A DNA stretch of 64,000 nucleotides, from the NCBI GenBank assembly GCA_016699105.1, contig CP064960.1, positions 136,727-200,726 of the forward strand. Direction: 5' to 3'. The position numbers and the translations under genes are program-made. A model generated the notes under the pieces. That model saw nothing but the letters and a program-made list of their open reading frames with translations, was not told the DNA's origin and made no database searches. This document shows positions 1 through 64,000 of this stretch, one piece after another (the first letter of the stretch is position 1; the number at the start of each line of letters is the position of its first letter). This DNA comes from a bacterium. GTDB taxonomy: Bacteria; Patescibacteriota; Saccharimonadia; UBA4664.

Positions 1-1655
1 ACTGGCAGCGGTGTGGGTGAGGTTGAGGCCGGATGGTAGGGCATATTGGTAAACGCGGTGTTGAGTGTTTGCCAGATTGGTTTAGTAGTATAGGGCAAGG
101 CATCTTCGGCATAGTACCAATAGAAGTAACCTCCTATATAATACGGCAAATTGATATTGAGGCTGTAGTAATAATTTGCAATGTCTTGGGCTTTGGACAG
201 TGTATTGGCAGTAGCCGGGTTGGGCAAACCAATTTCGCCAAACCCAAGTTTGGAATTGGGAAATATGGCGTGAAGCTGTTGCATGAGCGTGGTGACGACG
301 GCGGCAGTGGGCCGGTAATTGTTGCACTGGGTTTCATAGTAGCTATTGGTGACATAGGTGAGCCCTGATTTGACGTCGCTGGGTAAGTATTGATTCGCAA
401 AACTGACGGGGTCGAGCTCGCGGGCTGAACCGGCGCAGCCTGGGTTGTACCACAGTGTTAATTCGCTGCGTTTACCGGCGGCGGCCACTTGATGATAAGC
501 GTCAGTGATTTTGGCAGCCACATCGGTATATGGCCCGGTCCAATCGCCGTTAACCTCATTGCCGATTTCCCAGATGTCGATTTTGGTGCCGAAGGCTGCC
601 AAAAAACTGGCCGTACGGTCGTGATATTGTTGGACGGTTTGAGCGGCCATATACTCAGAATCGCTGAGCTCACCTAAAAGATAGGTATACGGCTGGAGGG
701 CATTGACGGCCGTCGTGTAGTCTGACGGCGTGGTGTTTTCATCAAAGACGATACGGGTAGTCGGCAGGTGACTGAAGTGTTGTGACGAGGCTATGATAGC
801 AGCCGTATTACTGACGTCGTCGGCCGTCACTCCATAGAGTGGATCTGGAACAGCGCGCATACCGGCCGGTGTGCCGGGAGTGGTGGTTGGGGCCGTGCTG
901 GGTGTAGGGGTTGGAGTAGACGCCGACAGAGTTCCGGCCGAAATGTTGGTAAATTGGACGCGGGCATCTTCGTTGTACAAACCAATTTTGCCACTGGTAT
1001 AGGGTCGCTCGGTGTCGGTAAAGCTTGTGATCTGGGTGCCATCGACCGACACAGTGATGGTATTGACGGCGTCTTGGGTTATGACGATGTCATGCCACGA
1101 CGCTATATCAAACACGGTTTGACTACCAGTCTGCAAAAATCGTTGGGCACCAGGATAGGCTGGATCTTCTTTGCCGAGTTCCCAGCCGTTGGGCTTGAGC
1201 GTGAAATAATAAAAGTGGGTATTGTCGGTATAGTTCCAGATGACCCAGGCAGTTTCCCAGGCATTTGGCGCTGTCCCCGTGCGGAGTTGGGTGACGGTGC
1301 GCATTTTGGTGTCTAAGCGCATGGCTCCGGTCAAGGCCGGACCTGTTACCAGCGAAGCATGCGTTTCACTGGCACCTGCGGCTACTTGGGATGCCTCTTC
1401 GAGCCACGACATCGTAGCGTCACTGCCGACTTTAACACAGCCGCCACCGGCATAGACGACGTTCCATTGACCGAGCGCTGTGCCGTCAGCTAGACAAGTA
1501 CCGGTTGCGTAACTAGAGAAGTTGTCCGAAAATACCGTGCTGGCTCGTGAATACAGGGTGATCGTGACGCCTGCTGCTACGACAATCGCCATCACGGCTA
1601 AGGCAAGCCATTTATTGATGCGCGGTACCGCTGTGAGTCGCCGTTTAGTTGCCAA
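1..1655 (-). CDS. Secreted/membrane-anchored glycoside hydrolase (clan GH-A, GH26/mannanase-like) with N-terminal signal anchor and LamG/ConA-like domain; C-terminus runs off window start
   Basis: Hand translation of the minus strand gives a continuous frame. It reads: TTG start ~1655, 'KRRLTAVPRINKWLALAVMAIVVAAGV' TM helix, a LamG-like segment ('WETAWVIWNYTDNTHFYYFTLKPNGWELGKEDP..ITVSVDGTQITSF..GKIGLYNEDARVQF'), a PT linker 'STPTPTPSTAPTTTPGTP', then a catalytic region with 'IDIWEIGNEVNGDW'. The E-x-N-G-x-W motif resembles the GH26 acid/base signature. The ORF tracker does not list it because it is truncated by the window edge. Confidence 0.5.
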   Translation of the reverse strand, partial: MATKRRLTAVPRINKWLALAVMAIVVAAGVTITLYSRASTVFSDNFSSYATGTCLADGTALGQWNVVYAGGGCVKVGSDATMSWLEEASQVAAGASETHASLVTGPALTGAMRLDTKMRTVTQLRTGTAPNAWETAWVIWNYTDNTHFYYFTLKPNGWELGKEDPAYPGAQRFLQTGSQTVFDIASWHDIVITQDAVNTITVSVDGTQITSFTDTERPYTSGKIGLYNEDARVQFTNISAGTLSASTPTPTPSTAPTTTPGTPAGMRAVPDPLYGVTADDVSNTAAIIASSQHFSHLPTTRIVFDENTTPSDYTTAVNALQPYTYLLGELSDSEYMAAQTVQQYHDRTASFLAAFGTKIDIWEIGNEVNGDWTGPYTDVAAKITDAYHQVAAAGKRSELTLWYNPGCAGSARELDPVSFANQYLPSDVKSGLTYVTNSYYETQCNNYRPTAAVVTTLMQQLHAIFPNSKLGFGEIGLPNPATANTLSKAQDIANYYYSLNINLPYYIGGYFYWYYAEDALPYTTKPIWQTLNTAFTNMPYHPASTSPTPLP

Positions 1656-2991
1656 AGATTATTTGTCCTCGACGCGGGCCGTTGCCGGAGGGGTATTGTC
1701 GGGCGCTGGTGGCAGTATTGCCGTTGCCGCCTGACCCGTAATCGTCAGCCCAGACGTTGCCGCTCGCCACATTGCCATCGCTGCCCCAGGTGGCTTGGGC
1801 GGCCACGGGGCCGAAATTACCACCATTGGTCCACCATTGCGTCGTAATTTTGTTGCCCAAGAATCGAACGTTTTTGGCTCCTGGCCGTTCGCCCGCAGCA
1901 TAGAGGACATAACCGGAACCACCAAGGTAGTTGTTTTCGACCAACACATCATTGTAGGAACCGCCATTTGAACCAAATAACGCAATGCAGTCGGTTTGAG
2001 TCGTTATGTGGCCACCATCATCGGGGCTCGGTACAGTTATGTGATTGCGTAAGATTTTGAAGCGGGTTGGGGTGACATTACTCATGCCTTCAGACGAGAT
2101 ACCGTTCAGGTGATAGGTGCAACTGCCACCGGTACCACAGGGTCCATTTTCGCCGTAGTAAAAAATAATCTTATCGATATAATTTTCGGTTATTTCTACA
2201 CCGGGAGCATTTGGTTGAATGCCGGTGGCTTCGAGGCTGATATATGTGCGTAACACCCGATGGTCCTGGCCGCCCAGGAATTTCATGGCTACGTCACTGG
2301 CTTGATTGTCGGCAGCGCCGGTCGAGCCGATGTCACTGTAATGGACATAGACTGAGTAGTTTGTGGCTGTCGAATCATTGAATAAGCCGGCGCCACTGAG
2401 TTTTTGCCGCGAACGGACGCCTCGGAACAGGAATTTTCCGGGAGTGCCTGATACGTAGAAGTCAGCTGCGCTCAAGTCGCGAAATTGGACGACTTTGGTG
2501 CCTGCCGGGACAAGATAGCCGTCGATGGTAGTGTCGGCGGCCAGTGTGCCGCCATGGTTGGACGGCGAATTATTGTAAACGTAATTGCCGGTCGGTACGA
2601 ATTCATCGGGGGCATCAAACCGGAAATAACCACGAGACGGCGCCGCCACCGATTGGAGTTGTTCCTGACCTTTGGATACACCCTGCAGGGTCCACGGGCC
2701 AACATGGGTGAGGGTGAGTTGATCGCCATGGCTGATTGCGCCAGTCCCGGGCGAAGACGTTGGCGCAGGTGTTGGTGTGTTGGCAGTGCTTGTCGTAAAT
2801 GTAACGACACCACTACCGCTGGCTCCAGTGACAGATTGGGCGGTGGCGCCATTTGATAGACTGCCGGTTTCGGGTTCAAAAGCGGCTGTTGGACCGGCGG
2901 CACGAGTGTACACAATGGCGGCGATACCTAAAACGAGCGCTCCCGCCATTAATGGGGCGGCTTGGCGGATGGATGGCTTGGTCATTATCAT
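1645..2991 (-). CDS. Array paralog G1: conserved N-terminal anchor module + PT linker + large C-terminal domain (beta-helix-like repeats near C-terminus)
   Basis: 448-aa ORF. N-terminus is TM 'LMAGALVLGIAAIVYTRAAGPTAAFEPETGSLSNGATAQSVTGASGSGVVTF', then 'TPTPAPTSSPGTG'. C-terminus has 'ENNYLGGSGYVL..LGNKITTQWW' repeats. Confidence 0.6.
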   Translation of the reverse strand: MIMTKPSIRQAAPLMAGALVLGIAAIVYTRAAGPTAAFEPETGSLSNGATAQSVTGASGSGVVTFTTSTANTPTPAPTSSPGTGAISHGDQLTLTHVGPWTLQGVSKGQEQLQSVAAPSRGYFRFDAPDEFVPTGNYVYNNSPSNHGGTLAADTTIDGYLVPAGTKVVQFRDLSAADFYVSGTPGKFLFRGVRSRQKLSGAGLFNDSTATNYSVYVHYSDIGSTGAADNQASDVAMKFLGGQDHRVLRTYISLEATGIQPNAPGVEITENYIDKIIFYYGENGPCGTGGSCTYHLNGISSEGMSNVTPTRFKILRNHITVPSPDDGGHITTQTDCIALFGSNGGSYNDVLVENNYLGGSGYVLYAAGERPGAKNVRFLGNKITTQWWTNGGNFGPVAAQATWGSDGNVASGNVWADDYGSGGNGNTATSARQYPSGNGPRRGQIIFGN

Positions 2992-4046
2992 AATGCTGTG
3001 CCGTCACTCCATTTGTTGTTTGACCAGACACTATTGGCGGGCGCTGTGCCACTAACGTCGTGGTAATAGTTGGTTTCCGGACCGTAAGCACCACATTTGT
3101 TGTTGCTACCACGCTGGAAGATGTTGTTGGTAACCGTGAGGTGATGGGCTTGCGGACCGTAGGGTTTGGTGTCATGGCCCGCGTACAGACAGTAAGCTAA
3201 CCCGGTATTGGCGGTGAGCAATGATTTGTTGAGCGTGGCATAACTGATGGGACCGAAATCACCAAACCACGATACATCACCTGAGCAACCACCCCCGGTA
3301 CCATTAGTGGGTACGTTACAGGAGACTGTTGAATGTTCGATGAGATAGTCGGAACCACCATTCGAGATGAAACCATTGTTGTGCGTAGCACCTTGGACAT
3401 AGGGGTCATGGAGGTAAGAATCGTAAATTTTACAATTTGTCGAGCAGAGCACGTTATGTTGGCCACCTCTGATATCGCTCCGAATGACCGTGATGTTTTT
3501 ATAAGTGACAGCCCCATATGTCACTGACCCGGCATCCACTTCGCTGTCTTGAATCGTTACCGAACCATGAAAAGCGTCAGTGTCGTCGTTGTAGACGACA
3601 GTATTGACGCGGCTGTTTTTGATGACGACATTGGTGGCATTTTGGCCGATATCGAGCCGGTCGCAGTTGTTGACGATTTTAGCGTCGATGATCGTATTGG
3701 CGGCCGTGATGGTACAAGGACCTGTATAGGCGGTGAGGGTGACTCCCGCGGGCACGCCAGTATTAGCTGGTCCTGGCCAGCAGCCGCCCATGCCGTCGGA
3801 GCCATCAGGAATGTGTAACGTTGAGCTAGCACATGCCGTGGGCGAGGTGCTCGGTACGGGTGTCGGGGTGGGAGTTGCACCCGTGCCAAATTTGACGACG
3901 CCACTGCCGGAAGCGCCCGAAATGCTAGCAGTACTAGCGCCGGCGGACAAGGTACCAGTTTCCGGTTCAAAAGCTGCCAGCGGTCCGGCCGCTAGCGAAC
4001 GGGTGACGACATAACCCAATACCATTACTGCGCCCATGACAGCCAA
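2988..4046 (-). CDS. Array paralog G2: N-terminal anchor module + right-handed beta-helix (pectate-lyase-fold) polysaccharide-active enzyme
   Basis: Module 'VMVLGYVVTRSLAAGPLAAFEPETGTLSAGASTASISGASGSGVVKFGTGATPTPTPVP'. It is followed by a Cys-containing 'GGCWPGPANTGVPAGVTLTAYTGPCTITAANTIID' and repeated N-x-x-N/V-x-x-N beta-helix rungs. The TTG start at 4046 lies just downstream of an in-frame TGA that cuts off the 'SRYSWIKLRV' tail conserved in the paralogs. Confidence 0.65.
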   Translation of the reverse strand: MAVMGAVMVLGYVVTRSLAAGPLAAFEPETGTLSAGASTASISGASGSGVVKFGTGATPTPTPVPSTSPTACASSTLHIPDGSDGMGGCWPGPANTGVPAGVTLTAYTGPCTITAANTIIDAKIVNNCDRLDIGQNATNVVIKNSRVNTVVYNDDTDAFHGSVTIQDSEVDAGSVTYGAVTYKNITVIRSDIRGGQHNVLCSTNCKIYDSYLHDPYVQGATHNNGFISNGGSDYLIEHSTVSCNVPTNGTGGGCSGDVSWFGDFGPISYATLNKSLLTANTGLAYCLYAGHDTKPYGPQAHHLTVTNNIFQRGSNNKCGAYGPETNYYHDVSGTAPANSVWSNNKWSDGTAL

Positions 4047-4116
4047 TACGCGTAATTTAATCCAAGAATATCGCGAGAGAGGAGATCAAGCTTATAAGTG
4101 GCATGATCGAATAGTT

Positions 4117-5367
4117 TTATGGTGTTTCCATAGTTGCTAGCCAGGAACCATACGGATAATCAGTGTCATTCTTGAAGAGCAGGCCGTCGTCCCACATGTT
4201 GCCTTTGAAGACAAAGCCGGCTTTGGCGTCGTTGTACGAATCTATGACCCCGTAGCCACCACAGGTGTAGCGGCGCTTGTCGGTAACGGCAATGGTAGTG
4301 CGGTCATTGGTACGAGTACCTCGTTGGAAGACGTTGTTGGTCGACTTGATATTGGTAGCATTGAGCGGGTCATTGTTGTAGGGTTTGCCAGGGTTATCAC
4401 CGCCATAGGAACAGTATCCACCGGTGGTTGCCATATAGAAGTTTTTATCGAAGGTATTGTCGTGGATCGGCGAGAAGTCCGGGTAGCCAGTCTGGTTAGC
4501 GGAACAGCCGGCGTCAGGCGGAAAATCTGGAGCATTACACCAGAAGGTGTTGTGGCGCAAAGTGGCATAGGCTTCAACGCGGGCGGATGATTCATGCGTC
4601 ACACCTGTAGGGTCGCTCAATTGATCGTGAAGGTAGGAATCTTGCAACGTACAATGGTCGCACCACACTTGACGTTTGCCGCCATACATATTGGCGCGAG
4701 TGACCGTGTAGTTGGAGCCTTTGAGACCTTCGCCATTGATATTGTTTCCGAAGTTGATTTCACTATCTTCCATGGTTAATGAACCGCTATCCACGCCGAT
4801 GTTGCTGGCAGTAATTTTGGATTTTCTAATGATGACATTCGCTGCTTGAATTGATAGGTCACAATTAATGGTTTTGGAGTCGATGACGGTATTGGCGGCC
4901 GTGATGGTGCAGCTACCAGTGTAGGCGGACAGCGTCGTACCAGTCGGTATGCCGGTGTTGCCGGGACCAGGGAAGCAGCCACCCCAAGGATCGGGGCCAC
5001 CAGGGACGAACACTTGGTGCCGGCCGGGTAACCACTATTGGTGCGGTTGGTGACATCAGCGGCCGTAATGGTGCGTTTGGTTTGCGGACAGCCTCCAGCA
5101 ACGGGAGTTGCAGTAGGCGTAGGGTGGTGGAGTAGTGGCATTGAATCGCACAACGCCCAAACCACTGGCGCCAGTCACGCTCGCAACAGTGGCACCGGCC
5201 GACAATGTACCAGATTCGGGTTCGAAGGCAGCCGTGGGACCGGCGGCAAATGACGGAAGGGTAACCACATAGCCAAGGATAGCGACGGCTCCGATGACGG
5301 CAACTGCCCTGAGTTTAAACCAAGAGATTCGTGATAAGGAAACGAGGCGAGTGGCCGGCACTGGCAT
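4117..5367 (-). CDS. Array paralog G3 (beta-helix enzyme) interrupted by two closely spaced frameshifts
   Basis: The N-module ORF 5056..5367 ('SRISWFKLRAVAVIGAVAILGYVVTLPSFAAGPTAAFEPESGTLSAGATVASVTGASGLGVVRF') ends in the PT linker. The beta-helix body 4117..5013 starts 'GGPDPWGGCFPGPGNTGIPTGTTLSAYTGSCTITAANTVID'. A third frame (4776..5165) bridges the two, so there are two indels around ~5015–5100. Confidence 0.45.
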
Positions 5368-5401
5368 AACCTTTTTGTTAGTTCAAATAATAGCACAGGA
5401 G

Positions 5402-6514
5402 TTATTGCTGCTGATAGATACGCAGGTAATCAACTTCCAATTGACGGGTAAGGTCAAGACTGGGCAGGGTGAGACCCCAACTGCGCTCCCAATTGTTGTC
5501 CACCATCATGTGCAAAATAATCTGCATGGGGCCGTTTTCGATGGTGGAGCTATTGCCGTTGAACTGCCCGCATTTGACGCCGTTGATATACCAGGCAATG
5601 TAGGTGGGTTGCCAGTCCACGCCAAAACGGACAAAGTCAGTGGAATAGTCTTTGACGGCACAGGCGCCATTATTATTGTCACCGTTGTTGAGCGCATAAG
5701 ACTGCCCGCGGTCGTTGTAGTGATAGGTCATAAAGATGGTATCGGGATCGCCACCGAGGATTTCAACGATATCAATCTCGCTCCGATAGCTAAAGCTCGT
5801 ATCTGTGGGTAGCATCCAAAAAGCGGTGAAAAAGCCGGAAGTGGCGGGGTACTTCATGCGCGATTCGACGTAGCCGTAAGTAAAAGGAAACAAATACGGC
5901 GAACCATTGTCGGCGCGGGGACGAGCGGTCGAAACTAAGCCAGCTTTGTAGTTGCAGCTACCTTGATAGCAGCCAGTGCTGGCATACGGGGGCGAAAGTG
6001 GCTCAGCCACCAGTTTGGCGGTGCCGTTTGATAACCTGACTTGGCTGGGCATGTAGCGCTCACGGCCCTGGTTGAAGGTGCCAGTGCAATCGCCATAGTT
6101 CCAATCGAAACAAGGCGAGAGTTTGGTGGTATCGAGCGTAGTGCCACTAAATTCTTCTGAGTAAGACACTTTCCATGACTTACCACTGGCGGCGGGGGCT
6201 GGAGGTGCCGGATAACAATTGGGCGAGGTGCCAATTTCACCACTGGCGCAGGCTGTGGGAGTAGGCGTCGGTACGGGAGTAGTGGCGGCGGCAAATTTGA
6301 CAACACCCGAGCCGCTGGCACCAGTAACCGATTGCGTAGTAGCTCCGCCAGACAGACTGCCAGTTTCGGGTTCAAACATGGCTAGTGGGCCGGCGGCGCG
6401 GGTCATGACAACGGCTGCCGTGCCTATGATAGCTACGGCCACAATCACGAGCCCAGACTGGCGGCGGGAAAGGCGACTGAGTTTCGTGAGATGGGTAGTG
6501 GTAATTTTTGACAT
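5402..6514 (-). CDS. Array paralog G4: N-terminal anchor module + GH16 family beta-glucanase/laminarinase-like domain
   Basis: The module 'AAGPLAMFEPETGSLSGGATTQSVTGASGSGVVKF' is followed by 'TPVPTPTPTACASG'. The GH16 catalytic motif 'SEIDIVEILGG' (E-I-D-I-V-E) is present. Other GH16 hallmarks are 'YGYVESRMKYPATSGFFTAFWMLP' and the C-terminal 'VDYLRIYQ'. Confidence 0.7.
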   Translation of the reverse strand: MSKITTTHLTKLSRLSRRQSGLVIVAVAIIGTAAVVMTRAAGPLAMFEPETGSLSGGATTQSVTGASGSGVVKFAAATTPVPTPTPTACASGEIGTSPNCYPAPPAPAASGKSWKVSYSEEFSGTTLDTTKLSPCFDWNYGDCTGTFNQGRERYMPSQVRLSNGTAKLVAEPLSPPYASTGCYQGSCNYKAGLVSTARPRADNGSPYLFPFTYGYVESRMKYPATSGFFTAFWMLPTDTSFSYRSEIDIVEILGGDPDTIFMTYHYNDRGQSYALNNGDNNNGACAVKDYSTDFVRFGVDWQPTYIAWYINGVKCGQFNGNSSTIENGPMQIILHMMVDNNWERSWGLTLPSLDLTRQLEVDYLRIYQQQ

Positions 6515-6517
6515 AAG

Positions 6518-7702
6518 TTAGTTTGGGGATACCGTGGCGCCATTATCATATTTGTTGTTAGTCCAGACATTGCCAGTGCGGCCGGAAATATAATCGGTGA
6601 CGGCGCCATAATATCCACATTTACCCGTGGTGCCACGTTGGAAAATATTGTTTGTGAATACAATGTAGGTGGCATTGGTGGGATCGTTGCTGTAGGGCTT
6701 GCCTGCGGTGCCACCGCCATAGACGCAGAACCCATTGCCTGGATTGGCCAGAAACAAGTTTTGGTCGATAGTGGCATTTTTAATTGGCGCAAAATCAGGA
6801 TAACCTGTCAGATCGGCTGAACAACCAAGCTCATCGTTCGGGAATGGCCCATTATAATCGCAGCCGAGAGCATTGTGGCGTAGCGTGAGGTATTGTTCGC
6901 TGCGCACACCTGAGGCATGGGCTAAGTTTGTTTGGTCGGGCCAGAGGTTGGTGCCGTGCATATAACTGTCCTGAATAGTGCAGGTATTACCGCAATAGGC
7001 CGACCGGTTGGTGTGCGTGATCTCAGTGCGCAGGATAGTAAAGTTCTCATACCCTACACCGCATTCGACGGTGCCGTTATTGGGATCACCACAGGCATAT
7101 AGACCGGCCGCGCAGGAAGTCGGACCACTACAGGCTGGCCGCTGGACGGCGTTGTCGATCTGCGAATCCTGAATCGTAAATGAGGCCGAACCACTGTTTT
7201 GAATGACCCCACCCTTGAGATAGGAATTTTTAATCATCAGGCCAGAGGCGCCGGTGCCCACGACCAGCGGACTACAATTAACAATTTTGGAATCAATGAT
7301 GGTGTTCGCAGCCGACACGGTGCATGATCCTGTGTAGGTTGACATCGAAGATTCCGGGGCGTTGGGACCAGTATTGCTTGGACCCGGCCAACAGCCGCCA
7401 AACGGGTCTGGTCCATCTGGTACATTGGAAATAGTGGTGGCGCATGAACCAGCAGTAGGCGATGGAGTCGGTGTAGCCGAAGCTGCGAACTTGATAACGC
7501 CACCACCACTAGCACCAGTAACCGATTGCGTATTGGCTCCGCCAGACAGACTGCCGGTTTCGGGTTCGAAGGCAGCTAGTGGGCCAGCGCCTTTGGCCAA
7601 CAAGACCGTAACGATACCGAGTAGAACAACCACAATTACCACGAGCATCATCTGGTGGCGGTTAAATCGAGGTTGGTAGATCATGGTGATATTTTTTGTC
7701 AC
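6518..7702 (-). CDS. Array paralog G5: N-terminal anchor module + right-handed beta-helix enzyme
   Basis: Module 'KGAGPLAAFEPETGSLSGGANTQSVTGASGGGVIKFAASATPTPSPT'. It is followed by 'GGCWPGPSNTGPNAPESSMSTYTGSCTVSAANTIIDSKIVN' and beta-helix rungs. Its C-terminal half is homologous to G3. Confidence 0.65.
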   Translation of the reverse strand: MTKNITMIYQPRFNRHQMMLVVIVVVLLGIVTVLLAKGAGPLAAFEPETGSLSGGANTQSVTGASGGGVIKFAASATPTPSPTAGSCATTISNVPDGPDPFGGCWPGPSNTGPNAPESSMSTYTGSCTVSAANTIIDSKIVNCSPLVVGTGASGLMIKNSYLKGGVIQNSGSASFTIQDSQIDNAVQRPACSGPTSCAAGLYACGDPNNGTVECGVGYENFTILRTEITHTNRSAYCGNTCTIQDSYMHGTNLWPDQTNLAHASGVRSEQYLTLRHNALGCDYNGPFPNDELGCSADLTGYPDFAPIKNATIDQNLFLANPGNGFCVYGGGTAGKPYSNDPTNATYIVFTNNIFQRGTTGKCGYYGAVTDYISGRTGNVWTNNKYDNGATVSPN

Positions 7703-7713
7703 GTTGGCTAATC

Positions 7714-9026
7714 CTAGTATTGGTTGATACCCATATCTTTGCCATCTGAGGCGGCGTTGCGACCCGGTGAGGCAGTGTTGAGTAAATAACCCAGCCAGGT
7801 ATTGACGGGACCAACATATGAAGGTGTACCAGTGATACTGCCGGTACCCTGGGCGCTACCAGAAGTAAACAGATTGTTAGTGCTGGTAAAGCCGACATTA
7901 TTGCCACCGCCGCCATTACCAATACCTGCCAGGATATTATTGCGAATAATGGTTGTACAAGCGCCACAAGCCGACTTGGAACCAAGTCCTATAGTGTCAT
8001 TTACGAATGTATTGTGCTGGATGATGGAGCCAGAGTCGTGATACCAGGTCATAGCTTCGCCGTGATTTCCAGGAGTGAAAACGTTGTACTCAACGAGATT
8101 GTTGCTCGAGCCATCAGCCATCATGATACCGGCTGCCACATTGCCATTGGGTCCGCCCCGCCGCCGATGAAAAGATTTCCACGAATCGTGACACCTGTTC
8201 CGCCGTAGATTTGGATGGGGTCAGAATGGTAAGGATCTTGATCGAGGATGTTAGTAAAGGTGTTGCCTTCGATAATGACACCGTCGGCATCAGCCCTGAT
8301 GCCGTCAGAATTGCCACCATCGAATAGTGAATTGCGAATCGTGATGCTATTGGTACCGCCCGTGCCCGATACATGTACTCGTCCCGCAACGCAGCTGCTA
8401 CAGGTATTGATATTGACGTGAGTATTGTGATCAAGAAGTAGGTTGTGCCCGGCGGCCGATTCAATATATACAAGATTGGTAAAAGCGGAATTTTTAATGG
8501 TGATGTTGCTGGAAGTTCCAGTGATATCGCCGCCACCAATAGTGAGTCCGTCCAAAGTAAAGCCACTGTCCCCATTGCCAAAACTAATACTCATGACTGG
8601 CGAGGCGCCAGATTGTTTGGTGATGGTAATGGCTTTACTGACCCCGGTAAACTCGCCGTAATTGCCACTGGCCAAGCAGACTACTTGTCCGGCGGTAGCC
8701 GCCGAGACGACGCCGGCAAAGGTGCTGGTTGTGGCATTGGTGGTGCAAGTGATGGGTGCGGCGGTGGGGGTGGGAGTTGGCGAGGAAGTAGTGCCTGCAC
8801 CAAACCGGACGATGCCAGTGCCGCTGGCGCCGCTGATCGACTGGACAACAGCGCCAGCCGAAAGCGTGCCAGTCTCGGGTTCGAAGGCGGCCGTGGGACC
8901 GGCAGCAAAACTGCGAGTGACAACATAGCCTAGCACCATGACAGCACCTACTACTGCCATGGCTCGGAATTTAACCCAGGAATTAGAGCCGAGATTTACG
9001 AGCCGGGTATTGTGCTTTATAAGCAT
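7714..9026 (-). CDS. Array paralog G6: N-terminal anchor module + beta-helix enzyme; one apparent -1 frameshift at ~8150 in a G/C run
   Basis: ORF 8121..9026 carries the module 'NSWVKFRAMAVVGAVMVLGYVVTRSFAAGPTAAFEPETGTLSAGAVVQSISGASGTGIVRF'. ORF 7714..8139 continues the beta-helix ('NLVEYNVFTPGNHGEAMTWYHDSGSIIQHNTF'). The two join at 'ggcggcggggcgg'. Confidence 0.55.
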
Positions 9027-9044
9027 AAGTGGTTCCTAAGTGTA

Positions 9045-10099
9045 TTAATCATGCACTTGAGGTGCTGGTATGGCAAGTCCGGTGTCCTCCCAGACATTAC
9101 CCGAGTAAGCGGAAAGTGTTGATTTGGTGGATAAAAGCACCGTGCAGCCGCCAAAACCTTGGTGTCGGCCGAATTTGTTGCCGGTAATACTGACTCCGGT
9201 GAGGTTCGATAACACTTTGTGCGCCACATTGATGGTGCAACCACCACCGTCGAGCCAGTTATTCGTAATCTGAATATTACTACATGCCTGACCAGCGTCT
9301 TGGGTAATCTGGTAAGCGGCATTACTACCTGACGAATTGGCGAGGTCGATGGTGGTGCCAGTGATGAGAATATTGGCATTACATTCGTAACTTTGGACAC
9401 CGTCATTGTGCGTCTCTCCCCGCCCTGGTTGGGATCGGAAGCAAAGTAAGCTAGGTCATGAATGTATGAATCGCGAATCGTGACGTTGTCGTAGGCCTTG
9501 ACGCCGTCAACGGCGCCGTGAATATTGGCGCGGAGAATCGTGCTATTGGAAGCCCAAATGCCATCCATACAGGCGGTGGCATTGCTGGGGGCAATTTCGG
9601 AATCTTGGAAGGTAAAGTTGGTGGCCGATTCCATGACCCAGAGCGGGGCGGAATTTTGGGCGTTACTGGATGTGCAGGGTTTGGTTCCTCCCCGAATAAT
9701 GGAATTTTTGATAGTAATGTTGGCACCATTGACGCGCACATATCCCCTAATGTCGAGACCAGAAATAACTTGGCCGTTGGTAGAGTAGGTCTGGTCGCCA
9801 TTGACGACGGTGAGCGATGTGCCAGCTGGAATGCCGGTGTTACTGGCTCCGGGTTTGCCACCGGGAGTGGGTGTAGCCGTGGGCGCCGGCGTTGGGCTCG
9901 GTGTGGAGATGGCAAATTTGACGACCCCACTGCCGGAAGCGCCGGATGCTGTCTGGACGGTGGCACTACCGGACAAGATACCAGTTTCGGGTTCGAAGGC
10001 GGCCAGGGGTCCGGCGGCCAGTGACCGCATCACAACGTAGCCTAAGATTGTGACTGCTCCGATGACGACGGCTAAGCGGGGTAAGTTTAACGTGCGCAT
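9045..10099 (-). CDS. Array paralog G7: N-terminal anchor module + beta-helix enzyme; apparent frameshift at ~9425 in 'ctccccgccc'
   Basis: N-terminus is 'LAVVIGAVTILGYVVMRSLAAGPLAAFEPETGILSGSATVQTASGASGSGVVKF'. After ~9425 the 9017..10099 frame becomes implausible. The beta-helix continues in frame 9045..9227 ('HKVLSNLTGVSITGNKF...'). Confidence 0.55.
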
Positions 10100-10124
10100 G
10101 CGTGATTGCCTTTATGCATAAAAA

Positions 10125-11216
10125 TTACGGGTAATTAACTGCTTGGCCGGACGACGTTTTATTATTCGCCCAACGGGTAAAGGTTGCGCCTGTCATAATG
10201 TCATAGTAACCCCATTGGCCGGCCACCAGATTGGCAAACGTATTGTCATAAAACGCAGCGTTAATCACATTTGGATCCATTCTGACGACATAACCGCCAC
10301 CATTGAAATAGTTGCCATATATTTGGGGTGTTGTAAATGAGTCACCTTGGAAAAAGAGGGCAGCGTTTTGATGAGTCCCGTCGAAGCCGTTCAGGTCGAT
10401 TCGATTGAAACGAAGTATTAAGTTGGGTGCATAAAAAACCTGCAGACCATCATTGTGTGACGCGTCGGCTTCGGTGGTACCGGTCAGAGCTAGATCGTGA
10501 ATATAGTTGTACTCAATGACATTGTTTGGGCCAGCCACATGAATACCATCGGCAAATCCAGTGATCTCGTTACGCTGAAGTTGAAAAATGGTACCACCCA
10601 TAGCTTTGATACCGCCGGCGCCGTTATTGAGTCCGGGAACTGATCCAGGTTTCCAGCGGATCGTGGAGTCACTGATTTTGACAATGGCTCCGTCAGCCCG
10701 ACTATTGACACCGCACCAGGTGCCATAGCCACCTTCGATGACGGAATTGGTGACGGTCAGAGTACCGGATCCGTAGAAATCGAGGCAGCCTTTGATGTAC
10801 ACATGGTCGAGTGTAATGTTATCGGCATTGACCTGCAGATAGCCGTACTGAGTGTCGTAATAGGTACCAGCAGGTGCAGCGGCGGCCGATGCTATGGTGG
10901 TGAGGGCAGATGTCGTGCCCCGGTAGCCGACAGTTCCGGCAGCAGGGTAGGTGTTGGTGGAAGGTGTGGTCGACGGTACTGGCGTCGGATTGACCGCGGT
11001 GCCCATACTAAATTGGACAACGCTGCCACCGGACGCGCCGGTGACGGTTTGGACGACGGCATCGTTAGCCAAGGTACCTGTTTCTGGCTCGAACGCCGCT
11101 AAGGGACCGGCCGCCCGGATGAGGGCAACGGCAATGACACCGGTGGCGACCGTGAGGCCGACAACGCCGATGATGGCACGGGACCGGGGCAGGGCTTGAG
11201 GCGTAAGCGTATTCAT
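10125..11216 (-). CDS. Array paralog G8: N-terminal anchor module + right-handed beta-helix (NosD/pectin-lyase-fold) enzyme
   Basis: Module 'VIAVALIRAAGPLAAFEPETGTLANDAVVQTVTGASGGSVVQF', then a PT linker. Beta-helix rungs are 'VIEYNYIHD', 'ILRFNRIDLNG' and 'QIYGNYFNGGGYVV'. Confidence 0.65.
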   Translation of the reverse strand: MNTLTPQALPRSRAIIGVVGLTVATGVIAVALIRAAGPLAAFEPETGTLANDAVVQTVTGASGGSVVQFSMGTAVNPTPVPSTTPSTNTYPAAGTVGYRGTTSALTTIASAAAAPAGTYYDTQYGYLQVNADNITLDHVYIKGCLDFYGSGTLTVTNSVIEGGYGTWCGVNSRADGAIVKISDSTIRWKPGSVPGLNNGAGGIKAMGGTIFQLQRNEITGFADGIHVAGPNNVIEYNYIHDLALTGTTEADASHNDGLQVFYAPNLILRFNRIDLNGFDGTHQNAALFFQGDSFTTPQIYGNYFNGGGYVVRMDPNVINAAFYDNTFANLVAGQWGYYDIMTGATFTRWANNKTSSGQAVNYP

Positions 11217-11236
11217 TGCTTATGCTTGATTATACA

Positions 11237-12358
11237 TCAGGGCTTAGGCAAGACAGCACCCTGGTTGCTGGCCTTGGTTGGATCATTGACATAATTTTGA
11301 TCCCACTGACTCCAACCGACACCGCCTTGAACGTAGGCTGCACCATAACCAGTGTTGCTGAGCCGGTTATTGGTGGCCACGAGATTACTGTAGGGCGAGT
11401 TGAGCAGATTGAGACCCAGCTGATACCCGGATCCCTCCAAGAGGTTGCCCGATATAGTGACGTTATCGATCCGTCCGGCGTAGGTTTGCAAAAATAGCGC
11501 GCCAGTATCATTGCCGGAGCTACAATCAAAGCGGTTATTGCGGACTAAGGCCGTACGACCTGGTGTCGAGCTGGCATCGAAATCGCGAATCGTGAAGCCA
11601 TCGGAGTGGTTGCCGGCGCCACCCGGGTCGCCATAGGCTTTGAGTTGGGTGACATAATTACCCTCGACTACACTCGAGTACGTACTGCCAGTATTCATGA
11701 GCCCGATACCACTGCCGAAGCCGTGAATGTAATTGTTTTTGAGGTCGGCAATACCGATGAAAGCGGTCGTGAAGGCAGCCTCTTGAGCACCCAGAAGTGA
11801 ACCGTCAAATTCGGAGTTGGAGATAGTGACTTTACCTTGGGCAGACTGGCAACCATTGGTGCCGCAGATGTTGGTATTAGTAGTAGTGACCAGCGGGTAG
11901 CCGATGCCAGCTGAAGTCGGCTTGAAGCATGACCGGTCGATGGTGATGTTACCGGCCGAAAGAACGAGGCCGACAGTTATACGTTTATTGGTAATAGTAG
12001 TACCGGCCGGGACATTTTCGGCACCGGTATAAACAGGTAATGAAGCACAATTAAGATCAACACTAGCCAAGCCGGTGTTGGCAGCTGTGATTTGCCAGCC
12101 ATAGAGACTACCAACTGGTGTCGGTGTGGGAGTAGCGCTAGATGACGCCGGAAATTGCACGACGGTAGCGCCATTGGTAACGGCCGTGACCGCTCCCGCC
12201 GACAGCGCGCCCGCTTCGGGCTCAAAAGCTGCCAGCGGACCGGCAGCAAAGCTGCGCGTAATGACGTATCCTAAGACAATTACGGATGCAATAACCACTA
12301 CAGCCCGAAGCCTGATCCAAGACAGTTTTGAGAGCAATATGAGCCGCGTTGTTGCCAT
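11237..12358 (-). CDS. Array paralog G9 (first in transcription order): N-terminal anchor module + beta-helix enzyme
   Basis: Module 'LSWIRLRAVVVIASVIVLGYVITRSFAAGPLAAFEPEAGALSAGAVTAV'. Rungs are 'LKNNYIHGFGSGIGL', 'VVEGNYV', 'LVRNNRFD' and 'ISGNLLEGSGY'. Confidence 0.65.
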   Translation of the reverse strand: MATTRLILLSKLSWIRLRAVVVIASVIVLGYVITRSFAAGPLAAFEPEAGALSAGAVTAVTNGATVVQFPASSSATPTPTPVGSLYGWQITAANTGLASVDLNCASLPVYTGAENVPAGTTITNKRITVGLVLSAGNITIDRSCFKPTSAGIGYPLVTTTNTNICGTNGCQSAQGKVTISNSEFDGSLLGAQEAAFTTAFIGIADLKNNYIHGFGSGIGLMNTGSTYSSVVEGNYVTQLKAYGDPGGAGNHSDGFTIRDFDASSTPGRTALVRNNRFDCSSGNDTGALFLQTYAGRIDNVTISGNLLEGSGYQLGLNLLNSPYSNLVATNNRLSNTGYGAAYVQGGVGWSQWDQNYVNDPTKASNQGAVLPKP

Positions 12359-12398
12359 AAGCTTGATTACTTACAGTTTAGCACGACCCAAGCAAGAG

Positions 12399-12866
12399 CT
12401 ACTGAGTCGGTTTGTCGCCCTTAGTCAGGCTTTTCTTGGCGCTTGATGCCAGTTTGAGCTTTTTAGGTTGCGGTAATTCGCGGCGTTCAAAGCTGATTTT
12501 GAGTACTCCATCCGCAAAGTCGGCTTGGCCAGATTCGGCATCGACGTCTTTGGGTAAGACGAAGCTGCGGTAATAGCTAGCTTGGGAGGACTCACGGCGC
12601 AGATAGTTGCGGCTGTGTGATTCTTGACTGTGCTCAGCTTTGATTTCGAGGCGGTCGCCATTGATTTGGACGTCAACCTCGGATTCTTTAAACTGCGGCA
12701 GGGCAGTTTCAACGACCAGCCGGCCATCTTCTTCGTAGATGTCAGTCGCCGGGACAGTCAGCCACTGTCCAGCGTTTGTGAGGCCACGGGTAGCTAGACG
12801 ACTCATGCGCTCTTGCATGTCATCGAGCTCTCGGAATGGGTCCCAATTCAATAGAGCGTTTGTCAT
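12399..12866 (-). CDS. Hsp20/alpha-crystallin family small heat-shock protein
   Basis: 'NWDPFREL...' N-terminus and the alpha-crystallin core 'FVLPKDVDAESGQADFADGVLKISFE'. A CIRCE operator sits ~60 bp upstream. Confidence 0.85.
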   Translation of the reverse strand: MTNALLNWDPFRELDDMQERMSRLATRGLTNAGQWLTVPATDIYEEDGRLVVETALPQFKESEVDVQINGDRLEIKAEHSQESHSRNYLRRESSQASYYRSFVLPKDVDAESGQADFADGVLKISFERRELPQPKKLKLASSAKKSLTKGDKPTQ

Positions 12867-12926
12867 AACAATTCCTCCTTGTAGAGATTAGGTTTTAATT
12901 ATTCCGGACTATTTAATTATAGTCCG

Positions 12927-12953
12927 TTGGCACTCAAAGGTCAAGAGTGCCAA
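12927..12953. promoter_or_regulatory. CIRCE-like HrcA operator (perfect inverted repeat TTGGCACTC-N9-GAGTGCCAA)
   Basis: The sequence ttggcactcaaaggtcaagagtgccaa is a 9-N9-9 perfect palindrome. It differs from the canonical TTAGCACTC only at position 3. It lies upstream of hsp20 and overlaps the grpE 3' end. Confidence 0.7.
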
Positions 12954-13415
12954 CTTTAACCATAGCTGGCCTTAATATGGCATCACCGAGCTTGTAACCC
13001 GCGGCCAGTTCGGCAATGACAGTATCGCCTTCACCTTCCCTGGCGACAGCTTCATGCTGATGTGGATCAAAGGGTTGACCGACGCAGTCCAGCCGTTCGA
13101 CACCGAGGTTCTTGAGCACCGCATCAAATTGCGTGCGGATGGCATCGATGGAGGCAGCCCAGGCTGCGTCAATGTTAGCCGGACGGTGCGCAGCTTCGGC
13201 GTCGAAGGTATCGCGAACCGTTAAAAATTGCCGCACGACCGCCACTTTGGCGTAGTTGAGCGACTGAGATTTTCAGTTTCGGCGCGGCGTTTGTAATTAA
13301 TAAATTCAGCCTGAAGCCGCTGTAAATCAATCGTTAATTCAGCAACTTGATCGGTGACATCAGTACCAGATGCATCTTCAGATATTAATTCGGGCTCAGG
13401 ATTCTTTTTAGTCAT
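12934..13415 (-). CDS. grpE: Nucleotide exchange factor GrpE (split by one frameshift at ~13250)
   Basis: ORF 13221..13415 carries the GrpE N-terminal coiled coil 'AELTIDLQRLQAEFINYKRRAE'. ORF 12934..13245 carries the GrpE C-terminal beta-domain '..GQPFDPHQHEAV..VIAELAAGYKLGDAILRPAMVKV'. Confidence 0.75.
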
Positions 13416-13438
13416 TAGGTAGTCCCCTTTCGTTTGAT

Positions 13439-14131
13439 TTAATTGAGCGCTTCGGCTAGCAGGCGACCGGTGTATTCGACCAAGCCGATGACGGGCGAAT
13501 ATTGCTGACGGGTTGGACCAAGAACACCGATATAGCTCCGGGAACTAAACGGTGACTCGAACCGGCTAATAATGAGTGTGGCACCCGACGTCCGGCCAAT
13601 GGGATTCTCCCGACCAATATAAACGGAGATCGGGTCACCCGGAGCAGCTTCGGCCAACCATTCTTCGAGACTATCGAGCAGCCGGGCGACTTCGTAGGCT
13701 TCCCGGCCGCCATAAAACTCCGGATGCTGAAATAACCCGGCCATACCAGACAAATATAGGTTGGGGCCGATGGTACCGAGGCCGAGATTGCCGGTGACAT
13801 GGGCGAGCGACTCTACAGCGTTCTTGATAGCTCGCTCGACTTCGCCGGCAGACTTAACACGTCGAGCCAAAGCTTGCTCGTGCCGGTGATCGTGCATGGG
13901 AGCGTCCATCGAATTGACATAGGCGCGATAGCCTTTGTCGGTAGGTACCCGGCCAGCAGAAATATGAGGCTGCATGATGAGATCAAGACTTTCGAGCGCG
14001 GCCATTTCCGATCTGACGGTAGCACTCGAAGTTTCAAATTGTTCACATAAAGCATTTGAACCCACGGGCTCAGCCGTGCGAGCATAGGTTTCGACAATTG
14101 CGTGGAGGATTTTGAGTTGGCGCGGGGTCAT
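13439..14131 (-). CDS. hrcA: Heat-inducible transcription repressor HrcA (short form)
   Basis: N-terminal winged helix 'LTPRQLKILHAIVETYARTAEPVGSNAL'. It sits next to grpE, with CIRCE elements nearby. Confidence 0.85.
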   Translation of the reverse strand: MTPRQLKILHAIVETYARTAEPVGSNALCEQFETSSATVRSEMAALESLDLIMQPHISAGRVPTDKGYRAYVNSMDAPMHDHRHEQALARRVKSAGEVERAIKNAVESLAHVTGNLGLGTIGPNLYLSGMAGLFQHPEFYGGREAYEVARLLDSLEEWLAEAAPGDPISVYIGRENPIGRTSGATLIISRFESPFSSRSYIGVLGPTRQQYSPVIGLVEYTGRLLAEALN

Positions 14132-14175
14132 GGGCCTGTCGCTTGGATTGATAAACTTTAGACCTATGGTACTTA

Positions 14176-14202
14176 ATTAGCAGTCAAGCGTCAAGAGTGC
14201 CA
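14176..14202. promoter_or_regulatory. Imperfect CIRCE-like operator (TTAGCAGTC-N9-GAGTGCCAA) ~45 bp upstream of hrcA
   Basis: The right half-site is identical to the hsp20 CIRCE. The left half has one mismatch. Confidence 0.55.
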
Positions 14203-14834
14203 ATCTGATAGAGATTGTCTATACGGCCGAGGAAGCTCGGAAAGCGGTTCCGGCGGTCAAGTAATATCGTCCGTCCAAAACCAGCCGCCTGGGCTCCTGC
14301 CATATCGTCGAGCGGGTTGTCGCCAATCATAATTGCCTGTTCAGCCGGAACTTGAGCTAGCTCGAGCGCAGCAGAAAAAATTGCTCGATCAGGTTTGATA
14401 GCTCCAACCGCATATGAGTTGGTAATGTAATCAAATCTCTCAGATAGAGCGAAAGTTTGATCTAACTGTTCGAATGCCGCCTGCGAAGTATTGGAGATGA
14501 GCCCTAGGCGGTATTTGTGGCGAAACTGCTCAAGCGTTTCGAGTGCATCATCATAGGGGCGCTGGCGGGCGAACCCACTTTCGATGATCTCGACAATGGT
14601 GCCTGTTAATCGCGATGACCGGGGCAGACCAAGAGCTTTGAGGAGCTGCCGGGCCCATACGTGTTGATCGAGACCGGGCTTGGTCATAAAAGCGTGCTCG
14701 AAGTGTTTGACGAATGGTCGGTTGAACGGAACTTTGAGGACATCACAAATGCGTTTGAGGTCGTCAGCCATATCAGAAGTAAAAAGGGTATACCAACAAT
14801 CGAAGAATATTACGGTGGGTTTGGCGCCAGACAT
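14184..14834 (-). CDS. HAD-superfamily hydrolase
   Basis: HAD motif I-like 'VIFFDCWYTLF' and a C-terminal 'IMIGDNPLDDMAGAQAAG' (motif III/IV). Confidence 0.6.
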   Translation of the reverse strand: MSGAKPTVIFFDCWYTLFTSDMADDLKRICDVLKVPFNRPFVKHFEHAFMTKPGLDQHVWARQLLKALGLPRSSRLTGTIVEIIESGFARQRPYDDALETLEQFRHKYRLGLISNTSQAAFEQLDQTFALSERFDYITNSYAVGAIKPDRAIFSAALELAQVPAEQAIMIGDNPLDDMAGAQAAGFGRTILLDRRNRFPSFLGRIDNLYQIGTLDA

Positions 14835-14873
14835 GACTTGATTGTATCAGATGGTATTGTTAGCATAAGGTTT

Positions 14874-15242
14874 ATGAATACTCCAGCCAAAGGAACCGTT
14901 ACATACGAACCAGAAGGCTACATTTGCGTGGCGCTAGTGGGCGACCAGACCTATCAAACTATCGATGCATTGCGCATTGAGACTGAGCGTATGGTCGAGA
15001 AGCTAAAAGTCGAGCATAAACGTTTACTCGGTCTAGTCGATCTCACCAAGCAAACTGGATTTAATACTGGCTCAAACAAAGCGGCGTTGGAAGCTTTAAG
15101 TATAATCGAATATGAGAAATCGGCGCTTGTATCTGATAATAAGCTTTTTGCCGAACTAGCGAAGATGATTATTTCGGCTTTAGGTAAGAACGATAAGACC
15201 AAGTTTTTGCGACCCGCGAAGAAGCCGTGGCATGGTTATTGA
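14874..15242 (+). CDS. Hypothetical protein
   Basis: Internal ATG of tracker ORF 14661..15242, chosen to avoid overlap with the HAD gene. No recognisable domain. Confidence 0.3.
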   Translation: MNTPAKGTVTYEPEGYICVALVGDQTYQTIDALRIETERMVEKLKVEHKRLLGLVDLTKQTGFNTGSNKAALEALSIIEYEKSALVSDNKLFAELAKMIISALGKNDKTKFLRPAKKPWHGY

Positions 15243-15353
15243 TGCAAGACCCACTCAAGGTTTAAATATTTAGATGATTCATGATTGACAAGACTACCAG
15301 TAACACATAGAGTGTGTTGTTGGTGCTAACCTCTTGCACTACAAGCCAATTAA

Positions 15354-15797
15354 TTGGCTTACAAACATCATGACAGGAGTATTCCCGTGAGTGGACCAAC
15401 AGGCAACTGCCTTTGGGTAGCAATTCTGCAAGACGGGCAAGTCGCCCTCGGTAACACCCGCATGCCAGATTGCACGGTAGAGCTCGATCGTTCTACCTAC
15501 GAAGTGTTCGTGGGTTGGTTGGCCGGAAGCGAACAACCGGCAACGGTGAATGCCCGTGGTCAGTTCAAGCTCGGTTCGCTGGGCGTACAGCTGTCACTTA
15601 CAAGTGATGTCACCAGTTTCATGCAACCGGACGGCTCCGACTTCGTACTCGACGACAAGGAAATCGAATATGCCGTGCAAGCCGCGCTAAGTGGTGCCAT
15701 GGGTTTCGACTCGCTGCCGCCGGGCGGGCGCCGAGCAGTCTTCGGTAAACAAATCATCGTCGAGGAATACGCACCAGTAGTTGCGGCCGACGTGTAA
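15354..15797 (+). CDS. Hypothetical protein
   Basis: 147-aa ORF with no recognisable motif. Confidence 0.35.
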   Translation: MAYKHHDRSIPVSGPTGNCLWVAILQDGQVALGNTRMPDCTVELDRSTYEVFVGWLAGSEQPATVNARGQFKLGSLGVQLSLTSDVTSFMQPDGSDFVLDDKEIEYAVQAALSGAMGFDSLPPGGRRAVFGKQIIVEEYAPVVAADV

Positions 15798-15945
15798 ACG
15801 GCCGCCAACAAATCGTTCCCGGGACGGCGACTCTTACACGAGAGTTGCTGTCCCGGGGATTAATATTGCTTTATTATTAATTTATGTTAATATTTACTTT
15901 ATACCTGTGAACGACACAGGTTCTTTGACAGATTGGCCGAGACAA

Positions 15946-16407
15946 ATGGCTGACGATCTGAGCTTTGCGGAATCGCGGGTGCTGGCAGGAATGTTGCCAA
16001 ATATATCGTTTCTCGAGGCAGAGACGAACCGGCTGCAAGCAGCTGGCAGCCATATTCATTTACCGTCGCTGGGTCCGTACACGGTTACCCAGCCGGAGTT
16101 TTGTTTACGGTGCGGTTGTCCTGATAACCGATGCCGCGAGTGTGCAAACTCGGAAGAGCCGTTGCCACATACCTTTACTTGTGATGAACGCGTTGAAGTT
16201 AGGCCGGATTTAGGGTTTGCAATATTGCTGCGAGTCAGTAACGTCGGTTTGGTTGTGGGCGATTGGAGAATCGCCACCGAAGCGGATTTGCCGGGTTGTC
16301 GTGGCCACCATCAGATGCTGTCGGTGCGTGACGCCGCCTATTCGCAAAGAGAACCGTTGCCCTGGTTGCCTGCACTCTGGTTTATGCCTTCTCCGCAGCG
16401 GGGCTGA
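15946..16407 (+). CDS. Hypothetical Cys-rich protein
   Basis: The ATG at 15946 follows an AT-rich promoter-like stretch (15840–15940). Contains 'CLRCGCPDNRCRECAN', a Cys cluster. Confidence 0.35.
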   Translation: MADDLSFAESRVLAGMLPNISFLEAETNRLQAAGSHIHLPSLGPYTVTQPEFCLRCGCPDNRCRECANSEEPLPHTFTCDERVEVRPDLGFAILLRVSNVGLVVGDWRIATEADLPGCRGHHQMLSVRDAAYSQREPLPWLPALWFMPSPQRG

Positions 16408-16553
16408 TCAAGCGGATTAACGTGCAATTGGGAACATCCCGTTGTCAGATCGACCGATGTCAGCTATTCCGGAGTGATACCTACCAAGGCCTACCGGAAC
16501 AACTAAGACCCACGAAGAGAGACCCACAGTCTAGCTTTTCGGGCCTCTTTTCG

Positions 16554-18467
16554 TTTAACTGTCCTTAGACACCAACACCATGAAAGCTTCGGCAGGGATA
16601 TCAACCTTGCCGATGCGTTTCATTTTCTTTTTGCCCTTCTTTTGCTTGTCGAGGAGCTTGTTTTTGCGGGTGACATCGCCGCCGTAGAGCTTGGCAATGA
16701 CGTCTTTGCGCAGGGCTTTGACATCTTCGCGGGCGATGATTTTGCCCCGATGGCGGCTTGGAGTGATATCTCGAAGTTTTGGCGCGGAATGACTTCCTTG
16801 AGCTTTTCGACGATTTGTTTACCGGCACGATAGGCTTCTTCGGCGTGCGCAATCATCGACAGTGAATCAATGAGCTCACCACTGACAAGGATGTCGAGCC
16901 GGACGAGTTTTTCGCGGCGGTAATCGGCCAACTCGTAATTGAAACTGCCATAGCCGGAGGTAATTGATTTAAGCGAATCGTAGAAGTCGGTCAGTACGTT
17001 GGCGAGCGGTGCTTCGAAGGATATGAGAGCTAAGGATTCGTCGAGATAGCTGAGATGATTTTGCAACCCGCGTATGCGATTGATCAGCTGAATAACACCG
17101 CCAACATAGGCCTTGGGGACCACCACTTCGCCGGAAATCCAGGGTTCACGGATGTAATCGACGCGGCTGGGATCGGGTAATTCGGCCGCCGAGCGAATGG
17201 TGCGCTCAGTGCCATCGGTTTCGACCACGATGTAATCGGTTGATGGGCTGGTGACCACCATATCCAGATTGTATTCACGCTCGAGCCGCTCTTTGATAAT
17301 TTCTAAATGCAGAAGCCCCAAAAAGCCAACTCGGTAGCCAAAACCAAGCACTTGGCTGGTTTCTGGCTCGTAGAGGAGGGCAGCGTCATTGAGTTTGAGC
17401 TTTTCAAGGGCGTCTTTGAGAGCTGGATATTGCTCACCCGAGCTGGGGAAAAAGCCAGCAAAGACAAATGGTTTGACCTGCCGATAGCCATCTAGCGCGA
17501 TGGTGGCCGGTGTTTTTTCGAGCGTTACTGTATCGCCAACCCGGGCTTCACTGATGGATTTGAGGTTAGTGACTACGTAACCGATCTGGCCAGTGAGGAT
17601 TTCGGGAGCCGGTGTCTGTTTAGGCGCAAAGGTACCAACTTCGACAGCGAGTCCAGTGGCGTGGGCGGCCATGAGCACGAGATCATCATGACGGCGTAAC
17701 CGGCCATCAGTAATGCGCACGAATAGGATGACGCCGCGATGGGTGTCGTAGATAGAATCAAAGATAAGGGCGCGCAAGGGAGCGTCGGGGTCGCCCTTGG
17801 GAGGTGGGATTTGTTCGACGATGGCGTCTAAAACTTGAGAAACGCCTTCACCGGTTTTGCCAGAGACTCGCAGAATAGTGGTTGGCTCACATCCGAGTAA
17901 ACTAGCGACTTCGCCGGCTACCCGCTCGGGGTCGGCAGCGGGCAGATCGATCTTGTTGAGGACGGGGATTATTTCTAAACCAGCCTCAATGGCTAAGTAG
18001 ACGTTGGCTAGTGTTTGGGCTTGGATACCTTGGGAGGCGTCGACTACCAGTACCGCTCCTTCACAAGCGGCCAATGACCGCGAGACTTCATAGCTGAAGT
18101 CGACGTGGCCAGGGGTGTCGATGAGGTTCAAAGTGAAGGATTGCGGCATGACCAAACCTGACTCGTGCGAATGAACGCGATCCGTCTGCTCACTTCCATC
18201 AGATTCAGAACCTACATTCGCGACATCGCCAGGTTGGTCACTTCGCACTGCACTTTGAGCTCGTCGAGGGGTCCACTGCATGCGCACAGGCTGCAATTTG
18301 ATAGTGATACCCTTTTCGCGCTCGAGATCCATGGAATCCAAAAGCTGCGCCTGCATATGACGTTTGTCGACGGTACCGGTGAGCTCAAGCATACGATCAG
18401 CGAGGGTAGACTTGCCGTGGTCGATGTGAGCGATGATACAAAAATTGCGGGTAGTTGACTGATTCAC
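16554..18467 (-). CDS. lepA: Elongation factor 4 (LepA), with ~35-aa low-complexity insertion in the G domain and a 3' frameshift in an A-run (~16735)
   Basis: '[18 protein letters not shown]', 'DTPGHVDF' and '[12 protein letters not shown]'. The correct C-terminus ('[40 protein letters not shown]...') resumes in the +1 frame after 'ggggcaaaatc'. Confidence 0.9.
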
Positions 18468-18581
18468 GATACTTGATTATAGCGCAAAATGATGCTCTTG
18501 ATAAGCACCGAAGGATGAAGATGAAGAATTGTTAGCATGTTTTGTGGTTAATGCGAGGAATGCTAATGTTACAATTCCACT

Positions 18582-19478
18582 ATGAAAATTCTAGTTTTAG
18601 GAGGTGGAAGTAGCTCAGAACGGGAAGTGTCTTTGCGTTCGAGCCAATCGGTGAAGGTGGGTCTTGTTGAACTAGGACACGACGTAACGTTTATGGATGC
18701 TCGTGATGATGCCGCCAAGATTAGGCAGGTGGCGGCAGACTGCGACCTGATTTTCCCAATTTTACATGGCGTCGGCGGTGAGGACGGCACCGTGCAACGC
18801 CTGCTTGACCAGTTCGATAAACCTTATCTGGGTAGCAATGCTGTGGCTTCGGCCTTATGCTTTGATAAAGCCAGGCTGATCTCGGTGATTGCTACTGCCG
18901 GCGTACACGTGCCGGCTGGTGAGCTAGTGACGGCAGAGAGTTTTGCCCAGAGCCCATTCACCCGACAGCCATTTGTGCTCAAACCAGTGGCCGATGGCTC
19001 CACGGTCGGCTGTTATATTGCCCGGCAATTACCCTACGATGAGGCCAAAGCAATGGAGCTCCTGCAGCACTACGGCACTATGTTGCTCGAGGAACTGGTA
19101 ACCGGTACCGAGCTAACTGTGCCGATACTTGGCGAGAAAGCTTTGCCGGTCATTGAGATCGTGCCGCCTCAAGGCAAAGAGTTTGATTATGAAAACAAGT
19201 ATAACGGCGCCACAGCCGAACTATGCCCACCAGAGCATATTGCTGCAGCCGACCAAGAACGGGCGCAACGAATAGCCGAAAAAGTGCATAGACTCGCCGG
19301 TGCCAGTCATCTATCGCGAACTGATATGATCTTGCGGCCGAATGGCGAACTGGTTGTGCTTGAAATTAATACTTTGCCCGGCATGACTCATCAAAGTCTA
19401 TACCCGAAGTCGGCAGCCGTAGCTGGTTATAGCTGGACGCAACTGCTCGATAAATTCGTCGAACTAGCTACGACGTAG
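18582..19478 (+). CDS. ddl: D-alanine--D-alanine ligase
   Basis: 'KILVLGGGSSSEREVSLRS' and ATP-grasp motifs 'ELVTGTELTVPILG' and 'LEINTLPGMT'. Confidence 0.9.
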   Translation: MKILVLGGGSSSEREVSLRSSQSVKVGLVELGHDVTFMDARDDAAKIRQVAADCDLIFPILHGVGGEDGTVQRLLDQFDKPYLGSNAVASALCFDKARLISVIATAGVHVPAGELVTAESFAQSPFTRQPFVLKPVADGSTVGCYIARQLPYDEAKAMELLQHYGTMLLEELVTGTELTVPILGEKALPVIEIVPPQGKEFDYENKYNGATAELCPPEHIAAADQERAQRIAEKVHRLAGASHLSRTDMILRPNGELVVLEINTLPGMTHQSLYPKSAAVAGYSWTQLLDKFVELATT

Positions 19479-20123
19479 CGTAATCCGGTAGACCTGGTAC
19501 CCAAAACCAGAATTGGGACTACTTGAGGTATTAACTTGTTGCAAATTGTAGCTATAGCGGGCAGCGAGTTCCGACAGTAGTGTTTGATCGGCAAAACTTG
19601 CCCAGCTCATAAATAACTGTCCATCAAGCCGAAGATATTGTGGCAATTCTGCAAATAACCGCTTAACTACTTGATTACCTTCATCCCAAAAACATCGAGC
19701 CGTCAGATCGGGCGCGGCGGCGTCAGTGTAGGGCGGATTGGCTGTTATGGTATCAAATTGGCGCGATTGCGATGGCCATAAGTCGCTCGTTTCAAACGTG
19801 GCATTGGTGAGCCCGAGGCGACGGGCATTGGCTTGGGCACTGGCGACTGCCGCTGGGTTTATATCAGTACCATAGACCGACGTATTTGAAATCTGAGCTG
19901 CCTTGAGTGCAACAGCTCCAGCGCCTGTACAGACATCCAGTACGTGCTGACCCGGAACAATTTGAATTGAGTCGCACAGCAGCTGTGTATCTGAACCACC
20001 CGGGAAGACAGTCGGCAGGGCGTTTATTTCTAATCCAGATATTTGTTTGGTGATTGGCTGGGTGGCTTCTCGGTATGATTGTATTTTGGTGGCTTGGCGC
20101 TTGAGCGCTTCGGTTTGTGACAT
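19464..20123 (-). CDS. HemK/PrmC-family SAM-dependent methyltransferase (NPPY motif)
   Basis: 'VLDVCTGAGAVAL' (motif I) and 'ITANPPYT' (motif IV). Confidence 0.7.
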   Translation of the reverse strand: MSQTEALKRQATKIQSYREATQPITKQISGLEINALPTVFPGGSDTQLLCDSIQIVPGQHVLDVCTGAGAVALKAAQISNTSVYGTDINPAAVASAQANARRLGLTNATFETSDLWPSQSRQFDTITANPPYTDAAAPDLTARCFWDEGNQVVKRLFAELPQYLRLDGQLFMSWASFADQTLLSELAARYSYNLQQVNTSSSPNSGFGYQVYRITLRRS

Positions 20124-20242
20124 ATTGTTGATTATAGGTGGTTAACACACTTTGAGAAACCATTCTGCATTTCCTGCAGAACGAAGCTGTCTGAGTGTGA
20201 CAGCGGAGTGTTTGGTTTCGAAAAGTGGGTCAACCAAGTAAT

Positions 20243-21826
20243 TTAAGTAAAGTTCATGGTGCGCAAGATGGCATCGCGCAGGCGGCCAATGAACTGTTTG
20301 GCTTCGGGTAATCGCAAGAAGTAGCAGGGTGCTAGGTAGGTGATAGCCGCTACCAGCGAAATAGTGGCGAATTTGGGAGCCAGGACTTCGAAACCTTTGT
20401 CGGTGGCATAGAGTGGCAAGAGGTTGGTAATCACCAGATAGGTACAACAGGCCATGATGATACCGGCTGCTAGCATGCGTATACCTCCGGAAAGTACTTC
20501 TTTCCCGCCAAATGAATGTTCGCGTCGATTGAGGATCCAAATGAGAATGAGTGTTTCCAGGGCAGCGATGATACTGGCGCTCGCTGCTAGACCCGGCACG
20601 CCGTATTGTTGCGACAAGAACCAACCCAGAGCGATGTTGGCCGGTACACTCGCTAAGCTCAAATACAAGGGTGTGCGAGTATCCTGCATGGCGTAATAGA
20701 CCCGCGAGACGAGCATAAACAGGCTCAAGAAAACGATGGTACCAGCAAACGCACCTAGCGTATTAGCCACAATGACATCGCCGTCACCCTGGAGCAGGCG
20801 CACGATATAACCACGAGCAACAAAGGCAAACAAGGCCGCCGGTATCGCCAGAAAGAGGATGATGCGAGCTGTTTGGACATACGCTTTGATGAGTTTCTCC
20901 CTACCGGAGGCAGCCGCTTGCGATAGTCGCGGGAAAACGGCAGTCGTGATGGAGCTACCGATGAGCACTAATGGCACGTTTTTGAGGTTATTAGCATAAG
21001 CGAACTGGCCGACGGCAGCCGTGGAAATGAGCGAGCCAATCATAGTCTCGGCGAGATAATGGATTTGGTCGATGCCCTGATCGATGCTGCGCGGGATCAT
21101 CAGTTTGAGGGTTTTGCGCACACCAGCAAGCTTGAGATTGAGCACGGGGCGGTAATGAAAACCAAGCCCAGCCAGTCCTACGATCTGGATGATTGCTTGG
21201 AGAATGACGCCGATGACGACGCCCCAAGCAACACCGTTAATTCCAAGGTGCGGGGCAAACCATTGGATGCCGATGATAATGCCAAGATTGTAGAGTATAC
21301 CCGCTATCGAGAAGATGAAGAACCGGTTGAAAGCCTGCTGGACACTGCCGAGGATACTGGAAATGGCAAATAGTACCGGCGAAACGGCCATGATACGGGT
21401 CAGTTGGACGGTGAGATCGTGCGTGTGTCGGTCAAAACCGGGGGTGAATAACGTGGTGAGCGGGTCGGCAAATATGAAGATGAGCACGGCACCGGCAATA
21501 GTGCCAAGTACCAGCAAATTAAGTAACGAAGCCGTAATGTCCCAAGCTTCAGGCTCTTGATCAGCTTTGAGTTTGGCGGTAAAGACCGGAATGAAGGCCA
21601 CGGCGAAGGCACCAGAGATGAGGAGAGTAAAGAGCAACTCCGGCAACCTGAAGGCTGCGTTGTAAGCTGATAGTTCCGGACCGTAGCCAAAATGCGTGAT
21701 GAGGAGACGATCCCGAAACAGGCCAATGAGCCGGCTGACCAGATAGGCAAACGAGATAAGTATAGCCGCAGCACCGACGGTTTGGCGGCGGTTGGCAAGC
21801 TGAAGTAAGCGGCGGGCGTGATCCAT
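20243..21826 (-). CDS. murJ: Lipid II flippase MurJ (MviN family)
   Basis: 527-aa polytopic protein. N-terminal 'LISRLIGLFRDRLLITHFG' is typical of MurJ. Confidence 0.85.
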   Translation of the reverse strand: MDHARRLLQLANRRQTVGAAAILISFAYLVSRLIGLFRDRLLITHFGYGPELSAYNAAFRLPELLFTLLISGAFAVAFIPVFTAKLKADQEPEAWDITASLLNLLVLGTIAGAVLIFIFADPLTTLFTPGFDRHTHDLTVQLTRIMAVSPVLFAISSILGSVQQAFNRFFIFSIAGILYNLGIIIGIQWFAPHLGINGVAWGVVIGVILQAIIQIVGLAGLGFHYRPVLNLKLAGVRKTLKLMIPRSIDQGIDQIHYLAETMIGSLISTAAVGQFAYANNLKNVPLVLIGSSITTAVFPRLSQAAASGREKLIKAYVQTARIILFLAIPAALFAFVARGYIVRLLQGDGDVIVANTLGAFAGTIVFLSLFMLVSRVYYAMQDTRTPLYLSLASVPANIALGWFLSQQYGVPGLAASASIIAALETLILIWILNRREHSFGGKEVLSGGIRMLAAGIIMACCTYLVITNLLPLYATDKGFEVLAPKFATISLVAAITYLAPCYFLRLPEAKQFIGRLRDAILRTMNFT

Positions 21827-21919
21827 TAGCAGCTATTATAGCGCGAATCTTTACCGGCTAGTGTGTTTTTAAATATGGGTGTGATATGGTTGTCAAACAA
21901 TGCGAGAAAGCTAGCCGTC

Positions 21920-22981
21920 ATGAAAAGTATTGATGCAATAATTGTACCGGCAAGTCGTCCGGTAATAAACTTAGCCTACGCAACCCAAATTGCACAATTA
22001 ACTGGCAGCATTCTGGTTACCTTATGCAGCCGGAGCGTAACCGCGAGTCAAGCGCGTAATTTGACGTCGCAACCGAGTATAAATTTAAATGTAGATTATC
22101 AGTATAACCACGAGTTATTAGACGGATTTTTTACAAACGACTGTGCACAAGCTCTTACGGGTAGGCGGCTGAATGATATTTCTATAAAACGAAATCTAGG
22201 CCTACTACTGGCCAGGCTTGTTGGTTGGCAAACTATACTGTATCTCGACGATGATATCACCTACCTAGAAGGTCTTGATGCTACCAAAATGACGTTATCG
22301 GAGCACGGAATTATGGGCTGGAAGGTACTCAATTTTCCAGATAACTCAGTCGTGAGGCATGCCGAACGACTCAGTGGACATGAGCCGGGATTATCTCTGT
22401 CTGGTTCACCACTGATGATTGATACAAGATTTTCCGATCGTTTTTTTCCTAATATATATAATGAAGATTGGTTGTTCTTTCATGAATTACTTGGCAATAC
22501 GAATCCGTACATAATTGGTCAAGCAAAACAAAAAGCATACGATCCATTTCTAACCCCAATGCGCGCTGTAGGAGAGGAGTTTGGCGATTTGATTGCTGAG
22601 GGATTACGGACTCTGATACGGTTCGGAATACCCAGTCATGAAGCTACGAAGCTCGATTGGCAGGATATTATTAATGAGCGTCAAATCCTCATTAGAGATA
22701 CCTCAGCTCAGCTTCTGAATATAAGCCAGAGTAATATGGTGCGAACCGCGCAAGCTTCATTACAGGCTGCTGCAACTCGTTTAGATTCAATTCGACCAGA
22801 AGATTGTACGCAATACGTTCAAGGTTGGCGCAAGGATAGAGAATTGTGGCAGTTGCGATATTCTAGAATTCCCTCAGACTTGACGATCACGGCGGCCTTA
22901 AAATATCTTAAACTCGACCATGCTCCGATTTTTACCGATCGTTCAATACGGTTAAAGCATGCGCTCGGTAGCGTTTACTAA
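21920..22981 (+). CDS. Hypothetical protein, possible GT-A-fold glycosyltransferase-like; low-GC
   Basis: 'IDAIIVPASRP' and a DxD-like 'ILYLDDDITY'. The region is visibly AT-rich relative to its flanks. Start taken at the internal Met 'MKSIDAII'. Confidence 0.35.
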   Translation: MKSIDAIIVPASRPVINLAYATQIAQLTGSILVTLCSRSVTASQARNLTSQPSINLNVDYQYNHELLDGFFTNDCAQALTGRRLNDISIKRNLGLLLARLVGWQTILYLDDDITYLEGLDATKMTLSEHGIMGWKVLNFPDNSVVRHAERLSGHEPGLSLSGSPLMIDTRFSDRFFPNIYNEDWLFFHELLGNTNPYIIGQAKQKAYDPFLTPMRAVGEEFGDLIAEGLRTLIRFGIPSHEATKLDWQDIINERQILIRDTSAQLLNISQSNMVRTAQASLQAAATRLDSIRPEDCTQYVQGWRKDRELWQLRYSRIPSDLTITAALKYLKLDHAPIFTDRSIRLKHALGSVY

Positions 22982-24873
22982 GTCGCGGTAGGTGCGACCA
23001 CCGGGCCAGGACCAATGTCTTGAGGTTCGTCCGATCCGCGGCGAGGTTCAGTGGGAGCGGGGACATTGGGGCGAGGTCCAACGAGGGCCAGGAAGTCGTC
23101 TTTGTCGATGATTTCGTCAGTCATGAGCTTGTCAGCGATTTTGTCGACTTGTTTGCGGTACTTACGGATGACAGCGGCGGCGCGTTGGGCAGCTTCGGAA
23201 ATTAGTACCTCGACTTCTTCGTCGATAATGCGGGCAACGTCTTCGGAATAAGCCCGGTTGGCGGTAAAGTCACGGCCTAAGAATACCTCTTGGTGGGTAC
23301 TAAAGACCCGGTGCGGTAGGCGTTGGCTCATACCATAATCCATAATCATGCGCCGGGCAGTGGCCGTGGCTTTCTCGAGGTCGTTGGAAGCGCCCGTGGT
23401 GATTTCGCCAAAGATGACGTATTCAGCCATGCGGCCCCCGAGCATGACACCCATGTCGTCTTTGAAAGCGGCTACGGAGATGAGGTTGCGCTCTTCTTCG
23501 GGCAATTGCCAGGTCCAGCCGCCGGCACTACCGCGGGAAATGATGGAGATTTTGTTGACCGGATGGGCATTGGGCAACACGTGGGCTACGATGGCGTGAC
23601 CAGCTTCGTGGTAGGCCGTAATCTTCTTTTCGACCAGGTTCATGAGACGCGATTTGCGCTCTGGTCCCATCATGACTTTTTCTAAGCTTGCCGTTAGATC
23701 TTTGTGAGTAACAGACTTTTGATCCTGACGGGCGGCCAAAATAGCAGCCTCATTCATGAGGTTCTCCAGATCGGCACCAGAGAAACCAGGGGTTTTCTTG
23801 GCGATTTCTTCCAGATCGGTGTCTTTTGCTAAGGGCTTACCGACAGCATGAACTTTGAGAATCGCTTGGCGACTCTTGAGATCGGGCGTATCAAGAGTGA
23901 CGCGACGATCAAAGCGACCGGGACGCAACAAGGCTGGGTCGAGGACATCGGGTCGGTTGGTAGCAGCCATCACAATTACATTGGTGCCTTGCTCGAAGCC
24001 GTCCATTTCGACCAGGATCTGATTGAGTGTTTGTTCGCGCTCGTCATGCCCACCGCCCATACCAGTACCGCGCTGTCGGCCGACGGCGTCAATTTCATCG
24101 ATAAATATAATGCAGGGTGCGTTCTTTTTGGCTTTGGTGAAGAGATCTCGAACGCGTGAGGCACCAACACCGACGAACATTTCTACGAAGTCAGAACCGG
24201 CGATCGAGAAGAACGGCACACCGGCTTCGCCCGCTACGGCCCGGGCTAGCAGGGTTTTACCGGTACCAGGAGGACCAAAGAGCAAGACACCTTTGGGGAT
24301 TTTGGCACCTAGGGCTTCAAACTTTGCAGGATATTTCAAGAACTCAACAATTTCGGTGAGTTCTTGCTTGGCTTCTTCAGCGCCGGCGACTTCGGCAAAG
24401 GTGACCTTCTTTTTGTCGGCACCATAGAGCCTGGCCCGGGACTTGCCGAAGTTCATGGCTTGATTACCTTGGCCCTGCGCCTGGCGAGTCAAGAAGTAGA
24501 TAAAGCCAATTATGAGCAAGAACGGACCAATAGTAACTAGTAACTGTAGCCAGAGGCTGGGATCGGCGTTCGGGTCTTTGGTTGTCACTTTGACTTTACT
24601 GGTATCAAGCCCATAGTCGGTGACGACACTGGTGCTGTTGGAGTCTTTGAAAGCAAATTGCTTGGGAGCGTTCGAGTCTTTGAGGGTAGCGGTAATCTTG
24701 CTGCCGTCTACCTCAATGGCGGCTACTTTGTCTTCTTTGATCTCGTTGATAAGGGTAGAGAGCGGTACCTCATCAATGCGCTGTTGAGGTGTGGTTAATA
24801 CAATAACGGCAGCCATCGCCAAAATAGCGGCTAGCAGGAAGAGGAAGTTGCGGGTGTTGGATTTCAGTTTCAA
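22978..24873 (-). CDS. ftsH: ATP-dependent zinc metalloprotease FtsH
   Basis: Walker A 'GPPGTGKT', SRH '[19 protein letters not shown]' and zinc motif 'HEAGHA'. Confidence 0.95.
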
Positions 24874-24934
24874 GATGAGAACCTGTCAGCATTAAAGGGT
24901 AATTATAAACCGAGCCAGTGTATTATACGATATC

Positions 24935-25882
24935 TTATCCGATTTGTGAGGCATTTTTGTCGAGAAGTGTAACCTGTTGGTTGGTAATGGCCAATTTGAG
25001 CCGCGATCCGATGGGGCGATGGCGACCAGGCGAGCCGGTTTGACTAAATAAAGCCAGTTCATGGACGAGCCGGTGATTGAGCTCATGATCTGGCGCCATA
25101 TGACGCATGGCGGTGACTAAAACTTCGGCGGTTTCGGTTAAGCTGAAGGTTTTGTAGACGGCCACAGGCCAGCGGAATCCGTCGGTAGCCCGGTACGGAT
25201 CGAGCAAAAAGGATAAATCGGTTTCGATGGCTTGATTGAGAGCTGCCACTTTGTCCAGGGCGGCCACATATTGCTGGCGCCAGTCGGCAGTCGCCGCGGG
25301 CAGGAGTTGGTGCCGGACGAAATTGCGGGGATTGGTAGTGTCGGCGTTAGTGGGGTCTTCCCGCCAGTTTAGCTGATGGCTCTGGGCGTAGTGCCTTAGC
25401 TGGGTACGGGCAATGGCCAGCAACGGTCGGATTACCGGCATACCATCGAGCGTGACACCCTGCATAGGCGCTAGTCCCCGTCGCCCAGTACCGCGGGCGA
25501 GATTGAGGAGGCTTGTTTCCAGAAGATCATCTTGATGATGGGCGGTAATGATGGCGACAGCTTTAATTTGCCGAGCTGTTTGGGCAAGCAATTGGTATCG
25601 AGCTTGTCGGGCAGCCGCTTCACTGGCGTGAGGTGACAATTGCGCATGGTTGACGATGCAGCTCAATTCATAGTTCTGAGCGGCTTCAACCACAAACTGA
25701 GCATCGGTAGCCGAATCGGATCTAAGGCCATGATCGACATGAGCGATAGAGAGCCGGTAGCCACTATCAGACGTGGCGAACAGGTCGAGGAGCACCATGG
25801 AATCAGCACCACCAGAAACTGCTAGGAGGTACGTGCCAGGCTGAGGCCAGCTGACGGATGAGATGAGATTGTGCTCGGTCAT
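24935..25882 (-). CDS. tilS: tRNA(Ile)-lysidine synthetase TilS
   Basis: PP-loop 'LLAVSGGADSMVLL'. Confidence 0.85.
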   Translation of the reverse strand: MTEHNLISSVSWPQPGTYLLAVSGGADSMVLLDLFATSDSGYRLSIAHVDHGLRSDSATDAQFVVEAAQNYELSCIVNHAQLSPHASEAAARQARYQLLAQTARQIKAVAIITAHHQDDLLETSLLNLARGTGRRGLAPMQGVTLDGMPVIRPLLAIARTQLRHYAQSHQLNWREDPTNADTTNPRNFVRHQLLPAATADWRQQYVAALDKVAALNQAIETDLSFLLDPYRATDGFRWPVAVYKTFSLTETAEVLVTAMRHMAPDHELNHRLVHELALFSQTGSPGRHRPIGSRLKLAITNQQVTLLDKNASQIG

Positions 25883-25897
25883 GCCGGGGATTGTAGC

Positions 25898-26404
25898 TTA
25901 GATGAAGCGGCCAATCCAGCGGTGGGCACCTTGCAAGTAGTATTCAGGATGATCCTTGATGTCGGATTTGAGTTTGGCTGGACTCAGCCAGCGAATCGCC
26001 GAAACTTCTTCGGGCTCAAGTACAAATTGCTCGACCGGCCAATCGCAGGTCGCAAAAAACCACTTACAAAAGTAGGTACGGCCAGGCTCATCTTTGCCAA
26101 TAAAGACTTTGGGGCCAGGAGTAAACTCGATGCCAGTGAGGCCAATTTCTTCGGCGGCTTCCTTGACGATATTGTCATGGTAGCTCTCCCCGGCTTCGAC
26201 CGTACCTGCTGCTGCCGGTCCCCATAATCCGCCAGAATTATTCATGTTGGGATGGCGCTGGGCAATGAGGATATCGCCCTGTGAGTTTGTCAGCCACAGT
26301 GCACTTACACGGTAAATGTGGTGGTCAGCGCGTTGCTCGGGCGTAATCCAACCCAAGACTTCGTCTTGGTCGTTGACGTGCTGGATGAGGCGCGTTTGGC
26401 TCAT
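25898..26404 (-). CDS. NUDIX hydrolase
   Basis: Nudix box 'GTVEAGESYHDNIVKEAAEEIGL'. Confidence 0.75.
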   Translation of the reverse strand: MSQTRLIQHVNDQDEVLGWITPEQRADHHIYRVSALWLTNSQGDILIAQRHPNMNNSGGLWGPAAAGTVEAGESYHDNIVKEAAEEIGLTGIEFTPGPKVFIGKDEPGRTYFCKWFFATCDWPVEQFVLEPEEVSAIRWLSPAKLKSDIKDHPEYYLQGAHRWIGRFI

Positions 26405-26874
26405 GCGTGATGATCTCCATGTTGACTGTGATGGTCGTGAAATTGATGCAACAGGGCATGGCCGCGGCCGCGAGCAATCAGCCAGCGGTTAATCGGAACG
26501 GTGACAATAAAGGCTACGACGAGCGATGTGACCAAACTAACCCAAAAGAGCATACTCGATAATCCAGCCGCTAATGCACCGGGGACGATCAGCATAAAGG
26601 CATTGTCGGCAATTTCCATGGTAGCAATTGAAACACTGTCGGCTGCCACTGCGGTACGGGCAGCTACCGGCCACGTCAATCCAGCCCGGCGTAATGGCCA
26701 AATACTAAGACTATATCCAAAAGCAAAAGCTAAGAATACTGCCAATAACACTGCTAGCCAGGCCGGCCAGGCCAACGCCGTACCAATGATCATGCCGAGC
26801 ACTTCACCAATAGCGCAGCCAGTCAGACAGTGCAGCGTAGCTGAGACCGCTTGGCGGGTCAAATTATCATACAT
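26401..26874 (-). CDS. DUF4396-like membrane protein
   Basis: 'ATLHCLTGCAIGEVLGMIIG' motif. The tracker ORF extends to 26988 across a tRNA, so the start is set at the internal Met (~26874). Confidence 0.5.
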   Translation of the reverse strand: MYDNLTRQAVSATLHCLTGCAIGEVLGMIIGTALAWPAWLAVLLAVFLAFAFGYSLSIWPLRRAGLTWPVAARTAVAADSVSIATMEIADNAFMLIVPGALAAGLSSMLFWVSLVTSLVVAFIVTVPINRWLIARGRGHALLHQFHDHHSQHGDHHA

Positions 26875-26897
26875 CGAAGAGTCTAACAAATAATACC

Positions 26898-26972
26898 TGG
26901 TGGCTACGGGTAGATTCGAACTACCGACCAAGAGCTTATGAGTCTCCTGCTCTACCACTGAGCTACGCAGCC
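26898..26972 (-). tRNA. tRNA-Met (CAT anticodon; elongator or Ile2/lysidine type)
   Basis: Minus-strand read: ggctgcgtagctcagtggtagagcaggagactCATaagctcttggtcggtagttcgaatctacccgtagccacca. Cloverleaf with a 7-bp acceptor, GTTCGAATC T-loop and encoded CCA. Confidence 0.8.
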
Positions 26973-27126
26973 AGGGGATAACTGCCAAATTATAACCTGA
27001 TATAAGGGTAAAGTCTACGGTGTTTCCGGTACGGTTTTGCCCACCCTACCGACAAGGGTCAAGGCGTGATCGCCGCACCGGTTGCGCCTATGCTGTAACC
27101 GCCTAGAGTTCATTTAGGCAATCTCG

Positions 27127-27170
27127 TGCCCGGGGAGACACCCGCCCGCTCTTCCCGGGCACTTTTCATT
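27127..27170 (+). terminator. Rho-independent terminator-like hairpin on plus strand
   Basis: gtgcccgggg...ccccgggcac forms a 10-bp GC stem and is followed by ttttcatttt. Confidence 0.45.
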
Positions 27171-27435
27171 TTGATATTGAAGGCATCGTCGACTATATTA
27201 TCCCTCACTACATTCACGCGATTAGTCGCATTATGCGACCTATGTTGTAATAGCCCAAATTGTCGAGCAAATGTGGCTCTATATAGGCCTTCTAAATGCT
27301 TATACTGGACATATTAAGCAATGGGTCGCAGATTGAGATATATATACTTTATGGTTAGTTACGGAATCGGGAATAATCTCAGATAACTTATATGCGTAAG
27401 CGCAGAGCGCAAAACTACCGCTGCGATACAAGAAA

Positions 27436-27463
27436 ACGACCCAAAACTGGGTCGTTTTTGATA
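27436..27463. terminator. Bidirectional intrinsic terminator hairpin
   Basis: acgaccca-aaac-tgggtcgt stem, flanked by a T-run on the plus strand (ttttt). On the minus strand it reads UUUUCUU, downstream of the initiator tRNA. Confidence 0.5.
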
Positions 27464-27469
27464 ATTTCT

Positions 27470-27546
<77 letters not shown>

Positions 27547-27633
27547 TCGTACCTGGGATAATGTATCATGTTTTTACCTAGTGCGTCAAGATCGAGGGCG
27601 TGCTAGAATAACAGCATCAAGAAGAGGAAACGT

Positions 27634-28794
27634 ATGAAAAAGCGATGGTTTGCTGCAGCCGCGTTGGCTCTAGCCCTGATACCAGGGGGCGCTTTGGCCT
27701 TTGGTTACGATCAAGGACAACATGTAGTAATAGCCGAGGGACAGACTAAGTCCGGCACGTTTTTTGCCAGTGCCCAAACGATTGAAGTCCGTGGCACAAT
27801 TGATGGTGATTTAGTCTGTGCAGGCAACGATGTCAATATCACCGGTACCGTCAATGGTGATGTCATTTGTGCAGCCCAAAACATTCGGGTATCGGGCATA
27901 GTCTATGGTAGTGTGCGTGCTGCTGGTCAGACAGTAGAAGTGGGCGGGGATGTCGGCCGTAACCTAATGCTCTTCGGCCAGACGGTGCGTACCAATAGTG
28001 GCACCAACGTAGGTGGAGACGTCGGAGTCTTTGGTCAGATTGCCGAGCTATCTGGATCATTGGCACATGATGTGTATGGTGCCCAACAAACGCTCATTAT
28101 TAATGGTCAAGTGACCGGCAATGTGTCGGCGGCCACCGAGGTCATGCGACTCGGCGATACCGCCTTCGTGGAAGGTAATGTCTGGTATAGCGGTACCGAA
28201 GCTTCGACGTTTGATCAGAGTAAGGTCAATGGCACGGTCTACTTCACTGAACGGCCGACCCAAGCCCAACAGCAAAGCAACCGGGGTGCCAAAGTAGCTG
28301 GTTGGGTTTACTGGACTGTGGCAATGTGGTTAGCGGCAGCGGTATTAATTCTGGCCGTTCCACGGGGTTTGCGAGCGGTATCGAAGACTATGCAAACTCG
28401 TCCTGGTTTGAGCTTTGGTTGGGGCGCATTAGTATTATTCGCGACGCCGATGGCTCTGATCTTACTTGCCGTAACTGTCTTCGGACTGCCGGTCATGTTT
28501 GCCATTTTGCTCTTATGGCTGACGGCCATGGCATTTACCCCGGTATGGGCAGGCGTCAGTGTCGGTCATTGGCTGTTGCGCAAAGCCCGTTGGCACGCCG
28601 ATTCACTATGGTGGAGTGCCGGTCTCGGTGTGGTAGTATTGCTGCTAGCTGCGCAATTGCCACTGTTTGGGCCGCTCGTAACTGTATTAGCGCTCGTATG
28701 GTCACTCGGTGGCCTCGTAGTTTCGATCGTTTCAGCAGGACGAACTACGCCTAAGGCTGGGGTTGCCCCCGCAAAAAACTCAGCCACAAGCTGA
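27634..28794 (+). CDS. Membrane protein with signal peptide, bactofilin-like (polymer-forming) repeat domain and C-terminal TM segments
   Basis: 'MKKRWFAAAALALALIPGGALA' signal, then repetitive 'V.GDV...V.G.V.G' beta-solenoid-like repeats (GTIDGDLVCAGNDVNITGTVNGDVICAAQNIRVSG...). Four hydrophobic helices at the C-terminus. Confidence 0.5.
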   Translation: MKKRWFAAAALALALIPGGALAFGYDQGQHVVIAEGQTKSGTFFASAQTIEVRGTIDGDLVCAGNDVNITGTVNGDVICAAQNIRVSGIVYGSVRAAGQTVEVGGDVGRNLMLFGQTVRTNSGTNVGGDVGVFGQIAELSGSLAHDVYGAQQTLIINGQVTGNVSAATEVMRLGDTAFVEGNVWYSGTEASTFDQSKVNGTVYFTERPTQAQQQSNRGAKVAGWVYWTVAMWLAAAVLILAVPRGLRAVSKTMQTRPGLSFGWGALVLFATPMALILLAVTVFGLPVMFAILLLWLTAMAFTPVWAGVSVGHWLLRKARWHADSLWWSAGLGVVVLLLAAQLPLFGPLVTVLALVWSLGGLVVSIVSAGRTTPKAGVAPAKNSATS

Positions 28795-29122
28795 AGTTTG
28801 ACTCATTGACAGCTGGATCTGGCACTGGCGTTGGCAACGGCGTCGGTGCAGATTTAGCGATGATGACTACGTTTTCGCCTGGTTTTTGTAAGCCAAGTTT
28901 GGCCCGGGCTTCGCGCTCACGAAACGAATCGGTCGTAAAATAGGTAATGTTGTTGGCTAGTTCCTTTTTCTGGCTCTCCAACATGCTGATTTCGGCTCGG
29001 AGGCTGGCAGATTGTTCATCGAGGTCGTGGTTTTTCTTGACGGTTTGTACAAGCACGACTAATAGATAGAGCACAACTAAACCGGCAGCAATGTTGAAGA
29101 GATTGGGCCAGGTGAACTTCAT
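28751..29122 (-). CDS. FtsB/DivIC-like septum-formation initiator (TM + coiled coil)
   Basis: N-terminal TM 'IAAGLVVLYLLVVLV', followed by 'LDEQSASLRAEISMLESQKKELANNI'. Confidence 0.5.
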   Translation of the reverse strand: MKFTWPNLFNIAAGLVVLYLLVVLVQTVKKNHDLDEQSASLRAEISMLESQKKELANNITYFTTDSFREREARAKLGLQKPGENVVIIAKSAPTPLPTPVPDPAVNESNFSLWLSFLRGQPQP

Positions 29123-29352
29123 ACTTCTTATAGTAGCACTTCAACAAGAATTGCCTGGCCGAATAACTCTTGCTTGCTCACGATCGCCATCAATGACCTA
29201 TCCAGATAGCATTTGCTTGCTCACGAACGCCGACCGCAGAGTAAACACGTTTATGTATTATTACCTACATGAGCTGCGCAACCTTATCTGGTTCGGTCTT
29301 AAAAATAAGCTATATCTAATCTGATATCCGTGTATAATAAGTGCGTTACCGC

Positions 29353-29427
29353 GGGCCGTAGCTCAGCGGTCAGAGCAGGCGGCTCATAACCGCTTGGTCG
29401 CAGGTTCAAATCCTGCCGGGCCCACCA
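29353..29427 (+). tRNA. tRNA-Met/Ile2 (CAT)
   Basis: ..gggccgtagctcagcggtcagagcaggcggctCATaaccgcttggtcgcaggttcaaatcctgccgggcccacca. The acceptor pairs perfectly only if one C is added to the 5' 'gggcc' run. This fits the homopolymer under-calling seen elsewhere in the window. Confidence 0.7.
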
Positions 29428-30211
29428 TTGATTATATTGCACTTATCTCCTATTACTTGATCCGCTCCATCTGAATCCAGTACCCCTACAATTTGATAGT
29501 GCGCGGGTTCATCCACGAGGCCAAAATATCAGCCCGATTCAAATTGTTGGTCAAGTTGGTGGCGGGTCGTCCCAATATGAATTCGGCGCCCTGCGCCAGC
29601 GAACCGCGGTGCTCCGGGATGCCATCAGCGGGGCGATTCTGGAGCTGAGACGAACGATTGTAACTAGTGGCGCACTGTGGCCGCAAATCGATATTGAACT
29701 CTTACCCGTAATGATGGTAGGTTTGTCGACTGACAGTTGGGGTCAATTGATGACAACGTGGGGTCGCCCATCCGCCTGATGTTGCACCGCCTCATCGGCC
29801 ATTGTTGGAGTCTCATCTGCCAATGAGGCATCTACCGACGTGCCAGACGCGTTTAGTCCCGCCGGCTATGATAGCCGGCGGGACCGCGGTTCATTGCGCA
29901 CTGGGTCGAAGCTTTTTGATTATATGGAAGCTGGTTTACTTCTCATCTTCATTTGGCGGCCCCAGTACCAGACTGAGCTGTTTCCTCGGAATGTCCATTT
30001 CGAAGTGTCTACGGGTTTCCGATCGCCTTTGGTGGGCTTTTCTTCATCCTTATCTGGGTCTTTTTCGGACATTACGACCACCTATTCTTGTCGATTGTAC
30101 CTGGCGAGTGGGATGCGCTGAGAACCCAGCTACAGCATATCACGGATCAAGCTTGATTGACTATTTCTTGACATCGGCGCAAGTATTGGGAATTGTGCTA
30201 CCATAAGGGTT

Positions 30212-30850
30212 ATGAAACCAGCTACTACCAAACATCCAAATAGCTTTGAGGTACTAGCAGTCACGGCGGGGCCAGACCCAGATGCTGAGCGCCTATATAT
30301 ACTCACAGAGACTGAGCGGATAAATAAACTGATTGATAATTTCCGCAAACCGACAATGTGGTCCCGGCTTGCGAAAGGAGCTACCGGCAAGCCTAAGTTG
30401 GAGGAATTGAAGCATTACCGACACAAATTGGCGTCGTACCGTAATACCATCGATCGCTATGACCAAGCGATGGCGGATGGATTGATACCATTTCGGATCG
30501 TGATTGCCAATACTGGCCAGCAGCGTGATTTCGATATCAAAATCCGGGTACATATCCAAGATGGCGATTTGCATCTGGCAAAAACTTTGCCGCAACGTCC
30601 CCTGCGCGTGGATTCGGCCGTCCAACATGTGATGGAGCCATCAACCATAGATTTGTCGACCCATTTTGTGCGCAGCGATATGCGGATCGGTCGGCGTAGC
30701 TTGGCGGCACGGTTTTCCGAGCTGGATTCGGGTGCTGATGCCGATTTACTCAATCAAACCGTATTTGTACAACTGAGCGATGATACCTGGATGGATTATG
30801 AGCTGTCGTCGCAACTAGGCGGTACTGTCCGCGGTACAATCGATGTCTAG
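30212..30850 (+). CDS. Hypothetical protein
   Basis: 212-aa ORF with no recognisable domain. Confidence 0.4.
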   Translation: MKPATTKHPNSFEVLAVTAGPDPDAERLYILTETERINKLIDNFRKPTMWSRLAKGATGKPKLEELKHYRHKLASYRNTIDRYDQAMADGLIPFRIVIANTGQQRDFDIKIRVHIQDGDLHLAKTLPQRPLRVDSAVQHVMEPSTIDLSTHFVRSDMRIGRRSLAARFSELDSGADADLLNQTVFVQLSDDTWMDYELSSQLGGTVRGTIDV

Positions 30851-31040
30851 TATTATTTGACTACAATCTGATATTACGGCAGTATTGGTCGGTTACATGG
30901 GACTGGCGGTCAGCGGACTGCTCTTCTATTGGCTTATCGTAATGGTGATGTCTGTCCTGATGGTACCGGAAATCTGATCTCTAGCCAAAGAGGCTCGAGT
31001 TATCCGTCAGAACGCGCAATAAACTATATGTATGACTTAA

Positions 31041-31745
31041 TTACTGAGCGGGGGTGGGCGTCACTTCTGGCAAAGTGGTTGGCGACACTGTAGCTACGGG
31101 CGTAACACTACTACCACTGGTCTCGAGAGCGGCATTGATGGCATCACGCAAGTCGGCATAGGAGAATCCTTTGGTGGCTACACCGTCAATAAAGATCGTG
31201 GGGGTACCGGCGACACCCAAGGCAGTGCCGTCTGCAGTGTCTTGATCAATGATGGTCTGGAACTGCTTGTCGGTGACAGCCTTCTTGAACTTTTCGACAT
31301 CTAAACCGAGCTCACCAGCGTAGTTAGCAAAGGTATCTAAGGGGCTTGATTGATTTTCCCAAGCAGGTTGGTTGGTGTAGAGCTTGTCGTGCATTTCCCA
31401 AAACTTTCCTTGGTCACGAGCGGCTTCGGCCGCTTGCGAGGCAATTTGAGCGTTGGCATGTTGGGCAAGCGGGAAATGGCGGAACGAGAATATAATTTTG
31501 CCAGCAAAGTCGGCTTCAATTTGTTTCATATCCGGATAGGATGTGGCACAGGCTGGACATTGGTAATCACCAAATTCAACGACCTGAACCGAACCAGTGC
31601 CACGAGTGGGTGTAGATTCTCGGGTGAGCTTAGATTTGTCACCGACCGGTTTGGGATCGGCGCGGTTGGTGAGGACGAACAGGCCGATGAGGCCACCAAT
31701 CACCAGCGTTAATATAATTCCCATAGTTTTGGCTTCACTCGACAT
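31041..31745 (-). CDS. DsbA-family thiol:disulfide oxidoreductase (membrane-anchored thioredoxin fold)
   Basis: N-terminal TM 'MGIILTLVIGGLIGLFVL' and active site 'YQCPACA'. Start set at the internal Met. Confidence 0.75.
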   Translation of the reverse strand: MSSEAKTMGIILTLVIGGLIGLFVLTNRADPKPVGDKSKLTRESTPTRGTGSVQVVEFGDYQCPACATSYPDMKQIEADFAGKIIFSFRHFPLAQHANAQIASQAAEAARDQGKFWEMHDKLYTNQPAWENQSSPLDTFANYAGELGLDVEKFKKAVTDKQFQTIIDQDTADGTALGVAGTPTIFIDGVATKGFSYADLRDAINAALETSGSSVTPVATVSPTTLPEVTPTPAQ

Positions 31746-31868
31746 AACAGTAGCTATCCCCTTTGAATAAGTAACTGCATTATTGTAGCACCTTTGTCTG
31801 AGATGCAACTTGAGAAAAACCGGCGCCTATGATGGCGCCGGTTTTACGGACAGTTATGATAAATGGTC

Positions 31869-32072
31869 TTACTTGGCGACCTTTTTCAAGACGAGTAGAC
31901 CGGTGCGGGCGTTTTCGACAGCGGTATAACCGTCAGGAAGGGCTTCAACAGCACCATCGCGCACGTCACGGGCGAAGAAGTAAATGCGCTGCTGGCGACC
32001 GCCTTTGAGGGTGACGTCTTTCTGATGCAGATAGTATTGCTGTCCTTTAGAGTTGGTTTGTGAATATGCCAT
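31869..32072 (-). CDS. Small conserved hypothetical protein (~67 aa)
   Basis: 'MAYSQTNSKGQQYYLHQKDVTLKGGRQQRIYFFARDV...'. Start taken at the internal Met of the tracker ORF. Confidence 0.4.
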   Translation of the reverse strand: MAYSQTNSKGQQYYLHQKDVTLKGGRQQRIYFFARDVRDGAVEALPDGYTAVENARTGLLVLKKVAK

Positions 32073-32158
32073 ATGATATTCCCGATTAATTAATGTTCTT
32101 ATCTGTATTATCCTTATGCTGCAACAGATGTCAACAGATTTGGGCAAAAAAGTTGCGC

Positions 32159-32416
32159 TTAGACATCGGCGAAGAGCGTCACGTTATCGCTAGATACTCG
32201 CAAGATGCCGCGAGTAATAGGAAATTCAAGCTGTTGAAAGCCAGTATTTAAGGTGATTGTTCCGCCGGTGAGAAGAGAGAAAAAGTTGATATGACCAGCC
32301 AGGATGTCGAAGGGACCGGTGCGGTTGGCGGCACTGAGTGATACTGCTTCGCCTTCGTAATATGTCTGGTAGGGGCTAAAGATCTTAATTTTGAAGCGCT
32401 TGAGTTTTTTATCCAT
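32159..32416 (-). CDS. atpC: F1 ATP synthase epsilon subunit
   Basis: 85 aa. 'KIKIFSPYQTYYEGEAVSLSAANRTGPFDILAGHINFFSLL' is the epsilon beta-sandwich signature. It lies 13 nt downstream of atpD. Confidence 0.8.
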   Translation of the reverse strand: MDKKLKRFKIKIFSPYQTYYEGEAVSLSAANRTGPFDILAGHINFFSLLTGGTITLNTGFQQLEFPITRGILRVSSDNVTLFADV

Positions 32417-32428
32417 GATTGATTCGAA

Positions 32429-33956
<1,528 letters not shown>

Positions 33957-34107
33957 TTACCTTTTCATTGTAAAATAATGATTAGTGTTTAATCGTGGCA
34001 ATCGGCTGCGGTCACATCGACATTTGAGAGGTTTTCTTGTGCGACTTGATGCTTGACCTCGACGACACCTCAGTTCACTCGACGCCATCGGTTCGCCCAC
34101 ATCGCCA

Positions 34108-34866
34108 GTGGTTTTGGCTCTCGTGGGCCTCGTTGCGGTCATAGTCATGATCGGCATTGCGGCGCTGTGGGGAAATACTTATAACGCTGGCTTGGAAGCG
34201 GGAAGACTTCAGGGCAGGCAAGAGGGCATCGATCAAGGTAAAGCTGAAGGTATCAACGCCGGATTCGATCACGGTGTGATGGTTGGCCAGATGTATGGCC
34301 TTGCTCGCAAGCCTGATCCGCCGGTAGCAACCGTTCAGCCAGTCGGACGGCACAAATTTCTGACTCAGTCTGGCACGCCAATGTACAAATGCGTTAATGG
34401 AGAGCATGACGCGCTCATGAGTACTAGGAACAATGTGAGTATCCGCGGAGCGTGGATTTCCACGAGCTTGTCAGGTAGTGTTTTTCACATTGCCTGGAAC
34501 AATACCGATGCCATGATACTGTCAATTGGATACACAGACACAAACGGTAAAAGGCAAGAGCGTCAAATCCCCATTTTGGCAAAAGACGACCAAGTGTTAG
34601 CGGAAAACCAAGCTATGGCCAAGAAGCTAGTGACGACCGAGCAAACACCCGGTTACCCACGCTCACTAACTGAGATCATGATGAGCATGACTCATACTGT
34701 GGATGTGGATCTCACCAAAGTATTGCCAGGTTGGGATGGGGATACCCGGCTACCAGGCTCAGTGAACATCCATACAATAGTGTGCGATTACAAGGAGCCT
34801 GTTCCGGCGCAACTGCGCGATCCAGGATCTGTTGCTAGCCAGAATCTGGCGAAGCTCTATCGTTAA
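34108..34866 (+). CDS. Hypothetical membrane-anchored protein (inside atp-operon insertion)
   Basis: N-terminal TM 'LALVGLVAVIVMIGIAAL', then a Gly-rich charged repeat 'GLEAGRLQGRQEGIDQGKAEGINAGFDHG', then a ~180-aa soluble domain. GC content resembles the host. Confidence 0.5.
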   Translation: MVLALVGLVAVIVMIGIAALWGNTYNAGLEAGRLQGRQEGIDQGKAEGINAGFDHGVMVGQMYGLARKPDPPVATVQPVGRHKFLTQSGTPMYKCVNGEHDALMSTRNNVSIRGAWISTSLSGSVFHIAWNNTDAMILSIGYTDTNGKRQERQIPILAKDDQVLAENQAMAKKLVTTEQTPGYPRSLTEIMMSMTHTVDVDLTKVLPGWDGDTRLPGSVNIHTIVCDYKEPVPAQLRDPGSVASQNLAKLYR

Positions 34867-34968
34867 CCTCCGCCCCAGGGCCTTGACAGGTGTACTAACC
34901 AAGTACGCTCGTCGAGGCCCTTTGACTTGTTATAGCGGGATCAAATCTTTTGGATTCGATGTTTTAAA

Positions 34969-34988
34969 TTAGGACACTTTGCGCCTAA
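34969..34988. repeat. Solo copy of 20-bp palindromic-ended repeat core TTAGGACACTTTGCGCCTAA
   Basis: Same core as the four copies in the tRNA-Asn island (51793, 51993, 52946, 53554). It lies between the 3' ends of 34108..34866 and the AT-rich gene 35130..36302. Confidence 0.75.
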
Positions 34989-35129
34989 TTTTAGTGCATT
35001 AGGTATTCTGAGTCCGAGCAATTATGAGTCTAGATGACGCAGGTAATTTTCGGTGGCCGCACACTACATACTTTATGCTTACGTGCATTGCGGAGACTTA
35101 GTCTACTGCATAGATTCAAAATATATTTC

Positions 35130-36302
35130 TCACTTATCATTAAGGGGCATTGTTGAAAACTCTTTTAAATAGATCATTGATGCGTCGTATTTTTCAAATT
35201 CGTGGCTTAACTTCACAGATTGCCTTTGAGATATAATTGCTCTGTTAGTGTTAACCCACAGATCATGCGAATTTATACCTATGCAACTTAAGGGGATATC
35301 TTCGGAGTCAAGATAATAATCAATTGTCTTATGAAACCACTTTGATTTAGTCTCTAAGTCTTCTAAGTTGATTTGATGATTGAGGGCAGCATTTGGTGGT
35401 AAGTTAAGGTTTGCAATTCCTGAGACTATTCTAAAATCATTGGCATGGTAACTATACTCACCGATTTTATACACTTTAAATGGATGTAGGATTGTTTGAG
35501 GCGTAATTGTGTGTAATTGACTGTTCAATGTATCTTTAAACGAGTTAACGTAATCAGCTTCACATCCGAATATAAAATCTTTTGCATACCAAGCAATTAA
35601 ACTATTAATTTCGTTCGCTTTTTCAGCTGATAATTTCGTATATCGTACGTTTGCCAACCAACTTCCATATTTATAACTGGCAATTATTCGTCTACGTGCA
35701 ATCGTAACTTTTAATATTAACTTCTTATCTATAGGTATATACCAGCCTACAGCACGACCTTTCGAATCAAAAAATCCCGCTAAACCTCGTTCATTTGAAA
35801 TGGCCGAGATATTTTCAGGCAGAATTAGTATTTCCCACTCTGATGCCATGATCGGACACAATAGGTTCAACAGATAATCAACTCTGTTGCTATTAAGATT
35901 ACTTTCACTTAGTAATCCTAATGGCTTCAAATGCTGAACGATTGGATGGGTATTATACCTATCGTTGAAGTCTTGTCCACGGGCGAAAAGACCGCTAACA
36001 AGCGGTACCAATACATGAATAAATTCATCTAGATACAGAGGTGGCTCGTGGACCAACTTTGCAATCAATGGCGTAATTGGTGATTCGTATCCCCAATCAT
36101 CTACACTTTTCCAAACGTTAGTGTCGTCTAAGTCGTCATAAAATCGGTTTACAACACTTACCTGAGAAGCCATTTTAAGGTGTGCTGAAATTTGCCCTCG
36201 CCTGATTTGCCATACTTTTCTACTTCTAGTTTCCGTTTCTATGTCGGAAGAAAAGCGACCAATTAAAGCAGCGGGTATAATGTGTTGCTTCTTACCGCTC
36301 AT
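35130..36302 (-). CDS. AT-rich, probably horizontally acquired gene; DUF4238-like protein
   Basis: 390 aa. The N-terminus 'KKQHIIPAALIGRFS...NRFYDD' resembles the DUF4238 'HY(V/I)PQ.YL..F' start motif. Base composition is strikingly AT-rich relative to the adjacent atp genes. Confidence 0.5.
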   Translation of the reverse strand: MSGKKQHIIPAALIGRFSSDIETETRSRKVWQIRRGQISAHLKMASQVSVVNRFYDDLDDTNVWKSVDDWGYESPITPLIAKLVHEPPLYLDEFIHVLVPLVSGLFARGQDFNDRYNTHPIVQHLKPLGLLSESNLNSNRVDYLLNLLCPIMASEWEILILPENISAISNERGLAGFFDSKGRAVGWYIPIDKKLILKVTIARRRIIASYKYGSWLANVRYTKLSAEKANEINSLIAWYAKDFIFGCEADYVNSFKDTLNSQLHTITPQTILHPFKVYKIGEYSYHANDFRIVSGIANLNLPPNAALNHQINLEDLETKSKWFHKTIDYYLDSEDIPLSCIGINSHDLWVNTNRAIISQRQSVKLSHEFEKYDASMIYLKEFSTMPLNDK

Positions 36303-36341
36303 GATAATTGTATATTAGTTTATAAGGAACATTTTAGAAGA

Positions 36342-37199
36342 TTAACCGGGCGTCATGGCGTTCATGGAATTGACGATTTCTTTGATGCGATCGTCGGCCT
36401 CACCGCGGCGGGCCCGGTTGTAGTTCATGAGGAGGAGGGTTTGCAATTCTTTGGCGCGTTTTTTGGCGGCCGACATAGCGGTGAAACGCGAAGCATATTG
36501 GGCCAGACGAGATTCGAGGATGACCTGGGAGAGGGCAATTTCCATCATGACCGATTCCAAATATCTGACGACGTCGTCGACGGATGGCTCGAAGAGATAA
36601 TCGCGCGGTGAGATGATGTTTTCTTCGGCGGCTTTGGAGGTGGTGGCCAGGGCGCGTACCCGGCCGAGTAAGTCGATACGGCCGACCTCTTGAACGGTTA
36701 ACGAGATATAGCGTTGATACCAGACTGTCGGGTGGGCATAGCCTAGTAATTCGTCGACAATGGGACTCACATCGATGGTCTGATCGATATCAGGCAAGCG
36801 GAAATAACGCTTGATTTTGGCTTTGTGTTGGACGAATTGGGTAGCACCGTGGGCACCGATGACAATGAGATCGGTAGTATTGGGATCTAGATTTTCGAGG
36901 ACGGTCCGAACGATGCGCTGGTCGATATCACCCGACAGACCACCTTCGGCGGTGAGAGCCAAGAAGACATTTTGCTTTTGACGTTTGGGGCCGTTTTTGC
37001 CAGTTAATCGATCGTTGGGATCGACGCGTAGCTGGGTATATATTTGCCACAGTTCAGCGAAGAATTGCTGGCTTCGAACCACCCGGTCTTTGATTTTTCC
37101 GATGCGCATTGATGCAATCGACTCAAAGACGCCGGTTAGTTCGGAGACGGTACCAACTTGACTAGCTTCGGCTTCAATGGCGAGAGAATTTGAACTCAT
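36342..37199 (-). CDS. atpG: F1 ATP synthase gamma subunit
   Basis: 'MRIGKIKDRVVRSQQF...' and the gamma C-terminal helix 'AAKKRAKELQTLLLMNYNRARRGEADDRIKEIVN'. Confidence 0.9.
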   Translation of the reverse strand: MSSNSLAIEAEASQVGTVSELTGVFESIASMRIGKIKDRVVRSQQFFAELWQIYTQLRVDPNDRLTGKNGPKRQKQNVFLALTAEGGLSGDIDQRIVRTVLENLDPNTTDLIVIGAHGATQFVQHKAKIKRYFRLPDIDQTIDVSPIVDELLGYAHPTVWYQRYISLTVQEVGRIDLLGRVRALATTSKAAEENIISPRDYLFEPSVDDVVRYLESVMMEIALSQVILESRLAQYASRFTAMSAAKKRAKELQTLLLMNYNRARRGEADDRIKEIVNSMNAMTPG

Positions 37200-37202
37200 A
37201 GC

Positions 37203-38703
37203 TTAATTCTTGCCGTCTTTTTTAGCAGGTGTGGCTGGTGGTTGCCCGGGAGGAGGGGCTGCGGGAGCTGGCGGTGGAGGAGCGGGCGCTTGGACCGTCA
37301 CTTCGGACAGCAGCTTGGTAATTGCGCCATCCCAGTCGGATTCAGGTGTGAGGGTGGGAGCCACTTCTTTGGCTTTGCGTTTGAGGCTGTCAATGTTGAT
37401 AGTGATTTTGCCTTCAGTTTTCATGACTACACCCAGGATGAGGTCCTGCTCATTAATACTATAGACGACATCCGGAGGCTGCTTGAGGGCTTCGTAAATC
37501 TTTTTGCCCAACTCAAGATCGGCTTTTGACTCAATGGCTAGTTCTGAGCCGAAGTGACTAAATTCGGCGGCTTGGCGATAGGCGGCGAGCTTTTTGAACA
37601 GGGCGGCGGTCAAGGCTTTTTGACGCTTGTTCTGACCAACACCACCGACACGGGAGACGCTCAAACCGACGGAGATAGCGGGTCTGATGCCGGCCCGGAA
37701 GGCCTCGGTATCAAAGATGAGCTGGCCGTCGGTGATGGACATGATGGCGGTTGGAAGTGGTGCGGTAATGTCGTTATTGGGCGTTAGCACCACGGGGATT
37801 GCGGCCAAGGTAGCGCCGTTTTTGGCGAGGCGGCCGGCACGTTCCAGCAACGAAGAGTGAGCGTAAAACATATCGCCTGGATACGAGGCCCGGCCGGGTG
37901 AGGTTTTGAGCAACAGTGATAACTCGCGATAAACTTTGGCGTGATTGGATAAATCGTCATAAAATGATGACGCAGTCTTTGCCGCTATTCCATAAGTATT
38001 CGGCGACGGTGACGCCGACGTACGGTGCTAAATAACTTTGGGTGAGCGAATCAAAGACACTGGCGACAATCACCACACTGTAGGCCATAGCTCCAGACTT
38101 GTTGAGCTTGGCGATGAGGCTGTCGACGTCGGCTTTGCGCTTGGAGATAAGGACATGGATTACCAGCCGGCCGGTGCCAGCCTGAGCGAGCGTTAGTTGC
38201 ATCGTAATAGCTGATTTACCAACCTTATTGTCACCAAGAATGGCAATACGTTGGCCTTTGACGAGCGGGAAAAGCTGGTCGGCGATGGCGACACCGGTGG
38301 AAAGCGGGTCTTTGAGCTCTTGACGTTCGATAATACCGGGAGCTACCTTGAACACCGGGTCATAGCGGGAAAATGTTACGGGTCCTTTGCCATCCAGGGG
38401 TTGACCGGTGACAGATAAAACTCGACCGATAACAGCCTCGCCGACACCAGTGACTAATTCGGGAGCTTCAAGCACGACGAGGGTACCAATGGCGATGGTT
38501 TCAGCCGTCATATTAAGTACCATAACCGTGTCGAGATGGACTTCACGCACCATACCTTGGTGGCCGTTATCGAAGTAAACTAACGCTCCAACGGCAATAT
38601 CACCGAGTCCGCGAACCGTCACAATAAACCGGTCGACTGCGATGACTTCGCCGGAGGCATTGCCAGCCGCTACTAGTTTGGCAAATTTGGGATTATCAAA
38701 CAC
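37203..38703 (-). CDS. atpA: F1 ATP synthase alpha subunit (one apparent frameshift in a T-run at ~37940)
   Basis: ORFs 37957..38703 and 37203..37913 have a seamless alpha-subunit join: 'GKDCVII[Y]DDLSNHAKVYRELSLLLKTSPGR(E)AYPGDMFYAHSSLLERAG'. Walker A 'GDNKVGKS'. Confidence 0.9.
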
Positions 38704-39178
38704 GATGAATAATTCCTGCTAATTTGGAGGCTCCGCCCATGAGCTGCTGTTTCCAAGTGAAATCGTAAACATGATTGGGCGTACGAATGACGATGCCACC
38801 GCCGAGGTTGCGGTCAGCGACGAACGAAATGAGCGCCCGGGAGCTAATATTTGTATGAAACCACGAAACTAATACCCGGCGTTGTTCATGATTGGGCATA
38901 GCCGCCAATTTGACATGGATCTCAGGCAGTTTAAGGGCGCGCAGTTCGGCCAATAAGCCTTCCAATGTCTCGAGCGTAGGGGTTTGTGAGCCAAAATGGT
39001 TACGGATAACTAACTCGGTTTCAGCACTGTGATCTGGTTCGGGCTGAGAAGCGGCGGCAGCTCCCACTTTGCGCTGGATGCGGGTTTGGCGATACCAGTC
39101 GGTATATTGTTCCAAGTCGTAGATGACCGACTCAAGCAGGTGTGGACTATAAACTTCAGGGGGCAGCTCATACGCCAT
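38696..39178 (-). CDS. atpH: F-type ATP synthase delta (OSCP) subunit, divergent
   Basis: Sits between atpF and atpA. The C-terminus 'LGGGIVIRTPNHVYD' is delta-like. Confidence 0.6.
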   Translation of the reverse strand: MAYELPPEVYSPHLLESVIYDLEQYTDWYRQTRIQRKVGAAAASQPEPDHSAETELVIRNHFGSQTPTLETLEGLLAELRALKLPEIHVKLAAMPNHEQRRVLVSWFHTNISSRALISFVADRNLGGGIVIRTPNHVYDFTWKQQLMGGASKLAGIIHRV

Positions 39179-39767
39179 CGGTAAGATCCTTTCGGATATC
39201 AGCTTTATGCGCTTCGAGGCTCGTCAGGATAAACTGCATTTGTGCACCCAGATCCACGCCAGAACCAAGGGCTTCAGAAATGTAACTCGAGATTACGTCG
39301 CCCATTTTGGCATCAAATTTCTCAACGAGATGCTGACGCTCGGTCGCCAATTCTTGTTCCATACCTTGGCGGAGTTCGATGCGTTGATGCTCAACCGCTT
39401 CTCTAATTTGGTTCATAGCCTGTATGGCTACCTGACGGACTTCTTCAAGAGTCTTCTGGTAGGCTTCGAGTTCTTCTTCGATGACTTTGGTAGTCAGGCG
39501 AGAGACCTGCTCAGTTAGTTGTTTGGAGGTGCCATGGAGGTCGGCGCCAAAGGCAGCCACCGATTTAGTGATCTCGGTGTCATAGGCGGCGATGAGTCGC
39601 GTTTGGAGCTGATCGGCATTTGGTTGAGAAATGGATACTTTGGGCGCGGTATGTTGGCTACGGAGAAGGTCTTGATGGAGCTTTTGCAATCTTAGACTCT
39701 GTACAACCACAACAATACTCAAGATTAGGATGAGTACGGCTAGACTAATTAATACGATTATATCCAT
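39168..39767 (-). CDS. atpF: F-type ATP synthase subunit b
   Basis: Single N-terminal TM 'IIVLISLAVLILILSIVVVV' followed by a long charged coiled coil. Operon position fits subunit b. Confidence 0.65.
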   Translation of the reverse strand: MDIIVLISLAVLILILSIVVVVQSLRLQKLHQDLLRSQHTAPKVSISQPNADQLQTRLIAAYDTEITKSVAAFGADLHGTSKQLTEQVSRLTTKVIEEELEAYQKTLEEVRQVAIQAMNQIREAVEHQRIELRQGMEQELATERQHLVEKFDAKMGDVISSYISEALGSGVDLGAQMQFILTSLEAHKADIRKDLTDGV

Positions 39768-39774
39768 AGCGTTT

Positions 39775-40653
39775 TTACCTCACGATCACCAAATACATTG
39801 CTACTCCGGCTGATATCAAAATACCAAATACTATTGTCATGACTTGAAGTAGACCTCTTAGGACCGAACTTCGAGACAAGGGGTTGCGTCCAATCGAAAT
39901 AATACTGTTCCGGACAGCGGCATATAGTAAGACGGTGACGCAAACTAAAGCAACTATCAAAATAAAGCTGGCTAGAATAATCCGTATAGGCGAAACGGCT
40001 TTGCCGGCTAGATTGTTTGAAAGTGATTGCAGCCAGTTCGGAATTGCATAGGGTTGTTTACCTTCGGTTGCAGTGTACGCGGATACTGCAATAACAACTG
40101 GTATCTGTCCAATAGTTACGTCCCTTTTCCCTGTTGATTCTTCGATTTCGCGCTTAGTGGTGCCTTCGTTGTCGGCATTGAAGTCAGCCTGGGCGGTACC
40201 GATAACACGAGTGGATTCAGTGCCGACCTTTTGACCGACTCCAGCGATCGAAGATATGGTTATGTAGTCGCCCAAATGTATGTCTCCGCCTGCATTTGAA
40301 ACCAACAAGGTCACCGTACCAGTCGTACCTACCTGAACTTGCTTGCTCGATCCTCCAGATAGTGATATAGAAGCCGAAGAAGGCGGAACGACTACGCCAA
40401 AAAGTCGGCTCACGTTATCTGGAGTCGATACCACTACTTTGCCCGCTCCAGATTCATCAAGGGAGACCATACTCCCAGTGGCAATGTCGGCATCGACAGC
40501 GTAGCCCTGAGACAAGCTGGCGCTAACCGGTGCGGCGGCCAGAGCCACCACCAGATATACAGCGGATACCAGCGCTTTTAGAATAATCATACTATCTTTG
40601 ATTATAACGGTAGCGCAAGCATTATGGGAGTGGGTGGACACTGAGAATGCCAA
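39775..40653 (-). CDS. Hypothetical membrane protein (secreted beta-rich domain + two C-terminal TM helices) occupying the position where atpB/atpE would be expected
   Basis: It lacks the subunit-a R-L-F-G-N motif and also the subunit-c G-x-G-x-G motif and acidic residue. It lies upstream of atpF. Confidence 0.45.
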   Translation of the reverse strand: MAFSVSTHSHNACATVIIKDSMIILKALVSAVYLVVALAAAPVSASLSQGYAVDADIATGSMVSLDESGAGKVVVSTPDNVSRLFGVVVPPSSASISLSGGSSKQVQVGTTGTVTLLVSNAGGDIHLGDYITISSIAGVGQKVGTESTRVIGTAQADFNADNEGTTKREIEESTGKRDVTIGQIPVVIAVSAYTATEGKQPYAIPNWLQSLSNNLAGKAVSPIRIILASFILIVALVCVTVLLYAAVRNSIISIGRNPLSRSSVLRGLLQVMTIVFGILISAGVAMYLVIVR

Positions 40654-40681
40654 TTGTTATGCTGGCACTAGCACTAATGAG

Positions 40682-41212
40682 ATGGAGTTAATTTTTAGTA
40701 TGGATGTTCGCCGACAAGCTAACGACAATTCTTTTTCAGAACCGCAGCAAACCGCTCCTCGATCCCATACTGGACGCGGTGGCCGCGGAGTTTTACCCAA
40801 AGTCCTGATGGGCTTGGCCGTATTATTAGCTTTATCAGCCTTAGCTTGGCTGATCGTCATGGGCGTGGGTTACTTCAACGCCGGCAGTTCAGTCAAAGCT
40901 AAGCAGTTCCAGGCAGTCTTTTTGACCAATGGCCAAGTTTACTTCGGCAAAGTTAAAAATGTGAACTCTGACTACGTCAAGTTGGAAGAGATTTACTACT
41001 TACAGGTTCAACAAACTGTCCAGCCCAAAGACGGCAAGGCAACCGATACTTCAAACCAAGAAGTTTCACTCGCCAAACTCGGTGGTGAATTGCACGGTCC
41101 TGAAGATGTCATGTACGTCAACCGTGACCAGGTATTGTTCTGGGAAAACCTCAAAGAAGATGGCAAAGTAGCCAAAGCTATTTCTGACTACAAAGCGAGC
41201 GGCGATAAATAA
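40682..41212 (+). CDS. Hypothetical membrane-anchored protein
   Basis: TM 'LMGLAVLLALSALAWLIVMGV'. No recognisable domain. Start taken at the internal ATG. Confidence 0.4.
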   Translation: MELIFSMDVRRQANDNSFSEPQQTAPRSHTGRGGRGVLPKVLMGLAVLLALSALAWLIVMGVGYFNAGSSVKAKQFQAVFLTNGQVYFGKVKNVNSDYVKLEEIYYLQVQQTVQPKDGKATDTSNQEVSLAKLGGELHGPEDVMYVNRDQVLFWENLKEDGKVAKAISDYKASGDK

Positions 41213-41375
41213 GACCACTCCAGGGAGTTACGGGGCGAGAAAGAGCCGCTTATCACAAGCGGCTCTTTTGTCGGAATGAGAAAATCGATAGAGGCATTAA
41301 TATTTAATCGTTCTCAAACATAAATACCACCTCATATGCGAGGTGGTATTTATGATATCTTTTGGCGTAACGGGA

Positions 41376-41685
41376 TTACGAGGCTAAGTCGTAATCGCGC
41401 TGGCCACCACCGAAACGGCGGTCAGAACCTTCGGCCTTGGGACGAGCTTCCGAAATGGTCAGCTTGCGGCCGTCCAGGTCAGCTTGATCAGTCTGAGCAA
41501 TAGCAGCGTCAGCAGCAGCATCATCGGCCATCTGGACAAAGCCAAAGCCCTTTGAGCGCTGAGTTGCGCGGTCCATGATGACATCCGCGCTCACAACTTC
41601 ACCAAATTTGGCGAAGAATGCTTGTAGATCTTCACTAGTTGTAGTATACGGCAGGTTGCCGACGAACAGTTTTTTGGCCACGAAT
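41376..41685 (-). CDS. RRM-domain RNA-binding protein
   Basis: RNP2 'LFVGNLPY' and RNP1 'KGFGFVQM'. C-terminal Gly/Arg tail. The start is probably the GTG preceding 'AKKLFVGNL'. Confidence 0.75.
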
Positions 41686-41749
41686 TGGGCTCCACTTATC
41701 TTGTTCCGCCTTCGGAGCGGTTTAATCTTTACCGCCGCATAATAACCTA

Positions 41750-42361
41750 TTAAGAGGCTTCTGTAAATGCCTCCGCCCGATACCAGGGCGTAAATGTTAG
41801 TTGAATGCAAGCCAAAACTAGATAGAGTTGGGCGGCCATCCCAAATACCGCGAGCAGTGCCCACACCACACTCATGTATGATTGCTCGGTGCTAAACCGG
41901 CCGAAAAGGTTGAACCAATACATTATTCCCACCTGCAAGAGTGCCAGGTTGGCCAATAACGCTCCCGCGGCGACGGCTTTGATGCCTAAGTTTCGGACTG
42001 AATTTGAGCCTGGGCCGCGGTTGGTGTAAGCGGTTTTGAGCGTGACCTCGTTGCGGGCTTCAATGAGAGCATTGTAGCCGGCCCAGCAAATCAGGTAGGC
42101 CACCAGGCCGACAGCCGCCCAAAATGCCATTACGGCTATCTGGGATATGATGGGCGATTGCAGCCAGCCATCGAAAAAGGCATGAAACTGGTTATTGACG
42201 GCGTTGACAGCGTCGGAGTTGATTTCCATCATCTCGAGAATACCCTTGGAATGGGCCAGTACCAACATGACGCTACTGGTGACAAAGGCAATGGCGTACT
42301 GCGCCGGCGTCGGTATTATGATCGCTAAGAATCTTTGTTGAAATGGTAATGGTGCACTCAT
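41750..42361 (-). CDS. Hypothetical polytopic membrane protein
   Basis: Multiple hydrophobic helices. Confidence 0.45.
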   Translation of the reverse strand: MSAPLPFQQRFLAIIIPTPAQYAIAFVTSSVMLVLAHSKGILEMMEINSDAVNAVNNQFHAFFDGWLQSPIISQIAVMAFWAAVGLVAYLICWAGYNALIEARNEVTLKTAYTNRGPGSNSVRNLGIKAVAAGALLANLALLQVGIMYWFNLFGRFSTEQSYMSVVWALLAVFGMAAQLYLVLACIQLTFTPWYRAEAFTEAS

Positions 42362-42900
42362 CGGTGTAGTCTCCTAGGCCGCATTTTAACGAATCCGATG
42401 GCTAAAGCACAAGCGGCACCCAAGAGTAGGGCACCCGTGAGATCGGTAGTCCACCATGGACCGCGGACATTGGTACGATAGGACGTCATAACTGGCGCTG
42501 GTTGGGGCACAGGTGTTGGCTGCAAGTGTTTATCGAGGTAATCCTGGTTGCATTTGGCTTGGGCAACCGATGAGGTGTGACTAGTGCAGGCAGCTTGGGC
42601 AGCAGCGTAGGCCTGTGCTTGGGTGGCTTTGGCGGCCGAGGTCGCGGCCGTGGCGGTTGCTACATCACGATCAAACGATCCGGCAAGTTCATAATTGGCC
42701 TGTAGAAACGAGTGAGTTTGGATGAACGTATCAAGACTAGCCCGGCTTGCAGTTGTGTCAGTACCGGTAGTATCAGCTACTTCGATACCTTGAATCAGAC
42801 GGTTGACCTCAAGTCGGGATTGGTTCCAGCTGATGAGCGCGGCCATAGCTAGCAAAGCGGCCAACGCCAGAAATGGATATTTAGAAATAACCTTCATCAT
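42358..42900 (-). CDS. Hypothetical secreted/anchored protein
   Basis: N-terminal signal/TM 'FLALAALLAMAALI' and a C-terminal TM. Confidence 0.45.
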   Translation of the reverse strand: MMKVISKYPFLALAALLAMAALISWNQSRLEVNRLIQGIEVADTTGTDTTASRASLDTFIQTHSFLQANYELAGSFDRDVATATAATSAAKATQAQAYAAAQAACTSHTSSVAQAKCNQDYLDKHLQPTPVPQPAPVMTSYRTNVRGPWWTTDLTGALLLGAACALAIGFVKMRPRRLHR

Positions 42901-42963
42901 CTGCCAGCGTACTGGTAATTAGGCATTCCTGTAAAGCTGCTGGGCTGTTAGAATGAGGCAACT

Positions 42964-43215
42964 ATGGAATTTATCCCCCGGTCATCATCCTGGCGCGAGA
43001 AAATATTGGTCACTATTTTGGGTGGCCTCTTAATCATCGCGGGCGTCATTATGCTGGCTCTACCTGGACCAGGTTGGCTGACTATCATTGCCGGTATCGC
43101 TATATGGGGTCGGGAGTACCGCTGGGCATGGCGGCTGGAGCGCTGGTTTAAAGCGAAGATCCCACGGCGGCGGCCACGGTCGGAGCCACCCGCGGATCAA
43201 GCGCCGAAGGAATAA
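42964..43215 (+). CDS. PGPGW-motif small membrane protein
   Basis: 'LALPGPGWLTIIAGIAIWGREYRWAWRLERW'. Confidence 0.55.
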   Translation: MEFIPRSSSWREKILVTILGGLLIIAGVIMLALPGPGWLTIIAGIAIWGREYRWAWRLERWFKAKIPRRRPRSEPPADQAPKE

Positions 43216-44299
43216 TCTGGTCCGCCGTTGGCTGCGGGATTAGATCGGCCAGTGCTGCGGCACAAGCGAGCTTGATAGCGGTAGTCACGGCCGGTGCGTT
43301 GTGAGCTAGTAAGCCTTTGAAAAGTCCGGGAAATACTAAGACGTTATTTATTTGATTAGCATAATCCGACCGACCAGTAGCCACGACCGCCGCGCCGGCA
43401 GCGATGGCGGCGTCCGGCATAATCTCAGGCGTTGGGTTAGCGAGCGCAAACACAATTGGCTGTGATGCCATGGTTTTGATATGGGCAGCCGTGAAGGCTC
43501 CAGGTACAGTCACGCCAATCACAATATCGGCGCCGGCTAAGGCCACCCCCACATCGCCAGTGAGCTGGCGCGGATTGCCAAGCTGAGCCCAGCGCTGTTT
43601 GTAGGCGTCAAGGTTGGTACGGGTTGGCTCGACGATGCCCTTGGAATCGGTCAGCACGACGTCGGTCACGCCGTAGTCGACGAGCAGCCGGAATAACCCA
43701 CTACCAGCGGCACCGGCGCCAACAACCACTACCCGGCAAGCCCTGAGGTCTTTGGCTACTACTTTGGCGGCGTTGATGAGCCCAGCTAAGGCCACAATAG
43801 CCGTTGCATGCTGGTCGTCGTGCATGACCGGAATGTCTAAAGCTTCTTGTAGCCGTTCTTCGACTTCATAGCAACGAGGTGCTGAGATGTCTTCGAGGTT
43901 GATAGCACCAAAGGTGGGGGCAATGGCGGTCACGGCGGCGACGATTTCATCGACATTTTGGGTCGACAATACTATCGGCCAAGCGTCCAAACCACCTAAA
44001 TCTTTGAAGAGAATGGCTTTGCCTTCCATGACTGGAAGCGCACCTAACGGCCCGATATTACCCAAGCCCAGTACGGCTGAGCCGTCAGAGACCACGGCCA
44101 CGCTGCGGCCTTTGAGCGTGAGAGTAGTCGCCATATCTGGATGATCGGCAATTTCCCGACATACTTCACCAACTCCCGGCGTATAGAGGGCAGCCAGGGT
44201 TTCGGGCGTCAGTTTGGTCTTGGAGACAACAGCTAGTTTGCCCTGGAGACGGCGGTGAAGTTCGATTGGATCAAGCGCTGGGGAGGTAGGTGTTGTCAT
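43148..44299 (-). CDS. NAD(P)-dependent malic enzyme
   Basis: 'LYTPGVGEVCREIA', 'VVSDGSAVLGLGNIGP' and the Rossmann 'VVVVGAGAAGSG'. Confidence 0.85.
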   Translation of the reverse strand: MTTPTSPALDPIELHRRLQGKLAVVSKTKLTPETLAALYTPGVGEVCREIADHPDMATTLTLKGRSVAVVSDGSAVLGLGNIGPLGALPVMEGKAILFKDLGGLDAWPIVLSTQNVDEIVAAVTAIAPTFGAINLEDISAPRCYEVEERLQEALDIPVMHDDQHATAIVALAGLINAAKVVAKDLRACRVVVVGAGAAGSGLFRLLVDYGVTDVVLTDSKGIVEPTRTNLDAYKQRWAQLGNPRQLTGDVGVALAGADIVIGVTVPGAFTAAHIKTMASQPIVFALANPTPEIMPDAAIAAGAAVVATGRSDYANQINNVLVFPGLFKGLLAHNAPAVTTAIKLACAAALADLIPQPTADQIIPSALDPRVAPTVAAAVGSSL

Positions 44300-44442
44300 G
44301 TCGTCTATTGTAGCGCATCTATAATACAACTCGAGACATAATTATTGACTTATTGGGCTTTAAATTATAAAATAGGCTTAGTTATCACCGTGAGATAACG
44401 GGTTTAAAAGAACCTTCACATACCTCCGAAGGGAGTTTAATC

Positions 44443-46845
44443 ATGCGTCTTTGGCGAATGATTGCAGCTGTCGGTGTGGCGGCGTTCAGCTTTGTAACTG
44501 CACCGCTACCCGCAGTCGTCACTGAAACTCAGTGCAGCACCACGATCGTCGACGGTGCCAATCTGTTTAAGGGTGACATTGCCGGCATCGAAGCGGCTGC
44601 ACAGCAATTGCGCACACTCGTGCCGAATACTGTCATCATAGTGCGTACCTACCCGATGATCAAGAACACCCTGCGCGATACGCTTCAATCATCACTATCA
44701 GACTGTTCGCAGTGGCGGGATAGTGCTGGTCGACAAGTGGCAAACTCGATGTTTTTCATGATTTCGCTCAACTCACAGACGACTGGTAAACGCGATCTAG
44801 CAATCTATGTCGGTGATACCTTTGGTCCTGGTCTGGTTGGCAGTGGCAGTGACACGCGTATTCGCGAAAATATCATGGCCCCACGTTTCCGCCAAGGCCA
44901 ATTTACATTGGGTGTAGCCGAGGCGATGCGTGAGTCATTCCGGGTATTGAGTCCGGTGACCTCACCAACCGCGACCCGGTCGGAGCCAACGCCAGAGATC
45001 GAGATTCCAGTGTACCCGCCGATCACGATCACGCCGGATCCACCTCGTGAACCTTACGACTGGTCGTGGCTTGGGACTGTCGGCAAGTGGCTACTCATCA
45101 TTCTAGTGGCCGTCATCGTGATTGTGGCAATTTCGATTTTCGCACCCATGATCTGGGGAGGCATTACTGATTGGCTAGCCGCGAACAAACGTGAACGCGC
45201 GCTTTTGGATAATGCCAATAAGCTGGTCGTAAATATCGAAAGGTTACTGCCGCGAGCTGAACACCTGCAATCAAGTGAACATCCTGGCGCTGCCGGATGG
45301 ACGAACCGACTGCAGGTCGTGCAAGCCGAATTGCAGGTCGCCGGAGTTGAAGTAACTAAGCTGTCCGCCAAAATGGATACCTGGATGGCTGAAACGGCGG
45401 AGATTGCGCAGGAACTGGATGGCTTTGACGCCAAGGTGCAGCAGGTCAACCAAATGGTAACCACCACTCGTGGCCGTTTCAGTGTGGCAGCAACCTTGCT
45501 CCAGAACATGATCACGAGCGGTTGGATGCCGAATGACTTGTCTGACCAGCTCGACACTATTCAAGAGCGGTTGGCGGCCGTAAATTCGAACCACGAAGCT
45601 GGGCGCAATATCGAGGCCGTAATCCTGCTTGAGCAAGCTGACGTTAAAATCAGTGAGCTTCTGCCCGCCCTCGAAGCACTCAAGCTCCGGCTTGATACAG
45701 CCAATTCCAAGCTCGAAGACCTGACAAAATTGGGAACTCGAGCGTTGGCAGATATCACAGCTGCGACCGAAACCATCACGCGTTTGAGCAAGACCTACGC
45801 CCCGGCGTCTTGGGAAAAGCTCAAGGGTAATGGTGCCAAAGCCACGGCACTGCATGAGGACGCGTTGCTCCAAATCAAGACGGCTAGAGAATGCCTCGGA
45901 CAACGTCACGATCTCGACGCTGCCGAAGCTGCCATTGCCCAATCCGATAAGCAGTTGCGTGAAGTAATTTCGCAGATGCGTTCAGTGAAAACGCTGGCCA
46001 CTTCGCTCGATGATGTGGCTATGTCTTTGCCGGGCATGGTGCAAGCTGCTTTAGCAACGTGGCAGAAAGCCGTGGATGGTGAGCTCACCTGGGATAAAGA
46101 TGTCGATGATTCGTTCAAATCGGCTCTACCAGAGATTCGCAAATCCCTGCAGCAAGCCGAAGAGGTGTGCCAGATTAGCCCCCTTAACCCAATCGCAGCC
46201 CGGGATGCCATCCTGGCAGCAGAGCGGTTGGCCGATGAGGCTTACAAGGACATCAAGGGCGAGTTTGATGCCGCCGAACATGAACGGCGTCGGGCCCAAG
46301 ATGAAGCCAAGGCGGCTGAAGCTGAAGTGGCGGATGCCCGGGAATATCTGCAGGACCATGCTAGTCACGTGACCTCAGATGACCAGTCGGAGCTCAATGC
46401 TGCCCACAAGGCCATCAAGGAGCTCCGTCAAATGGCGTCAAATGGCGCTTCACCGGCCGACATCATCGCGGCGGCACAGCACGTCCAGTCAATCGCCCAA
46501 CGGGCATACTCGCCGGTTCGAGCCAAGGTGCTCCGAATTCAGCGCGAACGCGAAGAGCGTGAGGCCGCCGAACGGCAGAGGCGCGAGCGGGAAGCTGAGC
46601 TCGAACGTCAGCGCATTGCTGCTCTCCAAGCGGCAGCTCAAGCTGAGGCCGACCGTCAAGAGGCTGAGCGTCGACGCACCGAGCAAGCAAGGCGCGATCG
46701 CGAAGAACGAGAGCGTCAGCAATCCTACAGCACGCCTAGTTACCCGAATGTGTCCATTCCCGGTAACGGCGATGGCACCTGGGGTGGAGCATCCACCTGG
46801 ACGGGCAATGGCGACGGCACCAATGGCAGTAGCAGTACTTGGTGA
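44443..46845 (+). CDS. Large membrane protein: signal peptide + TPM (DUF477-like) domain + TM + ~500-aa coiled coil + E/R-rich and Gly-rich tail
   Basis: TPM-like 'IVDGANLFKGDIAGIEAAAQQLRTLVPNTVIIVRTYPM...DLAIYVGDTFGPGL'. TM at 'WLLIILVAVIVIVAISIFAPMIWGGI'. Tail 'ERREREAELERQRIAALQAAAQAEADRQEAERRRTEQARRDREERERQ...GNGDGTWGGASTWTGNGDGTNGSSSTW'. Confidence 0.6.
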   Translation: MRLWRMIAAVGVAAFSFVTAPLPAVVTETQCSTTIVDGANLFKGDIAGIEAAAQQLRTLVPNTVIIVRTYPMIKNTLRDTLQSSLSDCSQWRDSAGRQVANSMFFMISLNSQTTGKRDLAIYVGDTFGPGLVGSGSDTRIRENIMAPRFRQGQFTLGVAEAMRESFRVLSPVTSPTATRSEPTPEIEIPVYPPITITPDPPREPYDWSWLGTVGKWLLIILVAVIVIVAISIFAPMIWGGITDWLAANKRERALLDNANKLVVNIERLLPRAEHLQSSEHPGAAGWTNRLQVVQAELQVAGVEVTKLSAKMDTWMAETAEIAQELDGFDAKVQQVNQMVTTTRGRFSVAATLLQNMITSGWMPNDLSDQLDTIQERLAAVNSNHEAGRNIEAVILLEQADVKISELLPALEALKLRLDTANSKLEDLTKLGTRALADITAATETITRLSKTYAPASWEKLKGNGAKATALHEDALLQIKTARECLGQRHDLDAAEAAIAQSDKQLREVISQMRSVKTLATSLDDVAMSLPGMVQAALATWQKAVDGELTWDKDVDDSFKSALPEIRKSLQQAEEVCQISPLNPIAARDAILAAERLADEAYKDIKGEFDAAEHERRRAQDEAKAAEAEVADAREYLQDHASHVTSDDQSELNAAHKAIKELRQMASNGASPADIIAAAQHVQSIAQRAYSPVRAKVLRIQREREEREAAERQRREREAELERQRIAALQAAAQAEADRQEAERRRTEQARRDREERERQQSYSTPSYPNVSIPGNGDGTWGGASTWTGNGDGTNGSSSTW

Positions 46846-46922
46846 TTGTTCGCTACACACTACATCGGGGCAGAGACTATTCAACTCAGATGGGTTGAAC
46901 CTCTGCTCCGATGGGGTACTTT

Positions 46923-47965
46923 TTATTTAAGCGGTTTTTTTTTCGTCTGGGCGGGCAGTTTGACGATAAAAGTGCTGCCAGAACCGGGCTTGGATTGAAT
47001 CTGGATGGTGCCGTGGTGCAAATCGACAATGCGTTTGGCGATAGATAGACCGAGGCCGTGGCCGCCGGGCTGGTCGCCGGATGTCCGGCTACGCGAAGTA
47101 TCGGCCCGATAGAACCGGTCGAAAATGTGGGGACGATCAACTTCGGTAATCCCCGGCCTTCATCAGAGACAGCGAGCCGTACCTGATGCCCAGATAACGT
47201 ACTCGTTACTTTGACCATCCCACCGTCTGGAGAATACTTGATGGCGTTGTCGAGCAATATGGCGACTAATTCGACGAGACTGTCTTTGTCACCGGTGATT
47301 TGATGGTGGCCGGGTACTAATTCGAGTTCAATACCGGCCGCGGCGACGGCTGGTGCAAAACGCTCGGCAGCATCATTGATGATGTCGGTAGCTGGAGTGG
47401 CTTTAATGACACTGGGATCGAGACCGTTTTCGGACCGGGCTGGCCGGAGCAGACCCGCTGACAAGGCTTCGAGTTTGGCGATCTCCTCAAGGTTTGAGGC
47501 CAGTAAATTTCGGGCTTCGGGGGCCGACAATTGTTTGTCACGCAGTGCAACTTCGATTTCAGAGCGCATAGCCGTTAGGGGTGTCCGCAATTCGTGACTG
47601 GCATCGGAGGTAAACCGACCTTGTAGCTCCATGGCTTCTTGGATCGGTTGGAGAGTGCGCCGAGCTAAATAATAAGAAACACTGGCGCCTAGAAGCAGCA
47701 TGCCACTATTGAGGAGGAGGAGCCAGTTGATGAGCCGGTCCTGAGCGGCGTCGAGCTCGGTATCTAGGTAATTGTTGACGGCTTGGCGGCGCTCATCGAA
47801 AACATCGGGTAAATTTAGGCGATTGAGGACGCCGCGTTGCTGATGGACATTTTCGGTGATCTGCCGCATTGAAACCTGATAGAGGGCTACACTAAACAAT
47901 CCGGAGACTATCATGATGAGAGCCAGGTACCAGAGCGTTAATTTAGCGGCAGCAGAGCGGAACAT
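46923..47965 (-). CDS. Sensor histidine kinase (apparent frameshift in a C-run at ~47165)
   Basis: H-box 'SHELRTPLTAMRSEIE'. The corrected C-terminus 'DEG[P]GITEVDRPHIFDRFYRADTSRSRTSGDQPGGHGLGLSIAKRIVDLHHGTIQIQSKPGSGSTFIVKLP' carries the N, G1 and G2 boxes. Confidence 0.8.
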
Positions 47966-47968
47966 AAT

Positions 47969-48673
47969 TTAATTATCGTCGACGCCGAGCTTATAACCAA
48001 ACCCGCGGGCGGTATGGATCAATTCAGGTCCACTAAACGGCCGGTCGACTTTGGCGCGTAAGTAGCCAATATAAACCTCGAGGGTGTTTGGCAGAATGTC
48101 AGCGTCATAGTCCCAGACGTGACCAATGATATTGGATTTCGATAAAATGCGGTTTTGGTTGCGCAGCAAATATTCGAGGAGCGCATATTCCCGCTGGCTG
48201 AGCGTCAGTTTGCGACCAGCTCGTTTGACCTCGTACGTGGCCGTGTCCATGGTGAGATCGTTACAGGTGAGTACATTTGAGCCCACGTCTTGGGGACGTC
48301 GTAGTAGGGCCCGGATGCGAGCGAGGAGCTCTTCGAAGGCAAACGGTTTGACTAGATAATCGTCGGCACCCGCATTAAGACCACTGACCCGATCGGCGAC
48401 CTTGTCTTTGGCGGTGAGCAAAATCACGGGTGTACGAATGTTTTCAGCGCGGACTTCTTTGATAATATCGACACCATCGAGCAAGCCAGGCAGCATCCGA
48501 TCTAGAACGATCATGTCGTATTCACCAGTAAGCGCGGAGCTCAAACCTTCATCACCATCGTAAACAACGTCCACCGCGTAGGCTTCTTGCTCCAAGCCCC
48601 GCTTGATGGCACCGGCAATCTTATGTTCATCTTCGACAACGAGAATTCTCATATTACACCTAAGTATACGCAA
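47969..48673 (-). CDS. OmpR-family response regulator
   Basis: Receiver 'ILVVEDEHKI..MIVLDRMLPG' and winged helix 'LSQREYALLEYLLRN'. Confidence 0.9.
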   Translation of the reverse strand: MRILRCNMRILVVEDEHKIAGAIKRGLEQEAYAVDVVYDGDEGLSSALTGEYDMIVLDRMLPGLLDGVDIIKEVRAENIRTPVILLTAKDKVADRVSGLNAGADDYLVKPFAFEELLARIRALLRRPQDVGSNVLTCNDLTMDTATYEVKRAGRKLTLSQREYALLEYLLRNQNRILSKSNIIGHVWDYDADILPNTLEVYIGYLRAKVDRPFSGPELIHTARGFGYKLGVDDN

Positions 48674-48705
48674 TAATTGCCTGAGAAGTATCTGAATTTG
48701 GCTCG

Positions 48706-49995
48706 CTAGACCAAGTAACTATAGAGGAGATCGCCCTGATCTAGCCGGCGATAACTGACGCCGAGGCGGTCGAGGCGGTCGAGCAGCTTAGCATAATCGG
48801 TTTGGATGGCTACTTCGATGCCGACCAGGGCGGCTCCGCGGTCTTTGTTGGTTTTCTTGATGTATTCGAACCGCGTTATGTCGTCGGATTCGCCCAAAGC
48901 TTGGTCGACAAATTGCCGCAGTTGTCCGGGTTTTTGTTCGAATTCCACCAACAAATAATGTTTGAGGCCTTCATAGGCCAGCGACTTTTCGAGGATTTCC
49001 GGATAGCGCAGCACATCATTATTGCCACCGGATATCACCACTACCACCGTTTGACCTCCAATCTGGCCGGCGAGCTGATCAAGGGCCGATGTAGCCAAAG
49101 CACCAGCTGGTTCGGCGATGATGCCGTCGTTTTGATATAGCTCGATCATGGTGGTGCAGGTTTTGCCTTCCGGCACGGTGTAAACCTGATCAACCAGCGA
49201 TTGGGCGTATTCGAATGTGAGCCGGCCAACTGTATTGACGGCGGCGCCATCGACAAACTTGTCGATATGCGTCAGCGTAACGCGAGTTCCCTGGTCGAGC
49301 GACCGTTGCATAGCCGGAGCGCCAGCGGGCTCTACGCCAATAAGCCGCAATTGGGGATGGAGTGGCCGCAGATATGTTCCGATGCCGCTGATAAGTCCGC
49401 CCCCACCGATAGGTGCAACCACCAAATCTGGCACCCGATCGAGCTTGGCCAACTGCTCATGGATCTCGAGTCCCACTGTTCCCTGGCCAGCGATGACGCG
49501 CGGATCGTCAAACGGATGTACAAAGACCGCGCCGGAGACTGCCACTTGTTTGAGTGCGGCCGCTAACGATTCATCAAATGTTTTGCCAACGAGTCTGAGC
49601 TCGACCCAATCGCCGCCGAAATGCCGAATGCGGGAGACTTTTTGGGGAGGCGTTCCCGAAGGTATAAAAATAACCGTTTTAATCTGGAGTTTGGCGGCCG
49701 CCAGAGCCACACCTTGGGCATGGTTACCGGCGCTGGCGGTCACCGCTCCACGGGCGCGTTCGTCGTCGGTTAATCCGGCCATCAGATTGAGCGCACCCCG
49801 GATTTTGTATGATCGCACCGTTTGCTGGTCTTCGCGCTTAAGATAGATGTGAGCGCCATAGCGCCCACTCAACCGTTCACTGTATTCGAGCGGCGTTCGC
49901 TTGACCACGGTTCCAGCTAGGCGCCGGGCAGCAGCGGTAATGTCAGCTGGCATGACGGCTACTTGTTTGGTTGGTTTGGTGACGGTAGTGGGCAT
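48706..49995 (-). CDS. ilvA: Threonine dehydratase (biosynthetic, with C-terminal regulatory domain)
   Basis: PLP site 'SAGNHAQGVALAA' and glycine loop 'GGGGLISG'. Confidence 0.9.
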   Translation of the reverse strand: MPTTVTKPTKQVAVMPADITAAARRLAGTVVKRTPLEYSERLSGRYGAHIYLKREDQQTVRSYKIRGALNLMAGLTDDERARGAVTASAGNHAQGVALAAAKLQIKTVIFIPSGTPPQKVSRIRHFGGDWVELRLVGKTFDESLAAALKQVAVSGAVFVHPFDDPRVIAGQGTVGLEIHEQLAKLDRVPDLVVAPIGGGGLISGIGTYLRPLHPQLRLIGVEPAGAPAMQRSLDQGTRVTLTHIDKFVDGAAVNTVGRLTFEYAQSLVDQVYTVPEGKTCTTMIELYQNDGIIAEPAGALATSALDQLAGQIGGQTVVVVISGGNNDVLRYPEILEKSLAYEGLKHYLLVEFEQKPGQLRQFVDQALGESDDITRFEYIKKTNKDRGAALVGIEVAIQTDYAKLLDRLDRLGVSYRRLDQGDLLYSYLV

Positions 49996-50195
49996 TGGAT
50001 CCTCCTGATACGAAAAACCTCCCGGTGGGGGAGGCTAGTTTCCGTGATTAGCTTGTGGTGTTTACCAGACTACGCTAAACCGGCCTCCCGAGGGGGTGGC
50101 AGATAATGGCACAAATAATGGTGCGCGCGTAGGTCATACGAAAGAGCGTAACAGGCATATGCGCAGAGTTCAACCTTTTCGTATAAGATGTATAA

Positions 50196-51431
50196 ATGTG
50201 TACAATATTGAGTATGAAACGGACGTATTTTACGCGACCCAAAGATGTCTGGCGATTAGCTGTGGTACTGGTAGCGGCTAGTCTCCTGGTGGTGGGTGTG
50301 TGGTGGGCACGACGTGAGGGTCTGGCACTGCCGCTGATTTCGCCGAGCCCGATGGCGTCTCCCCTAGCCTCAAGTCCGACGCCGGTACCCTCGCCAGTGG
50401 CAATTGCGGCGACAGCCTGGGTGCAAGGCTTGGTGGTGCCGTGGGGATTGGTATTTACCAGCGATACTCGAGCCTTGGTGACCGAACGTGCTGGCCGGGT
50501 ACGCATTATTGATGAAGGTAAATTACAGTCGGCTCCCCTGCTGACGTTGAGTGATGTGTCGAGTGTGAGTGAAGAAGGCTTGATGGGCATCGCCAAAGAT
50601 CCGGCTTATGCCACCAATAAGCTCGTATATATGTGCTATGCCTATAAGTCTGGTGGTGCCTACCGCGACAAAGTGGTGCGCTTCGAAGATCGTGGTACCA
50701 GCGCCGGGCCGTTTACAACGATTATCGACGGCATACCGGCGGCAGCCAATCATGCTGGATGTCGGCTCGGCTTCGGCCCAGCTGATGGCAAACTCTACAT
50801 TACGACCGGCGATGCCAGCCAGCGGGCTCAAGCTCAGGTATTGAGTAGTCTCGGAGGTAAGATTTTGCGGGTCAATCCCGACGGCAGTATTCCCGCCGAC
50901 AATCCATATACCGGCTCCCCTGTTTGGACGTTGGGTCACCGCAACCCGCAAGGCATTGCCTGGCAACCAGGAACCGGTAACTTATACGCCAGTGAACACG
51001 GCCCATCAGGCTGGGATGGCAGCCCCGGCGGCGATGAAGTTAACTTGATCACCCGAGGCGCCAATTATGGCTGGCCCGTGGTCAGTCACGACAAAACAGA
51101 TCCCAAATATGCGAGCCCTTTGCGGGTGTATACGCCGGCAATTGCTCCTGGTGGTATCACGTTTTACGATGCCGATTTGATTCCGCAGCTGAAAGGCCAT
51201 TTGCTGGTCACCGGGCTGGCTGGTACTGGCCTATATGACCTCGTGGTTGGTACTAATGGCAGCGTGACGAGCTCGACGAAAATGCCCGAGCTCAATGTAG
51301 GCCGCTTGCGTGACGTGGTCACCGGTCCAGATGGCGCGCTATATATACTGACGTCGAATCGTGATGGGCGCGGTACCGTCAGAGCCGGCGATGATACCAT
51401 CTACCGGTTGGTACCATTGACCGGGCGCTAA
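50196..51431 (+). CDS. PQQ-dependent soluble glucose/sorbosone dehydrogenase-like beta-propeller protein
   Basis: 'GLMGIAKDPAYATNKLVYMCY', 'LYITTGDA', 'RVNPDGSIPADNP..TLGHRNPQGIAW' and 'GGDEVNLITRGANYGWP'. Confidence 0.8.
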   Translation: MCTILSMKRTYFTRPKDVWRLAVVLVAASLLVVGVWWARREGLALPLISPSPMASPLASSPTPVPSPVAIAATAWVQGLVVPWGLVFTSDTRALVTERAGRVRIIDEGKLQSAPLLTLSDVSSVSEEGLMGIAKDPAYATNKLVYMCYAYKSGGAYRDKVVRFEDRGTSAGPFTTIIDGIPAAANHAGCRLGFGPADGKLYITTGDASQRAQAQVLSSLGGKILRVNPDGSIPADNPYTGSPVWTLGHRNPQGIAWQPGTGNLYASEHGPSGWDGSPGGDEVNLITRGANYGWPVVSHDKTDPKYASPLRVYTPAIAPGGITFYDADLIPQLKGHLLVTGLAGTGLYDLVVGTNGSVTSSTKMPELNVGRLRDVVTGPDGALYILTSNRDGRGTVRAGDDTIYRLVPLTGR

Positions 51432-51464
51432 GGCCTGGTTATAATCTGGGGCGTACCACCATAT

Positions 51465-51539
51465 TCCGGAGTAGCTCAGTGGTAGAGCAGTTCGCTGTTA
51501 ACGAATTGGTCGTCGGTTCGAGCCCGACCTCCGGAGCCA
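51465..51539 (+). tRNA. tRNA-Asn (GTT)
   Basis: tccggagtagctcagtggtagagcagttcgctGTTaacgaattggtcgtcggttcgagcccgacctccggagcca. Perfect 7-bp acceptor with encoded CCA. Confidence 0.9.
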
Positions 51540-51689
51540 TTGAAAATGCGTCAGCTTAGTCTGGCGCTTTTTCAATAGTTTTGACGAGGGGAACCGAACC
51601 GGTACGGTTCGGCGGACGAGGAGCGCAGGAAACGGACAAGCTGGCTTGGCTGATTTCCGAGCACCGCAGGGAGGTGGCGCTAGCCACTG

Positions 51690-51706
51690 CCCGACCTCCG
51701 GAGCCA
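51690..51706 (+). repeat. 17-bp direct repeat of the tRNA-Asn 3' end (cccgacctccggagcca); att-site-like scar
   Basis: Identical to 51523–51539. The upstream 'ggcgctagccactgccc' (51671–51689) recurs at ~52088–52107. Confidence 0.7.
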
Positions 51707-51741
51707 GGAATTATTTGCCCGAGCAGACTTGCGGTAGTAGG

Positions 51742-52050
51742 TCTGTTTTTGTTTTGGGATTCGCGCAAATGCTACCGAGTTCATATAGCAAATTAGGACA
51801 CTTTGCGCCTAATGTTAGGCTGACGGACTTATAATGTGAATATGAAGGTCAACAAGCAAAGGCACGAGGCCAACCGCATGCCCAAAAACCCATCGCTCGA
51901 TGGCAAAATGCTCGAGGAAATACAGCGTCGGGGATTGCCGGTTCCACACTACACGCTTGGTGAGTGAGACAAATGTCATGTGGGTAAAAAATAGGCGCAA
52001 AGTGTCCTAATTTAGCTCGAAACGACCCGAGATTTTTCGCCAAAATACCT
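51742..52050. repeat. Repeat-bounded cassette A: L unit (51742–51812, core TTAGGACACTTTGCGCCTAA at 51793) ... R unit (core inverted at ~51993–52012 plus conserved flank to 52050)
   Basis: The L and R cores are inverted copies ~200 bp apart. The R flank 'tttagctcgaaacgacccgagatttttcgccaaaatacc' is ~97% identical to the R flank at 53574–53612. The L flank 'tttttgttttRGtattcgcgcaaat' is shared with 52890–52915. Confidence 0.7.
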
Positions 52051-52333
52051 GCCATGCGTAGGGTGTTTTTCAACTGTTGGCGGGGGATGGCGCTAGCCAC
52101 TGCCCAAGAAGCATTTGCGCCTGATATGATTGAGTTATGTTTTTCAATGCCCACACTTATTACTCGATCAAACGGAATAGTGATGTTGCCGAACCGATGC
52201 GTATTGTAGGTGCGCTTCTAGCGGATAGTGCACTTACGGGAGTGATTAGCTGGACCGACCTGCATGATAAAACTGCTATCAAGGACTTCTCTGAGAGCTT
52301 GGGAAAGATGAAGCGCTGTTAGGCAACGGCCTA

Positions 52334-52759
52334 ATGGACCACTACGAGCTGGACTTGCGGAGTCATGACACATTCCAAAACGACGCTGGATACGCATTTT
52401 CGCACCAGACGCAGCGACTCAGAGAGCTGGTGGCGCAGGCTTGCGGATTTGATACCCCTGAACAAGCTCGCGGTATAGCACATAACTTCATCGAGGCAGG
52501 TGTAGATGTTAATTTGCTACGAAGTGACGGACACGTTCAGGGCCTGGTGCGCGAGTCTCTGAGCGCGGTTGATATTGAGCTTATTTCGAAATATGTAGCC
52601 GACTTTTTAAAGGCCAATCCAGCTGATACAAGAACTAAGCTAACTGCATATATAGATTTGCTCGTGAAATACGATTTAAGGGATCTCGACGAATGGGTGA
52701 AACTGTGGGTCGAAATAATTTCCCTGCTTTTAAAGAAAAAGCCGATGATCATGCCATAA
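52334..52759 (+). CDS. Hypothetical protein (island cargo)
   Basis: 141-aa ORF between cassette A and cassette B. No recognisable domain. Confidence 0.4.
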   Translation: MDHYELDLRSHDTFQNDAGYAFSHQTQRLRELVAQACGFDTPEQARGIAHNFIEAGVDVNLLRSDGHVQGLVRESLSAVDIELISKYVADFLKANPADTRTKLTAYIDLLVKYDLRDLDEWVKLWVEIISLLLKKKPMIMP

Positions 52760-52889
52760 GAGAGGTGCTTCAATTAGCTGTTGAGTTGACGGCTAAGGAT
52801 TACCAAAAGGTTATCGCCCCGTATTACCGCTAGTAGCCTGCCGCAAGCTCAGCCGCCCAGTCCTGCGCACATACCCGCAGGGCTGGGCG

Positions 52890-53612
52890 AGACCGATTTT
52901 TGTTTTAGTATTCGCGCAAATTAGTCCAACTTATTATCGGTAAAATTAGGGCACTTTGCGCCTAATTCTTGGTGCGTTTGATATGATGACAATATGTTGC
53001 GCTTAATTGTCTTATCTGGTTTACCGGGCTCGGGCAAAAGTACCGTTGCCAAGGCTATTGCCAGCGAGCTACACCTGCCAATCTACTCAGTCGACCCCAT
53101 GGAATCGGCGATTATTAAAGCAGGTTTTGATCGTAGTTTTAAGACGGGGTTGGCGGCCTATTTGGTTGCGGAAACCCTGGCGGATGAACAACTAAGTCTT
53201 GGTCAGACGGTAATAATTGATGCCGCAAATTATGTCCGAGAGGCTCAGGAAATGTGGATCAAATTGGCAAATAAACATGGTGCCGAGCTCAAGGTCATAG
53301 CATGCATTTGTGCAAATGAGACTCAACATCAAGAGCGGATAGCTAAGCGAGTTCGAGCACTTCATGGTATTCCCGAGATAACGTGGTCGGATGTTGAAAA
53401 ACGAAAAGTTGAGAGCACACCCTGGCAAACTGAGCACGTGGTACTTGATACAAATCGGGCATTTAATGCCACAATGCACGAGGCTCTGAAATACATTTCG
53501 GCCTAAACTATGCCAATACGATTTGTCTGACGGTCGTATAATGTGCAAAATATTTAGGCGCAAAGTGTCCTAATTTAGCTCGAAACGACCCGAGATTTTT
53601 CGCCAAAATACC
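52890..53612. mobile_element. Repeat-bounded cassette B: L unit (core TTAGGGCACTTTGCGCCTAA at 52946–52965) – single P-loop kinase gene – R unit (core inverted 53554–53573 plus flank)
   Basis: Inverted 20-bp cores bracket a ~610-bp segment containing only ORF 52994..53506. The architecture resembles a minimal TIR-bounded element or gene cassette. No transposase is present. Confidence 0.5.
52994..53506 (+). CDS. P-loop NTPase / kinase (AAA_33/zeta-toxin/PNK-like family)
   Basis: Walker A 'LSGLPGSGKSTVAKA' and Walker B-like 'TVIIDAANY'. About 170 aa. Confidence 0.65.
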   Translation: MLRLIVLSGLPGSGKSTVAKAIASELHLPIYSVDPMESAIIKAGFDRSFKTGLAAYLVAETLADEQLSLGQTVIIDAANYVREAQEMWIKLANKHGAELKVIACICANETQHQERIAKRVRALHGIPEITWSDVEKRKVESTPWQTEHVVLDTNRAFNATMHEALKYISA

Positions 53613-53891
53613 GGCCACTGATGGACTGATAGCTTTATCGGTGCGGTGGATGCAACCCAGCCAACAACACGGCCGCCGTTTGCCCTCCTGAAGTTCGGTG
53701 ACGGTGCGCTGAATATGATTTTGGCGGGTCGATTCTTGTTTAACTTCGATATTCCAACAAATCCATTCGTTGCGGGCGAGCGGTGTTAGACTTTCCCAGG
53801 CTTTCACGGCAGCCGGTGCAGTACTCAGCGCAGTACGCAAGTCGGCCGGTAAATCGTGAACGGTACCTGATGCGAGAGAAATTGTGGTCAT
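53508..53891 (-). CDS. YdeI/OmpD-associated family-like protein; 3' end reads into the R repeat
   Basis: 'WICWNIEVKQESTRQNHIQRTVTELQEGKRRPCCWLGCIHR'. The last ~30 codons ('ILAKNLGSFRAKLGHFAP...') are encoded by the repeat unit. The same peptide appears in the spurious ORF 51849..52154. Confidence 0.5.
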   Translation of the reverse strand: MTTISLASGTVHDLPADLRTALSTAPAAVKAWESLTPLARNEWICWNIEVKQESTRQNHIQRTVTELQEGKRRPCCWLGCIHRTDKAISPSVAGILAKNLGSFRAKLGHFAPKYFAHYTTVRQIVLA

Positions 53892-53924
53892 GGCACTATT
53901 TTAACCTATATACTGGCTTATTAT

Positions 53925-54421
53925 GCGCATTATGATTTTGGCGATGTCGCCAGTGGCAAGAGTACAATTTCAAAAAATTAGGTGCTCATTTGGGCCTGCC
54001 GGTACTGCACCTGGATGAGGTCATGATGAAACTTGGTCGAGATCAAAAGCCCACATTAAAGATTACATACATCAAGAAGCCGATAAGGCTGATTGGATAA
54101 TCGAGGGCAACGCCTTTACCAAAGACAAGTCTTATCGAATCGAGCGTGCCGATGTAGTGATCATGTTTGCTGCCAATCGATTTGTGACGCTGTATCGTCA
54201 TATGCGACGGGTTTGGCGGGTGAGGCATGGGCGAGAAGTCATGCACGGTGGGGCAAGTGGCGATTTCAAACTTAACTATTACATTCCTTACACGCTATGG
54301 CATTTCCCCATCGGCGGCGCCAGGCGGAACAACGGGTAATCGCCGCCGGTAAGCAGATCATTGTGGTGCGCAGCTTCGACGAAGGATTGGCGTTGCTTAA
54401 GACGTTCGAGACCGACCGATG
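53925..54421 (+). pseudogene. Decayed P-loop NTPase ('topology modulation protein'/adenylate-kinase-like) with ≥4 frameshifts
   Basis: Fragments in three frames: 'MRIMILG', 'DVASGKSTISK' and 'LGAHLGLPVLHLDEVMMKLGRDQKP'. Then 'EADKADWIIEGNAFTKDKSYRIERADVVIMFAANRFVTLYRHMRRVWRVRHG...' and a C-terminus 'EQRVIAAGKQIIVVRSFDEGLALLKTFETDR*'. Several shifts are in A-runs, so some may be sequencing error, but the density is above the window average. Confidence 0.5.
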
Positions 54422-54934
54422 AAGCACCAGGAACAAAAATACCGCGTCGACAATTTCGACCCAATTGTACAGAAACTGACAAGTTTAGGTGCCCAGCCTG
54501 GTCATGAAAGCACTTCGACCCATTATTATGCCGTCGTACCAGGTAACGATGTGGTCAAGGTTGTGGCGCATGCCGATCAATGTGAAATTCATAAGTTAAG
54601 TGAGACTGATGGCGGCAAATTTGTACTGACCGACCGTTTTCCCGTGGCCGATGTGAAGGCGGGTCTAAAGTGGCTCAAAGACCAGGGCTATACCCAAGTT
54701 TCATCTGTGGCTATGCGCCATACTGATTATGAATATGCCGGCGGACTTGTTGGTTTATATGATATAAATGGCGAGCTGAAATCGCTGATTTTGGATTATC
54801 CGGCAGGTAAGCACGACGCTATGGCTCAGACTTTGGGTGTGGAGGGCGCGGAACACATTGAGGTACCGCCGTACAACATTTATCTAGAACAGCGGGGTCT
54901 ACTCAATCCCGCCGATATTGAAGCGTTACTTTAA
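54419..54934 (+). CDS. CYTH-domain (CyaB/class IV adenylyl cyclase-like, triphosphate tunnel) protein
   Basis: The N-terminus 'QKYRVDNFDPIVQKLTSLGAQPGHESTSTHYYAV' matches the CYTH 'E.E.K..V.d...l...L...ga.....q.d.Yfd' pattern. Confidence 0.45.
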   Translation: MKHQEQKYRVDNFDPIVQKLTSLGAQPGHESTSTHYYAVVPGNDVVKVVAHADQCEIHKLSETDGGKFVLTDRFPVADVKAGLKWLKDQGYTQVSSVAMRHTDYEYAGGLVGLYDINGELKSLILDYPAGKHDAMAQTLGVEGAEHIEVPPYNIYLEQRGLLNPADIEALL

Positions 54935-55315
54935 GCGTTCGAGTACTCCCCGTCGCTTGACGATGTTTTTGTAGTCCCACTGGATGTCTTGCGCCTTACG
55001 CAGCCATCGTTTGAGATCATTGGTATTAATTTGGTCGGAAGCTGTGTAGCGGGCTTCGGCCGCTTTGAAGGAGCCCTCGGGTTTAAGGTTTGGCTCGTCG
55101 AATGACTGGCCGCTCCAGAAAAGCAGTTGGACATCATTTTTGATCACGGCATAGCCGGCGACGGGATTACCATCGAGGAACCAGACCGGGTGCCGGTGCC
55201 AGATTTTGGATTCAGCTTGGGGCAAGGCTTGGTTAATTTCGGTGGCAAGTAGTTCACATATATCCCGAGATTCGCCGGGCTGGTTGGCGTTGTAGTTGGC
55301 AATTTCTTGGTTCAT
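54926..55315 (-). CDS. DUF1801 (YdhG-like) domain protein
   Basis: 'IWHRHPVWFLDGNPVAGYAVIKNDVQLLFWSGQSF'. Confidence 0.5.
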   Translation of the reverse strand: MNQEIANYNANQPGESRDICELLATEINQALPQAESKIWHRHPVWFLDGNPVAGYAVIKNDVQLLFWSGQSFDEPNLKPEGSFKAAEARYTASDQINTNDLKRWLRKAQDIQWDYKNIVKRRGVLERLK

Positions 55316-55572
55316 ACGCTCTTTTGGGTTTTCCAACGCTCTAGGTGGGGTAATTGTTGCTGGGCAAGCCAACGCATGATGCGGCCACTACCTTGTTCTT
55401 TGAGAGCGTCGTCGACGATTTTTCTCATATCAACCAGGGTGCAATCTGGTCCGACAAACTGACCGTCCTCATAACAGAGTTTGCACCATTTTTCAGATTT
55501 GGAACCGTCAGATTCGACTCCCCTGCAATCGCCGGCTTTTTGGTTTGGAGGGGCATTCCACAACTTTGGCAT
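55312..55572 (-). CDS. Small Cys-containing hypothetical protein
   Basis: 'KWCKLCYEDGQFVGPDCTL', a possible zinc-ribbon-like motif. Confidence 0.35.
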   Translation of the reverse strand: MPKLWNAPPNQKAGDCRGVESDGSKSEKWCKLCYEDGQFVGPDCTLVDMRKIVDDALKEQGSGRIMRWLAQQQLPHLERWKTQKSV

Positions 55573-55650
55573 TGCTTCGCCATAACATACGCCTTATTTA
55601 TACCAATAATTATACATCGGTCATCAAGTGAAGGCTTGCTATATTTTGTT

Positions 55651-56085
55651 TTATAGTTGTAATTGATCGGGTCCAATATTGACCATCCAAGCGATGCCAA
55701 ATTTGTCCGTCAGCATACCAAACGTATCACCCCAGGGTGCTTTCTCGAGAGGAGCTGTGACCTGGCCGTCAGCACTGAGTTTGCTCCAGAAACCGCGCAT
55801 TGTATCTTCATCATCGCCACTCAGCGTCAAGCTCATTTGGCTGCCAGTCGACATAGGCATTCCGGTCGGTCTGTCTGATACCATCAACTCGATGCCATTG
55901 TCGCCTTTGAGAAAGGCATGCATGACCTTGTCGAGATCTGCGTCGTCTACAGACATGTCACTTTTGTCTTTGAACGATCGAAAAGTATCCATATATACTT
56001 CGCCACCAAAGATGGATTTATAAAATTCGACGGCTGCTTTGGCGTTACCATCAAAATTGATATAGCTGTGTAATTTGACTCCCAT
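55651..56085 (-). CDS. VOC-family (PhnB/glyoxalase-like) protein
   Basis: 'KLHSYINFDGNAKAAVEFYKSIFGGE' and 'GDTFGMLTDKFGIAWMVN'. Start set at the internal Met. Confidence 0.65.
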   Translation of the reverse strand: MGVKLHSYINFDGNAKAAVEFYKSIFGGEVYMDTFRSFKDKSDMSVDDADLDKVMHAFLKGDNGIELMVSDRPTGMPMSTGSQMSLTLSGDDEDTMRGFWSKLSADGQVTAPLEKAPWGDTFGMLTDKFGIAWMVNIGPDQLQL

Positions 56086-56178
56086 AGGTTGCTCCGATCT
56101 CATTAAAGTTTTGTTCATGAATTGGTTTTGCCATTGTAGCAAAAAAGTGGGGCTGAACATGGGTTATAATTACAAATT

Positions 56179-56925
56179 ATGACTGAGAATAAGACCAAGC
56201 CTACGAATGTATCCGTTGAAACTTTTTTGACGAGCGTCAGTCTGCAGCGCCAAGCTGAGGCGAGGCAATTGATCGAATTGATGCGGACGGTATCGGGTAA
56301 GGAAGCACAGATGTGGGGGCCGAGTATCATCGGTTTCGGTACCCAACATTACAAGTACTCAACCGGTCGGGAAGGCGATATGCCACAGTTGGGATTTAGC
56401 CCCCGTAAAGCGGCCATTACCGTGTATTTCAATGAGGGCTTTGACCGGTACGGTGAGACATTGGCAAAACTGGGCAAATATAAAACCAGTGTTAGCTGTC
56501 TGTACATTAATAAACTCGCTGATATTGAACTGGAGGGATTGCGTCATATGCTCGAAACATCTTATGCCCTAAGTAATCAACCGACTGACCAATCAGACTC
56601 TATCGCCGAGTATGTGAGCTTGGTGCCGGATGTTGCTCGCCCTCACTTTGACGAGCTGCGGCAATTGGTAACAGAGCTGTTGCCACAGGCGCGCGAAGTT
56701 CGTAGCTATGGCATTTTGGGATACAAAATAGACGACAAGCGCGCCCGGGTGTTTGTATCGGGATGGAAGGATCACGTGGCCATGTACCCGGTACCGCGAG
56801 CAGAAGCTTTGCAGGCAGAGCTCGAGCCGTATATCAAGGGGAAAGGCACCTTGTGGTTTCGGTTGGACGAGCCGTTACCGACAGATTTGATAAAACGAGC
56901 TGTGAGAGCTTTAACCGTAATTTGA
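56179..56925 (+). CDS. Tandem DUF1801 (YdhG-like) domain protein
   Basis: Two YdhG-like halves: 'VSVETFLTSV..MWGPSIIGFG..' and 'IAEYVSLVPDVARPHFDELRQLVTELLPQ..'. Confidence 0.5.
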   Translation: MTENKTKPTNVSVETFLTSVSLQRQAEARQLIELMRTVSGKEAQMWGPSIIGFGTQHYKYSTGREGDMPQLGFSPRKAAITVYFNEGFDRYGETLAKLGKYKTSVSCLYINKLADIELEGLRHMLETSYALSNQPTDQSDSIAEYVSLVPDVARPHFDELRQLVTELLPQAREVRSYGILGYKIDDKRARVFVSGWKDHVAMYPVPRAEALQAELEPYIKGKGTLWFRLDEPLPTDLIKRAVRALTVI

Positions 56926-57653
56926 GGCAAGCGTTCGAAAAGGGGGCAGACGTACCGAAGCCGATTACATTACGGTTTGTGAGCAAAATTAAACGAGCGC
57001 CTGGGGTATGGGAGTTTTGCTGGCGGCACGAGCGGCGAGTGGAGTTTAATCCTGGTCAATACGCTGATTTTGAAGTGGCGGTGCTAGGCGCTGGCGGTGG
57101 GCGATCCCACAGTGAGTCACGGACGTTCACGATTGTGTCACACCCGACCGAAACGACGGTACGGTTTTGGATGCGCTACGAGCAACCTGGCAGCCCGTAT
57201 AAGCGAGCCCTCATGAAGTTGGTGCCGGGCCAATCAGTAGGTATGACCGCGCCAATTGGCACCACCGTGTTGCCTCCAGAGAGAACTCGGCCACTTGTAT
57301 ATATCGCTCAAGGTATCGGGATTGCTTCGGTATTGAGCCCGCTAGCCGAATGTGTCCGGCAAGCGAGTGGTGGCAGTATGCGGGATGTGACCATATGGTG
57401 GATTCGACGTCCGGATGAACAACAGTTGTTAGATACCAATCCGCATCAATCAGCCATTACACGGCGACATGACATCGTCCGGCCGCAGCGGCTGGATGTG
57501 ACTGACGTTGTGGCCGGATTGCCAGCTCATCCGTTGATATTCATATCTGGAACCCAGTATTTTGTAGCAGCTATGGGTGATGACTTACAGCGGGCGGGCA
57601 TTGACCGGGGTGACATAATCTTTGACTACTACGAAGGATACGTGGAATTATAG
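56922..57653 (+). CDS. FNR-like FAD/NAD(P)-binding oxidoreductase (siderophore-interacting/ferredoxin reductase-type)
   Basis: FAD-binding 'RTFTIVSHP' (R-x-Y-S) and 'LVYIAQGIGIASVLS' (G-x-G-x-x-P-like). The TTG start at 56922 overlaps the upstream TGA stop (tTGA). Confidence 0.55.
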   Translation: MRQAFEKGADVPKPITLRFVSKIKRAPGVWEFCWRHERRVEFNPGQYADFEVAVLGAGGGRSHSESRTFTIVSHPTETTVRFWMRYEQPGSPYKRALMKLVPGQSVGMTAPIGTTVLPPERTRPLVYIAQGIGIASVLSPLAECVRQASGGSMRDVTIWWIRRPDEQQLLDTNPHQSAITRRHDIVRPQRLDVTDVVAGLPAHPLIFISGTQYFVAAMGDDLQRAGIDRGDIIFDYYEGYVEL

Positions 57654-57677
57654 TTATACTATGAATATAACAATTAG

Positions 57678-59143
57678 ATGAAACGGGCAATAGTCATTGG
57701 GGCGGGATTTGGTGGCATGAGTGCAGCCGCCTATTTAGCCAAAGATGGTTACGAAGTCACGGTGGTTGAGAAAAACGCCCAGCCAGGCGGGCGGGCTTAT
57801 ACTATGAAACAAGCTGGCTTTGTTTGGGAATTGGGCCCGAGTTGGTACATGATGCCCGATGTTTTTGAGGAGTTTTTTGCCGATTTCGGGCATAAGGTTA
57901 GCGATTATTATGAATTGAAACCATTGACACCGGCTTACCGCGTCTTTGATAATGATGGATCACTTGATATCGGGGGACTGGAGGCAACGGCTGGAGTGTT
58001 TGACCGTGTAGTAGCGGGCGACGGCGCCGGCTTACGACGCCTGCTGGCAGTAACCGAACGGGATTACCAATCGGTGCGTGCCAATGTACTGACGAGCGAC
58101 TGGCTGTCGTGGCGGCAAGCAGTGCGACCACAGGTGTTGCGGTTTTTGCTGAATCCGGAAATGGTAATGTCATATGATGCACGCATTAAACGCTATATCC
58201 AAGATGAACGGTTGGTGCGCGTGCTCGAGTTTATGACCGTGTTTATGGGCGGCAGCCCCAGCAATATCCCGGGCATGTATAGTTTGCTGGCGTATGTGGA
58301 TATGGGTTTGGGCATCAGTTACCCTGTCGGCGGCTTTACGGCAGTGGCTCGCGCTTTTATGCACGTTGGCCAGGAAGTAGGAGTTACCTACCGCTTCGAT
58401 AGTGAAGTGGCTCACATTGAAACAGTTCAGGGGTCGGTCAGGGGTGTGAAGCTGGTCAACGGCGATGAACTGCCAGCTGACTTGGTGGTCGCGAACGCCG
58501 ATTATCATCATATACAGACTCAGTTATTGTCTGCGGCGGCGCGGGACATATCCGAATCAAAGTGGGCGCGTAAGACATTGTCTCCATCGGGCCTTTTGGT
58601 ATCACTGGGCGTGAAAGGGCGCCTGCCGGGATTACTGCATCACAACTTGTTTTTGATACGAATTGGGACGAGCATTTTGATGCGGTTTTTAGTTCAAAAC
58701 AATGGTCATGCGATCCCTTGTTTTACTTGTGTGTACCCAGTAAATCTGACCCACAGGTGGCACTCTCGGGTCATGAAAACTTGTTTGTACTGGCTCCGCA
58801 AGCTGCCGGTGTCGAGCCGAGTGACACAGAGCTTGCGGCGACGGTTTCTCATATTGTTGACCGCATCGAACGGCGGGCCGGGGCTGCGGTTTCAGAGCAC
58901 ATCGTGGCTCAAGACGTCCGAACCGCCTCATTCTTCGAGGAAACTTTCCACGCATATCAAGGGAATGCCTTTGGACTAGCCCATACCTTGCGCCAAAGCG
59001 CACTGTTCCGACCGCCAGTGAAGGCGCGCAAAGTGAAGGGTTTGTATTTTGTAGGACAGTACACCAATCCGGGAACGGGAGTACCAATGGTGGTACTATC
59101 AGGCAAAACTGTAGCTGGAGCCGTGTGCCGTCATGGAGCTTGA
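57678..59143 (+). CDS. crtI: Phytoene desaturase CrtI (one apparent frameshift in a T-run at ~58650)
   Basis: FAD fold 'AIVIGAGFGGMSAAAYLAKDGYEVTVVEKNAQPGGRA'. After 'LLHHNLF' the +1 frame continues 'DTNWDEHFDAVFSSKQWSCDPLFYLCVPSKSDPQVALSGHENLFVLAPQ...GQYTNPGTGVPMVVLSGK'. Confidence 0.85.
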
Positions 59144-59206
59144 GCAAGCTATATTCAAAAAAGGCAGTACGACGTATTACTGAGTAGTAAGTTCTTCCCG
59201 GCTCAG

Positions 59207-59956
59207 GTGAGACCGGCAGTCTTTCGGTTGTACAGTTTCGTGCGCGTGGTCGACGATTATGTTGATCAAGTGCCTCCCGATGAAGCGGCTTTTGAGCTGA
59301 TTGAAAATGCTTGGCACCAGGATTTGGACTTACCGACTGAGTCAGTATCGGGCCGAGTGCTCAACAATATGCGAGCCGTCAGTCAACACCATGGCGTGCA
59401 ACGAGCCTGGGTAGATGACTTTCTCCAGAGTATGCGTTGGGATGTCGAAGGCCGGCACTATGAACTGCTCGAAGATAGCCTCGAGTATGTCTATGGCTCA
59501 GCCGAAGTAATTGGACTAAGTATGGCGGCGATATTGGAACTGCCACCGGCTGCTACTGCTGCAGCCAAGCTCCAAGGGCGGGCGATGCAATGGATTAATT
59601 TTTGTCGCGACATCCAAGAAGATTTGGATTTAGGGCGGTGTTACTTTCCGACCGCTGATCTCCGGCGTCATGAGTTGGTGGATTTACATGAATCGACAAC
59701 CCGGAAACAACCGGCGCATTTCCGCGCATTTATGACCGAGCAGTTGGATCGATACGATAGCTGGCAGCAGGCAGCCAATAAAGGCTACCAATATATCCCC
59801 CGTCGATTCCGTATACCCGTCCAAACGGCTCGCGACATGTACAACTGGACGGCCGATCAGATACGACAAGACCCATTTGTAGTTTATGAGCGTAAAGTCA
59901 AACCGACTAAAAGCCAGGTGGTGGGTGCCATAGTGAAAGCGAGTCTGCATGGATAG
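59207..59956 (+). CDS. crtB: Phytoene synthase CrtB (true start probably upstream, ~59150–59185, non-ATG)
   Basis: 'RPAVFRLYSFVRVVDDYVD' (first Asp-rich motif) and 'YVYGSAEVIGL..INFCRDIQEDLDLGRCYFP' (second motif). The in-frame upstream 'SSKFFPAQV' also aligns with CrtB N-termini. Confidence 0.8.
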   Translation: MRPAVFRLYSFVRVVDDYVDQVPPDEAAFELIENAWHQDLDLPTESVSGRVLNNMRAVSQHHGVQRAWVDDFLQSMRWDVEGRHYELLEDSLEYVYGSAEVIGLSMAAILELPPAATAAAKLQGRAMQWINFCRDIQEDLDLGRCYFPTADLRRHELVDLHESTTRKQPAHFRAFMTEQLDRYDSWQQAANKGYQYIPRRFRIPVQTARDMYNWTADQIRQDPFVVYERKVKPTKSQVVGAIVKASLHG

Positions 59957-60653
59957 TCTGACCTATTTATTGTTTAACGTGGCAGTGGCTACTTCGTTGA
60001 TAGGAGCGGTGTTGTGGACGCCGCGACTGTGGCGAAATTGGCGAGGGCTAGTAATTGGCCTGGTGATTGTTAGTGGACCATTCATCATCTGGGATATGCT
60101 AGCCACTGCCGCCGGGCATTGGAGTTTTAACCCCATATATACGCTGGGTTGGCAGCTGGGTGAATTGCCGGTAGAGGAGCTGTTATTTTTTGTGACGGTA
60201 CCGCTCGGTTGTATGGTGGCATGGGAGCTGTTGCGCCGAACCGGTGCGGAGGCAGTAGTGTTATCGCCACGCCAAGCTCGATGGATTATGGTCGTACTTG
60301 CTGTGATGGGTGCGAGTGGTGTGTGGCTTGCTGGCGGGAACCAATACACTCAATTAGCTTTACTGAGCCTGGCGGTAGCCTCCGTGACGCTGGCACTGAA
60401 TCCGCAATTAGTAGCAAAAAAGCAATGGTGGTGGTACCAATTGGTGGGGTTGGGATTGTTTTTCGTCAGTAATAGCATCTTGACCGGGGTGCCGGTGGTG
60501 CAGTACGGATCGGAATTTATCATTGGTTGGCGAGTTGGCACGATTCCGGTGGAGGATTTTTGGTATAATTTTGCATTGTTGAATCTATTCTTGGTGGCAT
60601 ATGAATACTCAAGTCGTCGCCAAAAGCGGTTGGCGTCAGGTATTATTACTTAA
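59949..60653 (+). CDS. Lycopene cyclase domain protein (fused heterodimeric CrtYcd type)
   Basis: Two internally repeated membrane halves: 'IIWDMLATAAGHWSFNP..ELPVEELLFF' and 'GVPVVQYGSEFIIGWRVGTIPVEDFWYNF'. These carry the PLEE/PVED-type motifs of CrtYc/Yd cyclases. Confidence 0.65.
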   Translation: MDSLTYLLFNVAVATSLIGAVLWTPRLWRNWRGLVIGLVIVSGPFIIWDMLATAAGHWSFNPIYTLGWQLGELPVEELLFFVTVPLGCMVAWELLRRTGAEAVVLSPRQARWIMVVLAVMGASGVWLAGGNQYTQLALLSLAVASVTLALNPQLVAKKQWWWYQLVGLGLFFVSNSILTGVPVVQYGSEFIIGWRVGTIPVEDFWYNFALLNLFLVAYEYSSRRQKRLASGIIT

Positions 60654-60656
60654 GAC

Positions 60657-61745
60657 ATGAAAAGCGAATTTGTAGCCCGTCTGGGGCAATACAAACAGCT
60701 CATAGAGCGTGTATTGAGCGACTACATTGAGCAGACACTGGCGCAAGTAGCCCGCGAGTATGGCAGCGATGCGGCCGACGTGACCAAGGCGTTTTTGGAT
60801 ATTTTGGGGCGGGGCGGTAAGCGGATGCGCGGATCACTGGTATTGGCCGGCTACGAGCTCGGCGGTGGTCAAAATCAGGCGGCCGCCATTCAATTGGCTA
60901 TGGCACTCGAGATCACGCATGCCTATTTACTGATGATTGACGACATTCAGGATCGATCGGATTTGCGCCGTGGGGGCCCTACCGCTCATATTGCTTTGCA
61001 GCAGCGTTTCCGGCACGGTTTGGCCGAAGACGAGGCCGCCCATGTGGGTATGGCGTTGACGCTCAATGCTGCTTTGTACGGTGCTCATAGCGCCCAAATT
61101 GTGGTAAGCCAGCTCGATGCCCCCGCCGATGTCAGGCTGGCGCTCATTCAATTAGTTAACCAGTCAATGATGGCCACAGCCCACGGACAATCGTATGACC
61201 TGATAATTGGTTTGCGCGATCAGGTGTCGTATGCAGCCATCGAACAGGTGATGGAACTCAAAAGCGGCGAATATTCCATCATGAATCCCTTAGCTGCCGG
61301 ATTAACGTTGGCTGAGGCATCGCCTGCCGAGCTGAAGCTGATTCATGATTATGCTTTACCGACGGGACTAGCATTTCAGCTCAGTGATGACATCATCAGT
61401 ACATTTCGAGATGAAGCCGAAACCGGCAAACCAGCTAAAAGTGACATTCAGGAGGGTAAATGGACTGCCCTGATTGCCTTTGCGGTCGAACAAGGCGCAG
61501 CAAGTGATGTAGTGTTTTTGCGATCATGCCTAGGCAGCGCTGACCTATCAGATGATGATTTCGAACATTGTCGAACTATTTTGCGAAAAAGTGGATCTCT
61601 TCATCGAACCGAAGAATTACTGACCGAATATGTTCAGCGAGCGGAATCTGCATTATCAAAATCTCCTCAGAGCTGGCCGAGGGAAACAGTTGAGTTCTTG
61701 CGATCGATAGCCCAGTATATGCGAGAGCGAGCTATCAAGGTATAG
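60657..61745 (+). CDS. crtE: Polyprenyl (geranylgeranyl) diphosphate synthase
   Basis: FARM 'LLMIDDIQDRSDLRRG' and SARM 'GLAFQLSDDIIS'. Confidence 0.8.
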   Translation: MKSEFVARLGQYKQLIERVLSDYIEQTLAQVAREYGSDAADVTKAFLDILGRGGKRMRGSLVLAGYELGGGQNQAAAIQLAMALEITHAYLLMIDDIQDRSDLRRGGPTAHIALQQRFRHGLAEDEAAHVGMALTLNAALYGAHSAQIVVSQLDAPADVRLALIQLVNQSMMATAHGQSYDLIIGLRDQVSYAAIEQVMELKSGEYSIMNPLAAGLTLAEASPAELKLIHDYALPTGLAFQLSDDIISTFRDEAETGKPAKSDIQEGKWTALIAFAVEQGAASDVVFLRSCLGSADLSDDDFEHCRTILRKSGSLHRTEELLTEYVQRAESALSKSPQSWPRETVEFLRSIAQYMRERAIKV

Positions 61746-61760
61746 TACTTCTGCTATACT

Positions 61761-62255
61761 ATGCAACAGAGAACCAGATCAGATGGTGACACACCAAATT
61801 TGCCGTACCCAGCTCCGGCTTTCCGCTTACCGGCGGCCGATGGTTCTATGGTGGGTTTGGACAACTTTGCCGGCAAGTGGCTTGTGCTATATTTCTATCC
61901 CCAAGATGATACTCCTGGTTGCACAGTTGAAGCGTGCAGTCTGAGGGATGCCATTGATGATCTGACGGAGCTGGGGGCAGTCGTGGTAGGAGTGAGCCAA
62001 GATGATAGCTCTAGCCACGAACGGTTTACGGCTAAGCACAACCTCAATTTCATACTACTGTCGAATCCTAGCCACTCAGCCATGGATGCCTATGGAGCGT
62101 GGGGGAAGAAGATGTTTGGACAAGAAGGCACCTTGCGCAAGACATTTGTGATTGATCCGCATGGTCAGGTCGTAAAAGTCTATGGCCGGGTGACGCCATT
62201 GGGCCACGGCAATCAATTGGTGCGTGATCTTAAGGCCTTACAACAGGTAGCGTGA
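61761..62255 (+). CDS. bcp: Peroxiredoxin, Bcp type
   Basis: 'WLVLYFYPQDDTPGCTVEACSLRD'. Confidence 0.85.
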   Translation: MQQRTRSDGDTPNLPYPAPAFRLPAADGSMVGLDNFAGKWLVLYFYPQDDTPGCTVEACSLRDAIDDLTELGAVVVGVSQDDSSSHERFTAKHNLNFILLSNPSHSAMDAYGAWGKKMFGQEGTLRKTFVIDPHGQVVKVYGRVTPLGHGNQLVRDLKALQQVA

Positions 62256-62788
62256 AGTACGTCGCTCTATTACGAGGTATTAATGTCGGCGGCAAAAACG
62301 CTGTACGTATGGCCGATCTCAAACAATGTTTCATTGATGCTGGTTATAGTGAAGTGTCGACATATATCAACTCCGGTAACGTCATCTTTGAAACTGCCGC
62401 TACGAGTGAAGCCAAATTGGTGCAGACAATTAGCGACATGCTCAAGCGACGATTCGGGTGGCCAATAGCGTGTGCGGTGGTGTCGGCTCATCAACTAGGG
62501 GAGGCGTTGCGTCAGGCGCCATCGTGGTGGGAACAGGATCCGACCGCCAAACATAATGCCATTTTCGTGATTGCACCGGCTACTGCCGCCGACATTATGC
62601 GGGTTGTGGGCGCGGCAAAACCAGAATACGAACAAGTAGAAGCGCTGGGATCTGTCATATTTTGGACGGCACCCCTGGCTACATTTAGCCGCACCCGGTA
62701 CAGCAAAATCGTGGGGACGGCCGCTTATCAACAGGTGACCATCCGCAACGCTAACACGACGCGTAAACTTTTGGCATTACTACAATAG
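62252..62788 (+). CDS. DUF1697 domain protein
   Basis: 'KYVALLRGINVGGKNAVRMADLKQ', the DUF1697 N-terminal signature. Confidence 0.7.
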   Translation: MKYVALLRGINVGGKNAVRMADLKQCFIDAGYSEVSTYINSGNVIFETAATSEAKLVQTISDMLKRRFGWPIACAVVSAHQLGEALRQAPSWWEQDPTAKHNAIFVIAPATAADIMRVVGAAKPEYEQVEALGSVIFWTAPLATFSRTRYSKIVGTAAYQQVTIRNANTTRKLLALLQ

Positions 62789-62940
62789 CTGGGAATAACC
62801 GTTTCGTAATTTCCAGAGGAAATACTTCTCCAGAATAAGCTTGGTCCAGTCATTGAAGATGTTGGGCACCATAATGGCAAACCACCGCGGTTTGAACAGG
62901 CTGCTACCGAGAATGATAACTTCTTTATGTCCGGCATCCA

Positions 62941-63980
62941 TCACGCACAAGGCCGGAATCTTACCCCACGTTTTTCTTTGAAATCAGTGCGGCCTTGGAG
63001 GGCTTTGACTACATTGCCAGCCAATCTTGCCGGTCGTGTCGCTGGGATAACCTGTCTTGGGCACACCAAACGGTACGCGACCAGGCTTAAATGGTGGATC
63101 GACATTGACTGCCAAGCCCGCTCCCCAGACATTAGAATATTTTTTATGTTGGTATGATGCTTTGACGTCGAGGAACAAGTTTTCGGGTGCTTCGAGCTTG
63201 GGCGAATTCTTGATGAGATCAACTCCAGTGAACGGCACCATGAGCATGGTGAATTTGCTCTTCAGGGTCTCACCCGTATCTAGTATGACTGAATTGGCAG
63301 TCACTTCTTTGACGCCTACCGCGGTGCGGAAATGGATATTGAAGAGCTTCATAAACGTTTTAAGGTATGGTTCAGCCATAAACATGCCATCGATGCCGAA
63401 ATGGCCTAAGTACGTTTCGGTGTAATCAATACAGGTCAACTTTTGGCGGATTTTCTGTTCACGCAACCAATGGTCCACATTGAACAAAAACTCATACGCC
63501 GCACCCATACAGCTAGCTTTCTGAGTAGCGCCAATGACAATAGGTCCCGGATTCTTTTTAAACTCGGCTAATTTATCCTTGATGTCGAGCGCACCTGGTA
63601 CGGAAACCGACGTAACAACTATGCTGACGCACGCCCGGAGCAATATCACGATTGAGCCGTGGACCTGTGGCGATGACGAGTTCATCATATTTGAATGATC
63701 CATTCTTGGCAGTTTCGACAATCCGAGTATCAGGGTCGATCATAGTGGCCGAATCAACCACAAATTTTAGGCCACGTTTGGCAAAAACTGGGCGACGCGG
63801 GATGAGCACCTGGCTAATATCCCGGCGGCCAATGGGTACCCAGATGAGCGAGGGGAAGTATAAAGAGTCTTCTTTACGATCGATGACCGTGACTTCGACT
63901 TGGTTTTTGAGTTTTCTTTTGATTTCCAGCGCAGCGGTCGCGCCGGCAAAATTGGCACCTATGACAACTACTTGTTTCAT
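62941..63980 (-). CDS. FAD-dependent sulfide:quinone oxidoreductase / type-II NADH dehydrogenase-like (two apparent frameshifts at ~63590 and ~63030)
   Basis: N-terminus 'KQVVVIGANFAGATAALEIKRKL...VTVIDRKEDSLYFPSLIWVPIGRR' (ORF 63573..63980). Middle 'GVPKTGYPSDTTGKI' (62984..63721 frame). C-terminus 'AGNVVKALQGRTDFKEKRGV..' in a third frame ending at 62941. Confidence 0.6.
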
Positions 63981-64000
63981 GAGTGTATTGTAGCATAATC

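Follow-up and report, generated by a model that had tools for sequence, protein, structure and literature searches.

Several described systems place a short conserved module on many exported proteins of one organism. Dockerins (Pfam PF00404) are non-catalytic modules of this kind, joined by a flexible linker to many glycan-active enzymes and built on a duplicated Ca2+-binding EF-hand-like repeat. Sorting tags (LPXTG/sortase, PEP-CTERM/exosortase, T9SS C-terminal domains and YSIRK) mark many unrelated exported proteins of one genome and are restricted to particular lineages. Larger domains with the CBM6-type beta-sandwich, such as CBM35 (Pfam PF16990), adjoin glycan-active catalytic domains through PT linkers. 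Saccharibacteria are epibionts. In Southlakia, the essential envelope proteins include some with glycan-binding or glycan-degrading domains, one dockerin among them (PMC10633639). Here we describe a locus of an uncultured Saccharimonadales bacterium (candidate phyla radiation) whose genes, in tandem and probably co-transcribed, appear to encode one family of exported enzymes with a common N-terminal tag.

The window, the 64-kb stretch of DNA analysed, holds nine tightly packed co-directional minus-strand genes, G1–G9 (1645–12358), with intergenic gaps of −11 to +34 bp. Each encoded protein runs from a hydrophobic leader through a 35-aa segment (AAGPxAAFEPETGxLSxGAxxQSVTGASGxGVVxF), the tag, to a Pro/Thr linker that is predicted to be flexible, followed by the cargo. 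Motif and HMM scans of six frames recovered exactly nine copies of this module in the window, all inside the array, with E values of 5e-9 to 5e-19 and 15 invariant columns, bearing out the shared module that a preliminary description of this DNA had reported on nine consecutive genes. The module was said to be the same throughout, which holds for all nine except that the G9 copy is short by 3 residues. The features are as follows.

1–1655, minus strand: G0, cut by the window edge; own leader (..YSRA, predicted cut before STVF), LamG-like domain and PT linker; no module.
1645–2991, minus strand: G1, 448 aa, divergent cargo family; module at 2797–2901.
2988–4046, minus strand: G2, type-A beta-helix cargo, 40% identical to the G5 cargo over 376 aa; module at 3888–3992.
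4117–5367, minus strand: G3, type-A beta-helix cargo, 42% identical to that of G5; module at 5143–5247.
5402–6514, minus strand: G4, GH16 glucanase-type cargo (Pfam Glyco_hydro_16, E = 3.7e-20); module at 6293–6397.
6518–7702, minus strand: G5, type-A right-handed beta-helix cargo; module at 7487–7591.
7714–9026, minus strand: G6, beta-helix cargo, 437 aa when intact; module at 8802–8906; frame broken at 8155.
9045–10099, minus strand: G7, beta-helix-related cargo, 351 aa when intact; module at 9914–10018; frame broken at 9417.
10125–11216, minus strand: G8, beta-helix cargo (Pfam Beta_helix PF13229, E = 6.7e-14); module at 11010–11114.
11237–12358, minus strand: G9, beta-helix-related cargo; module at 12152–12247, 3 residues shorter in the hairpin turn.
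12916–12944, minus strand: sigma-70-like promoter match, the best on the array strand, upstream of hsp20 (12399–12866).

Judged from the sequences, the pattern within the window is mostly ordinary whole-gene duplication of one beta-helix family, covering eight of the nine genes. G7 and G9 are 32% and 30% identical to G8 (over 349 and 340 aa), and the intact form of G6, P0001, matches Pfam Beta_helix at E = 1.9e-9. The G1 cargo, described earlier as a divergent beta-helix-like domain, has no Pfam or PDB match and is tied to the beta-helix group only through weak transitive links: its 40% identical orthologue, P0033, matches beta-helix members at E = 2e-6. The ninth cargo is the GH16 enzyme of G4, as first proposed, which also matches NCBIfam beta-glucanase-type models weakly, far under their cut-offs. 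The other eight cargoes would be right-handed beta-helices of the polysaccharide-depolymerase type. Known beta-helix enzymes, namely phage tailspike depolymerases and polysaccharide lyases, epimerases and hydrolases (PL6, GH87, GH110, GH28, AlgG/AlgE), differ from this cargo, which is 7–17% identical to them, finds no family match of the Pfam or CAZy type and contains many conserved cysteines.

The preliminary description had counted ten paralogues; nine genes are related, and G0 is no paralogue of G1–G9. Its translation confirms a hydrophobic leader of its own and the lack of the module. The LamG-like domain assigned to it stands only as a match just under the Pfam cut-off (3keto-disac_hyd, E = 1.8e-5, 25.3 bits against 26.8). 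The GH26-like assignment is tentative, and no sequence relative was found in PDB; the motifs EIGNE and GFGEIG, read from sequence only, make the catalytic part a probable clan GH-A-like TIM-barrel hydrolase.

Four genes in the window are frame-broken (G2, G3, G6 and G7). The breaks in G6 and G7 are 1-bp deletions, each within a 5-nt homopolymer, and are probably assembly errors because 98–99% identical short-read contigs lack them; the same contigs restore grpE at 13269. G3 has two breaks (at about 5123–5143 and at 5016) and an intact orthologue in locus L005. The listed G2 reading frame begins within the signal peptide in a frame-broken start region, and its true ATG probably lies near 4104, beyond the break. 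An identical G8 protein occurs on four short-read contigs.

The tag had been left without a name; profile comparisons show its homology to the opening ~28 residues of CBM35. The module profile matches multi-repeat proteins exactly at the start of each repeat, the repeats themselves being Pfam CBM_35 (E = 4.5e-27), and hhalign places module columns 9–36 on CBM35 columns 2–31 (probability 96.6%, E = 6.8e-10). The weak PDB matches lie without exception at the beginning of CBM35 domains (7byv residues 305–333; 2wz8 residues 9–38), and the conserved tag residues E11, E13, A21, S30-G31-G32 and V35 correspond to conserved CBM35 residues. The tag thus shares with CBM35 the ExE strand, the conserved Ala, the ASGG turn and the V strand that follows, as well as its position beside glycan-active catalytic domains behind PT linkers. 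Unlike CBM35, it has only 2–3 of roughly 11 strands and about 30 of 120–130 residues, is not matched by the Pfam models at E ≤ 0.1 and, with most of the sandwich missing, is unable to build either the ligand site or a complete Ca2+ site. Because the other ~100 CBM35 residues are absent, the tag is not a CBM, and it is too short for a sugar-binding module; the possibility that the module would prove to be a known CBM therefore turned out to apply only to a fragment. We read the tag as an evolutionary remnant of the first CBM35 strands: the ExE strand, a hairpin around the ASGG turn and V-x-F. In each of two sequence contexts AF2 folds the tag into the same beta-hairpin (pLDDT 73–79), with flanks as low-confidence linker.

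The hydrophobic leader had been read as a TM anchor. Of 68 diverse relatives, however, 57 have S/T/A and 11 have I/V/L at position −3, 67 have Ala at −1 and 65 have A/S at +1. Because this AxA signal-peptidase motif is conserved, the leader is probably a cleaved Sec signal peptide, ending in (S/T)-x-A before (A/S), rather than a membrane anchor, and cleavage would make the tag the mature N-terminus. Cleavage is read from the motif alone, and an uncleaved signal anchor is possible on the 16–20-residue hydrophobic stretch. Its hydrophobic segment would stay in the membrane, with the tag juxtamembrane and the PT linker as a stalk displaying the enzyme on the surface; AF2 indeed models the leader as a 21-residue helix, and in fusion proteins P0095, P0083 and P0077 the equivalent segment forms helix two of a TM hairpin. 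We consider this arrangement quite unlikely, since a near-invariant AxA motif is hard to explain if it is never cleaved and 12–20 residues of PT linker make a short bridge across a Gram-positive-type wall. Two finer features of the leader were borne out only in part: the 'SW(V/I/F)KLRA' tail occurs in four of the nine genes (G2, G3, G6 and G9) and is absent from the rest, and the R/P-S-F/L ending of the helix occurs in five and not in the other four.

The tag always starts 6–7 residues past the predicted cleavage site, and this holds in the fusion proteins too, behind their internal TM2. Such spacing would suit a pro-region that accompanies the signal peptide and has no partner, an acidic, export-compatible early mature sequence that may delay folding or aid Sec translocation or signal-peptidase processing and perhaps be trimmed later; the acidic ExE does lie near the cleavage site, and leader and tag appear to have been swapped as a single unit between cargo families. 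General export compatibility nevertheless needs no stretch of about 35 residues with 8 positions invariant or >90% conserved, and it leaves a lineage-specific sequence, alike on all paralogues, unexplained. The tag is dispensed with in G0 and in other exported proteins encoded in the window, and we regard an export leader as an unlikely, if serious, alternative.

The taxonomic range rests on one search with a narrow profile, which gave 51 representatives, and on one search based on cargo; in these, the tag was found only in proteins of uncultured organisms, mostly Saccharimonadales, all annotated 'hypothetical'. The 91 module proteins from public data carry cargo of at least 15 unrelated clusters; beta-helices, GH16, GH5, phytase, a PF14099 polysaccharide lyase and an F5/8-C plus GH39-like domain are among them, and each tag variant is present on 4–7 of the clusters, in keeping with the proposal of one module with interchangeable enzyme heads. 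The G5 tag shares 56–89% identity with the tags of its paralogues in the same genome, which carry unrelated cargo or cargo ≤44% identical, and only 26–51% (60% in one case) with tags on other-genome orthologues, whose cargo is 68–82% identical; by these comparisons, tag sequence tracks the genome, not the cargo. Synonymous differences among the nine copies are near saturation (mean pS 0.69; pN 0.20) and the longest exact DNA stretch they have in common is 21 nt or less, which argues for purifying selection on the tag, not recent copying. We therefore find it highly improbable that the tag is a functionless stub of a truncated ancestral CBM35 whose copies stay alike through duplication and gene conversion alone. 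It is clearly CBM35-derived, and the adjacent G4 and G5 tags are the most alike (81% nucleotide identity, a 21-nt exact run, pS 0.43), but synonymous sites are saturated in most pairs while the peptide is still 60–80% identical, and the same key residues recur across distant lineages and 15 cargo families.

Homologous to CBM35, fixed in position, under purifying selection and spread over many cargoes, the tag is uniform within a genome whatever enzyme is attached, and because of this uniformity it suggests an undescribed shared handle. Our tentative preference, held at somewhat less than even odds, is a common handle for recognition or retention, carried by exported depolymerase-like enzymes. 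One genome-specific partner, for example a surface component or a factor for processing or retention, would recognise the tag and hold or sort all tagged enzymes alike at the cell surface; glycans of the host or surroundings would be their targets there. Alternatively, old gene conversion together with selection for some shared property, which need not be binding, could have made the tags uniform within a genome.

Such a handle would resemble a dockerin in its small size, position and linker, its presence on many glycan-active enzymes and its uniformity within and divergence between organisms. Some homologues of this beta-helix cargo even have an N-terminal type I dockerin where the tag sits; others have PA14, DUF4082+fn3 or a CBM-like domain there. 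The tag nevertheless lacks the EF-hand-like repeat and any Pfam match, is predicted to form a beta-hairpin rather than helices and has no identified cohesin-like partner, so that the cohesin/dockerin logic first proposed is an analogy only. It resembles sorting tags in marking many otherwise unrelated exported proteins of one genome and in its restriction to particular lineages, but sortase, exosortase and T9SS signals are C-terminal, whereas the tag lies N-terminally, right after the signal-peptidase site, and it matched no NCBIfam model of sorting signals (LPXTG, PEP-CTERM, T9SS or YSIRK type). The likeness of FEPETG to LPXTG is superficial; its T and P are not conserved in relatives (S/N/Q/T at the position).

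The search for a partner of the tag found none; the only recurrent neighbour of tag genes is a truncated CBM35-like protein absent from the window. This neighbour raises the possibility that the tag completes a surface CBM35-like domain missing its first strands, tethering enzymes by strand complementation. A Cys-initiated CBM-like domain aligns to CBM35 columns 41–123 (hhalign probability 62%, E = 7e-5, a modest match from 4 sequences), and the tag to columns 2–31; the domain is fused via a TM hairpin to tag and cargo in three divergent protein clusters, as two independent assemblies confirm, and adjoins tag genes in L006 and L012. However, AF2 of the natural fusion gives the same isolated hairpin, with tag confidence no higher than without the domain. 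The domain also occurs in tag-free proteins with fn3 and dockerin (P0182), lies in L012 within a soluble multidomain protein that has no membrane anchor, and is encoded neither in the window nor in the 20-kb syntenic locus. Strand complementation is thus very unlikely, and the unchanged AF2 confidence and the soluble neighbour also weigh against our preferred handle.

We give very little credence to a host-targeting signal analogous to the post-signal-peptide RxLR/PEXEL of eukaryotic parasites, which would send the enzymes onto or into the cell of the epibiont's host. The lineage is known for epibiotic parasitism, and the order of signal peptide, short conserved motif and variable effector domains fits, but as an analogy only; the cysteine-rich, extracellular-type glycan-enzyme cargos point to action outside cells.

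Tandem rather than scattered copies had been expected in relatives, and the nearest related genome does keep the array at the same place; one G9-like copy stands alone on another contig of the related MAG (L006). The promoter match upstream of hsp20 agrees with 11 of 12 consensus positions, a consensus match alone and no evidence of function. No terminator-like sites were seen between array genes, which are probably co-transcribed, and the array starts 40 bp past hsp20.

Nine consecutive minus-strand genes (G1–G9) and a tenth (G0), which runs past the window start, were recovered by ORF listing and translation. Alignment of the first 100 residues of G1–G9 (n = 9) gave 15 invariant columns and a layout common to all nine: a short basic N-terminus, a 16–20-residue hydrophobic stretch, a 35-residue segment that we call the tag (consensus AAGPxAAFEPETGxLSxGAxxQSVTGASGxGVVxF) and a Pro/Thr-rich linker, beyond which lies the enzyme domain, or cargo. 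Motif and HMM scans in six frames placed nine tag copies in the 64-kb window, all within G1–G9; G0 has a different leader and lacks the module. The array coordinates and the core N-terminal layout of the preliminary description are therefore correct, and two finer details apply to part of the array: the 'SW.KLRA' tail is present in 4/9 genes and absent from the rest, and the R/P-S-F/L ending of the hydrophobic stretch is found in 5/9 and not in the other four. Genes in the array are spaced by −11 to +34 bp, and a consensus-match scan saw no terminator-like sites between them. The best promoter-like site on the array strand (a consensus match only) lies upstream of hsp20, in the heat-shock cluster directly upstream of the array.

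Array and flanking features
1645–12358, minus strand: array genes G1–G9
12399–14131: heat-shock cluster hrcA–grpE–hsp20
12944–12916, array strand: promoter-like site

Four array genes (G2, G3, G6 and G7) are frame-broken in the window, and frame breaks also affect grpE and atpA.

Frame breaks
about 4075–4104: G2, start region
5016 and 5123–5143: G3, two breaks
8155: G6, 1-bp deletion in a 5-nt homopolymer relative to short-read contigs
9417: G7, 1-bp deletion in a 5-nt homopolymer relative to short-read contigs
13269: grpE, 1-bp deletion in a 5-nt homopolymer relative to short-read contigs
37203–38703: atpA, in two ORFs

Intact G6 (437 aa) and G7 (351 aa) occur on short-read contigs 98–99% identical to the window, and the indels separating these contigs from the window number three in total, every one a 1-bp homopolymer deletion. 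Such deletions are typical of unpolished long-read assembly, so the pattern points to consensus errors, and the organism itself probably has intact copies of G6 and G7; that the two genes are real pseudogenes was rejected because their deletions are missing from short-read contigs that also repair grpE. This comparison covered the breaks in G6, G7 and grpE. Given the many frame breaks, gene calls over the whole window should be treated with caution.

We then asked what the tag is. The preliminary description could match it to no named domain, which holds for curated models: the segment had no significant Pfam, NCBIfam or PDB sequence match, none of the ten proteins G0–G9 matched Pfam CBM_35 or CBM_6 at E ≤ 0.1, and the 91-aa N-terminus as a lone query in a word-indexed protein search returned zero matches. 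Profile–profile comparison, however, revealed homology to the start of CBM35. When 1.84 billion representative proteins were searched with a profile built from the nine copies, only 51 reached E ≤ 0.001, most with the tag at residues about 20–95, directly behind a hydrophobic leader; two (P0004 and P0018) appear to be low-complexity matches. A few hits were repeat proteins, among them P0043 and P0044 with repeated Pfam CBM_35 (E 4.5e-27 and 1.5e-19), in which every CBM_35 repeat opens with a matching stretch, YEAE.G.LsG.A......SGG..V. An HMM scan with the tag model found the same repeat pattern in P0034, the Pfam-based assignment being limited to the other two. Aligning 68 tag sequences to the CBM35 repeats with hhalign matched module columns 9–36 to CBM35 columns 2–31 of 129 with a probability of 96.6% (E 6.8e-10), a figure somewhat inflated because the repeats had been retrieved with the module profile. 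Independent evidence came from weak PDB matches of the broad profile, all of which fell at CBM35 domain starts (7byv residues 305–333; 2wz8 residues 9–38).

Conservation within the tag follows the same correspondence. E11 (65/68), E13 (68/68) and S30 (66/68) align with the invariant E4, E6 and S23 of the CBM35 repeats, and G31 (62/68) and G32 (48/68) with the nearly invariant G24 and G25; together with A21 and V35, these are conserved residues of the CBM35 N-terminus, and the tag has the N-terminal ExE strand and SGG turn that mark CBM35 and CBM6. The N-terminal glutamates of CBM35 presumably take part in its structural calcium site. This site is conserved in CBM35 and is built from conserved acidic residues (PMC5408701). 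AlphaFold2 predicted the tag as a single β-hairpin (pLDDT 73–79) in two sequence contexts, with a leader helix before it and a low-confidence linker after it. A complete CBM35/CBM6 module was rejected, as the tag has about 35 residues rather than a 120–130-residue sandwich and runs straight into a PT, Gly or Pro linker in >90 proteins; with about 100 residues of the sandwich missing, it is not a CBM. Judged by these alignments, the tag is a CBM35-derived stub homologous to the first hairpin of the domain, a conserved domain fragment surviving as an independent unit. Our literature search found no description of the tag, which appears to be undescribed; the general plan, in which a signal peptide, a short shared tag and a linker precede a variable enzyme, is already familiar.

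The hydrophobic stretch had been described as a transmembrane anchor, a reading that the residues ahead of the tag do not favour. In 68 diverse relatives, positions −3 to −1 read [S/T/A or I/V/L]-x-A, followed by A/S, with S/T/A at −3 in 57/68 and Ala at −1 in 67/68, and at the motif level the n-region with K/R and the hydrophobic stretch of 16–20 residues fit Sec export and signal peptidase I. Signal peptidase I sites classically look like this, so a Sec signal peptide that is cleaved off is the likelier reading of the leader, ahead of a permanent anchor, with cleavage itself inferred from the motif. An uncleaved signal anchor, in which the tag would be a juxtamembrane element, is compatible with the hydrophobic length, but the Ala at −1 and small residues at −3 point to cleavage and we consider it improbable. 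Other sorting routes were rejected. Twin arginines are absent from 8/9 leaders in this window, which have single or separated basic residues, and RR occurs in G4 only (LSRRQSG), arguing against a Tat signal; a lipoprotein is ruled out, as there is no Cys. A sortase substrate is contradicted by the N-terminal position of FEPETG, after the hydrophobic segment, whereas LPXTG must be C-terminal, before a hydrophobic segment and basic tail; moreover, in relatives the T of the sortase-like PETG motif is S/T/N/Q and the P is P/A/T, so neither is conserved. NCBIfam models of known sorting signals and of defence or phage families gave no match to the array proteins, the only NCBIfam matches being weak GH16-type ones for G4. 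Distant relatives P0049, P0030 and P0026 carry Tat-like n-regions ahead of the same tag (SRREFL, SRRQALL and TRKEFLGF), and a related Saccharimonadales MAG encodes a TatC-like protein (L005 24–656); the tag may thus not be tied to a single export route.

Across public data, the close form of the module was found in a single species-representative genome, an uncultured Candidatus Saccharimonadales MAG, and matches to a narrow DNA pattern were limited to the genome of one species (3 loci) and a pair of metagenome contigs; the broad tag alignment (A5) varied too much to serve for such a scan. The array is syntenic in the related MAG, following hrcA–grpE with at least nine module genes in partly rearranged order, one tag gene sitting between grpE and hsp20 (L005 5864–8742), and two further module copies stand alone on other contigs. 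More distant Saccharimonadales have single module genes, not arrays. The proposal of one N-terminal module on interchangeable enzyme heads proved sound: the 91 module proteins gathered from searches carry 15 unrelated cargo clusters, which include GH16, GH5 cellulase, β-propeller phytase (E 1e-77), a PF14099 polysaccharide lyase, F5/8-C with a GH39-like domain, and several families without a Pfam match. Where any name exists, tag proteins are called 'hypothetical protein', and named homologues of the cargo belong to Saccharimonadales or Saccharimonas. The tag is thus confined to uncharacterised proteins of uncultured organisms, which are Saccharimonadales wherever the source gives a name.

To ask whether the tag follows its cargo or its genome, we compared tag and cargo identities for G5.

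Identity of G5 to two sets of relatives
Same-genome paralogues: tag 56–89%; cargo none to 44%
Own-cargo orthologues in other genomes: tag 26–51% (one case 60%); cargo 68–82%

These comparisons show, at the level of sequence identity, that the tag tracks the genome and not the cargo, with the closely related MAG as the expected exception (G5 tag 83% identical). Likewise, each of three tag variants, AGP(L/T)AAF, ATP.. and AG(T/S)PI, is spread over 4–7 cargo clusters. The nine copies have a mean pS of 0.69, near saturation, against a pN of 0.20, and their tag DNA is 60–81% identical, indicating old copies whose peptide has been kept by purifying selection; these values, with a longest shared exact run of 21 nt, also rule out a recombination cassette or recent gene conversion. 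Because the paralogues predate the lineages, the genome-wise pattern can have arisen only by concerted evolution or by leaders being replaced repeatedly. In other words, a genome benefits when its exported enzymes all bear the same tag. Dockerins and sorting signals are likewise alike within a genome.

Our leading, still tentative reading is that the tag serves as one shared handle that a genome-specific partner recognises, so that the enzymes are kept or sorted at the cell surface. Its main rivals are an uncleaved anchor and an export pro-region; the latter seems unlikely, and if the tag were only that, the finding would shrink to an ordinary expanded family of secreted β-helix enzymes. The handle reading has a more specific form, which we regard as a long shot: a minimal docking tag through which a surface receptor particular to each genome (a CBM35-like domain without the tag's strands, perhaps, or some other envelope protein) would capture all tagged enzymes, constituting a new class of protein–protein docking module derived from a split carbohydrate-binding fold. 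Saccharibacteria and other candidate phyla radiation bacteria have tiny genomes and live attached to host bacteria. Docking, if true, would equip these ultra-small epibionts with a cellulosome-like set of exchangeable depolymerases, held at the host contact zone. What makes this short, lineage-specific tag of interest is its purifying selection, its within-genome uniformity and its place in the dockerin slot of relatives, on at least 15 exported enzyme families; a single peptide would be a cheap bait for the machinery or receptor handling a whole exported degradative arsenal.

The dockerin slot is seen among 493 homologues of the G5 cargo, some of which have at the N-terminus a type I dockerin, PA14, DUF4082 with fn3, Big_7, a CBM-like domain or nothing. 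The tag itself was rejected as a type I dockerin, as window proteins had no Dockerin_1 match and no duplicated Ca2+-binding repeat of PF00404, which occurs instead on cargo homologues without the tag (P0090, E 1.3e-5). No cohesin was matched by Pfam in the scanned ORFs, which covered about 12–44 kb of the window.

One candidate partner is a Cys-initiated CBM-like domain that aligns to CBM35 columns 41–123, the part absent from the tag (probability 62%, E 7e-5, four sequences). Its gene adjoins a tag gene in L006 of the related MAG (1581–2414) and lies near one at L012 (7819–9393). In natural fusions (P0095, P0083 and P0077, in three divergent protein clusters; L010 10001–11917 and L011 326–2242), the domain is joined through a two-helix membrane hairpin to tag and cargo, an arrangement confirmed on two independent assemblies. 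Fusion, neighbourhood and alignment together suggested strand complementation of a split CBM35, in which the tag would complete the CBM-like domain. Yet AlphaFold2 predicted the same isolated tag hairpin, with equal confidence, in the fusion and in the absence of the domain; the domain is also found without any tag, its L012 copy is a soluble multidomain protein, and no copy exists in the window or syntenic locus. Taken together, hhalign, gene neighbourhood and the fusion model do not support complementation, to which we assign a low probability, and the association of domain and tag may merely reflect a shared substrate.

This CBM35-like family (L006, L012, P0181 and P0182) starts AAC..(LP.DKG), is without the YEAE/SGG strands normally found at the N-terminus, shows conserved pairs of Cys and matches nothing in Pfam besides a faint GH115_C. 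Its domains are encoded beside tag-bearing β-helix genes, and proteins containing fn3, Big_7 or dockerin carry them too. The fusions run from signal peptide through Cys-initiated CBM35-like domain, TM helix, ~45-aa cytoplasmic loop, second TM helix (which bears an AxA site), tag and linker to a β-helix enzyme; the N-terminal half of P0095 as query gave 2 hits only.

Within the array, G4 is the GH16 glucanase it was said to be (PF00722, 72.6 bits against a cut-off of 22, E 3.7e-20), and G8 and intact G6 match Pfam Beta_helix. BLAST joined G2, G3 and G5 at 37–42% identity and linked G7, G8, G9 and G6 to them at 28–32%; G1 is tied to this group solely through its orthologue P0033 (E 2e-6). The proposed right-handed parallel β-helix (pectin lyase-like) fold is found in G2, G3 and G5–G9, and weakly in G1. 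By these links, 8/9 genes derive from one old β-helix family, and the array is mostly the product of ordinary tandem duplication and divergence. The 'GH26-like' label of G0 was not confirmed: neither Pfam nor PDB sequence searches assigned its C-terminal hydrolase to a family, and its LamG-like match is just below the Pfam cut-off. PDB sequence searches with G0, G1 and G9 gave nothing useful. The enzymes plausibly attack host or environmental glycans, in keeping with what has been speculated in print about the essential envelope proteins of cultivated Saccharibacteria that bind or degrade glycans (PMC10633639).

The G5-type cargo (6518–7702) gave its 493 hits at E ≤ 0.001, with 54–81% identity among the 120 matches listed. 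Its members share some ten invariant cysteines, and no Pfam family covers the cargo domain. The G5-type family is frequent among Saccharimonadales and also seems to occur, behind other N-terminal modules, in further bacteria. The remainder of the window is housekeeping (Hsp20, GrpE, HrcA, LepA, Ddl, MurJ, FtsH, TilS, ATP synthase and DsbA-like). The DsbA-like thioredoxin, which has an N-terminal extension (31041–31808), fits extracytoplasmic disulfide formation, as Cys-rich exported β-helix enzymes would need disulfides. Three tRNA-Met (CAT anticodon) genes lie inside 2.5 kb (26898–26972, 27470–27546 and 29352–29427), near tilS (24935–25882), and presumably include the initiator, elongator and tRNA-Ile2 precursor types.

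Follow-up and report, generated by a model that had tools for sequence, protein, structure and literature searches.

Peptide-driven conservation of a tract that probably also serves as a recombination junction in an array of predicted exported enzymes of Saccharimonadales

When a short stretch of coding DNA recurs near the start of nine consecutive genes, is it kept alike because the DNA itself is exchanged between the copies, or because the peptide that it encodes is needed? And can it serve as a junction at which whole enzyme-encoding units are recombined? These questions are raised by an array in a Candidatus Saccharimonadales (TM7) genome, lying within the 64,000-nucleotide stretch that was analysed here (the window). 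The answer that we consider likely, judging from sequence comparisons, has two parts: conservation driven by the peptide in this genome, and rare recombination between paralogues at the tract across its relatives.

The array holds nine paralogues, G1 to G9, all on the minus strand between window positions 1645 and 12358 and packed in tandem, the distance from one to the next being about -10 to +70 nt (negative where they overlap; Table 1). The same-strand tandem arrangement is also found in the comparison loci L003, L007, L094 and L097. HAD, hrcA, grpE and hsp20 flank the array on one side and dnaK on the other. A tenth array gene, of which only the start is in the window, has a signal anchor and lacks the AAGPxAAFEPETG core.

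The first-pass annotation reported nine recurrences of the tract, and its positions proved right to within a few bases. The tracts are spaced by 1091-1315 nt (mean ~1170). The 25-mer consensus proposed for them finds six copies at three mismatches or fewer, where shuffled sequence gives an expectation of zero, and an independent repeat finder returned families of seven copies of 93 nt and four copies of 97 nt. The other 51 kb of the window contains no further copy.

Table 1. Features of the array and of its recombinant forms, in window coordinates.
Feature	Position	Strand	Description
Tract G1	2863..2901	-	39 nt, encodes AAGPTAAFEPETG
Tract G2	3954..3992	-	39 nt, encodes AAGPLAAFEPETG
Tract G3	5209..5247	-	39 nt, encodes AAGPTAAFEPESG
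Tract G4	6359..6397	-	39 nt, encodes AAGPLAMFEPETG
Tract G5	7553..7591	-	39 nt, encodes GAGPLAAFEPETG
Tract G6	8868..8906	-	39 nt, encodes AAGPTAAFEPETG
Tract G7	9980..10018	-	39 nt, encodes AAGPLAAFEPETG
Tract G8	11076..11114	-	39 nt, encodes AAGPLAAFEPETG
Tract G9	12209..12247	-	39 nt, encodes AAGPLAAFEPEAG
G1	1645..2991	-	448 aa; leader, core, Pro/Thr linker, beta-helix-like cargo; ORF and module found
G2	2988..4104	-	371 aa in relatives; ATG at 4104
G3	4117..5367	-	415 aa in L003
G4	5402..6514	-	370 aa, GH16 cargo; QQR52685.1
G5	6518..7702	-	394 aa; leader type differs from that of G2/G3
G6	7714..9026	-	437 aa; intact in relatives (P0009)
G7	9045..10099	-	351 aa; intact in L001
G8	10125..11216	-	363 aa, right-handed beta-helix cargo
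G9	11237..12358	-	373 aa; first gene of array
Tenth array gene (start only)	1..1655	-	603 aa in L003; runs off the window
Unit missing from fused haplotype	6396..7481	-	BLAST against L003, L091, L092; bounds approximate
G5 copy of 21-nt exact identity	7512..7532	-	TACGCAATCGGTTACTGGTGC; crossover interval of G5::G4 fusion
G4 copy of 21-nt exact identity with G5	6318..6338	-	other crossover partner

In each encoded protein the leader precedes the AAGPxAAFEPETG core, after which come a small GASGxGVVxF hairpin, then a Pro/Thr linker and finally a variable head. By inspection, the leaders have K/R tails and then a helix some 20 residues long, and S/T-x-A abuts AGP; the core comes directly after the N-terminal basic tail and the membrane-spanning or signal helix. 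Type I signal peptides, of course, begin with a basic n-region, continue with a hydrophobic h-region and have small residues at -3 and -1 relative to the cleavage site. The nine modules align in register, the G9 module with a deletion of four codons, and their amino acids are strongly conserved: 14 columns are invariant, and the invariant residues include G, A, G, P, A, F, E, P, E, G and L. In an AF2 model of G4, a transmembrane helix (residues 17-38) precedes a short hairpin and a confident GH16 domain, with pLDDT above 90 over most of that domain and below 50 over AAGPLAM (residues 43-49).

The module occurs, with varied cargoes, in 93 protein clusters of a 1.8-billion-protein library, at about residues 3-95; a few hits to repeat proteins were set aside as spurious. 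The module-bearing sequences have neither a cysteine after the helix nor a G/FTLIE-type motif. The described N-terminal signal and sorting families (lipobox, YSIRK, KxYKxGKxW, type IV pilin and others in NCBIfam/Pfam) were considered and set aside, as neither a curated-model match nor their signature residues were found. Carbohydrate-binding modules of the CBM6/CBM35 type show an xEAE...ASGG..V pattern in their N-terminal strands, and the FE(P/A)E-G...ASG-G-VV-F pattern of the module resembles the first two of these. However, the module spans only ~30 residues and gives way at once to the linker, its hairpin is modelled by AF2 with only low-to-moderate confidence, and it has no match in Pfam, NCBIfam or the PDB even at E=10.

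The cargoes had been called unrelated to one another. This does not hold for G2, G3 and G5, which are paralogues 43-50% identical there; the others are mostly weakly related beta-helix proteins, and G4 is a GH16 protein. The G4 cargo scores 72.6 bits against Pfam Glyco_hydro_16 (PF00722; cut-off 22) and the G8 cargo 52.3 bits against Beta_helix (PF13229; cut-off 25.9). The orthologues of G6 carry a Beta_helix annotation, and those of G1 in L003 and L004 are likewise 448 aa long. The products of G1 to G9 are predicted to be secreted or surface-tethered glycan-active enzymes.

How similar, then, is the DNA? The tracts had been described as near-identical, with third codon positions largely preserved, and neither description survives measurement. 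Mean pairwise identity is 76% over the 39-nt tract (69-87%) and 64% over a 105-nt core (54-81%); exact repeats within the array reach 21 nt at most. Identity at codon positions 1 and 2 is 0.75 and 0.77, against 0.40 (core) and 0.45 (tract) at the third. Where residues are identical, the same codon is used in 0.41-0.45 of cases, compared with 0.36-0.39 expected from codon usage. Because the synonymous sites are saturated, the similarity of DNA in the window follows from purifying selection that acts on the peptide, with codon bias contributing.

A reading in which the DNA or RNA itself is conserved, for instance as a structure in the mRNA, a target of small RNAs or a site of protein binding, would suit the fixed position of the tract near each 5' end. 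Against it stand the strict 3-nt periodicity of the variation, which leaves third positions free, and the absence of an Rfam match; its probability is close to negligible.

The first-pass annotation had inferred very recent duplication or ongoing concerted evolution, and had proposed a comparison of dS between module and cargo as the check. Module dS (NG86) is at least 0.91 in 36 of 36 pairs, 15 of them saturated; four-fold sites differ by 0.647 in the module and 0.602 in the cargo, and the same-codon fraction is 0.37 for the module and 0.41 for the cargo. Module dS thus equals cargo dS, and for this genome both recent duplication and continuing concerted evolution are ruled out. The broader proposal, that the nine modules are kept alike in DNA by such duplication or by continuing gene conversion, can point to some local signals. 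In the neighbouring genes G4 and G5 a stretch of 57 nt is 95% identical, 15 of 18 codons are the same and 17 matching polymorphic sites form a run (global p 0.009 by run test); this is the only exception within the window to the lack of homogenisation. G2 and G7 have a 29-nt tract in common that differs at one position (global p 0.07), and true homogenisation exists in relatives. These signals are set against the saturation of synonymous sites over the 36 pairs (same-codon fractions of 0.37-0.41, where 0.36 is expected), the four-fold divergence and the short exact repeats given above, and the fact that the modules of G1 and G8 find their best matches in their orthologues across species, which indicates vertical descent. 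Concerted evolution of the nine is therefore considered very unlikely.

A further supposed trace of recombination was a TGA in the start region of G2, read as a recombinational join. The TGA is in fact out of frame, owing to one extra T at 4080; two related assemblies, otherwise identical over 200 nt, have an intact ATG...MPLISLISLSRYSWIKLRV. In the window the frame of G2 is broken, and only a 352-aa ORF beginning with TTG (2988-4046) is listed. G3 has two compensating 1-nt indels (~5128 and ~5017) and a 3-nt insertion at 5259, and one G is missing from each of G6 (~8160) and G7 (~9422). The broken frames are 1-nt indels that are specific to the window and absent in relatives. Since similar indels occur even within grpE, they are probably long-read errors.

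The relatives tell more about recombination. Within one GH16 cluster, defined at 90% identity and drawn from several sources, at least four leader types occur. Cargo orthologues that are 88-95% identical between species have leaders only 40-48% identical, and those leaders match the leader of another paralogue at 78-89%; the 5' and 3' parts of the ORFs have incongruent histories, as judged by such comparisons of identity. In L007, from a sister species, three modules are homogenised at synonymous sites (83-91% DNA identity, same-codon fraction 0.65-0.82), while their cargoes have diverged; the orthologous modules of the window give 0.29-0.38. L003 has two adjacent modules that share a 57-nt exact tract with unrelated sequence on either side.

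The annotation had also suggested a search for structural variants in related strains. Such variants were found: deletions, fusions and the replacement of a cassette, all with junctions inside the module and in register. A fusion of the G5 leader to the G4 cargo is present in L003, L091 and L092, which come from three different samples and assemblies, one with SPAdes-style contig names (NODE_) and one with k141 names. What the fused haplotype lacks (window 7482-6395 in the comparison with these three) is the part of G5 beyond the core, with its linker and cargo, then the intergenic gap and the leader of G4; the bounds of this unit are approximate because its flanks are homologous. In all three, the bases diagnostic of G5 give way to those diagnostic of G4 inside the same 21-nt interval of identity. 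L093 independently supports the unfused form, and in the outgroup L007 the counterparts of G5 and G4 are separate, so that the fusion is derived. One junction is common to the three fused alleles, which may therefore go back to a single event.

Larger changes are seen elsewhere. L094 and L095 lack 3.75 kb, or three genes, of L007, with the deletion junction within a 213-nt stretch that is 90% identical between two modules. L094 also differs from L007 in one replaced cassette, bounded exactly by the AAGPLAAFEPE codons of two consecutive genes; variants of the L094 type recur across three JGI samples. Five junctions were mapped, all in register and all within -48 to +97 nt of the Phe codon. This zone makes up ~12% of each gene, and the chance that all five would fall there is, by our own estimate, roughly 0.12^5.

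Could purifying selection suffice, with the tract having no part in recombination and the variants being assembly artefacts or independent gene losses? The synonymous saturation in the window is what this would predict. Every comparison locus, moreover, comes from a metagenome assembly, and contigs wrongly joined at repeats could look like in-register fusions. The worry is a real one for L006, which consists of one k=31 contig running across an exact repeat of 57 nt and could be a de Bruijn graph chimera. Against selection alone, which we regard as unlikely, stand the G5::G4 junction, found in three assemblies from different samples with identity at the junction over only 21 nt, the recurrence of L094-type variants, the clustering of the five junctions and the re-pairing of leaders with cargoes. 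The junctions instead indicate that rare homologous recombination between paralogues, unequal or ectopic, resolves in the tract. The earlier suggestion that the tracts provide homology arms for swapping or expanding enzyme heads can thus be kept for a rare, episodic process; the evidence cited for it, the third positions and the G2 join, was wrong.

Such tight clustering of breakpoints in one short sequence might also suggest programmed variation, by a site-specific recombinase, silent-cassette gene conversion or phase variation, with the tract as the recognition site. Yet no recombinase, integrase or reverse transcriptase flanks the array, inverted repeats of note are absent, and the junctions are spread over the zone rather than lying at one fixed site. 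There is no single expression site, since each of the copies forms a complete ORF that has a start and a leader of its own. Silent-cassette systems (of the pilE/pilS, vlsE or msp2 type) have one expression site and promoterless or truncated donor cassettes, and were rejected as a model since each copy here has its own start codon, leader and stop. Programmed variation is held to be extremely improbable.

In the preferred reading, rare homologous recombination at the tract deletes, replaces or re-pairs units composed of a post-core region, linker, cargo, intergenic gap and the leader of the next gene, and short-tract gene conversion occasionally homogenises modules. The recombination would be of a RecA type on short homology. 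It counts against this reading that the homology in the window is short and diverged: with 21 nt exact and 76% identity over the 39-nt tract, it just reaches, or falls short of, what efficient RecA recombination usually needs in model bacteria. The peptide may be kept as a linear processing or retention motif beside the signal-peptidase-like A-x-A site.

Several known systems invite comparison. Rhs/CdiA-CT polymorphic-toxin arrays with orphan modules use a conserved junction as a homology arm for C-terminal heads, and the exchange of heads at a conserved sequence is common to both. However, the array here has no long delivery domain, immunity genes or truncated orphans; with glycan-active heads (GH16, beta-helix) and no small genes interleaved, it was not classed as a polymorphic toxin array. 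The vsp, vlp and vsa loci of Mycoplasma hold surface-protein genes with a shared 5' leader and variable remainders, and recombination at the 5' end produces chimeras, much as here. Those loci are phase-variable or antigenic, often rely on promoter switching or site-specific inversion, and encode repetitive bodies that are not enzymes. The genes here are all complete and code for enzymes, and a switch element was not seen.

By analogy, the closest published counterpart is the lpl (lipoprotein-like) cluster of nuSa-alpha in Staphylococcus aureus, an array of same-strand tandem paralogues encoding exported proteins (Tsuru and Kobayashi, 2008; PMC2568036). Each lpl ORF has a short conserved region (132 nt; mean identity 88%, minimum 79%) between variable 5' and 3' parts whose histories are incongruent; breakpoints of rearrangement between strains lie at that region, and the mobile unit is a 3' part, the intergenic stretch plus the 5' part of the next ORF (PMC2568036). 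Same-strand tandem paralogues, breakpoints within the conserved region and incongruent 5' and 3' parts are all found here; the cassette replaced between L094 and L007 is exactly an lpl-type unit, and the deleted units have the same shape. The conserved piece here, however, is shorter and more diverged, and lies directly after the signal or transmembrane helix rather than mid-gene. The cargoes belong to unrelated enzyme folds (GH16, beta-helix) rather than to one lipoprotein family, the host is an ultrasmall CPR bacterium, and the lipobox cysteine is absent.

A more speculative idea, to which we give some chance while doubting it, is that AAGPxAAFEPETG is a lineage-specific N-terminal sorting or processing signal of Saccharimonadales, read by a dedicated factor for surface display. 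The basic tail, transmembrane helix and invariant linear motif would then be the mirror image of C-terminal signals of the sortase/exosortase type. As every displayed enzyme would have to carry the motif, its codons would double as a universal in-frame junction, and a reduced genome could delete, exchange or acquire heads, such as a GH16 with relatives that have no module, with export unbroken.

Two cautions follow. Periodic DNA similarity in an array of paralogues may reflect protein-level selection within one genome, yet mark a recombination hotspot across the population; and apparent pseudogene features, including a supposed recombinational join, can be indel errors of long reads.

Saccharimonadales are ultrasmall, have reduced genomes and depend on host bacteria. 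Their exported enzymes are likely to be central to feeding on, or attaching to, hosts and biofilm polymers. The locus would show how a reduced genome can vary the set of enzymes that it encodes: in-frame recombination at a short tract, which codes for an obligatory peptide, lets strains lose entire enzyme cassettes, join them to other leaders or have them replaced.

Each of the paralogous genes G1-G9 encodes, in protein order, a short basic tail, a hydrophobic helix of ~20 residues, a nearly invariant AAGPxAAFEPETG, a less conserved xLSxGAxxQSVTGASGxGVVxF, a Pro/Thr-rich linker and a variable head, or cargo. Here, the module is the N-terminal region that follows the helix, the leader is the tail and helix upstream, the tract is the 39 nt encoding AAGPxAAFEPETG, and the core is the 105 nt containing that tract. 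A six-frame motif scan of the whole 64 kb finds exactly nine in-register copies of the module, with none in the rest of the 64 kb outside G1-G9. The heads other than those of G4 and G8 are beta-helix-like, without a Pfam match; the G2, G3 and G5 cargoes form a paralogous set (43-50% amino-acid identity). The G4 product is QQR52685.1, from a Candidatus Saccharimonadales (TM7) MAG.

Features of the array and its surroundings, in window coordinates
Feature	Position (nt)	Strand	Remarks
G1-G9	1645-12358	minus	nine tandem paralogous genes
Tenth array gene	1-1655	minus	runs off the window; signal anchor present, AAGPxAAFEPETG core absent
Head of G4			GH16 domain (Pfam, 72.6 bits, cut-off 22)
Head of G8			right-handed beta-helix (Pfam, 52.3 bits, cut-off 25.9)
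Segment absent from L003, L091, L092	7482-6395		
Common end of L001 and L002 contigs	7560		inside the G5 module
Private 1-nt indels	13274, 9422, 8160, 5128, 5017, 4080		the last is an extra T
Private 3-nt insertion	5259		
Heat-shock locus	12399-14834		also at L001, L003, L097
Three tRNA-Met (CAT) genes	26898-29427	two minus, one plus	within 2.5 kb

In every relative, the array is flanked by HAD-hrcA-grpE-hsp20 on one side and by dnaK on the other. The enzyme array sits inside this heat-shock locus, with dnaJ coming later, beyond dnaK. HrcA has just 230 aa in all strains, and in one related locus (L097) a heliorhodopsin gene separates hsp20 from the array. In another (L095, 2212-4114), the array is cut within a cargo, not at a module, and is followed by DUF7666, pentapeptide-repeat and TnpB/Cas12f-like genes. 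The tenth gene encodes 603 aa; its copy in L003 has a faint 3-keto-disaccharide-hydrolase-like match and a weakly dockerin-like C-terminus.

The first-pass annotation described nine near-identical tracts. These are indeed where it placed them, at a spacing of ~1.17 kb, but "near-identical" overstates their similarity. Pairwise identity averages 76% (69-87%) in the tract and 64% (54-81%) in the core, and the longest exact repeat in the array is 21 nt. The 25-mer that the annotation reported recurs in six copies at three or fewer mismatches, where zero are expected, and an independent repeat finder recovers the same family at 63-75% identity to its reference copy. Third codon positions, said to be largely preserved, are not. 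Within the core, identity at codon positions 1, 2 and 3 is 0.75, 0.77 and 0.40, respectively; at position 3 of the tract it is 0.45. Identical residues share a codon at a frequency of 0.407 in the core and 0.453 in the tract, against 0.362 and 0.394 expected from codon usage. One might, of course, suppose that the tract is conserved as RNA. That reading is rejected because third positions are free.

The same annotation took the tracts to imply recent duplication or ongoing concerted evolution, and proposed comparing dS in the modules with dS in the cargo. For the window genome, this comparison refutes both. The same-codon fraction at identical amino acids is 0.37 (430/1153) in the modules and 0.41 (609/1497) in alignable cargo. 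None of the 36 module pairs has an NG86 dS below 0.91, and 15 of them are saturated; the fraction of four-fold sites that differ is 0.647 in modules and 0.602 in cargo. Judged from these sequence comparisons, what has conserved the tract in the window genome is purifying selection at the protein level. The one exception is the adjacent pair G4/G5: over a shared stretch of 57 nt the two are 95% identical and agree in 15 of 18 codons (Sawyer-type run test, global p 0.009).

A TGA in the start region of G2 had been read as the mark of a recombinational join. Aligned with two related assemblies, however, the window differs over 200 nt by a single extra T; in both assemblies G2 reads ATG...MPLISLISLSRYSWIKLRV. 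The TGA is an out-of-frame reading caused by that T, which is one of six 1-nt indels that the window has against all relatives, beside a 3-nt insertion. These 1-nt indels hit G2, G3 (twice), G6, G7 and also grpE. The intact orthologues in relatives have 371 aa (G2), 415 aa (G3), 437 aa (G6) and 351 aa (G7). Pseudogenization of these four genes is rejected, since the indels are specific to the window, several fall in runs of G or A, and one lies in grpE. Most likely, they are long-read consensus errors in the MAG, neither pseudogenes nor recombination scars.

It is in the relatives, all of them metagenome assemblies, that recombination at the module becomes visible. Three loci, each from its own sample and assembly (L003, L091, L092), lack a segment, which leaves the G5 leader fused to the G4 cargo; the fusion alleles were gathered through a 90% cluster of the GH16 cargo. 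In all three, G5-diagnostic sequence gives way to G4-diagnostic sequence within one common 21-nt interval, identical in G4 and G5. The unfused form has independent support from L093. Since the sister species, the outgroup (L007), keeps its G5 and G4 counterparts separate, the fusion is a derived deletion. Contigs from two independent Logan samples (L001, L002) both end at the same base, which would fit an assembly-graph branch, arising either from coexisting fused and unfused haplotypes or from the repeat itself.

Two further relatives (L094, L095) lack 3.75 kb, comprising three genes, that L007 has; the deletion junction falls inside a pair of modules with 90% identity across 213 nt. Between L007 and L094, L095 and L096, one cassette has been replaced. 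As far as the Phe codon of one gene the sequences are 99% identical; from there they have nothing in common across cargo, intergenic gap and following leader, until ~97% identity resumes where the following gene encodes AAGP. Two other array genes are fused in L006, a single k=31 contig whose fusion could be an artefact, at a 57-nt exact tract common to their modules in L003. That exact tract in L003 reads as a signature of gene conversion.

Leaders and cargoes have also been re-paired. One 90%-identity cluster of GH16 cargo, with entries from NCBI, ENA, JGI and Logan, comes with no fewer than four different leaders. Orthologous cargoes from different species share 88-95% identity, whereas the leaders attached to them share 40-48% and match the leader of another paralogue at 78-89%. 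The DNA of three L007 modules is 83-91% identical, and their same-codon fractions are 0.65-0.82 (0.29-0.38 in the orthologous window modules); exact common runs of 48 and 41 nt form a mosaic. The cargoes of these three nevertheless show as much divergence as those in the window. Thus, the process that the first-pass annotation imagined, in which modules serve as homology arms for swapping heads, is real in the gene family, but it acts in episodes, and the window genome shows no current sign of it. A programmed recombinase acting on the tract is rejected as the agent, because no recombinase flanks the array, it has no inverted repeat of note and the junction positions vary. One L007 leader, otherwise homogenized with those of two paralogues, has an in-frame TGA (NIS*FKLR, ~10025; Phe codon of the gene at 10052); the gene could be a pseudogene or start further downstream, or the sequence could be wrong.

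At least two more module-bearing genes lie on other contigs of the sister genome (L008, 526; L009, 10049), so the module also occurs outside the array. A very strict pattern, scanned across a genome collection, finds one other species only, a MAG annotated as Saccharimonadales. A profile trimmed to the core gives, in an exhaustive search, 93 clusters (E up to 1e-3) in which, a few repeat-protein matches judged spurious excepted, the module lies at residues ~3-95 and the cargoes are of several kinds. Two top matches (P0008, P0030) are among these spurious repeat proteins. A profile of the full module with its Pro/Thr linker, swamped by low-complexity words, gave 7 matches only.

More distant GH16 relatives have a looser xE(A/P/V)ExG...ASGGxAVxF after a TM helix. 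A metagenome scan with the G4 protein finds 80 loci, of which 79 are GH16 genes without the module, so cargo of the G4 type exists without it; the N-termini examined in a subset of the 79 are ordinary signal peptides. Relatives of the G4 head at 54-79% amino-acid identity occur in many soil and rhizosphere contigs (L012-L090). These module-less relatives suggest that the head domain is shared widely and may have come in by horizontal transfer, receiving the leader afterwards.

The module alone matches nothing meaningful in Pfam, NCBIfam or PDB sequences even at E=10, and has no match in Rfam. It is undescribed. An AF2 model of G4 places a TM helix at residues 17-38, AAGPLAM (43-49) at very low confidence, a short hairpin at moderate confidence, and a confident GH16 domain. 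We infer that the module is a putative linear motif adjoining an S/T-x-A site of signal-peptidase-like type, and that a small hairpin and then a stalk come after it.

The array lacks the defining features of a silent-cassette system and of a polymorphic-toxin orphan array. The closest published case is the lpl cluster of S. aureus (PMC2568036), whose behavior is the same. The present array differs from lpl in that its homologous stretches are shorter and much less alike, its conserved region comes straight after the export helix, its heads belong to unrelated enzyme folds, and its host is a CPR bacterium. The G1-G9 array is a recombining tandem paralogue cluster of an already known type, built on an N-terminal module that had not been described.

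Follow-up and report, generated by a model that had tools for sequence, protein, structure and literature searches.

The genomes of Saccharibacteria and other Patescibacteria measure about 1 Mb and contain few recognisable mobile elements, yet strains differ in small accessory genes. REP, BIME and REPIN elements are associated with RAYT transposases and have a conserved GTAG/GTGG 5' end. Integron attC sites are 57 to 141 nt long and lie in direct orientation; the cassettes are promoterless, and the integrase IntI acts with attI. The pdif sites span 28 bp (11-6-11) with a XerC arm, a 6-bp centre and a XerD arm, the inner parts of the arms being palindromic and conserved (PMC6449649). MICs and MITEs are units bounded by inverted repeats that lack a transposase, such as MIC231 and the qnrD MICs (PMC3913671, PMC6542083). 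In Neisseria, minimal mobile elements place strain-specific genes between conserved genes by transformation and homologous recombination (PMC3787668, PMC3082526).

Here we describe a palindromic repeat known so far from one Saccharibacteria species only. It occurs at two sites, the atpG-atpD spacer and the region beside tRNA-Asn, in the 64,000-nt stretch of Saccharimonadia (TM7) chromosome analysed (the window), which was compared with contigs of the same species. We consider it an evenly balanced proposition that this repeat, the core, is the boundary inverted repeat of small non-autonomous cassettes and would be recognised in trans by a recombinase or transposase.

A palindromic repeat in strain-variable DNA

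A search allowing up to three mismatches found five matches to TTAGGRCACTTTGCGCCTA(A) in the window (Table 1). Shuffled sequence gave a mean of 0.01 matches, and none of 100 shuffles reached five. Scanning the entire window with an unfiltered covariance model returned the same five copies and no degenerate ones, and half-motif searches added none. The initial annotation had listed these five copies and no others in the window; the 20-mer of the inverted copy that it placed at about 51993 starts at 51991. Because conservation runs 3 nt past the 20-mer on one side, the core unit is taken as AAATTAGGRCACTTTGCGCCTAA, and the conserved unit is an imperfect palindrome of 23 to 26 bp, AAATTAGGRCACTTTGCGCCTAA(TTT).

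Table 1. Positions of the core copies and associated features in the window
Feature	Coordinates	Strand	Remarks
Core copy E	34966..34991 (20-mer 34969-34988)	+	AAATTAGGACACTTTGCGCCTAATTT
Core copy A	51790..51813 (20-mer 51793-51812)	+
Core copy B	51988..52013 (20-mer 51991-52010)	-	1 mismatch (...CCTAT); inverted partner of A
Core copy C	52943..52966 (20-mer 52946-52965)	+	G variant
Core copy D	53551..53576 (20-mer 53554-53573)	-	inverted partner of C
Strain-variable insertion, atpG-atpD spacer	34928..36340		1,413 bp, GC 0.369
390-aa ORF, cargo of atp insertion	35130..36302	-	weak DUF4238 match, below Pfam cut-off
tRNA-Asn (GTT)	51465..51539	+
Integrase-type insertion remnant	51540..51706	+	ends in 18-nt direct repeat of tRNA 3' end
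Upstream block 1 (TTTTTGTTTTGGGATTCGCGCAAAT), copy 1	51746..51770	+	19 nt before core A
Unit M1 interior	51813..51990	+	178 bp, unique sequence; also in L068
Duplicated OmdA 3' coding end joined to copy B	52011..52054	-	matches 53574-53617
Second decayed element remnant	52048..52105	+	tRNA-terminator-like hairpin of haplotype-L type and 24-nt repeat GGGGGATGGCGCTAGCCACTGCCC
232-aa protein gene	52137..52833	+	no assigned function; own TGATATGAT promoter
Upstream block 1, copy 2	52897..52921	+	21 nt before core C; 92% to copy 1
P-loop kinase (AAA_33), cargo of second unit	52994..53506	+	170 aa
OmdA/YdeI-family gene	53575..53891	-	native stop TAA overlaps AAA of copy D

Each core is dyad-symmetric, with arms AAATTAGG and CCTAATTT around a conserved asymmetric centre. 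The layout is 5-10-5 (or 8-10-8), with the palindrome outermost (TTAGG...CCTAA) and the 10-nt centre conserved, and it looks like what would be expected of a binding site for a protein dimer. As a hairpin the core reaches -8.1 and -5.1 kcal/mol on the two strands and is followed by 3 to 5 U. On one strand the fold has a bulged pyrimidine and an AAA loop, and the A/G variant sits on the bulge. True terminators of the clade fold at -10 to -25 kcal/mol, compared with -5 to -8 for the core, and a simple terminator pattern scan flagged one copy. The hairpin is weak but its sequence is almost invariant, which favours recognition by a protein over a purely thermodynamic role.

With Rfam 15, only tRNAs scored above threshold, and there was no match at the cores even at E values up to 5. 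Neither GTDB representative genomes nor viral contigs contained an exact match to the core, and JGI metagenomes gave chance matches only. It is absent from the roughly 60 kb of the window that is conserved and from 8.8 kb beyond it, as well as from the syntenic island of the sister species. The same-species DNA compared came to about 73 kb, with five copies at two sites.

All five copies are intergenic once a frameshift in the OmdA gene is corrected, each lying between two transcription units. This is the placement of a dispersed REP-like palindrome, an extragenic hairpin that would accumulate between transcription units without itself helping to insert its neighbours, and that may serve as a weak terminator or insulator in both directions and be a recombination hot spot. 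We regard this reading as unlikely, since no copy lies in any conserved intergenic spacer of the window and the similarity break points at the core edges described below are not predicted by it. The cores share with REP, BIME and REPIN elements a short imperfect palindrome (20 to 26 nt, folding with a bulge and an AAA loop), frequent placement after stop codons (three copies lie 23 to 141 nt past one on the better-folding strand) and occurrence both singly and in inverted pairs; A-rich and T-rich runs border the core. The kinase and OmdA genes converge on copy D, which is also the only hairpin separating them; in the sister species an ordinary GC-rich terminator takes this place. However, the core starts with AAATTAGG and lacks the GTAG/GTGG motif, the members of a pair are hundreds rather than tens of nucleotides apart, no Y1/RAYT gene occurs in the window, and the hairpin is weak for a terminator. 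Copy number also appears low in the same-species DNA compared, and the copies cluster in variable DNA.

Two inverted pairs at the tRNA-Asn site

Four copies alternate in orientation (+ - + -) at 51793, 51991, 52946 and 53554 and thus form two inverted pairs, A/B with 27-nt arms that are 93% complementary and C/D with 28-nt arms that are 89% complementary. The pairs are spaced at 198 and 608 nt, and each encloses a self-contained promoter-plus-ORF unit, of 224 bp (M1) and 634 bp (the kinase unit), respectively. Both units share the same order: core, 16 to 17 nt, -10 box, 6 nt, ATG, ORF, stop, 23 to 47 nt, and inverted core. In M1, TATAAT (51830-51835) lies 17 nt past the 3' end of core A, and the ATG at 51842, 6 nt after the box, opens an ORF of 41 codons ending at 51967. 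In the kinase unit, TATGAT (52982-52987) lies 16 nt past the 3' end of core C, and the kinase start looks leaderless. The nearest other homologues of the kinase are only about 61% identical.

Measured to the predicted start, the centres of cores A and C are about 39 nt upstream, and a good -35 is missing from both promoters. A regulator dimer might bind the palindrome as an operator overlapping the -35 region of the cassette promoters, and the second, inverted copy may serve DNA looping. This would also suit the TATTCT found 15 nt downstream of copy E and the core-related motif TTTGCGCC immediately before the -10 of the 232-aa gene. Nevertheless, an operator is a highly improbable explanation. 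Copies B and D face gene 3' ends that lack such promoter geometry, a centre-to-centre distance of 15 bp between half-sites is unusual for a simple dimer, and no regulator gene is linked to the copies. Operator function also does not account for strain differences that start at the core edge or for a copy near the end of the atp insertion.

The interiors of the M1 and kinase units are unrelated, but their outer flanks are related: both are preceded by upstream block 1 and followed by the OmdA 3' end. Inward from the left core, similarity between the units is lost within 1 nt. The stretch separating block 1 from the core shows no relation between A and C, though both blocks are 92 to 96% conserved. 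Copy D is placed between the convergent kinase and OmdA genes, and the OmdA ORF reads on to 53508 in the window because a T-run has one T too few. Copy B bears 44 to 48 nt of duplicated OmdA coding sequence and therefore arose by segmental duplication. This illegitimate duplication as the means by which at least copy B spread counts against the cassette reading.

Taken further, the copies could be functionless leftovers of one or two local duplication and inversion events, with the atp copy carried over by chance. That B is demonstrably a segmental duplicate of D and the adjoining coding sequence, and that A and C have the upstream block in common, would fit such an origin, to which we give very little credence. 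Chance would not be expected to leave 24 to 29 identical nt in two stretches 17 kb apart that are otherwise unrelated, and an unrelated spacer between conserved blocks is unlike a plain recent duplication. The cores are also unchanged across kinase alleles that differ at 4 to 7% of sites, in a sample too small for significance.

The C/D arrangement was found in independent assemblies from at least nine other samples and is therefore no assembly artefact. Both cores accompany the kinase unit in all four kinase alleles and in every contig seen. The right neighbour of the unit is always OmdA. On the left it has two unrelated neighbours, and the change of context lies near core C: the two haplotypes carry unrelated DNA up to this point, and homology with haplotype L sets in 7 nt before core C. 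Copies A and B are on DNA missing from the second haplotype of the same species. We found no direct sign of inversion, excision or transposition, the kinase unit having the same orientation and place in contigs from at least nine samples. An invertible segment (phase variation) is not supported by the assembled contigs, all of which show this single orientation. An empty site for either full tRNA-Asn unit was not found among the contigs seen, and the larger ORFs of the window include no recombinase or transposase. The kinase alleles are mosaic, demonstrating ordinary homologous recombination at this site, a process that could alone move whole segments.

The same site shows a separate integrase-type event at tRNA-Asn, unrelated to the core. 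An 18-nt repeat of the tRNA 3' end occurs at 51522 and 51689 (51689-51706), and the ancestral flank GGAATTATTT follows the second repeat; in the sister species (L070), GGAATTATTT directly follows the tRNA. The direct repeat of the tRNA 3' end and the ancestral flank beyond its second copy are the features of a tRNA-targeting island. The 232-aa gene, intact in L068 and L069, is broken up by frameshifts in the window.

The insertion in the atpG-atpD spacer

Conspecific strains precisely lack the segment that carries copy E. The empty site reads TAAT/AGTC, as established by comparing empty contigs (L049, L053, L054, L055 and L057) with filled ones (L044-L048), with BLAST break points at 36341/34927. 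Copy E, which is preceded by a TTTTGGATTCG motif, lies 41 nt inside the left end of the insertion, and the other end is about 1.35 kb away. The chance of a random position falling so close to an insertion end is about 8%. The insertion has no target duplication, no second core and no sequence common to its two ends, and no direct repeat flanks it, the M1 unit or the kinase unit. The core had been proposed as the mark of an insertion event, a claim that these ends do not support; the core is not the insertion junction. The atp insertion has a single core, subterminal rather than terminal, which counts against the cassette reading.

The only sequence shared significantly between the atp and tRNA-Asn sites, 17 kb apart, is the 24- to 29-nt core. 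Its association with accessory DNA was borne out, with E in a variable segment of 37% GC that is missing in conspecifics, A and B on haplotype-variable DNA, and C and D bracketing the kinase. The core is absent from three other strain-variable segments. The initial annotation had further linked the two sites to a common insertion mechanism. This is only partly supported: the link to accessory DNA stands, but the core is not the junction, the att remnants are separate, and other variable segments are without a core.

Across Saccharimonadia genomes, the single gene in the atpG-atpD spacer varies from one to another, and no mobility genes occur there. A variable single gene in such a spacer and the mosaic kinase alleles are points of likeness to minimal mobile elements in Neisseria. 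No special repeat is required in that model, which thus accounts for the spread of segments, though not for the conserved palindrome.

Comparison with described systems and proposed role of the core

As in dif modules, short sites of alternating orientation delimit small accessory modules, each site consists of two inverted arms and an asymmetric centre, and there is no linked recombinase or target duplication. Different neighbours of one module were seen here for the kinase only, in two left contexts beside a constant OmdA on the right. In contrast to the Xer-dependent dif modules, the present units are chromosomal and in a Patescibacterium, and the likeness is one of sequence layout. A dif-like site was itself rejected, as the core palindrome is outermost (5-10-5) with a conserved centre; the reference was the published pdif layout, which may not be that of the host.

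MICs and MITEs share with these units inverted repeats at both ends, here with arms of 27 to 28 nt, and the 634-bp unit has a passenger gene. As in MICs, MITEs and insertion sequences, the left repeat abuts a promoter and the right repeat follows soon after a stop codon. However, there are no target-site duplications and no common interior, each repeat is itself palindromic, and no known insertion sequence shares these ends as a possible parent. The presence/absence ends at the atp site are not at repeats but 41 nt outside the sole core, and the related outer flanks of the two tRNA-Asn units are not a product of independent transposition. Integron cassettes are similar in having a single gene and a short structured site with an extrahelical base, and TTAGG/CCTAA resembles the core-site motif. 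They differ in that the core is 20 to 26 nt and inverted, the motif order is reversed, and the cassettes have their own -10 boxes; no IntI integrase or attI was found in the window.

The core is a plausible handle for moving strain-variable cassettes; its anatomy, the differences between strains and the break points are observed, whereas we infer recognition by an enzyme, and any mobility, from sequence. As a cassette boundary, the core would be part of the variable DNA and not of the chromosomal target. An enzyme encoded elsewhere in the genome would recognise the cores, and inverted pairs would delimit the piece exchanged or inserted. After arrival, units would have been reshuffled by segmental duplication and would spread among strains via homologous recombination. 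Dyad symmetry, a conserved centre and the absence of target duplications tip the choice narrowly towards a site-specific recombinase; the insertion-sequence-like geometry makes a DDE transposase the alternative.

A further possibility, tentative and rather doubtful, is that a Patescibacterium has a chromosomal system for cassette exchange in which the cores serve as recombination sites and the recombinase is encoded elsewhere. Small promoter-plus-gene modules would then be swapped between inverted sites; in function this would parallel Acinetobacter dif modules or integron cassettes, though with an unrelated site.

A core that proved to be no more than a REP-like repeat would be an ordinary feature of a single species. 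Either way, comparing strains has given exact boundaries that can be used by experiment or read-level analysis. If the palindrome is the recognition site of exchangeable cassettes, it would provide a concrete, testable mechanism for accessory-gene variation, and the 23-mer would offer a simple way to locate variable cargo in related genomes. Should the exchange reading be true, it would represent a cheap way for an ultra-small genome to vary its accessory genes.

Distribution and structure of the palindromic core

The window contains five copies of the 20-mer TTAGGRCACTTTGCGCCTAA, namely core E at the atp site and cores A to D at the tRNA-Asn site, compared with a mean of 0.01 matches expected in shuffled sequence. 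Mismatch searches, half-motif searches and a covariance model applied at every position found no further or decayed core in the window, bearing out the five copies of the initial annotation, their positions and its statement that none lies elsewhere. Alignment of all five copies gave the common unit AAATTAGGRCACTTTGCGCCTAA, and the flanks 5' of it in this reading are of two kinds. The 7-mer TTTGCGC, part of the core, has three extra occurrences in a 1.8-kb stretch of the tRNA-Asn island, where its frequency in the remaining window predicts about 0.5. Two are within block 1, the 25-nt block that precedes cores A and C, and one is right before the -10 box of the 232-aa gene.

All of the closest public genomes belong to Candidatus Saccharimonadia (Saccharibacteria, TM7), and the nearest GTDB representative has 95% identity in AtpG but only about 80% in DNA. 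Exact-protein lookups of five window proteins (including the 141-aa, 171-aa and GSDH ORFs) returned no match. Exact core matches were absent from 185,579 GTDB representative genomes and from viral contigs, and none was found in plasmid or phage collections. Six matches in JGI metagenomes have unrelated flanks. The atp loci of 31 relatives contained no core at up to 4 mismatches or by the covariance model. A look-alike hairpin, AAAAAATAGGCGGAAACTGCCCTATTCGCGC, in the atpG-atpD spacer of contig L008 from another genus has the stem, bulge and AAA-loop design of the core but exchanges one C-G pair for G-C. Its 5 mismatches to the core are a level that occurs 4 times in 491 kb and is not significant by sequence alone, and we regard it only as a lead.

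The TTAGGCGCAAAGTGTCCTAA strand folds into a hairpin whose 5+3-bp stem has a bulged pyrimidine and whose loop is AAA, and the folding energy of the 26-mer is -8.1 kcal/mol on this strand compared with -5.1 on the opposite strand. The A/G variant of the core is at the bulge position, and two-sided pair changes come only from the uncertain L008 look-alike. The hairpin is far weaker than the real terminators of the clade (-10 to -25). The main rival to the reading of the cores as cassette boundaries is a REP-like palindrome, extragenic and acting weakly as a terminator or insulator, and we consider it rather improbable. The weak structure, near-invariant sequence, two inverted arms and conserved asymmetric centre together suggest that the core is a protein recognition site. 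A known RNA was dropped, as no Rfam family matched the core. A CRISPR array, a sigma-54 promoter, a CIRCE/HrcA box, dif, integron attC, IS200/IS605 ends and a DNA uptake sequence were considered on inspection of the sequence, and each was set aside on grounds of spacing, length, orientation or copy distribution. Among the window's larger ORFs, none was found to encode a recombinase or transposase.

Features of the two sites and their surroundings (window positions unless a contig is named)
Feature	Position	Remarks
Core E	34969	+ strand
Core A	51793	+ strand
Core B	51991	- strand, one mismatch
Core C	52946	+ strand
Core D	53554	- strand
Extra TTTGCGC	51769, 52114, 52920
atpG-atpD spacer	33894-36341	L008-L037: around 10850
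atp insertion	34928-36340	1,413 bp
252-aa ORF	34108-34866	kept in spacer of L008 and conspecific strains
L008 look-alike	L008 12122-12154
atpD	32676-33893	488 aa, split/run-on
atpA	37203-38703	499 aa, split/run-on
tRNA-Asn (GTT)	51465-51539
18-nt tRNA repeat	51522-51706
Integrase-type remnant	51540-51706
Second remnant	52048-52105	approximate
232-aa gene	52137-52833	split/run-on
-10 box to ATG, three cassette genes	51830-51844, 52122-52139, 52979-52996
Kinase unit	52946-53573	628 bp
CTGACGGnCnTATAATGTG, first	51820-51838	just inside core A, reading away from A
CTGACGGnCnTATAATGTG, second	53527-53545	just inside core D, reading through D, antisense to OmdA
OmdA tail	53590-53594	T-run; gene 104-105 aa, split/run-on
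Variable segment	53915-54406	frameshifted P-loop kinase gene, split/run-on
Variable segment	29990-30173	near the atp operon
Variable segment	L049 9632-10205; window 32155-32160	574 bp near atpC, only in L049; extra 118-aa gene after atpC
Carotenoid-type cluster	57678-61745	amine-oxidase/phytoene-desaturase-like, phytoene synthase, lycopene cyclase, polyprenyl synthetase
Three tRNA-Met (CAT) genes	26898-29427	within 2.5 kb, both strands, around bactofilin-like and DivIC-like genes

Insertion between atpG and atpD

Conspecific contigs at the atp site were found by exact-protein lookups, with flank identity of 96-99%. Five contigs have an empty site, in which atpG-TAA-T runs straight into AGTCAAAGGGCC, with a bidirectional terminator and then a 272-aa gene after it. 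The site is filled in the window and six other contigs, with a GC content of 0.369 in the insertion compared with 0.515 for the window. Within the insertion are a 390-aa ORF, weakly matching DUF4238, and core E, 41 nt away from the end on the atpD side; the stretch between core E and this end contains a TTTTGGATTCG motif reminiscent of block 1. Such direct strain comparisons back the initial annotation in tying the repeat to accessory DNA. The ends of the insertion show neither a target duplication nor an inverted repeat, and no second or decayed core was found at its far end. Only the 24-29-nt core is significantly similar between the insertion and the tRNA-Asn region.

The atpG-atpD spacer is a hot spot of unrelated single-gene insertions in Saccharimonadia. 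Its length in related genomes ranges from overlap to about 8 kb, and its cargo there includes PfkB, GtrA, a histidine phosphatase, an NTPase and an AAA_5 + VWA pair, with no mobility genes.

Paired cores at the tRNA-Asn site

Cores A and B form an inverted pair (27-nt arms, 93% complementary, 170 nt between arms), as do cores C and D (28-nt arms, 89% complementary, 578 nt between arms). Both pairs enclose a complete small transcription unit in an equally tight layout. The M1 unit consists of core A, 17 nt, TATAAT, 6 nt, ATG, a 41-codon ORF, stop, 23 nt and core B, and the kinase unit of core C, 16 nt, TATGAT with a TG extension, 6 nt, ATG, a 170-aa AAA_33 kinase (QQR52736.1), stop, 47 nt and core D. 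An operator would fit only copies A, C and perhaps E, and we regard this reading as very unlikely. The interiors of the two units are unrelated, unlike their outer flanks. Block 1 (TTTTTGTTTTrGkATTCGCGCAAAT) is 92% identical between A and C and is separated from the core by unrelated gaps of 19 nt (A) or 21 nt (C), and a shared 44-48-nt flank follows both B and D. PADLOC and NCBIfam gave no informative cargo function. The possibility that M1 is a deletion derivative of the kinase unit was rejected, as the sole shared motif, CTGACGGnCnTATAATGTG, is in a non-equivalent position. In three cassette genes, a -10 box (TATAAT or TGATATGAT) lies exactly 6 nt before the ATG and there is no ribosome-binding site, which suggests that these genes would be transcribed as leaderless mRNAs.

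Two haplotypes exist at tRNA-Asn, and both are present in one sample (ERZ27275549). Haplotype W (window, L068 and L069) contains the tRNA, an att remnant, A-M1-B, the 232-aa gene, C-kinase-D and OmdA, an OmdA/YdeI-family gene. Haplotype L (L039 and ten more contigs) contains the tRNA, an unrelated 203-aa gene, C-kinase-D and OmdA. Homology between them begins 7 nt before core C, and every contig has the kinase unit, complete with its two cores, in constant orientation. Independent assemblies show the same structure, ruling out an assembly artefact. Compared with L039, L068 and L069, the kinase unit differs at 4-7% of sites, whereas its flanks diverge by 1-3%. Its four alleles are mosaic and share blocks of variants, indicating frequent homologous recombination at a local hot spot. 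In a sister species whose OmdA is 81% identical, the syntenic island has an ordinary GC-rich terminator and a MOSC gene after OmdA, and its 8.4 kb contain no core. In the window, the island is directly followed by a carotenoid-type cluster, which is unexpected for an organism of such reduced metabolism.

Four synonymous changes and one Lys/Arg change separate the right flank of B and D in conspecific contigs from that of the window. When its T-run has six T's, the flank reads GILAK[K/R]SRVVSS-stop, in agreement with the C-terminus conserved among OmdA/YdeI-family proteins of several phyla. Core D therefore starts at the OmdA stop codon. A coding repeat was rejected, because the open frame AGILAKNLGSFRAKLGHFAP that runs through B and D does not represent a shared peptide; the flank is the OmdA C-terminus in another frame, as shown by its conservation across phyla and by the synonymous differences of L064 and L069. 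Copy B is a segmental duplicate of core D together with the last ~15 OmdA codons. Its far end joins a second tRNA-terminator-like copy, near a short AAAA..ACC similarity. The window is one T short in this run (5-T vs 6-T). It carries homopolymer-type frameshifts, since the five genes or segments marked split/run-on in the table are intact in conspecific contigs. These look like homopolymer errors of long-read assembly, and they affect how the repeat flanks are read.

Proposed cassette boundaries and possible routes of spread

The last 18 nt of tRNA-Asn, at its 3' end, recur 167 bp downstream, and the second repeat is followed by GGAATTATTT, the ancestral flank, which directly follows the tRNA in the sister species. 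Positions 51540-51706 are therefore what remains of an integrase-type insertion. A second, decayed remnant of a tRNA-Asn 3'-end element shares with it the 24-nt arm GGGrGrTGGCGCTAGCCACTGCCC. No integrase gene is left with the remnants, and neither is similar to the core. Three further strain-variable segments (table) also lack the core. The common insertion mechanism proposed initially for the two sites is thus only partly supported. The repeat belongs to variable DNA at both, but it is not the junction of the atp insertion, the one insertion with known ends; the tRNA-Asn site bears an independent integrase-type event, and other variable segments have no copy.

Our preferred reading, to which we give about an even chance, is that the cores are boundary sequences of small non-autonomous cassettes. 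It is based on inverted cores on either side of complete promoter-plus-ORF units, cargo that is unrelated although its flanks are related, divergence between haplotypes that begins at a core edge, one copy that is subterminal in a clean presence/absence segment, and conserved spacers without any copy. Under the cassette reading, the cores would be recognised by an enzyme encoded elsewhere. The dyad symmetry and lack of target duplications lean toward a site-specific recombinase, as in the Acinetobacter dif modules (PMC6449649), and the layout resembling an insertion sequence leans toward a DDE-mobilised cassette of the MIC/MITE kind (PMC3913671). Active mobility is disfavoured because no other orientation or location was seen, because copy B arose by duplication, and because homologous recombination could be enough by itself to spread whole segments, as in the minimal mobile elements of Neisseria (PMC3787668).

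Follow-up and report, generated by a model that had tools for sequence, protein, structure and literature searches.

A sharply bounded 26-bp dyad in a strain-variable islet beside tRNA-Asn of a Saccharibacteria-like chromosome: a possible operator of accessory genes

Genomic islets that adjoin tRNA genes can be remnants of integrase-mediated integration. Integron cassettes carry attC sites with an R''/L''-L'/R' organisation, shufflons consist of invertible segments, and the lac (O1/O2) and gal (OE/OI) systems possess pairs of auxiliary operators, placed on either side of a gene or promoter, whose action depends on DNA looping. Known dif sites share an inner ATAA-N6-TTAT. In Acinetobacter plasmids, a pdif site is composed of a XerC arm, a 6-bp spacer, and a XerD arm, and recombination of dif modules needs identical 6-bp spacers (PMC13141974). 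Here we compare these systems with a locus downstream of a tRNA-Asn gene in a 64-kb stretch of DNA (64,000 nucleotides, hereafter the window).

The locus is marked by a 20-bp core (TTAGGRCACTTTGCGCCTAA) with five matches in the window at one mismatch or fewer (0.01 expected), located at 34969(+), 51793(+), 51991(-), 52946(+), and 53554(-). In its full extent the core is a 26-bp near-palindrome, AAATTAGGRC-ACTTTG-CGCCTAATTT, with arms symmetric at 8 of 10 positions and a spacer, ACTTTG, that is identical in all five copies. Four copies lie on the tRNA-Asn side and are ordered + - + -, enclosing an ORF of 41 aa and the gene of a P-loop kinase: LA (51790..51815, +; AAATTAGGAC-ACTTTG-CGCCTAATGT), RA (51988..52013, -; one mismatch), LB (52943..52968, +), and RB (53551..53576, -). 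The fifth, C5 (34966..34991, +), is unpaired, lies ~17 kb from the others, and had been overlooked earlier. Conservation is sharply bounded, with independent copies being 91% identical across the core and only 30-33% identical, about the level of random sequence, over the 30 nt on each side (ungapped comparison), and the dyad is as invariant in its central 6-10 bp as in its arms. Identity of 91% between near-random flanks requires selection or repeated conversion, and the pattern of conservation indicates that the 26-bp dyad is a selected, sharply delimited site.

The core is also rare. Our comparison covered 64 kb of the source genome and ~55 kb of sister-strain sequence, in which the five copies of the window fall at two loci and ~45 kb of a second haplotype (H2, below) contains two. 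The core is absent from a further 1.27 Mb of retrieved loci, and its exact pattern returned 0 matches from each of three public collections (a one-genome-per-species set, JGI metagenomes, and IMG/VR), such that no match was found outside this species in those collections or the retrieved loci. A degenerate pattern, AAATTAGG-N10-CCTAATTT, gave 71 matches in IMG/VR, all singletons, which we regard as noise. The islet had no blastn match among phages and plasmids. In public genomes and metagenomes, relatives of ilvA and of the GSDH gene reached at most 57-60% identity and were not syntenic, and the 1.27 Mb around them lacked the module. The earlier note had proposed that a promoter motif in hundreds of copies genome-wide would speak against paired elements; with five copies in 64 kb and none in 1.27 Mb, the core is not such a motif. 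A DNA uptake sequence or REP element was likewise rejected, the copies being far too few.

The tRNA-Asn (GTT) gene (51465..51539, +; ARAGORN; Rfam tRNA, 69.9 bits) ends in 17 nt, CCCGACCTCCGGAGCCA (or 18 if the G before them is counted), of which the window holds a single further copy at 51690-51706 (0.01 expected). As the earlier note had claimed, this att-like pair, comprising 51522-51539 on the left and GCCCGACCTCCGGAGCCA at 51689..51706 (+; from the repeat search), is separated by a gap of 150 nt. The locus resembles tRNA-adjacent islets from integrase-mediated integration in the duplication of a 17-18-bp tRNA 3' end downstream, in its presence or absence among strains, and in an islet G+C below that of its surroundings. 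It differs from them in that just 150 bp lie between the repeats, the integrase is gone, and a strain-specific segment of 501 bp reaches 341 bp past the second repeat. This segment (51547..52047) contains a variant tRNA terminator, the second att-like copy, and cassette A, and in blastn against contigs L032-L043 it is restricted to one haplotype, H1, formed by the window and L042. It is missing in H2 sister strains between flanks that are 96-97% identical (blastn with the L032 sequence). There (L032-L041 and L057) the site is empty, tRNA-Asn leading directly to its terminator, and the 17-mer occurs once as against twice in H1. Both haplotypes were found within a single sample (L040 and L042). 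The comparison of empty sites suggested previously thus reveals an indel polymorphism, and the 3' flank of tRNA-Asn is a strain-variable insertion point. The second copy of the perfect 17-18-nt repeat sits inside the 501-bp segment and not at the indel boundary. The islet is a patchwork of short repeats (D3, D6, and D7), and a 24-nt direct repeat, GGNGGCGCTAGCCACTGCCC / GGGAGGTGGCGCTAGCCACTGCCC (51669..51692 and 52082-52105, +), overlooked earlier, abuts the att-like copy with its first copy and is H1-specific in both. Other indels of the same species have junctions with 4-14-nt microhomology and lack the core.

Two units with a common architecture and inverted cores can be recognised in the islet, and as an observation this part of the earlier description is confirmed, together with the cargo assigned to each unit. 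Cassette A carries a tiny ORF alone (51842..51967, +; 41 aa, range 41-43 aa), with a leaderless-type start (TATAATgtgaatATG) and no family match, and cassette B carries one P-loop kinase gene (52994..53506, +; 170 aa; AAA_33, Pfam E=7e-18), with a leaderless start and present in every related strain. The left ends share L block 1 (TTTTTGTTTTGGGATTCGCGCAAAT / TTTTTGTTTTRGKATTCGCGCAAAT; 51746..51770 and 52897-52921, +; 25 nt, 92% identity), which is not found upstream of the H2 kinase. Between the cassettes lies a genuine gene overlooked earlier, ORF232 (52137..52833, +; 232 aa; leaderless start TATGATtgagttATG), which is intact in L042 and L043, homopolymer-split in the window, and has the unrelated ORF203 in its place in H2. 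Its AlphaFold model (pLDDT 50) was too poor for use, and PADLOC and NCBIfam returned nothing specific for the cargo ORFs.

The right ends (51978-52054 and 53541-53617) share 77 nt at 91% identity, of which 63 nt are at 98%. An alignment of YdeI proteins revealed that the ~40-bp flank previously taken as the conserved end of an element codes for the conserved YdeI C-terminus, ...AGILAKKSRVVSS*. The ydeI gene (OmdA family; 53575..53891, -) has a real product of ~104 aa, and RB abuts its true stop codon (TAA, complement of 53575-53577); the 127-aa ORF of the window at 53508-53891 arises artefactually from a T5/T6 homopolymer error, the window sequence containing errors of homopolymer length, such as T5 in place of T6 in both R flanks. 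Since this flank is coding sequence from the conserved 3' end of ydeI, RA represents a segmental duplicate of that end plus the core (52011..52054, -; 98% identical to 53574-53617) and not a transposon end, and for the same reason a mobile module of 65-75 nt made up of core, hairpin, and tail, the tail matching the ends of the insertions (nhmmer profile), was dropped for RA and RB. The near-random identity of independent-copy flanks also runs against a module of that length. A protein search for ORFs reading through the core, with a query taken partly from the erroneous T5 frame of the window, found none. A promoter-like 19-mer, CTGACGGNCNTATAATGTG / CTGACGGTCGTATAATGTG (53527..53545 and 51820-51838, +), had been overlooked, and the 76-nt stretch that joins it to RB and the last ydeI codons (53517-53592) has 1 variable site among strains versus ~9 expected. 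We considered and rejected an sRNA formed from this promoter and RB, given that RA is without the promoter and that no more than 4 bp make up the second stem.

The kinase gene and both of its cores occupy an identical location in 13 of 13 related contigs. Homology between H1 and H2 restarts at 52939, at the left edge of LB, whose left arm differs by haplotype (AAAATTAGGG versus AATATTAGGA); the kinase promoter from core to ATG is retained in both, everything upstream of the core having been replaced, and the core persists in both haplotypes despite divergence of the kinase-ydeI block to 91%. At the second locus, C5 lies 41 nt inside the end of a 1413-bp strain-specific insertion between atpG and atpD (34928..36340, -), which contains a DUF4238-like gene (35130-36302) and is absent from the H2 contigs L044 and L048. 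The atp locus is the sole location of the DUF4238 gene in related contigs. Three of the five cores (C5, RA, and LB) are within 45 nt of a structural-variant boundary.

We tentatively favour, at somewhat less than an even chance, the hypothesis that the core is the operator of an unlinked putative DNA-binding protein, residing in an islet built by integration at a tRNA site, duplication, and microhomology recombination. Many genes of this genome have a -10 box 6-8 nt before the start codon and no conserved -35, and three cores hold a fixed position relative to such promoters: LA ends 17 nt before TATAAT (51830-51835), LB 16 nt before TATGAT (52982-52987), and C5 15 nt before TATTCT and a 25-codon ORF, with spacers of different sequence behind LA and LB. 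Two of the three core-bearing promoters, those of the 41-aa ORF and the kinase, are leaderless. An operator had been offered earlier as the alternative to mobile cassettes, and with three independent cores 15-17 nt upstream of a -10 box it fits the anatomy better than they do, although the regulator is a putative one; we infer both protein binding at the core and control of transcription by that binding. As with lac O1/O2 and gal OE/OI, a near-palindrome lies over the -35 region and a second copy lies downstream (198 bp and 608 bp here), whereas here the putative regulator is unlinked, the sites are near-identical across different genes and strictly inverted in orientation, and C5 is unpaired. 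Counting against an operator, neither RA nor RB precedes a gene in the direction that LA and LB would use, and RA has no downstream -10 box. Neighbouring ORFs gave no family match, and no regulator was found near the core sites. A sigma-54 promoter (GG...GC spacing 3 nt short) and CIRCE (different sequence; hrcA at 13439-14131) were considered for the core and rejected.

A site of recombination is a less probable contender, and the invariance of the dyad centre is more typical of such a site than of a dimeric operator. We consider it unlikely that the core serves as a site-specific recombination site acted on in trans, with ~10-bp inverted arms, an asymmetric 6-bp spacer (or a 12-2-12 layout), and modules that are exchangeable or invertible in the manner of Acinetobacter dif modules or a shufflon, and a shade less likely again that the dyad serves an unlinked tyrosine or serine recombinase as a chromosomal counterpart of dif modules, shuffling accessory genes at the tRNA-Asn flank and the atpG-atpD spacer. 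The 10-6-10 layout, the invariant ACTTTG in 5 of 5 window copies, and the strict + - + - alternation around one-gene segments reproduce the dif-module pattern of two arms, a 6-bp spacer, and alternating inverse sites. The resemblance to Acinetobacter dif modules extends to asymmetric sites of ~26-28 bp that bound one-gene modules with identical central 6 bp, to the lack of target duplications and of a linked recombinase, and to the differing module content of close relatives. The break in H1/H2 homology at the left edge of LB with its differing left arms, the position of cores near the ends of two strain-specific insertions, and the adjoining tRNA with its att-like scar are also consistent with recombination. 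The closeness of C5, RA, and LB to structural-variant boundaries would likewise be expected of a recombination site. However, the host here is a Saccharibacteria-like chromosome, the core is few in copies and unlike ATAA-N6-TTAT (a consensus of known dif sites, not the host's own), and the window of 64 kb encodes no recombinase. Both insertion boundaries fall 38-41 nt outside the core and not within it, one supposed flank is plain ydeI coding sequence, and no recombination product, whether inverted or moved, was seen in 13 + 10 + 5 related contigs. If true, this explanation would extend module shuffling beyond Acinetobacter plasmids and provide a handle on variation in gene content among Saccharibacteria. 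Mobility of the cassettes themselves, as non-autonomous TIR (MITE-like) or integron-type units mobilised by an enzyme from elsewhere, is very unlikely and already largely refuted. Inverted arms of 27-28 nt do surround each unit and some strains have cassette A while others do not, but the 501-bp indel exceeds cassette A and begins at the tRNA rather than at LA, the L and R ends of the units do not coincide with indel boundaries, the terminal flank of the R end is ydeI coding sequence, and the core, with only five copies in the window, gave no match in genomes of other organisms, in metagenomic or viral sequences, or in phages and plasmids. The mobile cassettes proposed previously are therefore not borne out, the kinase unit being fixed in 13 of 13 contigs and target-site duplications being absent (the flanks of A, B, and the DUF4238 insertion share no direct repeat). 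No second genomic context was found for any cassette in related contigs. The reported lack of an integrase or transposase within 5 kb extends to the whole 64-kb window, in which no recombinase, transposase, or IntI family was detected. The units share with integron cassettes and shufflons a one-gene content with an imperfect 3' palindrome and inverted repeats around a promoter-bearing segment, but they have promoters of their own (-10 boxes) and, by inspection, lack both the R''/L''-L'/R' organisation of attC and its order RYYYAAC...GTTRRRY, the core having the opposite polarity (TTAGG...CCTAA); there is no integrase or invertase in the window and no alternative orientation in any contig.

Two further explanations do without a DNA-binding protein or an enzyme. 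It is improbable, in our estimation, that the core works through a hairpin of RNA or single-stranded DNA, acting as a bidirectional terminator or 3'-end stabiliser and copied along with genes, even though every core has one or more gene ends upstream of it (RB and C5 between convergent genes) and, read as TTAGGCGCAAAGUGUCCUAA, can fold into a stem of 8 bp that includes a G.U pair and a single bulge. A T-rich run follows 4 of 5 copies in the opposite orientation, and in some copies that strand folds better than its complement (C5, z = -4.5 versus -0.2). Against this, most folds are no better than shuffles (z from +0.6 to -1.9, one C5 strand, at -3.2, being the exception), the stem is weak and rich in A/T, the U-tracts are short or partial, G+C-rich hairpins already precede LA and LB, and the tRNA is the sole Rfam match. 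Moreover, all 26 nt are conserved between random flanks, whereas terminators need no invariant loop or spacer. It is somewhat more improbable still that the cores have no present function and merely persist from local duplications that recurred in a fast-changing islet, as the recent 63-77-nt duplication of RA and RB and the mosaic of short repeats might suggest; the contrast of core with independent-copy flanks, the retention of the core in both haplotypes across a diverged block, and the further copy 17 kb off at the atp locus argue otherwise.

In the explanation that we tentatively prefer, the locus arose by ordinary processes, namely integration at the tRNA site, which left the 18-bp att-like duplicate behind, a segmental duplication, through which RA repeats the core together with the final 14 codons of ydeI, a gene replacement (ORF232 versus ORF203), and indels formed with microhomology at their junctions. 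In LA, LB, and C5 the core covers ~-49 to -29 of the promoter and, given this position and the leaderless nature of two of these promoters, its occupancy by a protein from elsewhere in the genome would switch accessory genes, repression being the simplest mode. The inverted RA and RB would serve as an additional site for looping, or as a roadblock, and RB overlaps, in addition, the beginning of the conserved promoter-like element, which is aimed antisense into ydeI. Such an operator would define a regulon of accessory genes, small and specific to the species, in an uncultured bacterium with a reduced genome, and its value would lie mainly in annotation. The evidence for the reliance of this genome on leaderless, -10-only promoters is useful for annotation as well.

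Beside the tRNA-Asn gene (51465-51539), everything that the earlier note described is present, far above chance. The last 17-18 nt of the tRNA recur once, at 51689-51706, a perfect 18-nt repeat for which a scar of ancient integration is the best explanation, and the 20-bp core (a 26-bp near-palindrome at its full extent) has five copies at ≤1 mismatch in the window against 0.01 expected. Four of these alternate in orientation (+ - + -): LA (51793) and RA (51991) bound cassette A, which holds a 41-aa ORF (ORF41), while LB (52946) and RB (53554) bound cassette B, which holds an AAA_33 P-loop kinase gene. The left copies have an additional 25-nt block in common and the right copies 63-77 nt. A fifth core, C5, which the note overlooked, lies at 34969.

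Sister-strain contigs were reached via the 90%-identity cluster of the kinase, whose window copy is identical to QQR52736.1, a record from a MAG of an uncultured bacterium; the closest genome-collection relative of the GSDH gene near the islet, 57% identical, comes from a Candidatus Saccharibacteria MAG. Contig L032, which represents the sister haplotype (H2), matches the window haplotype (H1) at 96-97% identity over the 9 kb flanking the islet on either side. In H2 a terminator directly follows tRNA-Asn, and 501 bp (window 51547-52047) are missing, comprising the second att copy, a 24-nt repeat and the entire cassette A. An unrelated 203-aa ORF then occupies the place of ORF232, the H1 gene between the cassettes, and homology restarts at 52939, the left edge of LB, beyond which H2 keeps the kinase, its two cores and ydeI at only ~91% identity. 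The islet is thus genuinely strain-variable, and the empty site sought in related strains exists for cassette A but not for cassette B. Both haplotypes are represented in one sample (L040 and L042). Several short-read contigs among L035-L037 and L040-L042 stop 6-19 nt past RB, which is what coexistence of the RA/RB duplicate, or of both haplotypes, in those samples would produce. Also missing from H2 is a 492-bp segment with a second, frameshifted P-loop kinase (53915-54406), whose junction shares GAGACCGACCGATG and has no core close by.

The ~40-bp conserved flank of RA and RB, which the earlier note described as part of the R ends, proved to be coding sequence. YdeI (OmdA) family proteins end across phyla in ...SPSVxGILAKRxK, and H2 ydeI ends in ...AGILAKKSRVVSS*, its stop codon abutting RB; the flank thus corresponds to the 3' end of ydeI, and its strain variants, when translated, are mostly synonymous. 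RA is a segmental duplicate of the last 14 ydeI codons plus core, which removes the main case for a terminal repeat. A wider module of core, hairpin and tail was likewise withdrawn for RA and RB, their flank being ydeI coding sequence. Between independent copies the 26-bp core is 91% identical, against 30-33% for the 30 nt on each side. The 127-aa ydeI ORF of the window is an artefact of a T5/T6 homopolymer difference. Homopolymer lengths are almost the sole differences between the window and same-strain short-read contigs, and several window ORFs are therefore artificially split or extended. Split or extended ORFs lie at 32159-33893, 37203-38703, 52137-52833, 53508-53891 and 57678-58979 (atpD, atpA, ORF232, ydeI and a phytoene-desaturase-like gene). 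In ORF232 and ydeI the same-strain short-read contigs differ from the window in homopolymer length only, so that these two are probably errors of assembly and not pseudogenes; for the other three genes we assume the same cause by extension.

C5 lies 41 nt from the end of a 1413-bp insertion between atpG and atpD (34928-36340), which begins 1 base past the atpG stop codon, contains a DUF4238-like gene that has a -10 box of its own, and is missing from H2 contigs L044 and L048. Among related contigs this gene occurs in the atpG-atpD context only; sister strains have just a convergent 272-aa ORF there. No target duplications surround cassette A, cassette B or the DUF4238 insertion. A 7-nt microhomology (CCTGCCA) is present where the 501-bp segment joins, and an imperfect repeat (CCCGGTTAAT vs CCCGCTATAACA) at the DUF4238 junction; two further core-free indels have microhomologies of 4 nt and 14 nt. 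Precomputed Pfam labels over 29-64 kb and our own scans detected no recombinase or transposase family in the window, and gain and loss of the islet do not require a dedicated enzyme. A 184-bp insertion relative to the sister strains (29990-30173; 4-nt microhomology, TCGG) lies 3' of a tRNA-Met, and a 574-bp segment confined to H2 (at 32156) lies beside atpC.

Many well-supported genes, including lepA, ddl, murJ, tilS, GSDH and ydeI, have a TAnnAT box 6-8 nt before the start and no conserved -35, an arrangement characteristic of leaderless mRNAs. The same pattern is found at ORF41 (TATAATgtgaatATG), at the kinase (TATGATgacaatATG) and at ORF232 (TATGATtgagttATG). The -10 box follows the core end by 17 nt at LA and 16 nt at LB, with unrelated spacer sequences, and C5 ends 15 nt before TATTCT, with a 25-codon ORF next; LA, LB and C5 therefore span about -49 to -29 of a promoter. 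RB is 15 nt downstream of a conserved 19-mer bearing TATAAT. This 19-mer, CTGACGGNCNTATAATGTG, occurs at 51820-51838 and 53527-53545. At both LA and RB a gap of 7-8 nt separates it from the core on the right-arm side, but the two copies have opposite orientations relative to the core. Similar starts without Shine-Dalgarno spacing occur window-wide (e.g. 14834, 18467, 18582, 20123, 21826, 25882, 44299, 50214 and 56179) and suggest that leaderless transcription is widespread in this Saccharibacteria-like genome.

For the repeated core, a lineage-specific regulatory site is the most likely reading. Sequence-specific recognition is indicated by the sharp 26-bp limits of the core and by the fact that it was kept in a block otherwise diverged by 9%. 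The copy number is low, with five in 64 kb of the window and two in ~45 kb of H2, and none of the other sequences searched gave a match, which rules out a general promoter motif, an uptake sequence, and a REP or MITE family. That the cassettes themselves are MITEs or cassette transposons is largely refuted: the coding R flank, the lack of target duplications and the lack of a recombinase or transposase in the window leave the mobile mechanism proposed earlier unsupported. We tentatively favour a putative operator of an unlinked regulator, given the fixed -10 distance in three independent copies and the proximity of RB to the TATAAT-bearing 19-mer, while holding this to be somewhat short of an even chance.

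A dif-module-type recombination site, which we consider unlikely, would account for the 10-6-10 layout, the spacer identical between cores, their alternating orientation, and the loss of H1/H2 homology at LB, where each haplotype has its own left arm; however, no enzyme was detected in the window, and neither a crossover inside a core nor a rearranged contig was found among related contigs. Interest in the element is modest unless recombination at the cores emerges from read-level data. The core might also be a terminator or RNA hairpin, a weak reading, since shuffled sequences fold as well as most cores do and no Rfam match was found.

Elsewhere in the window, a tandem array of ~11 paralogous genes (1645-12358, - strand) encodes products with a common N-terminal membrane segment, then 'AAGPLAAFEPETG(T/S)LS...SGASGSGVVKF', then divergent sequence. 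Carotenoid-type genes at 57678-61745 (amino-oxidase/phytoene desaturase, phytoene synthase, lycopene cyclase and polyprenyl synthase) form a set unexpected in a reduced-genome Saccharibacteria-like organism.
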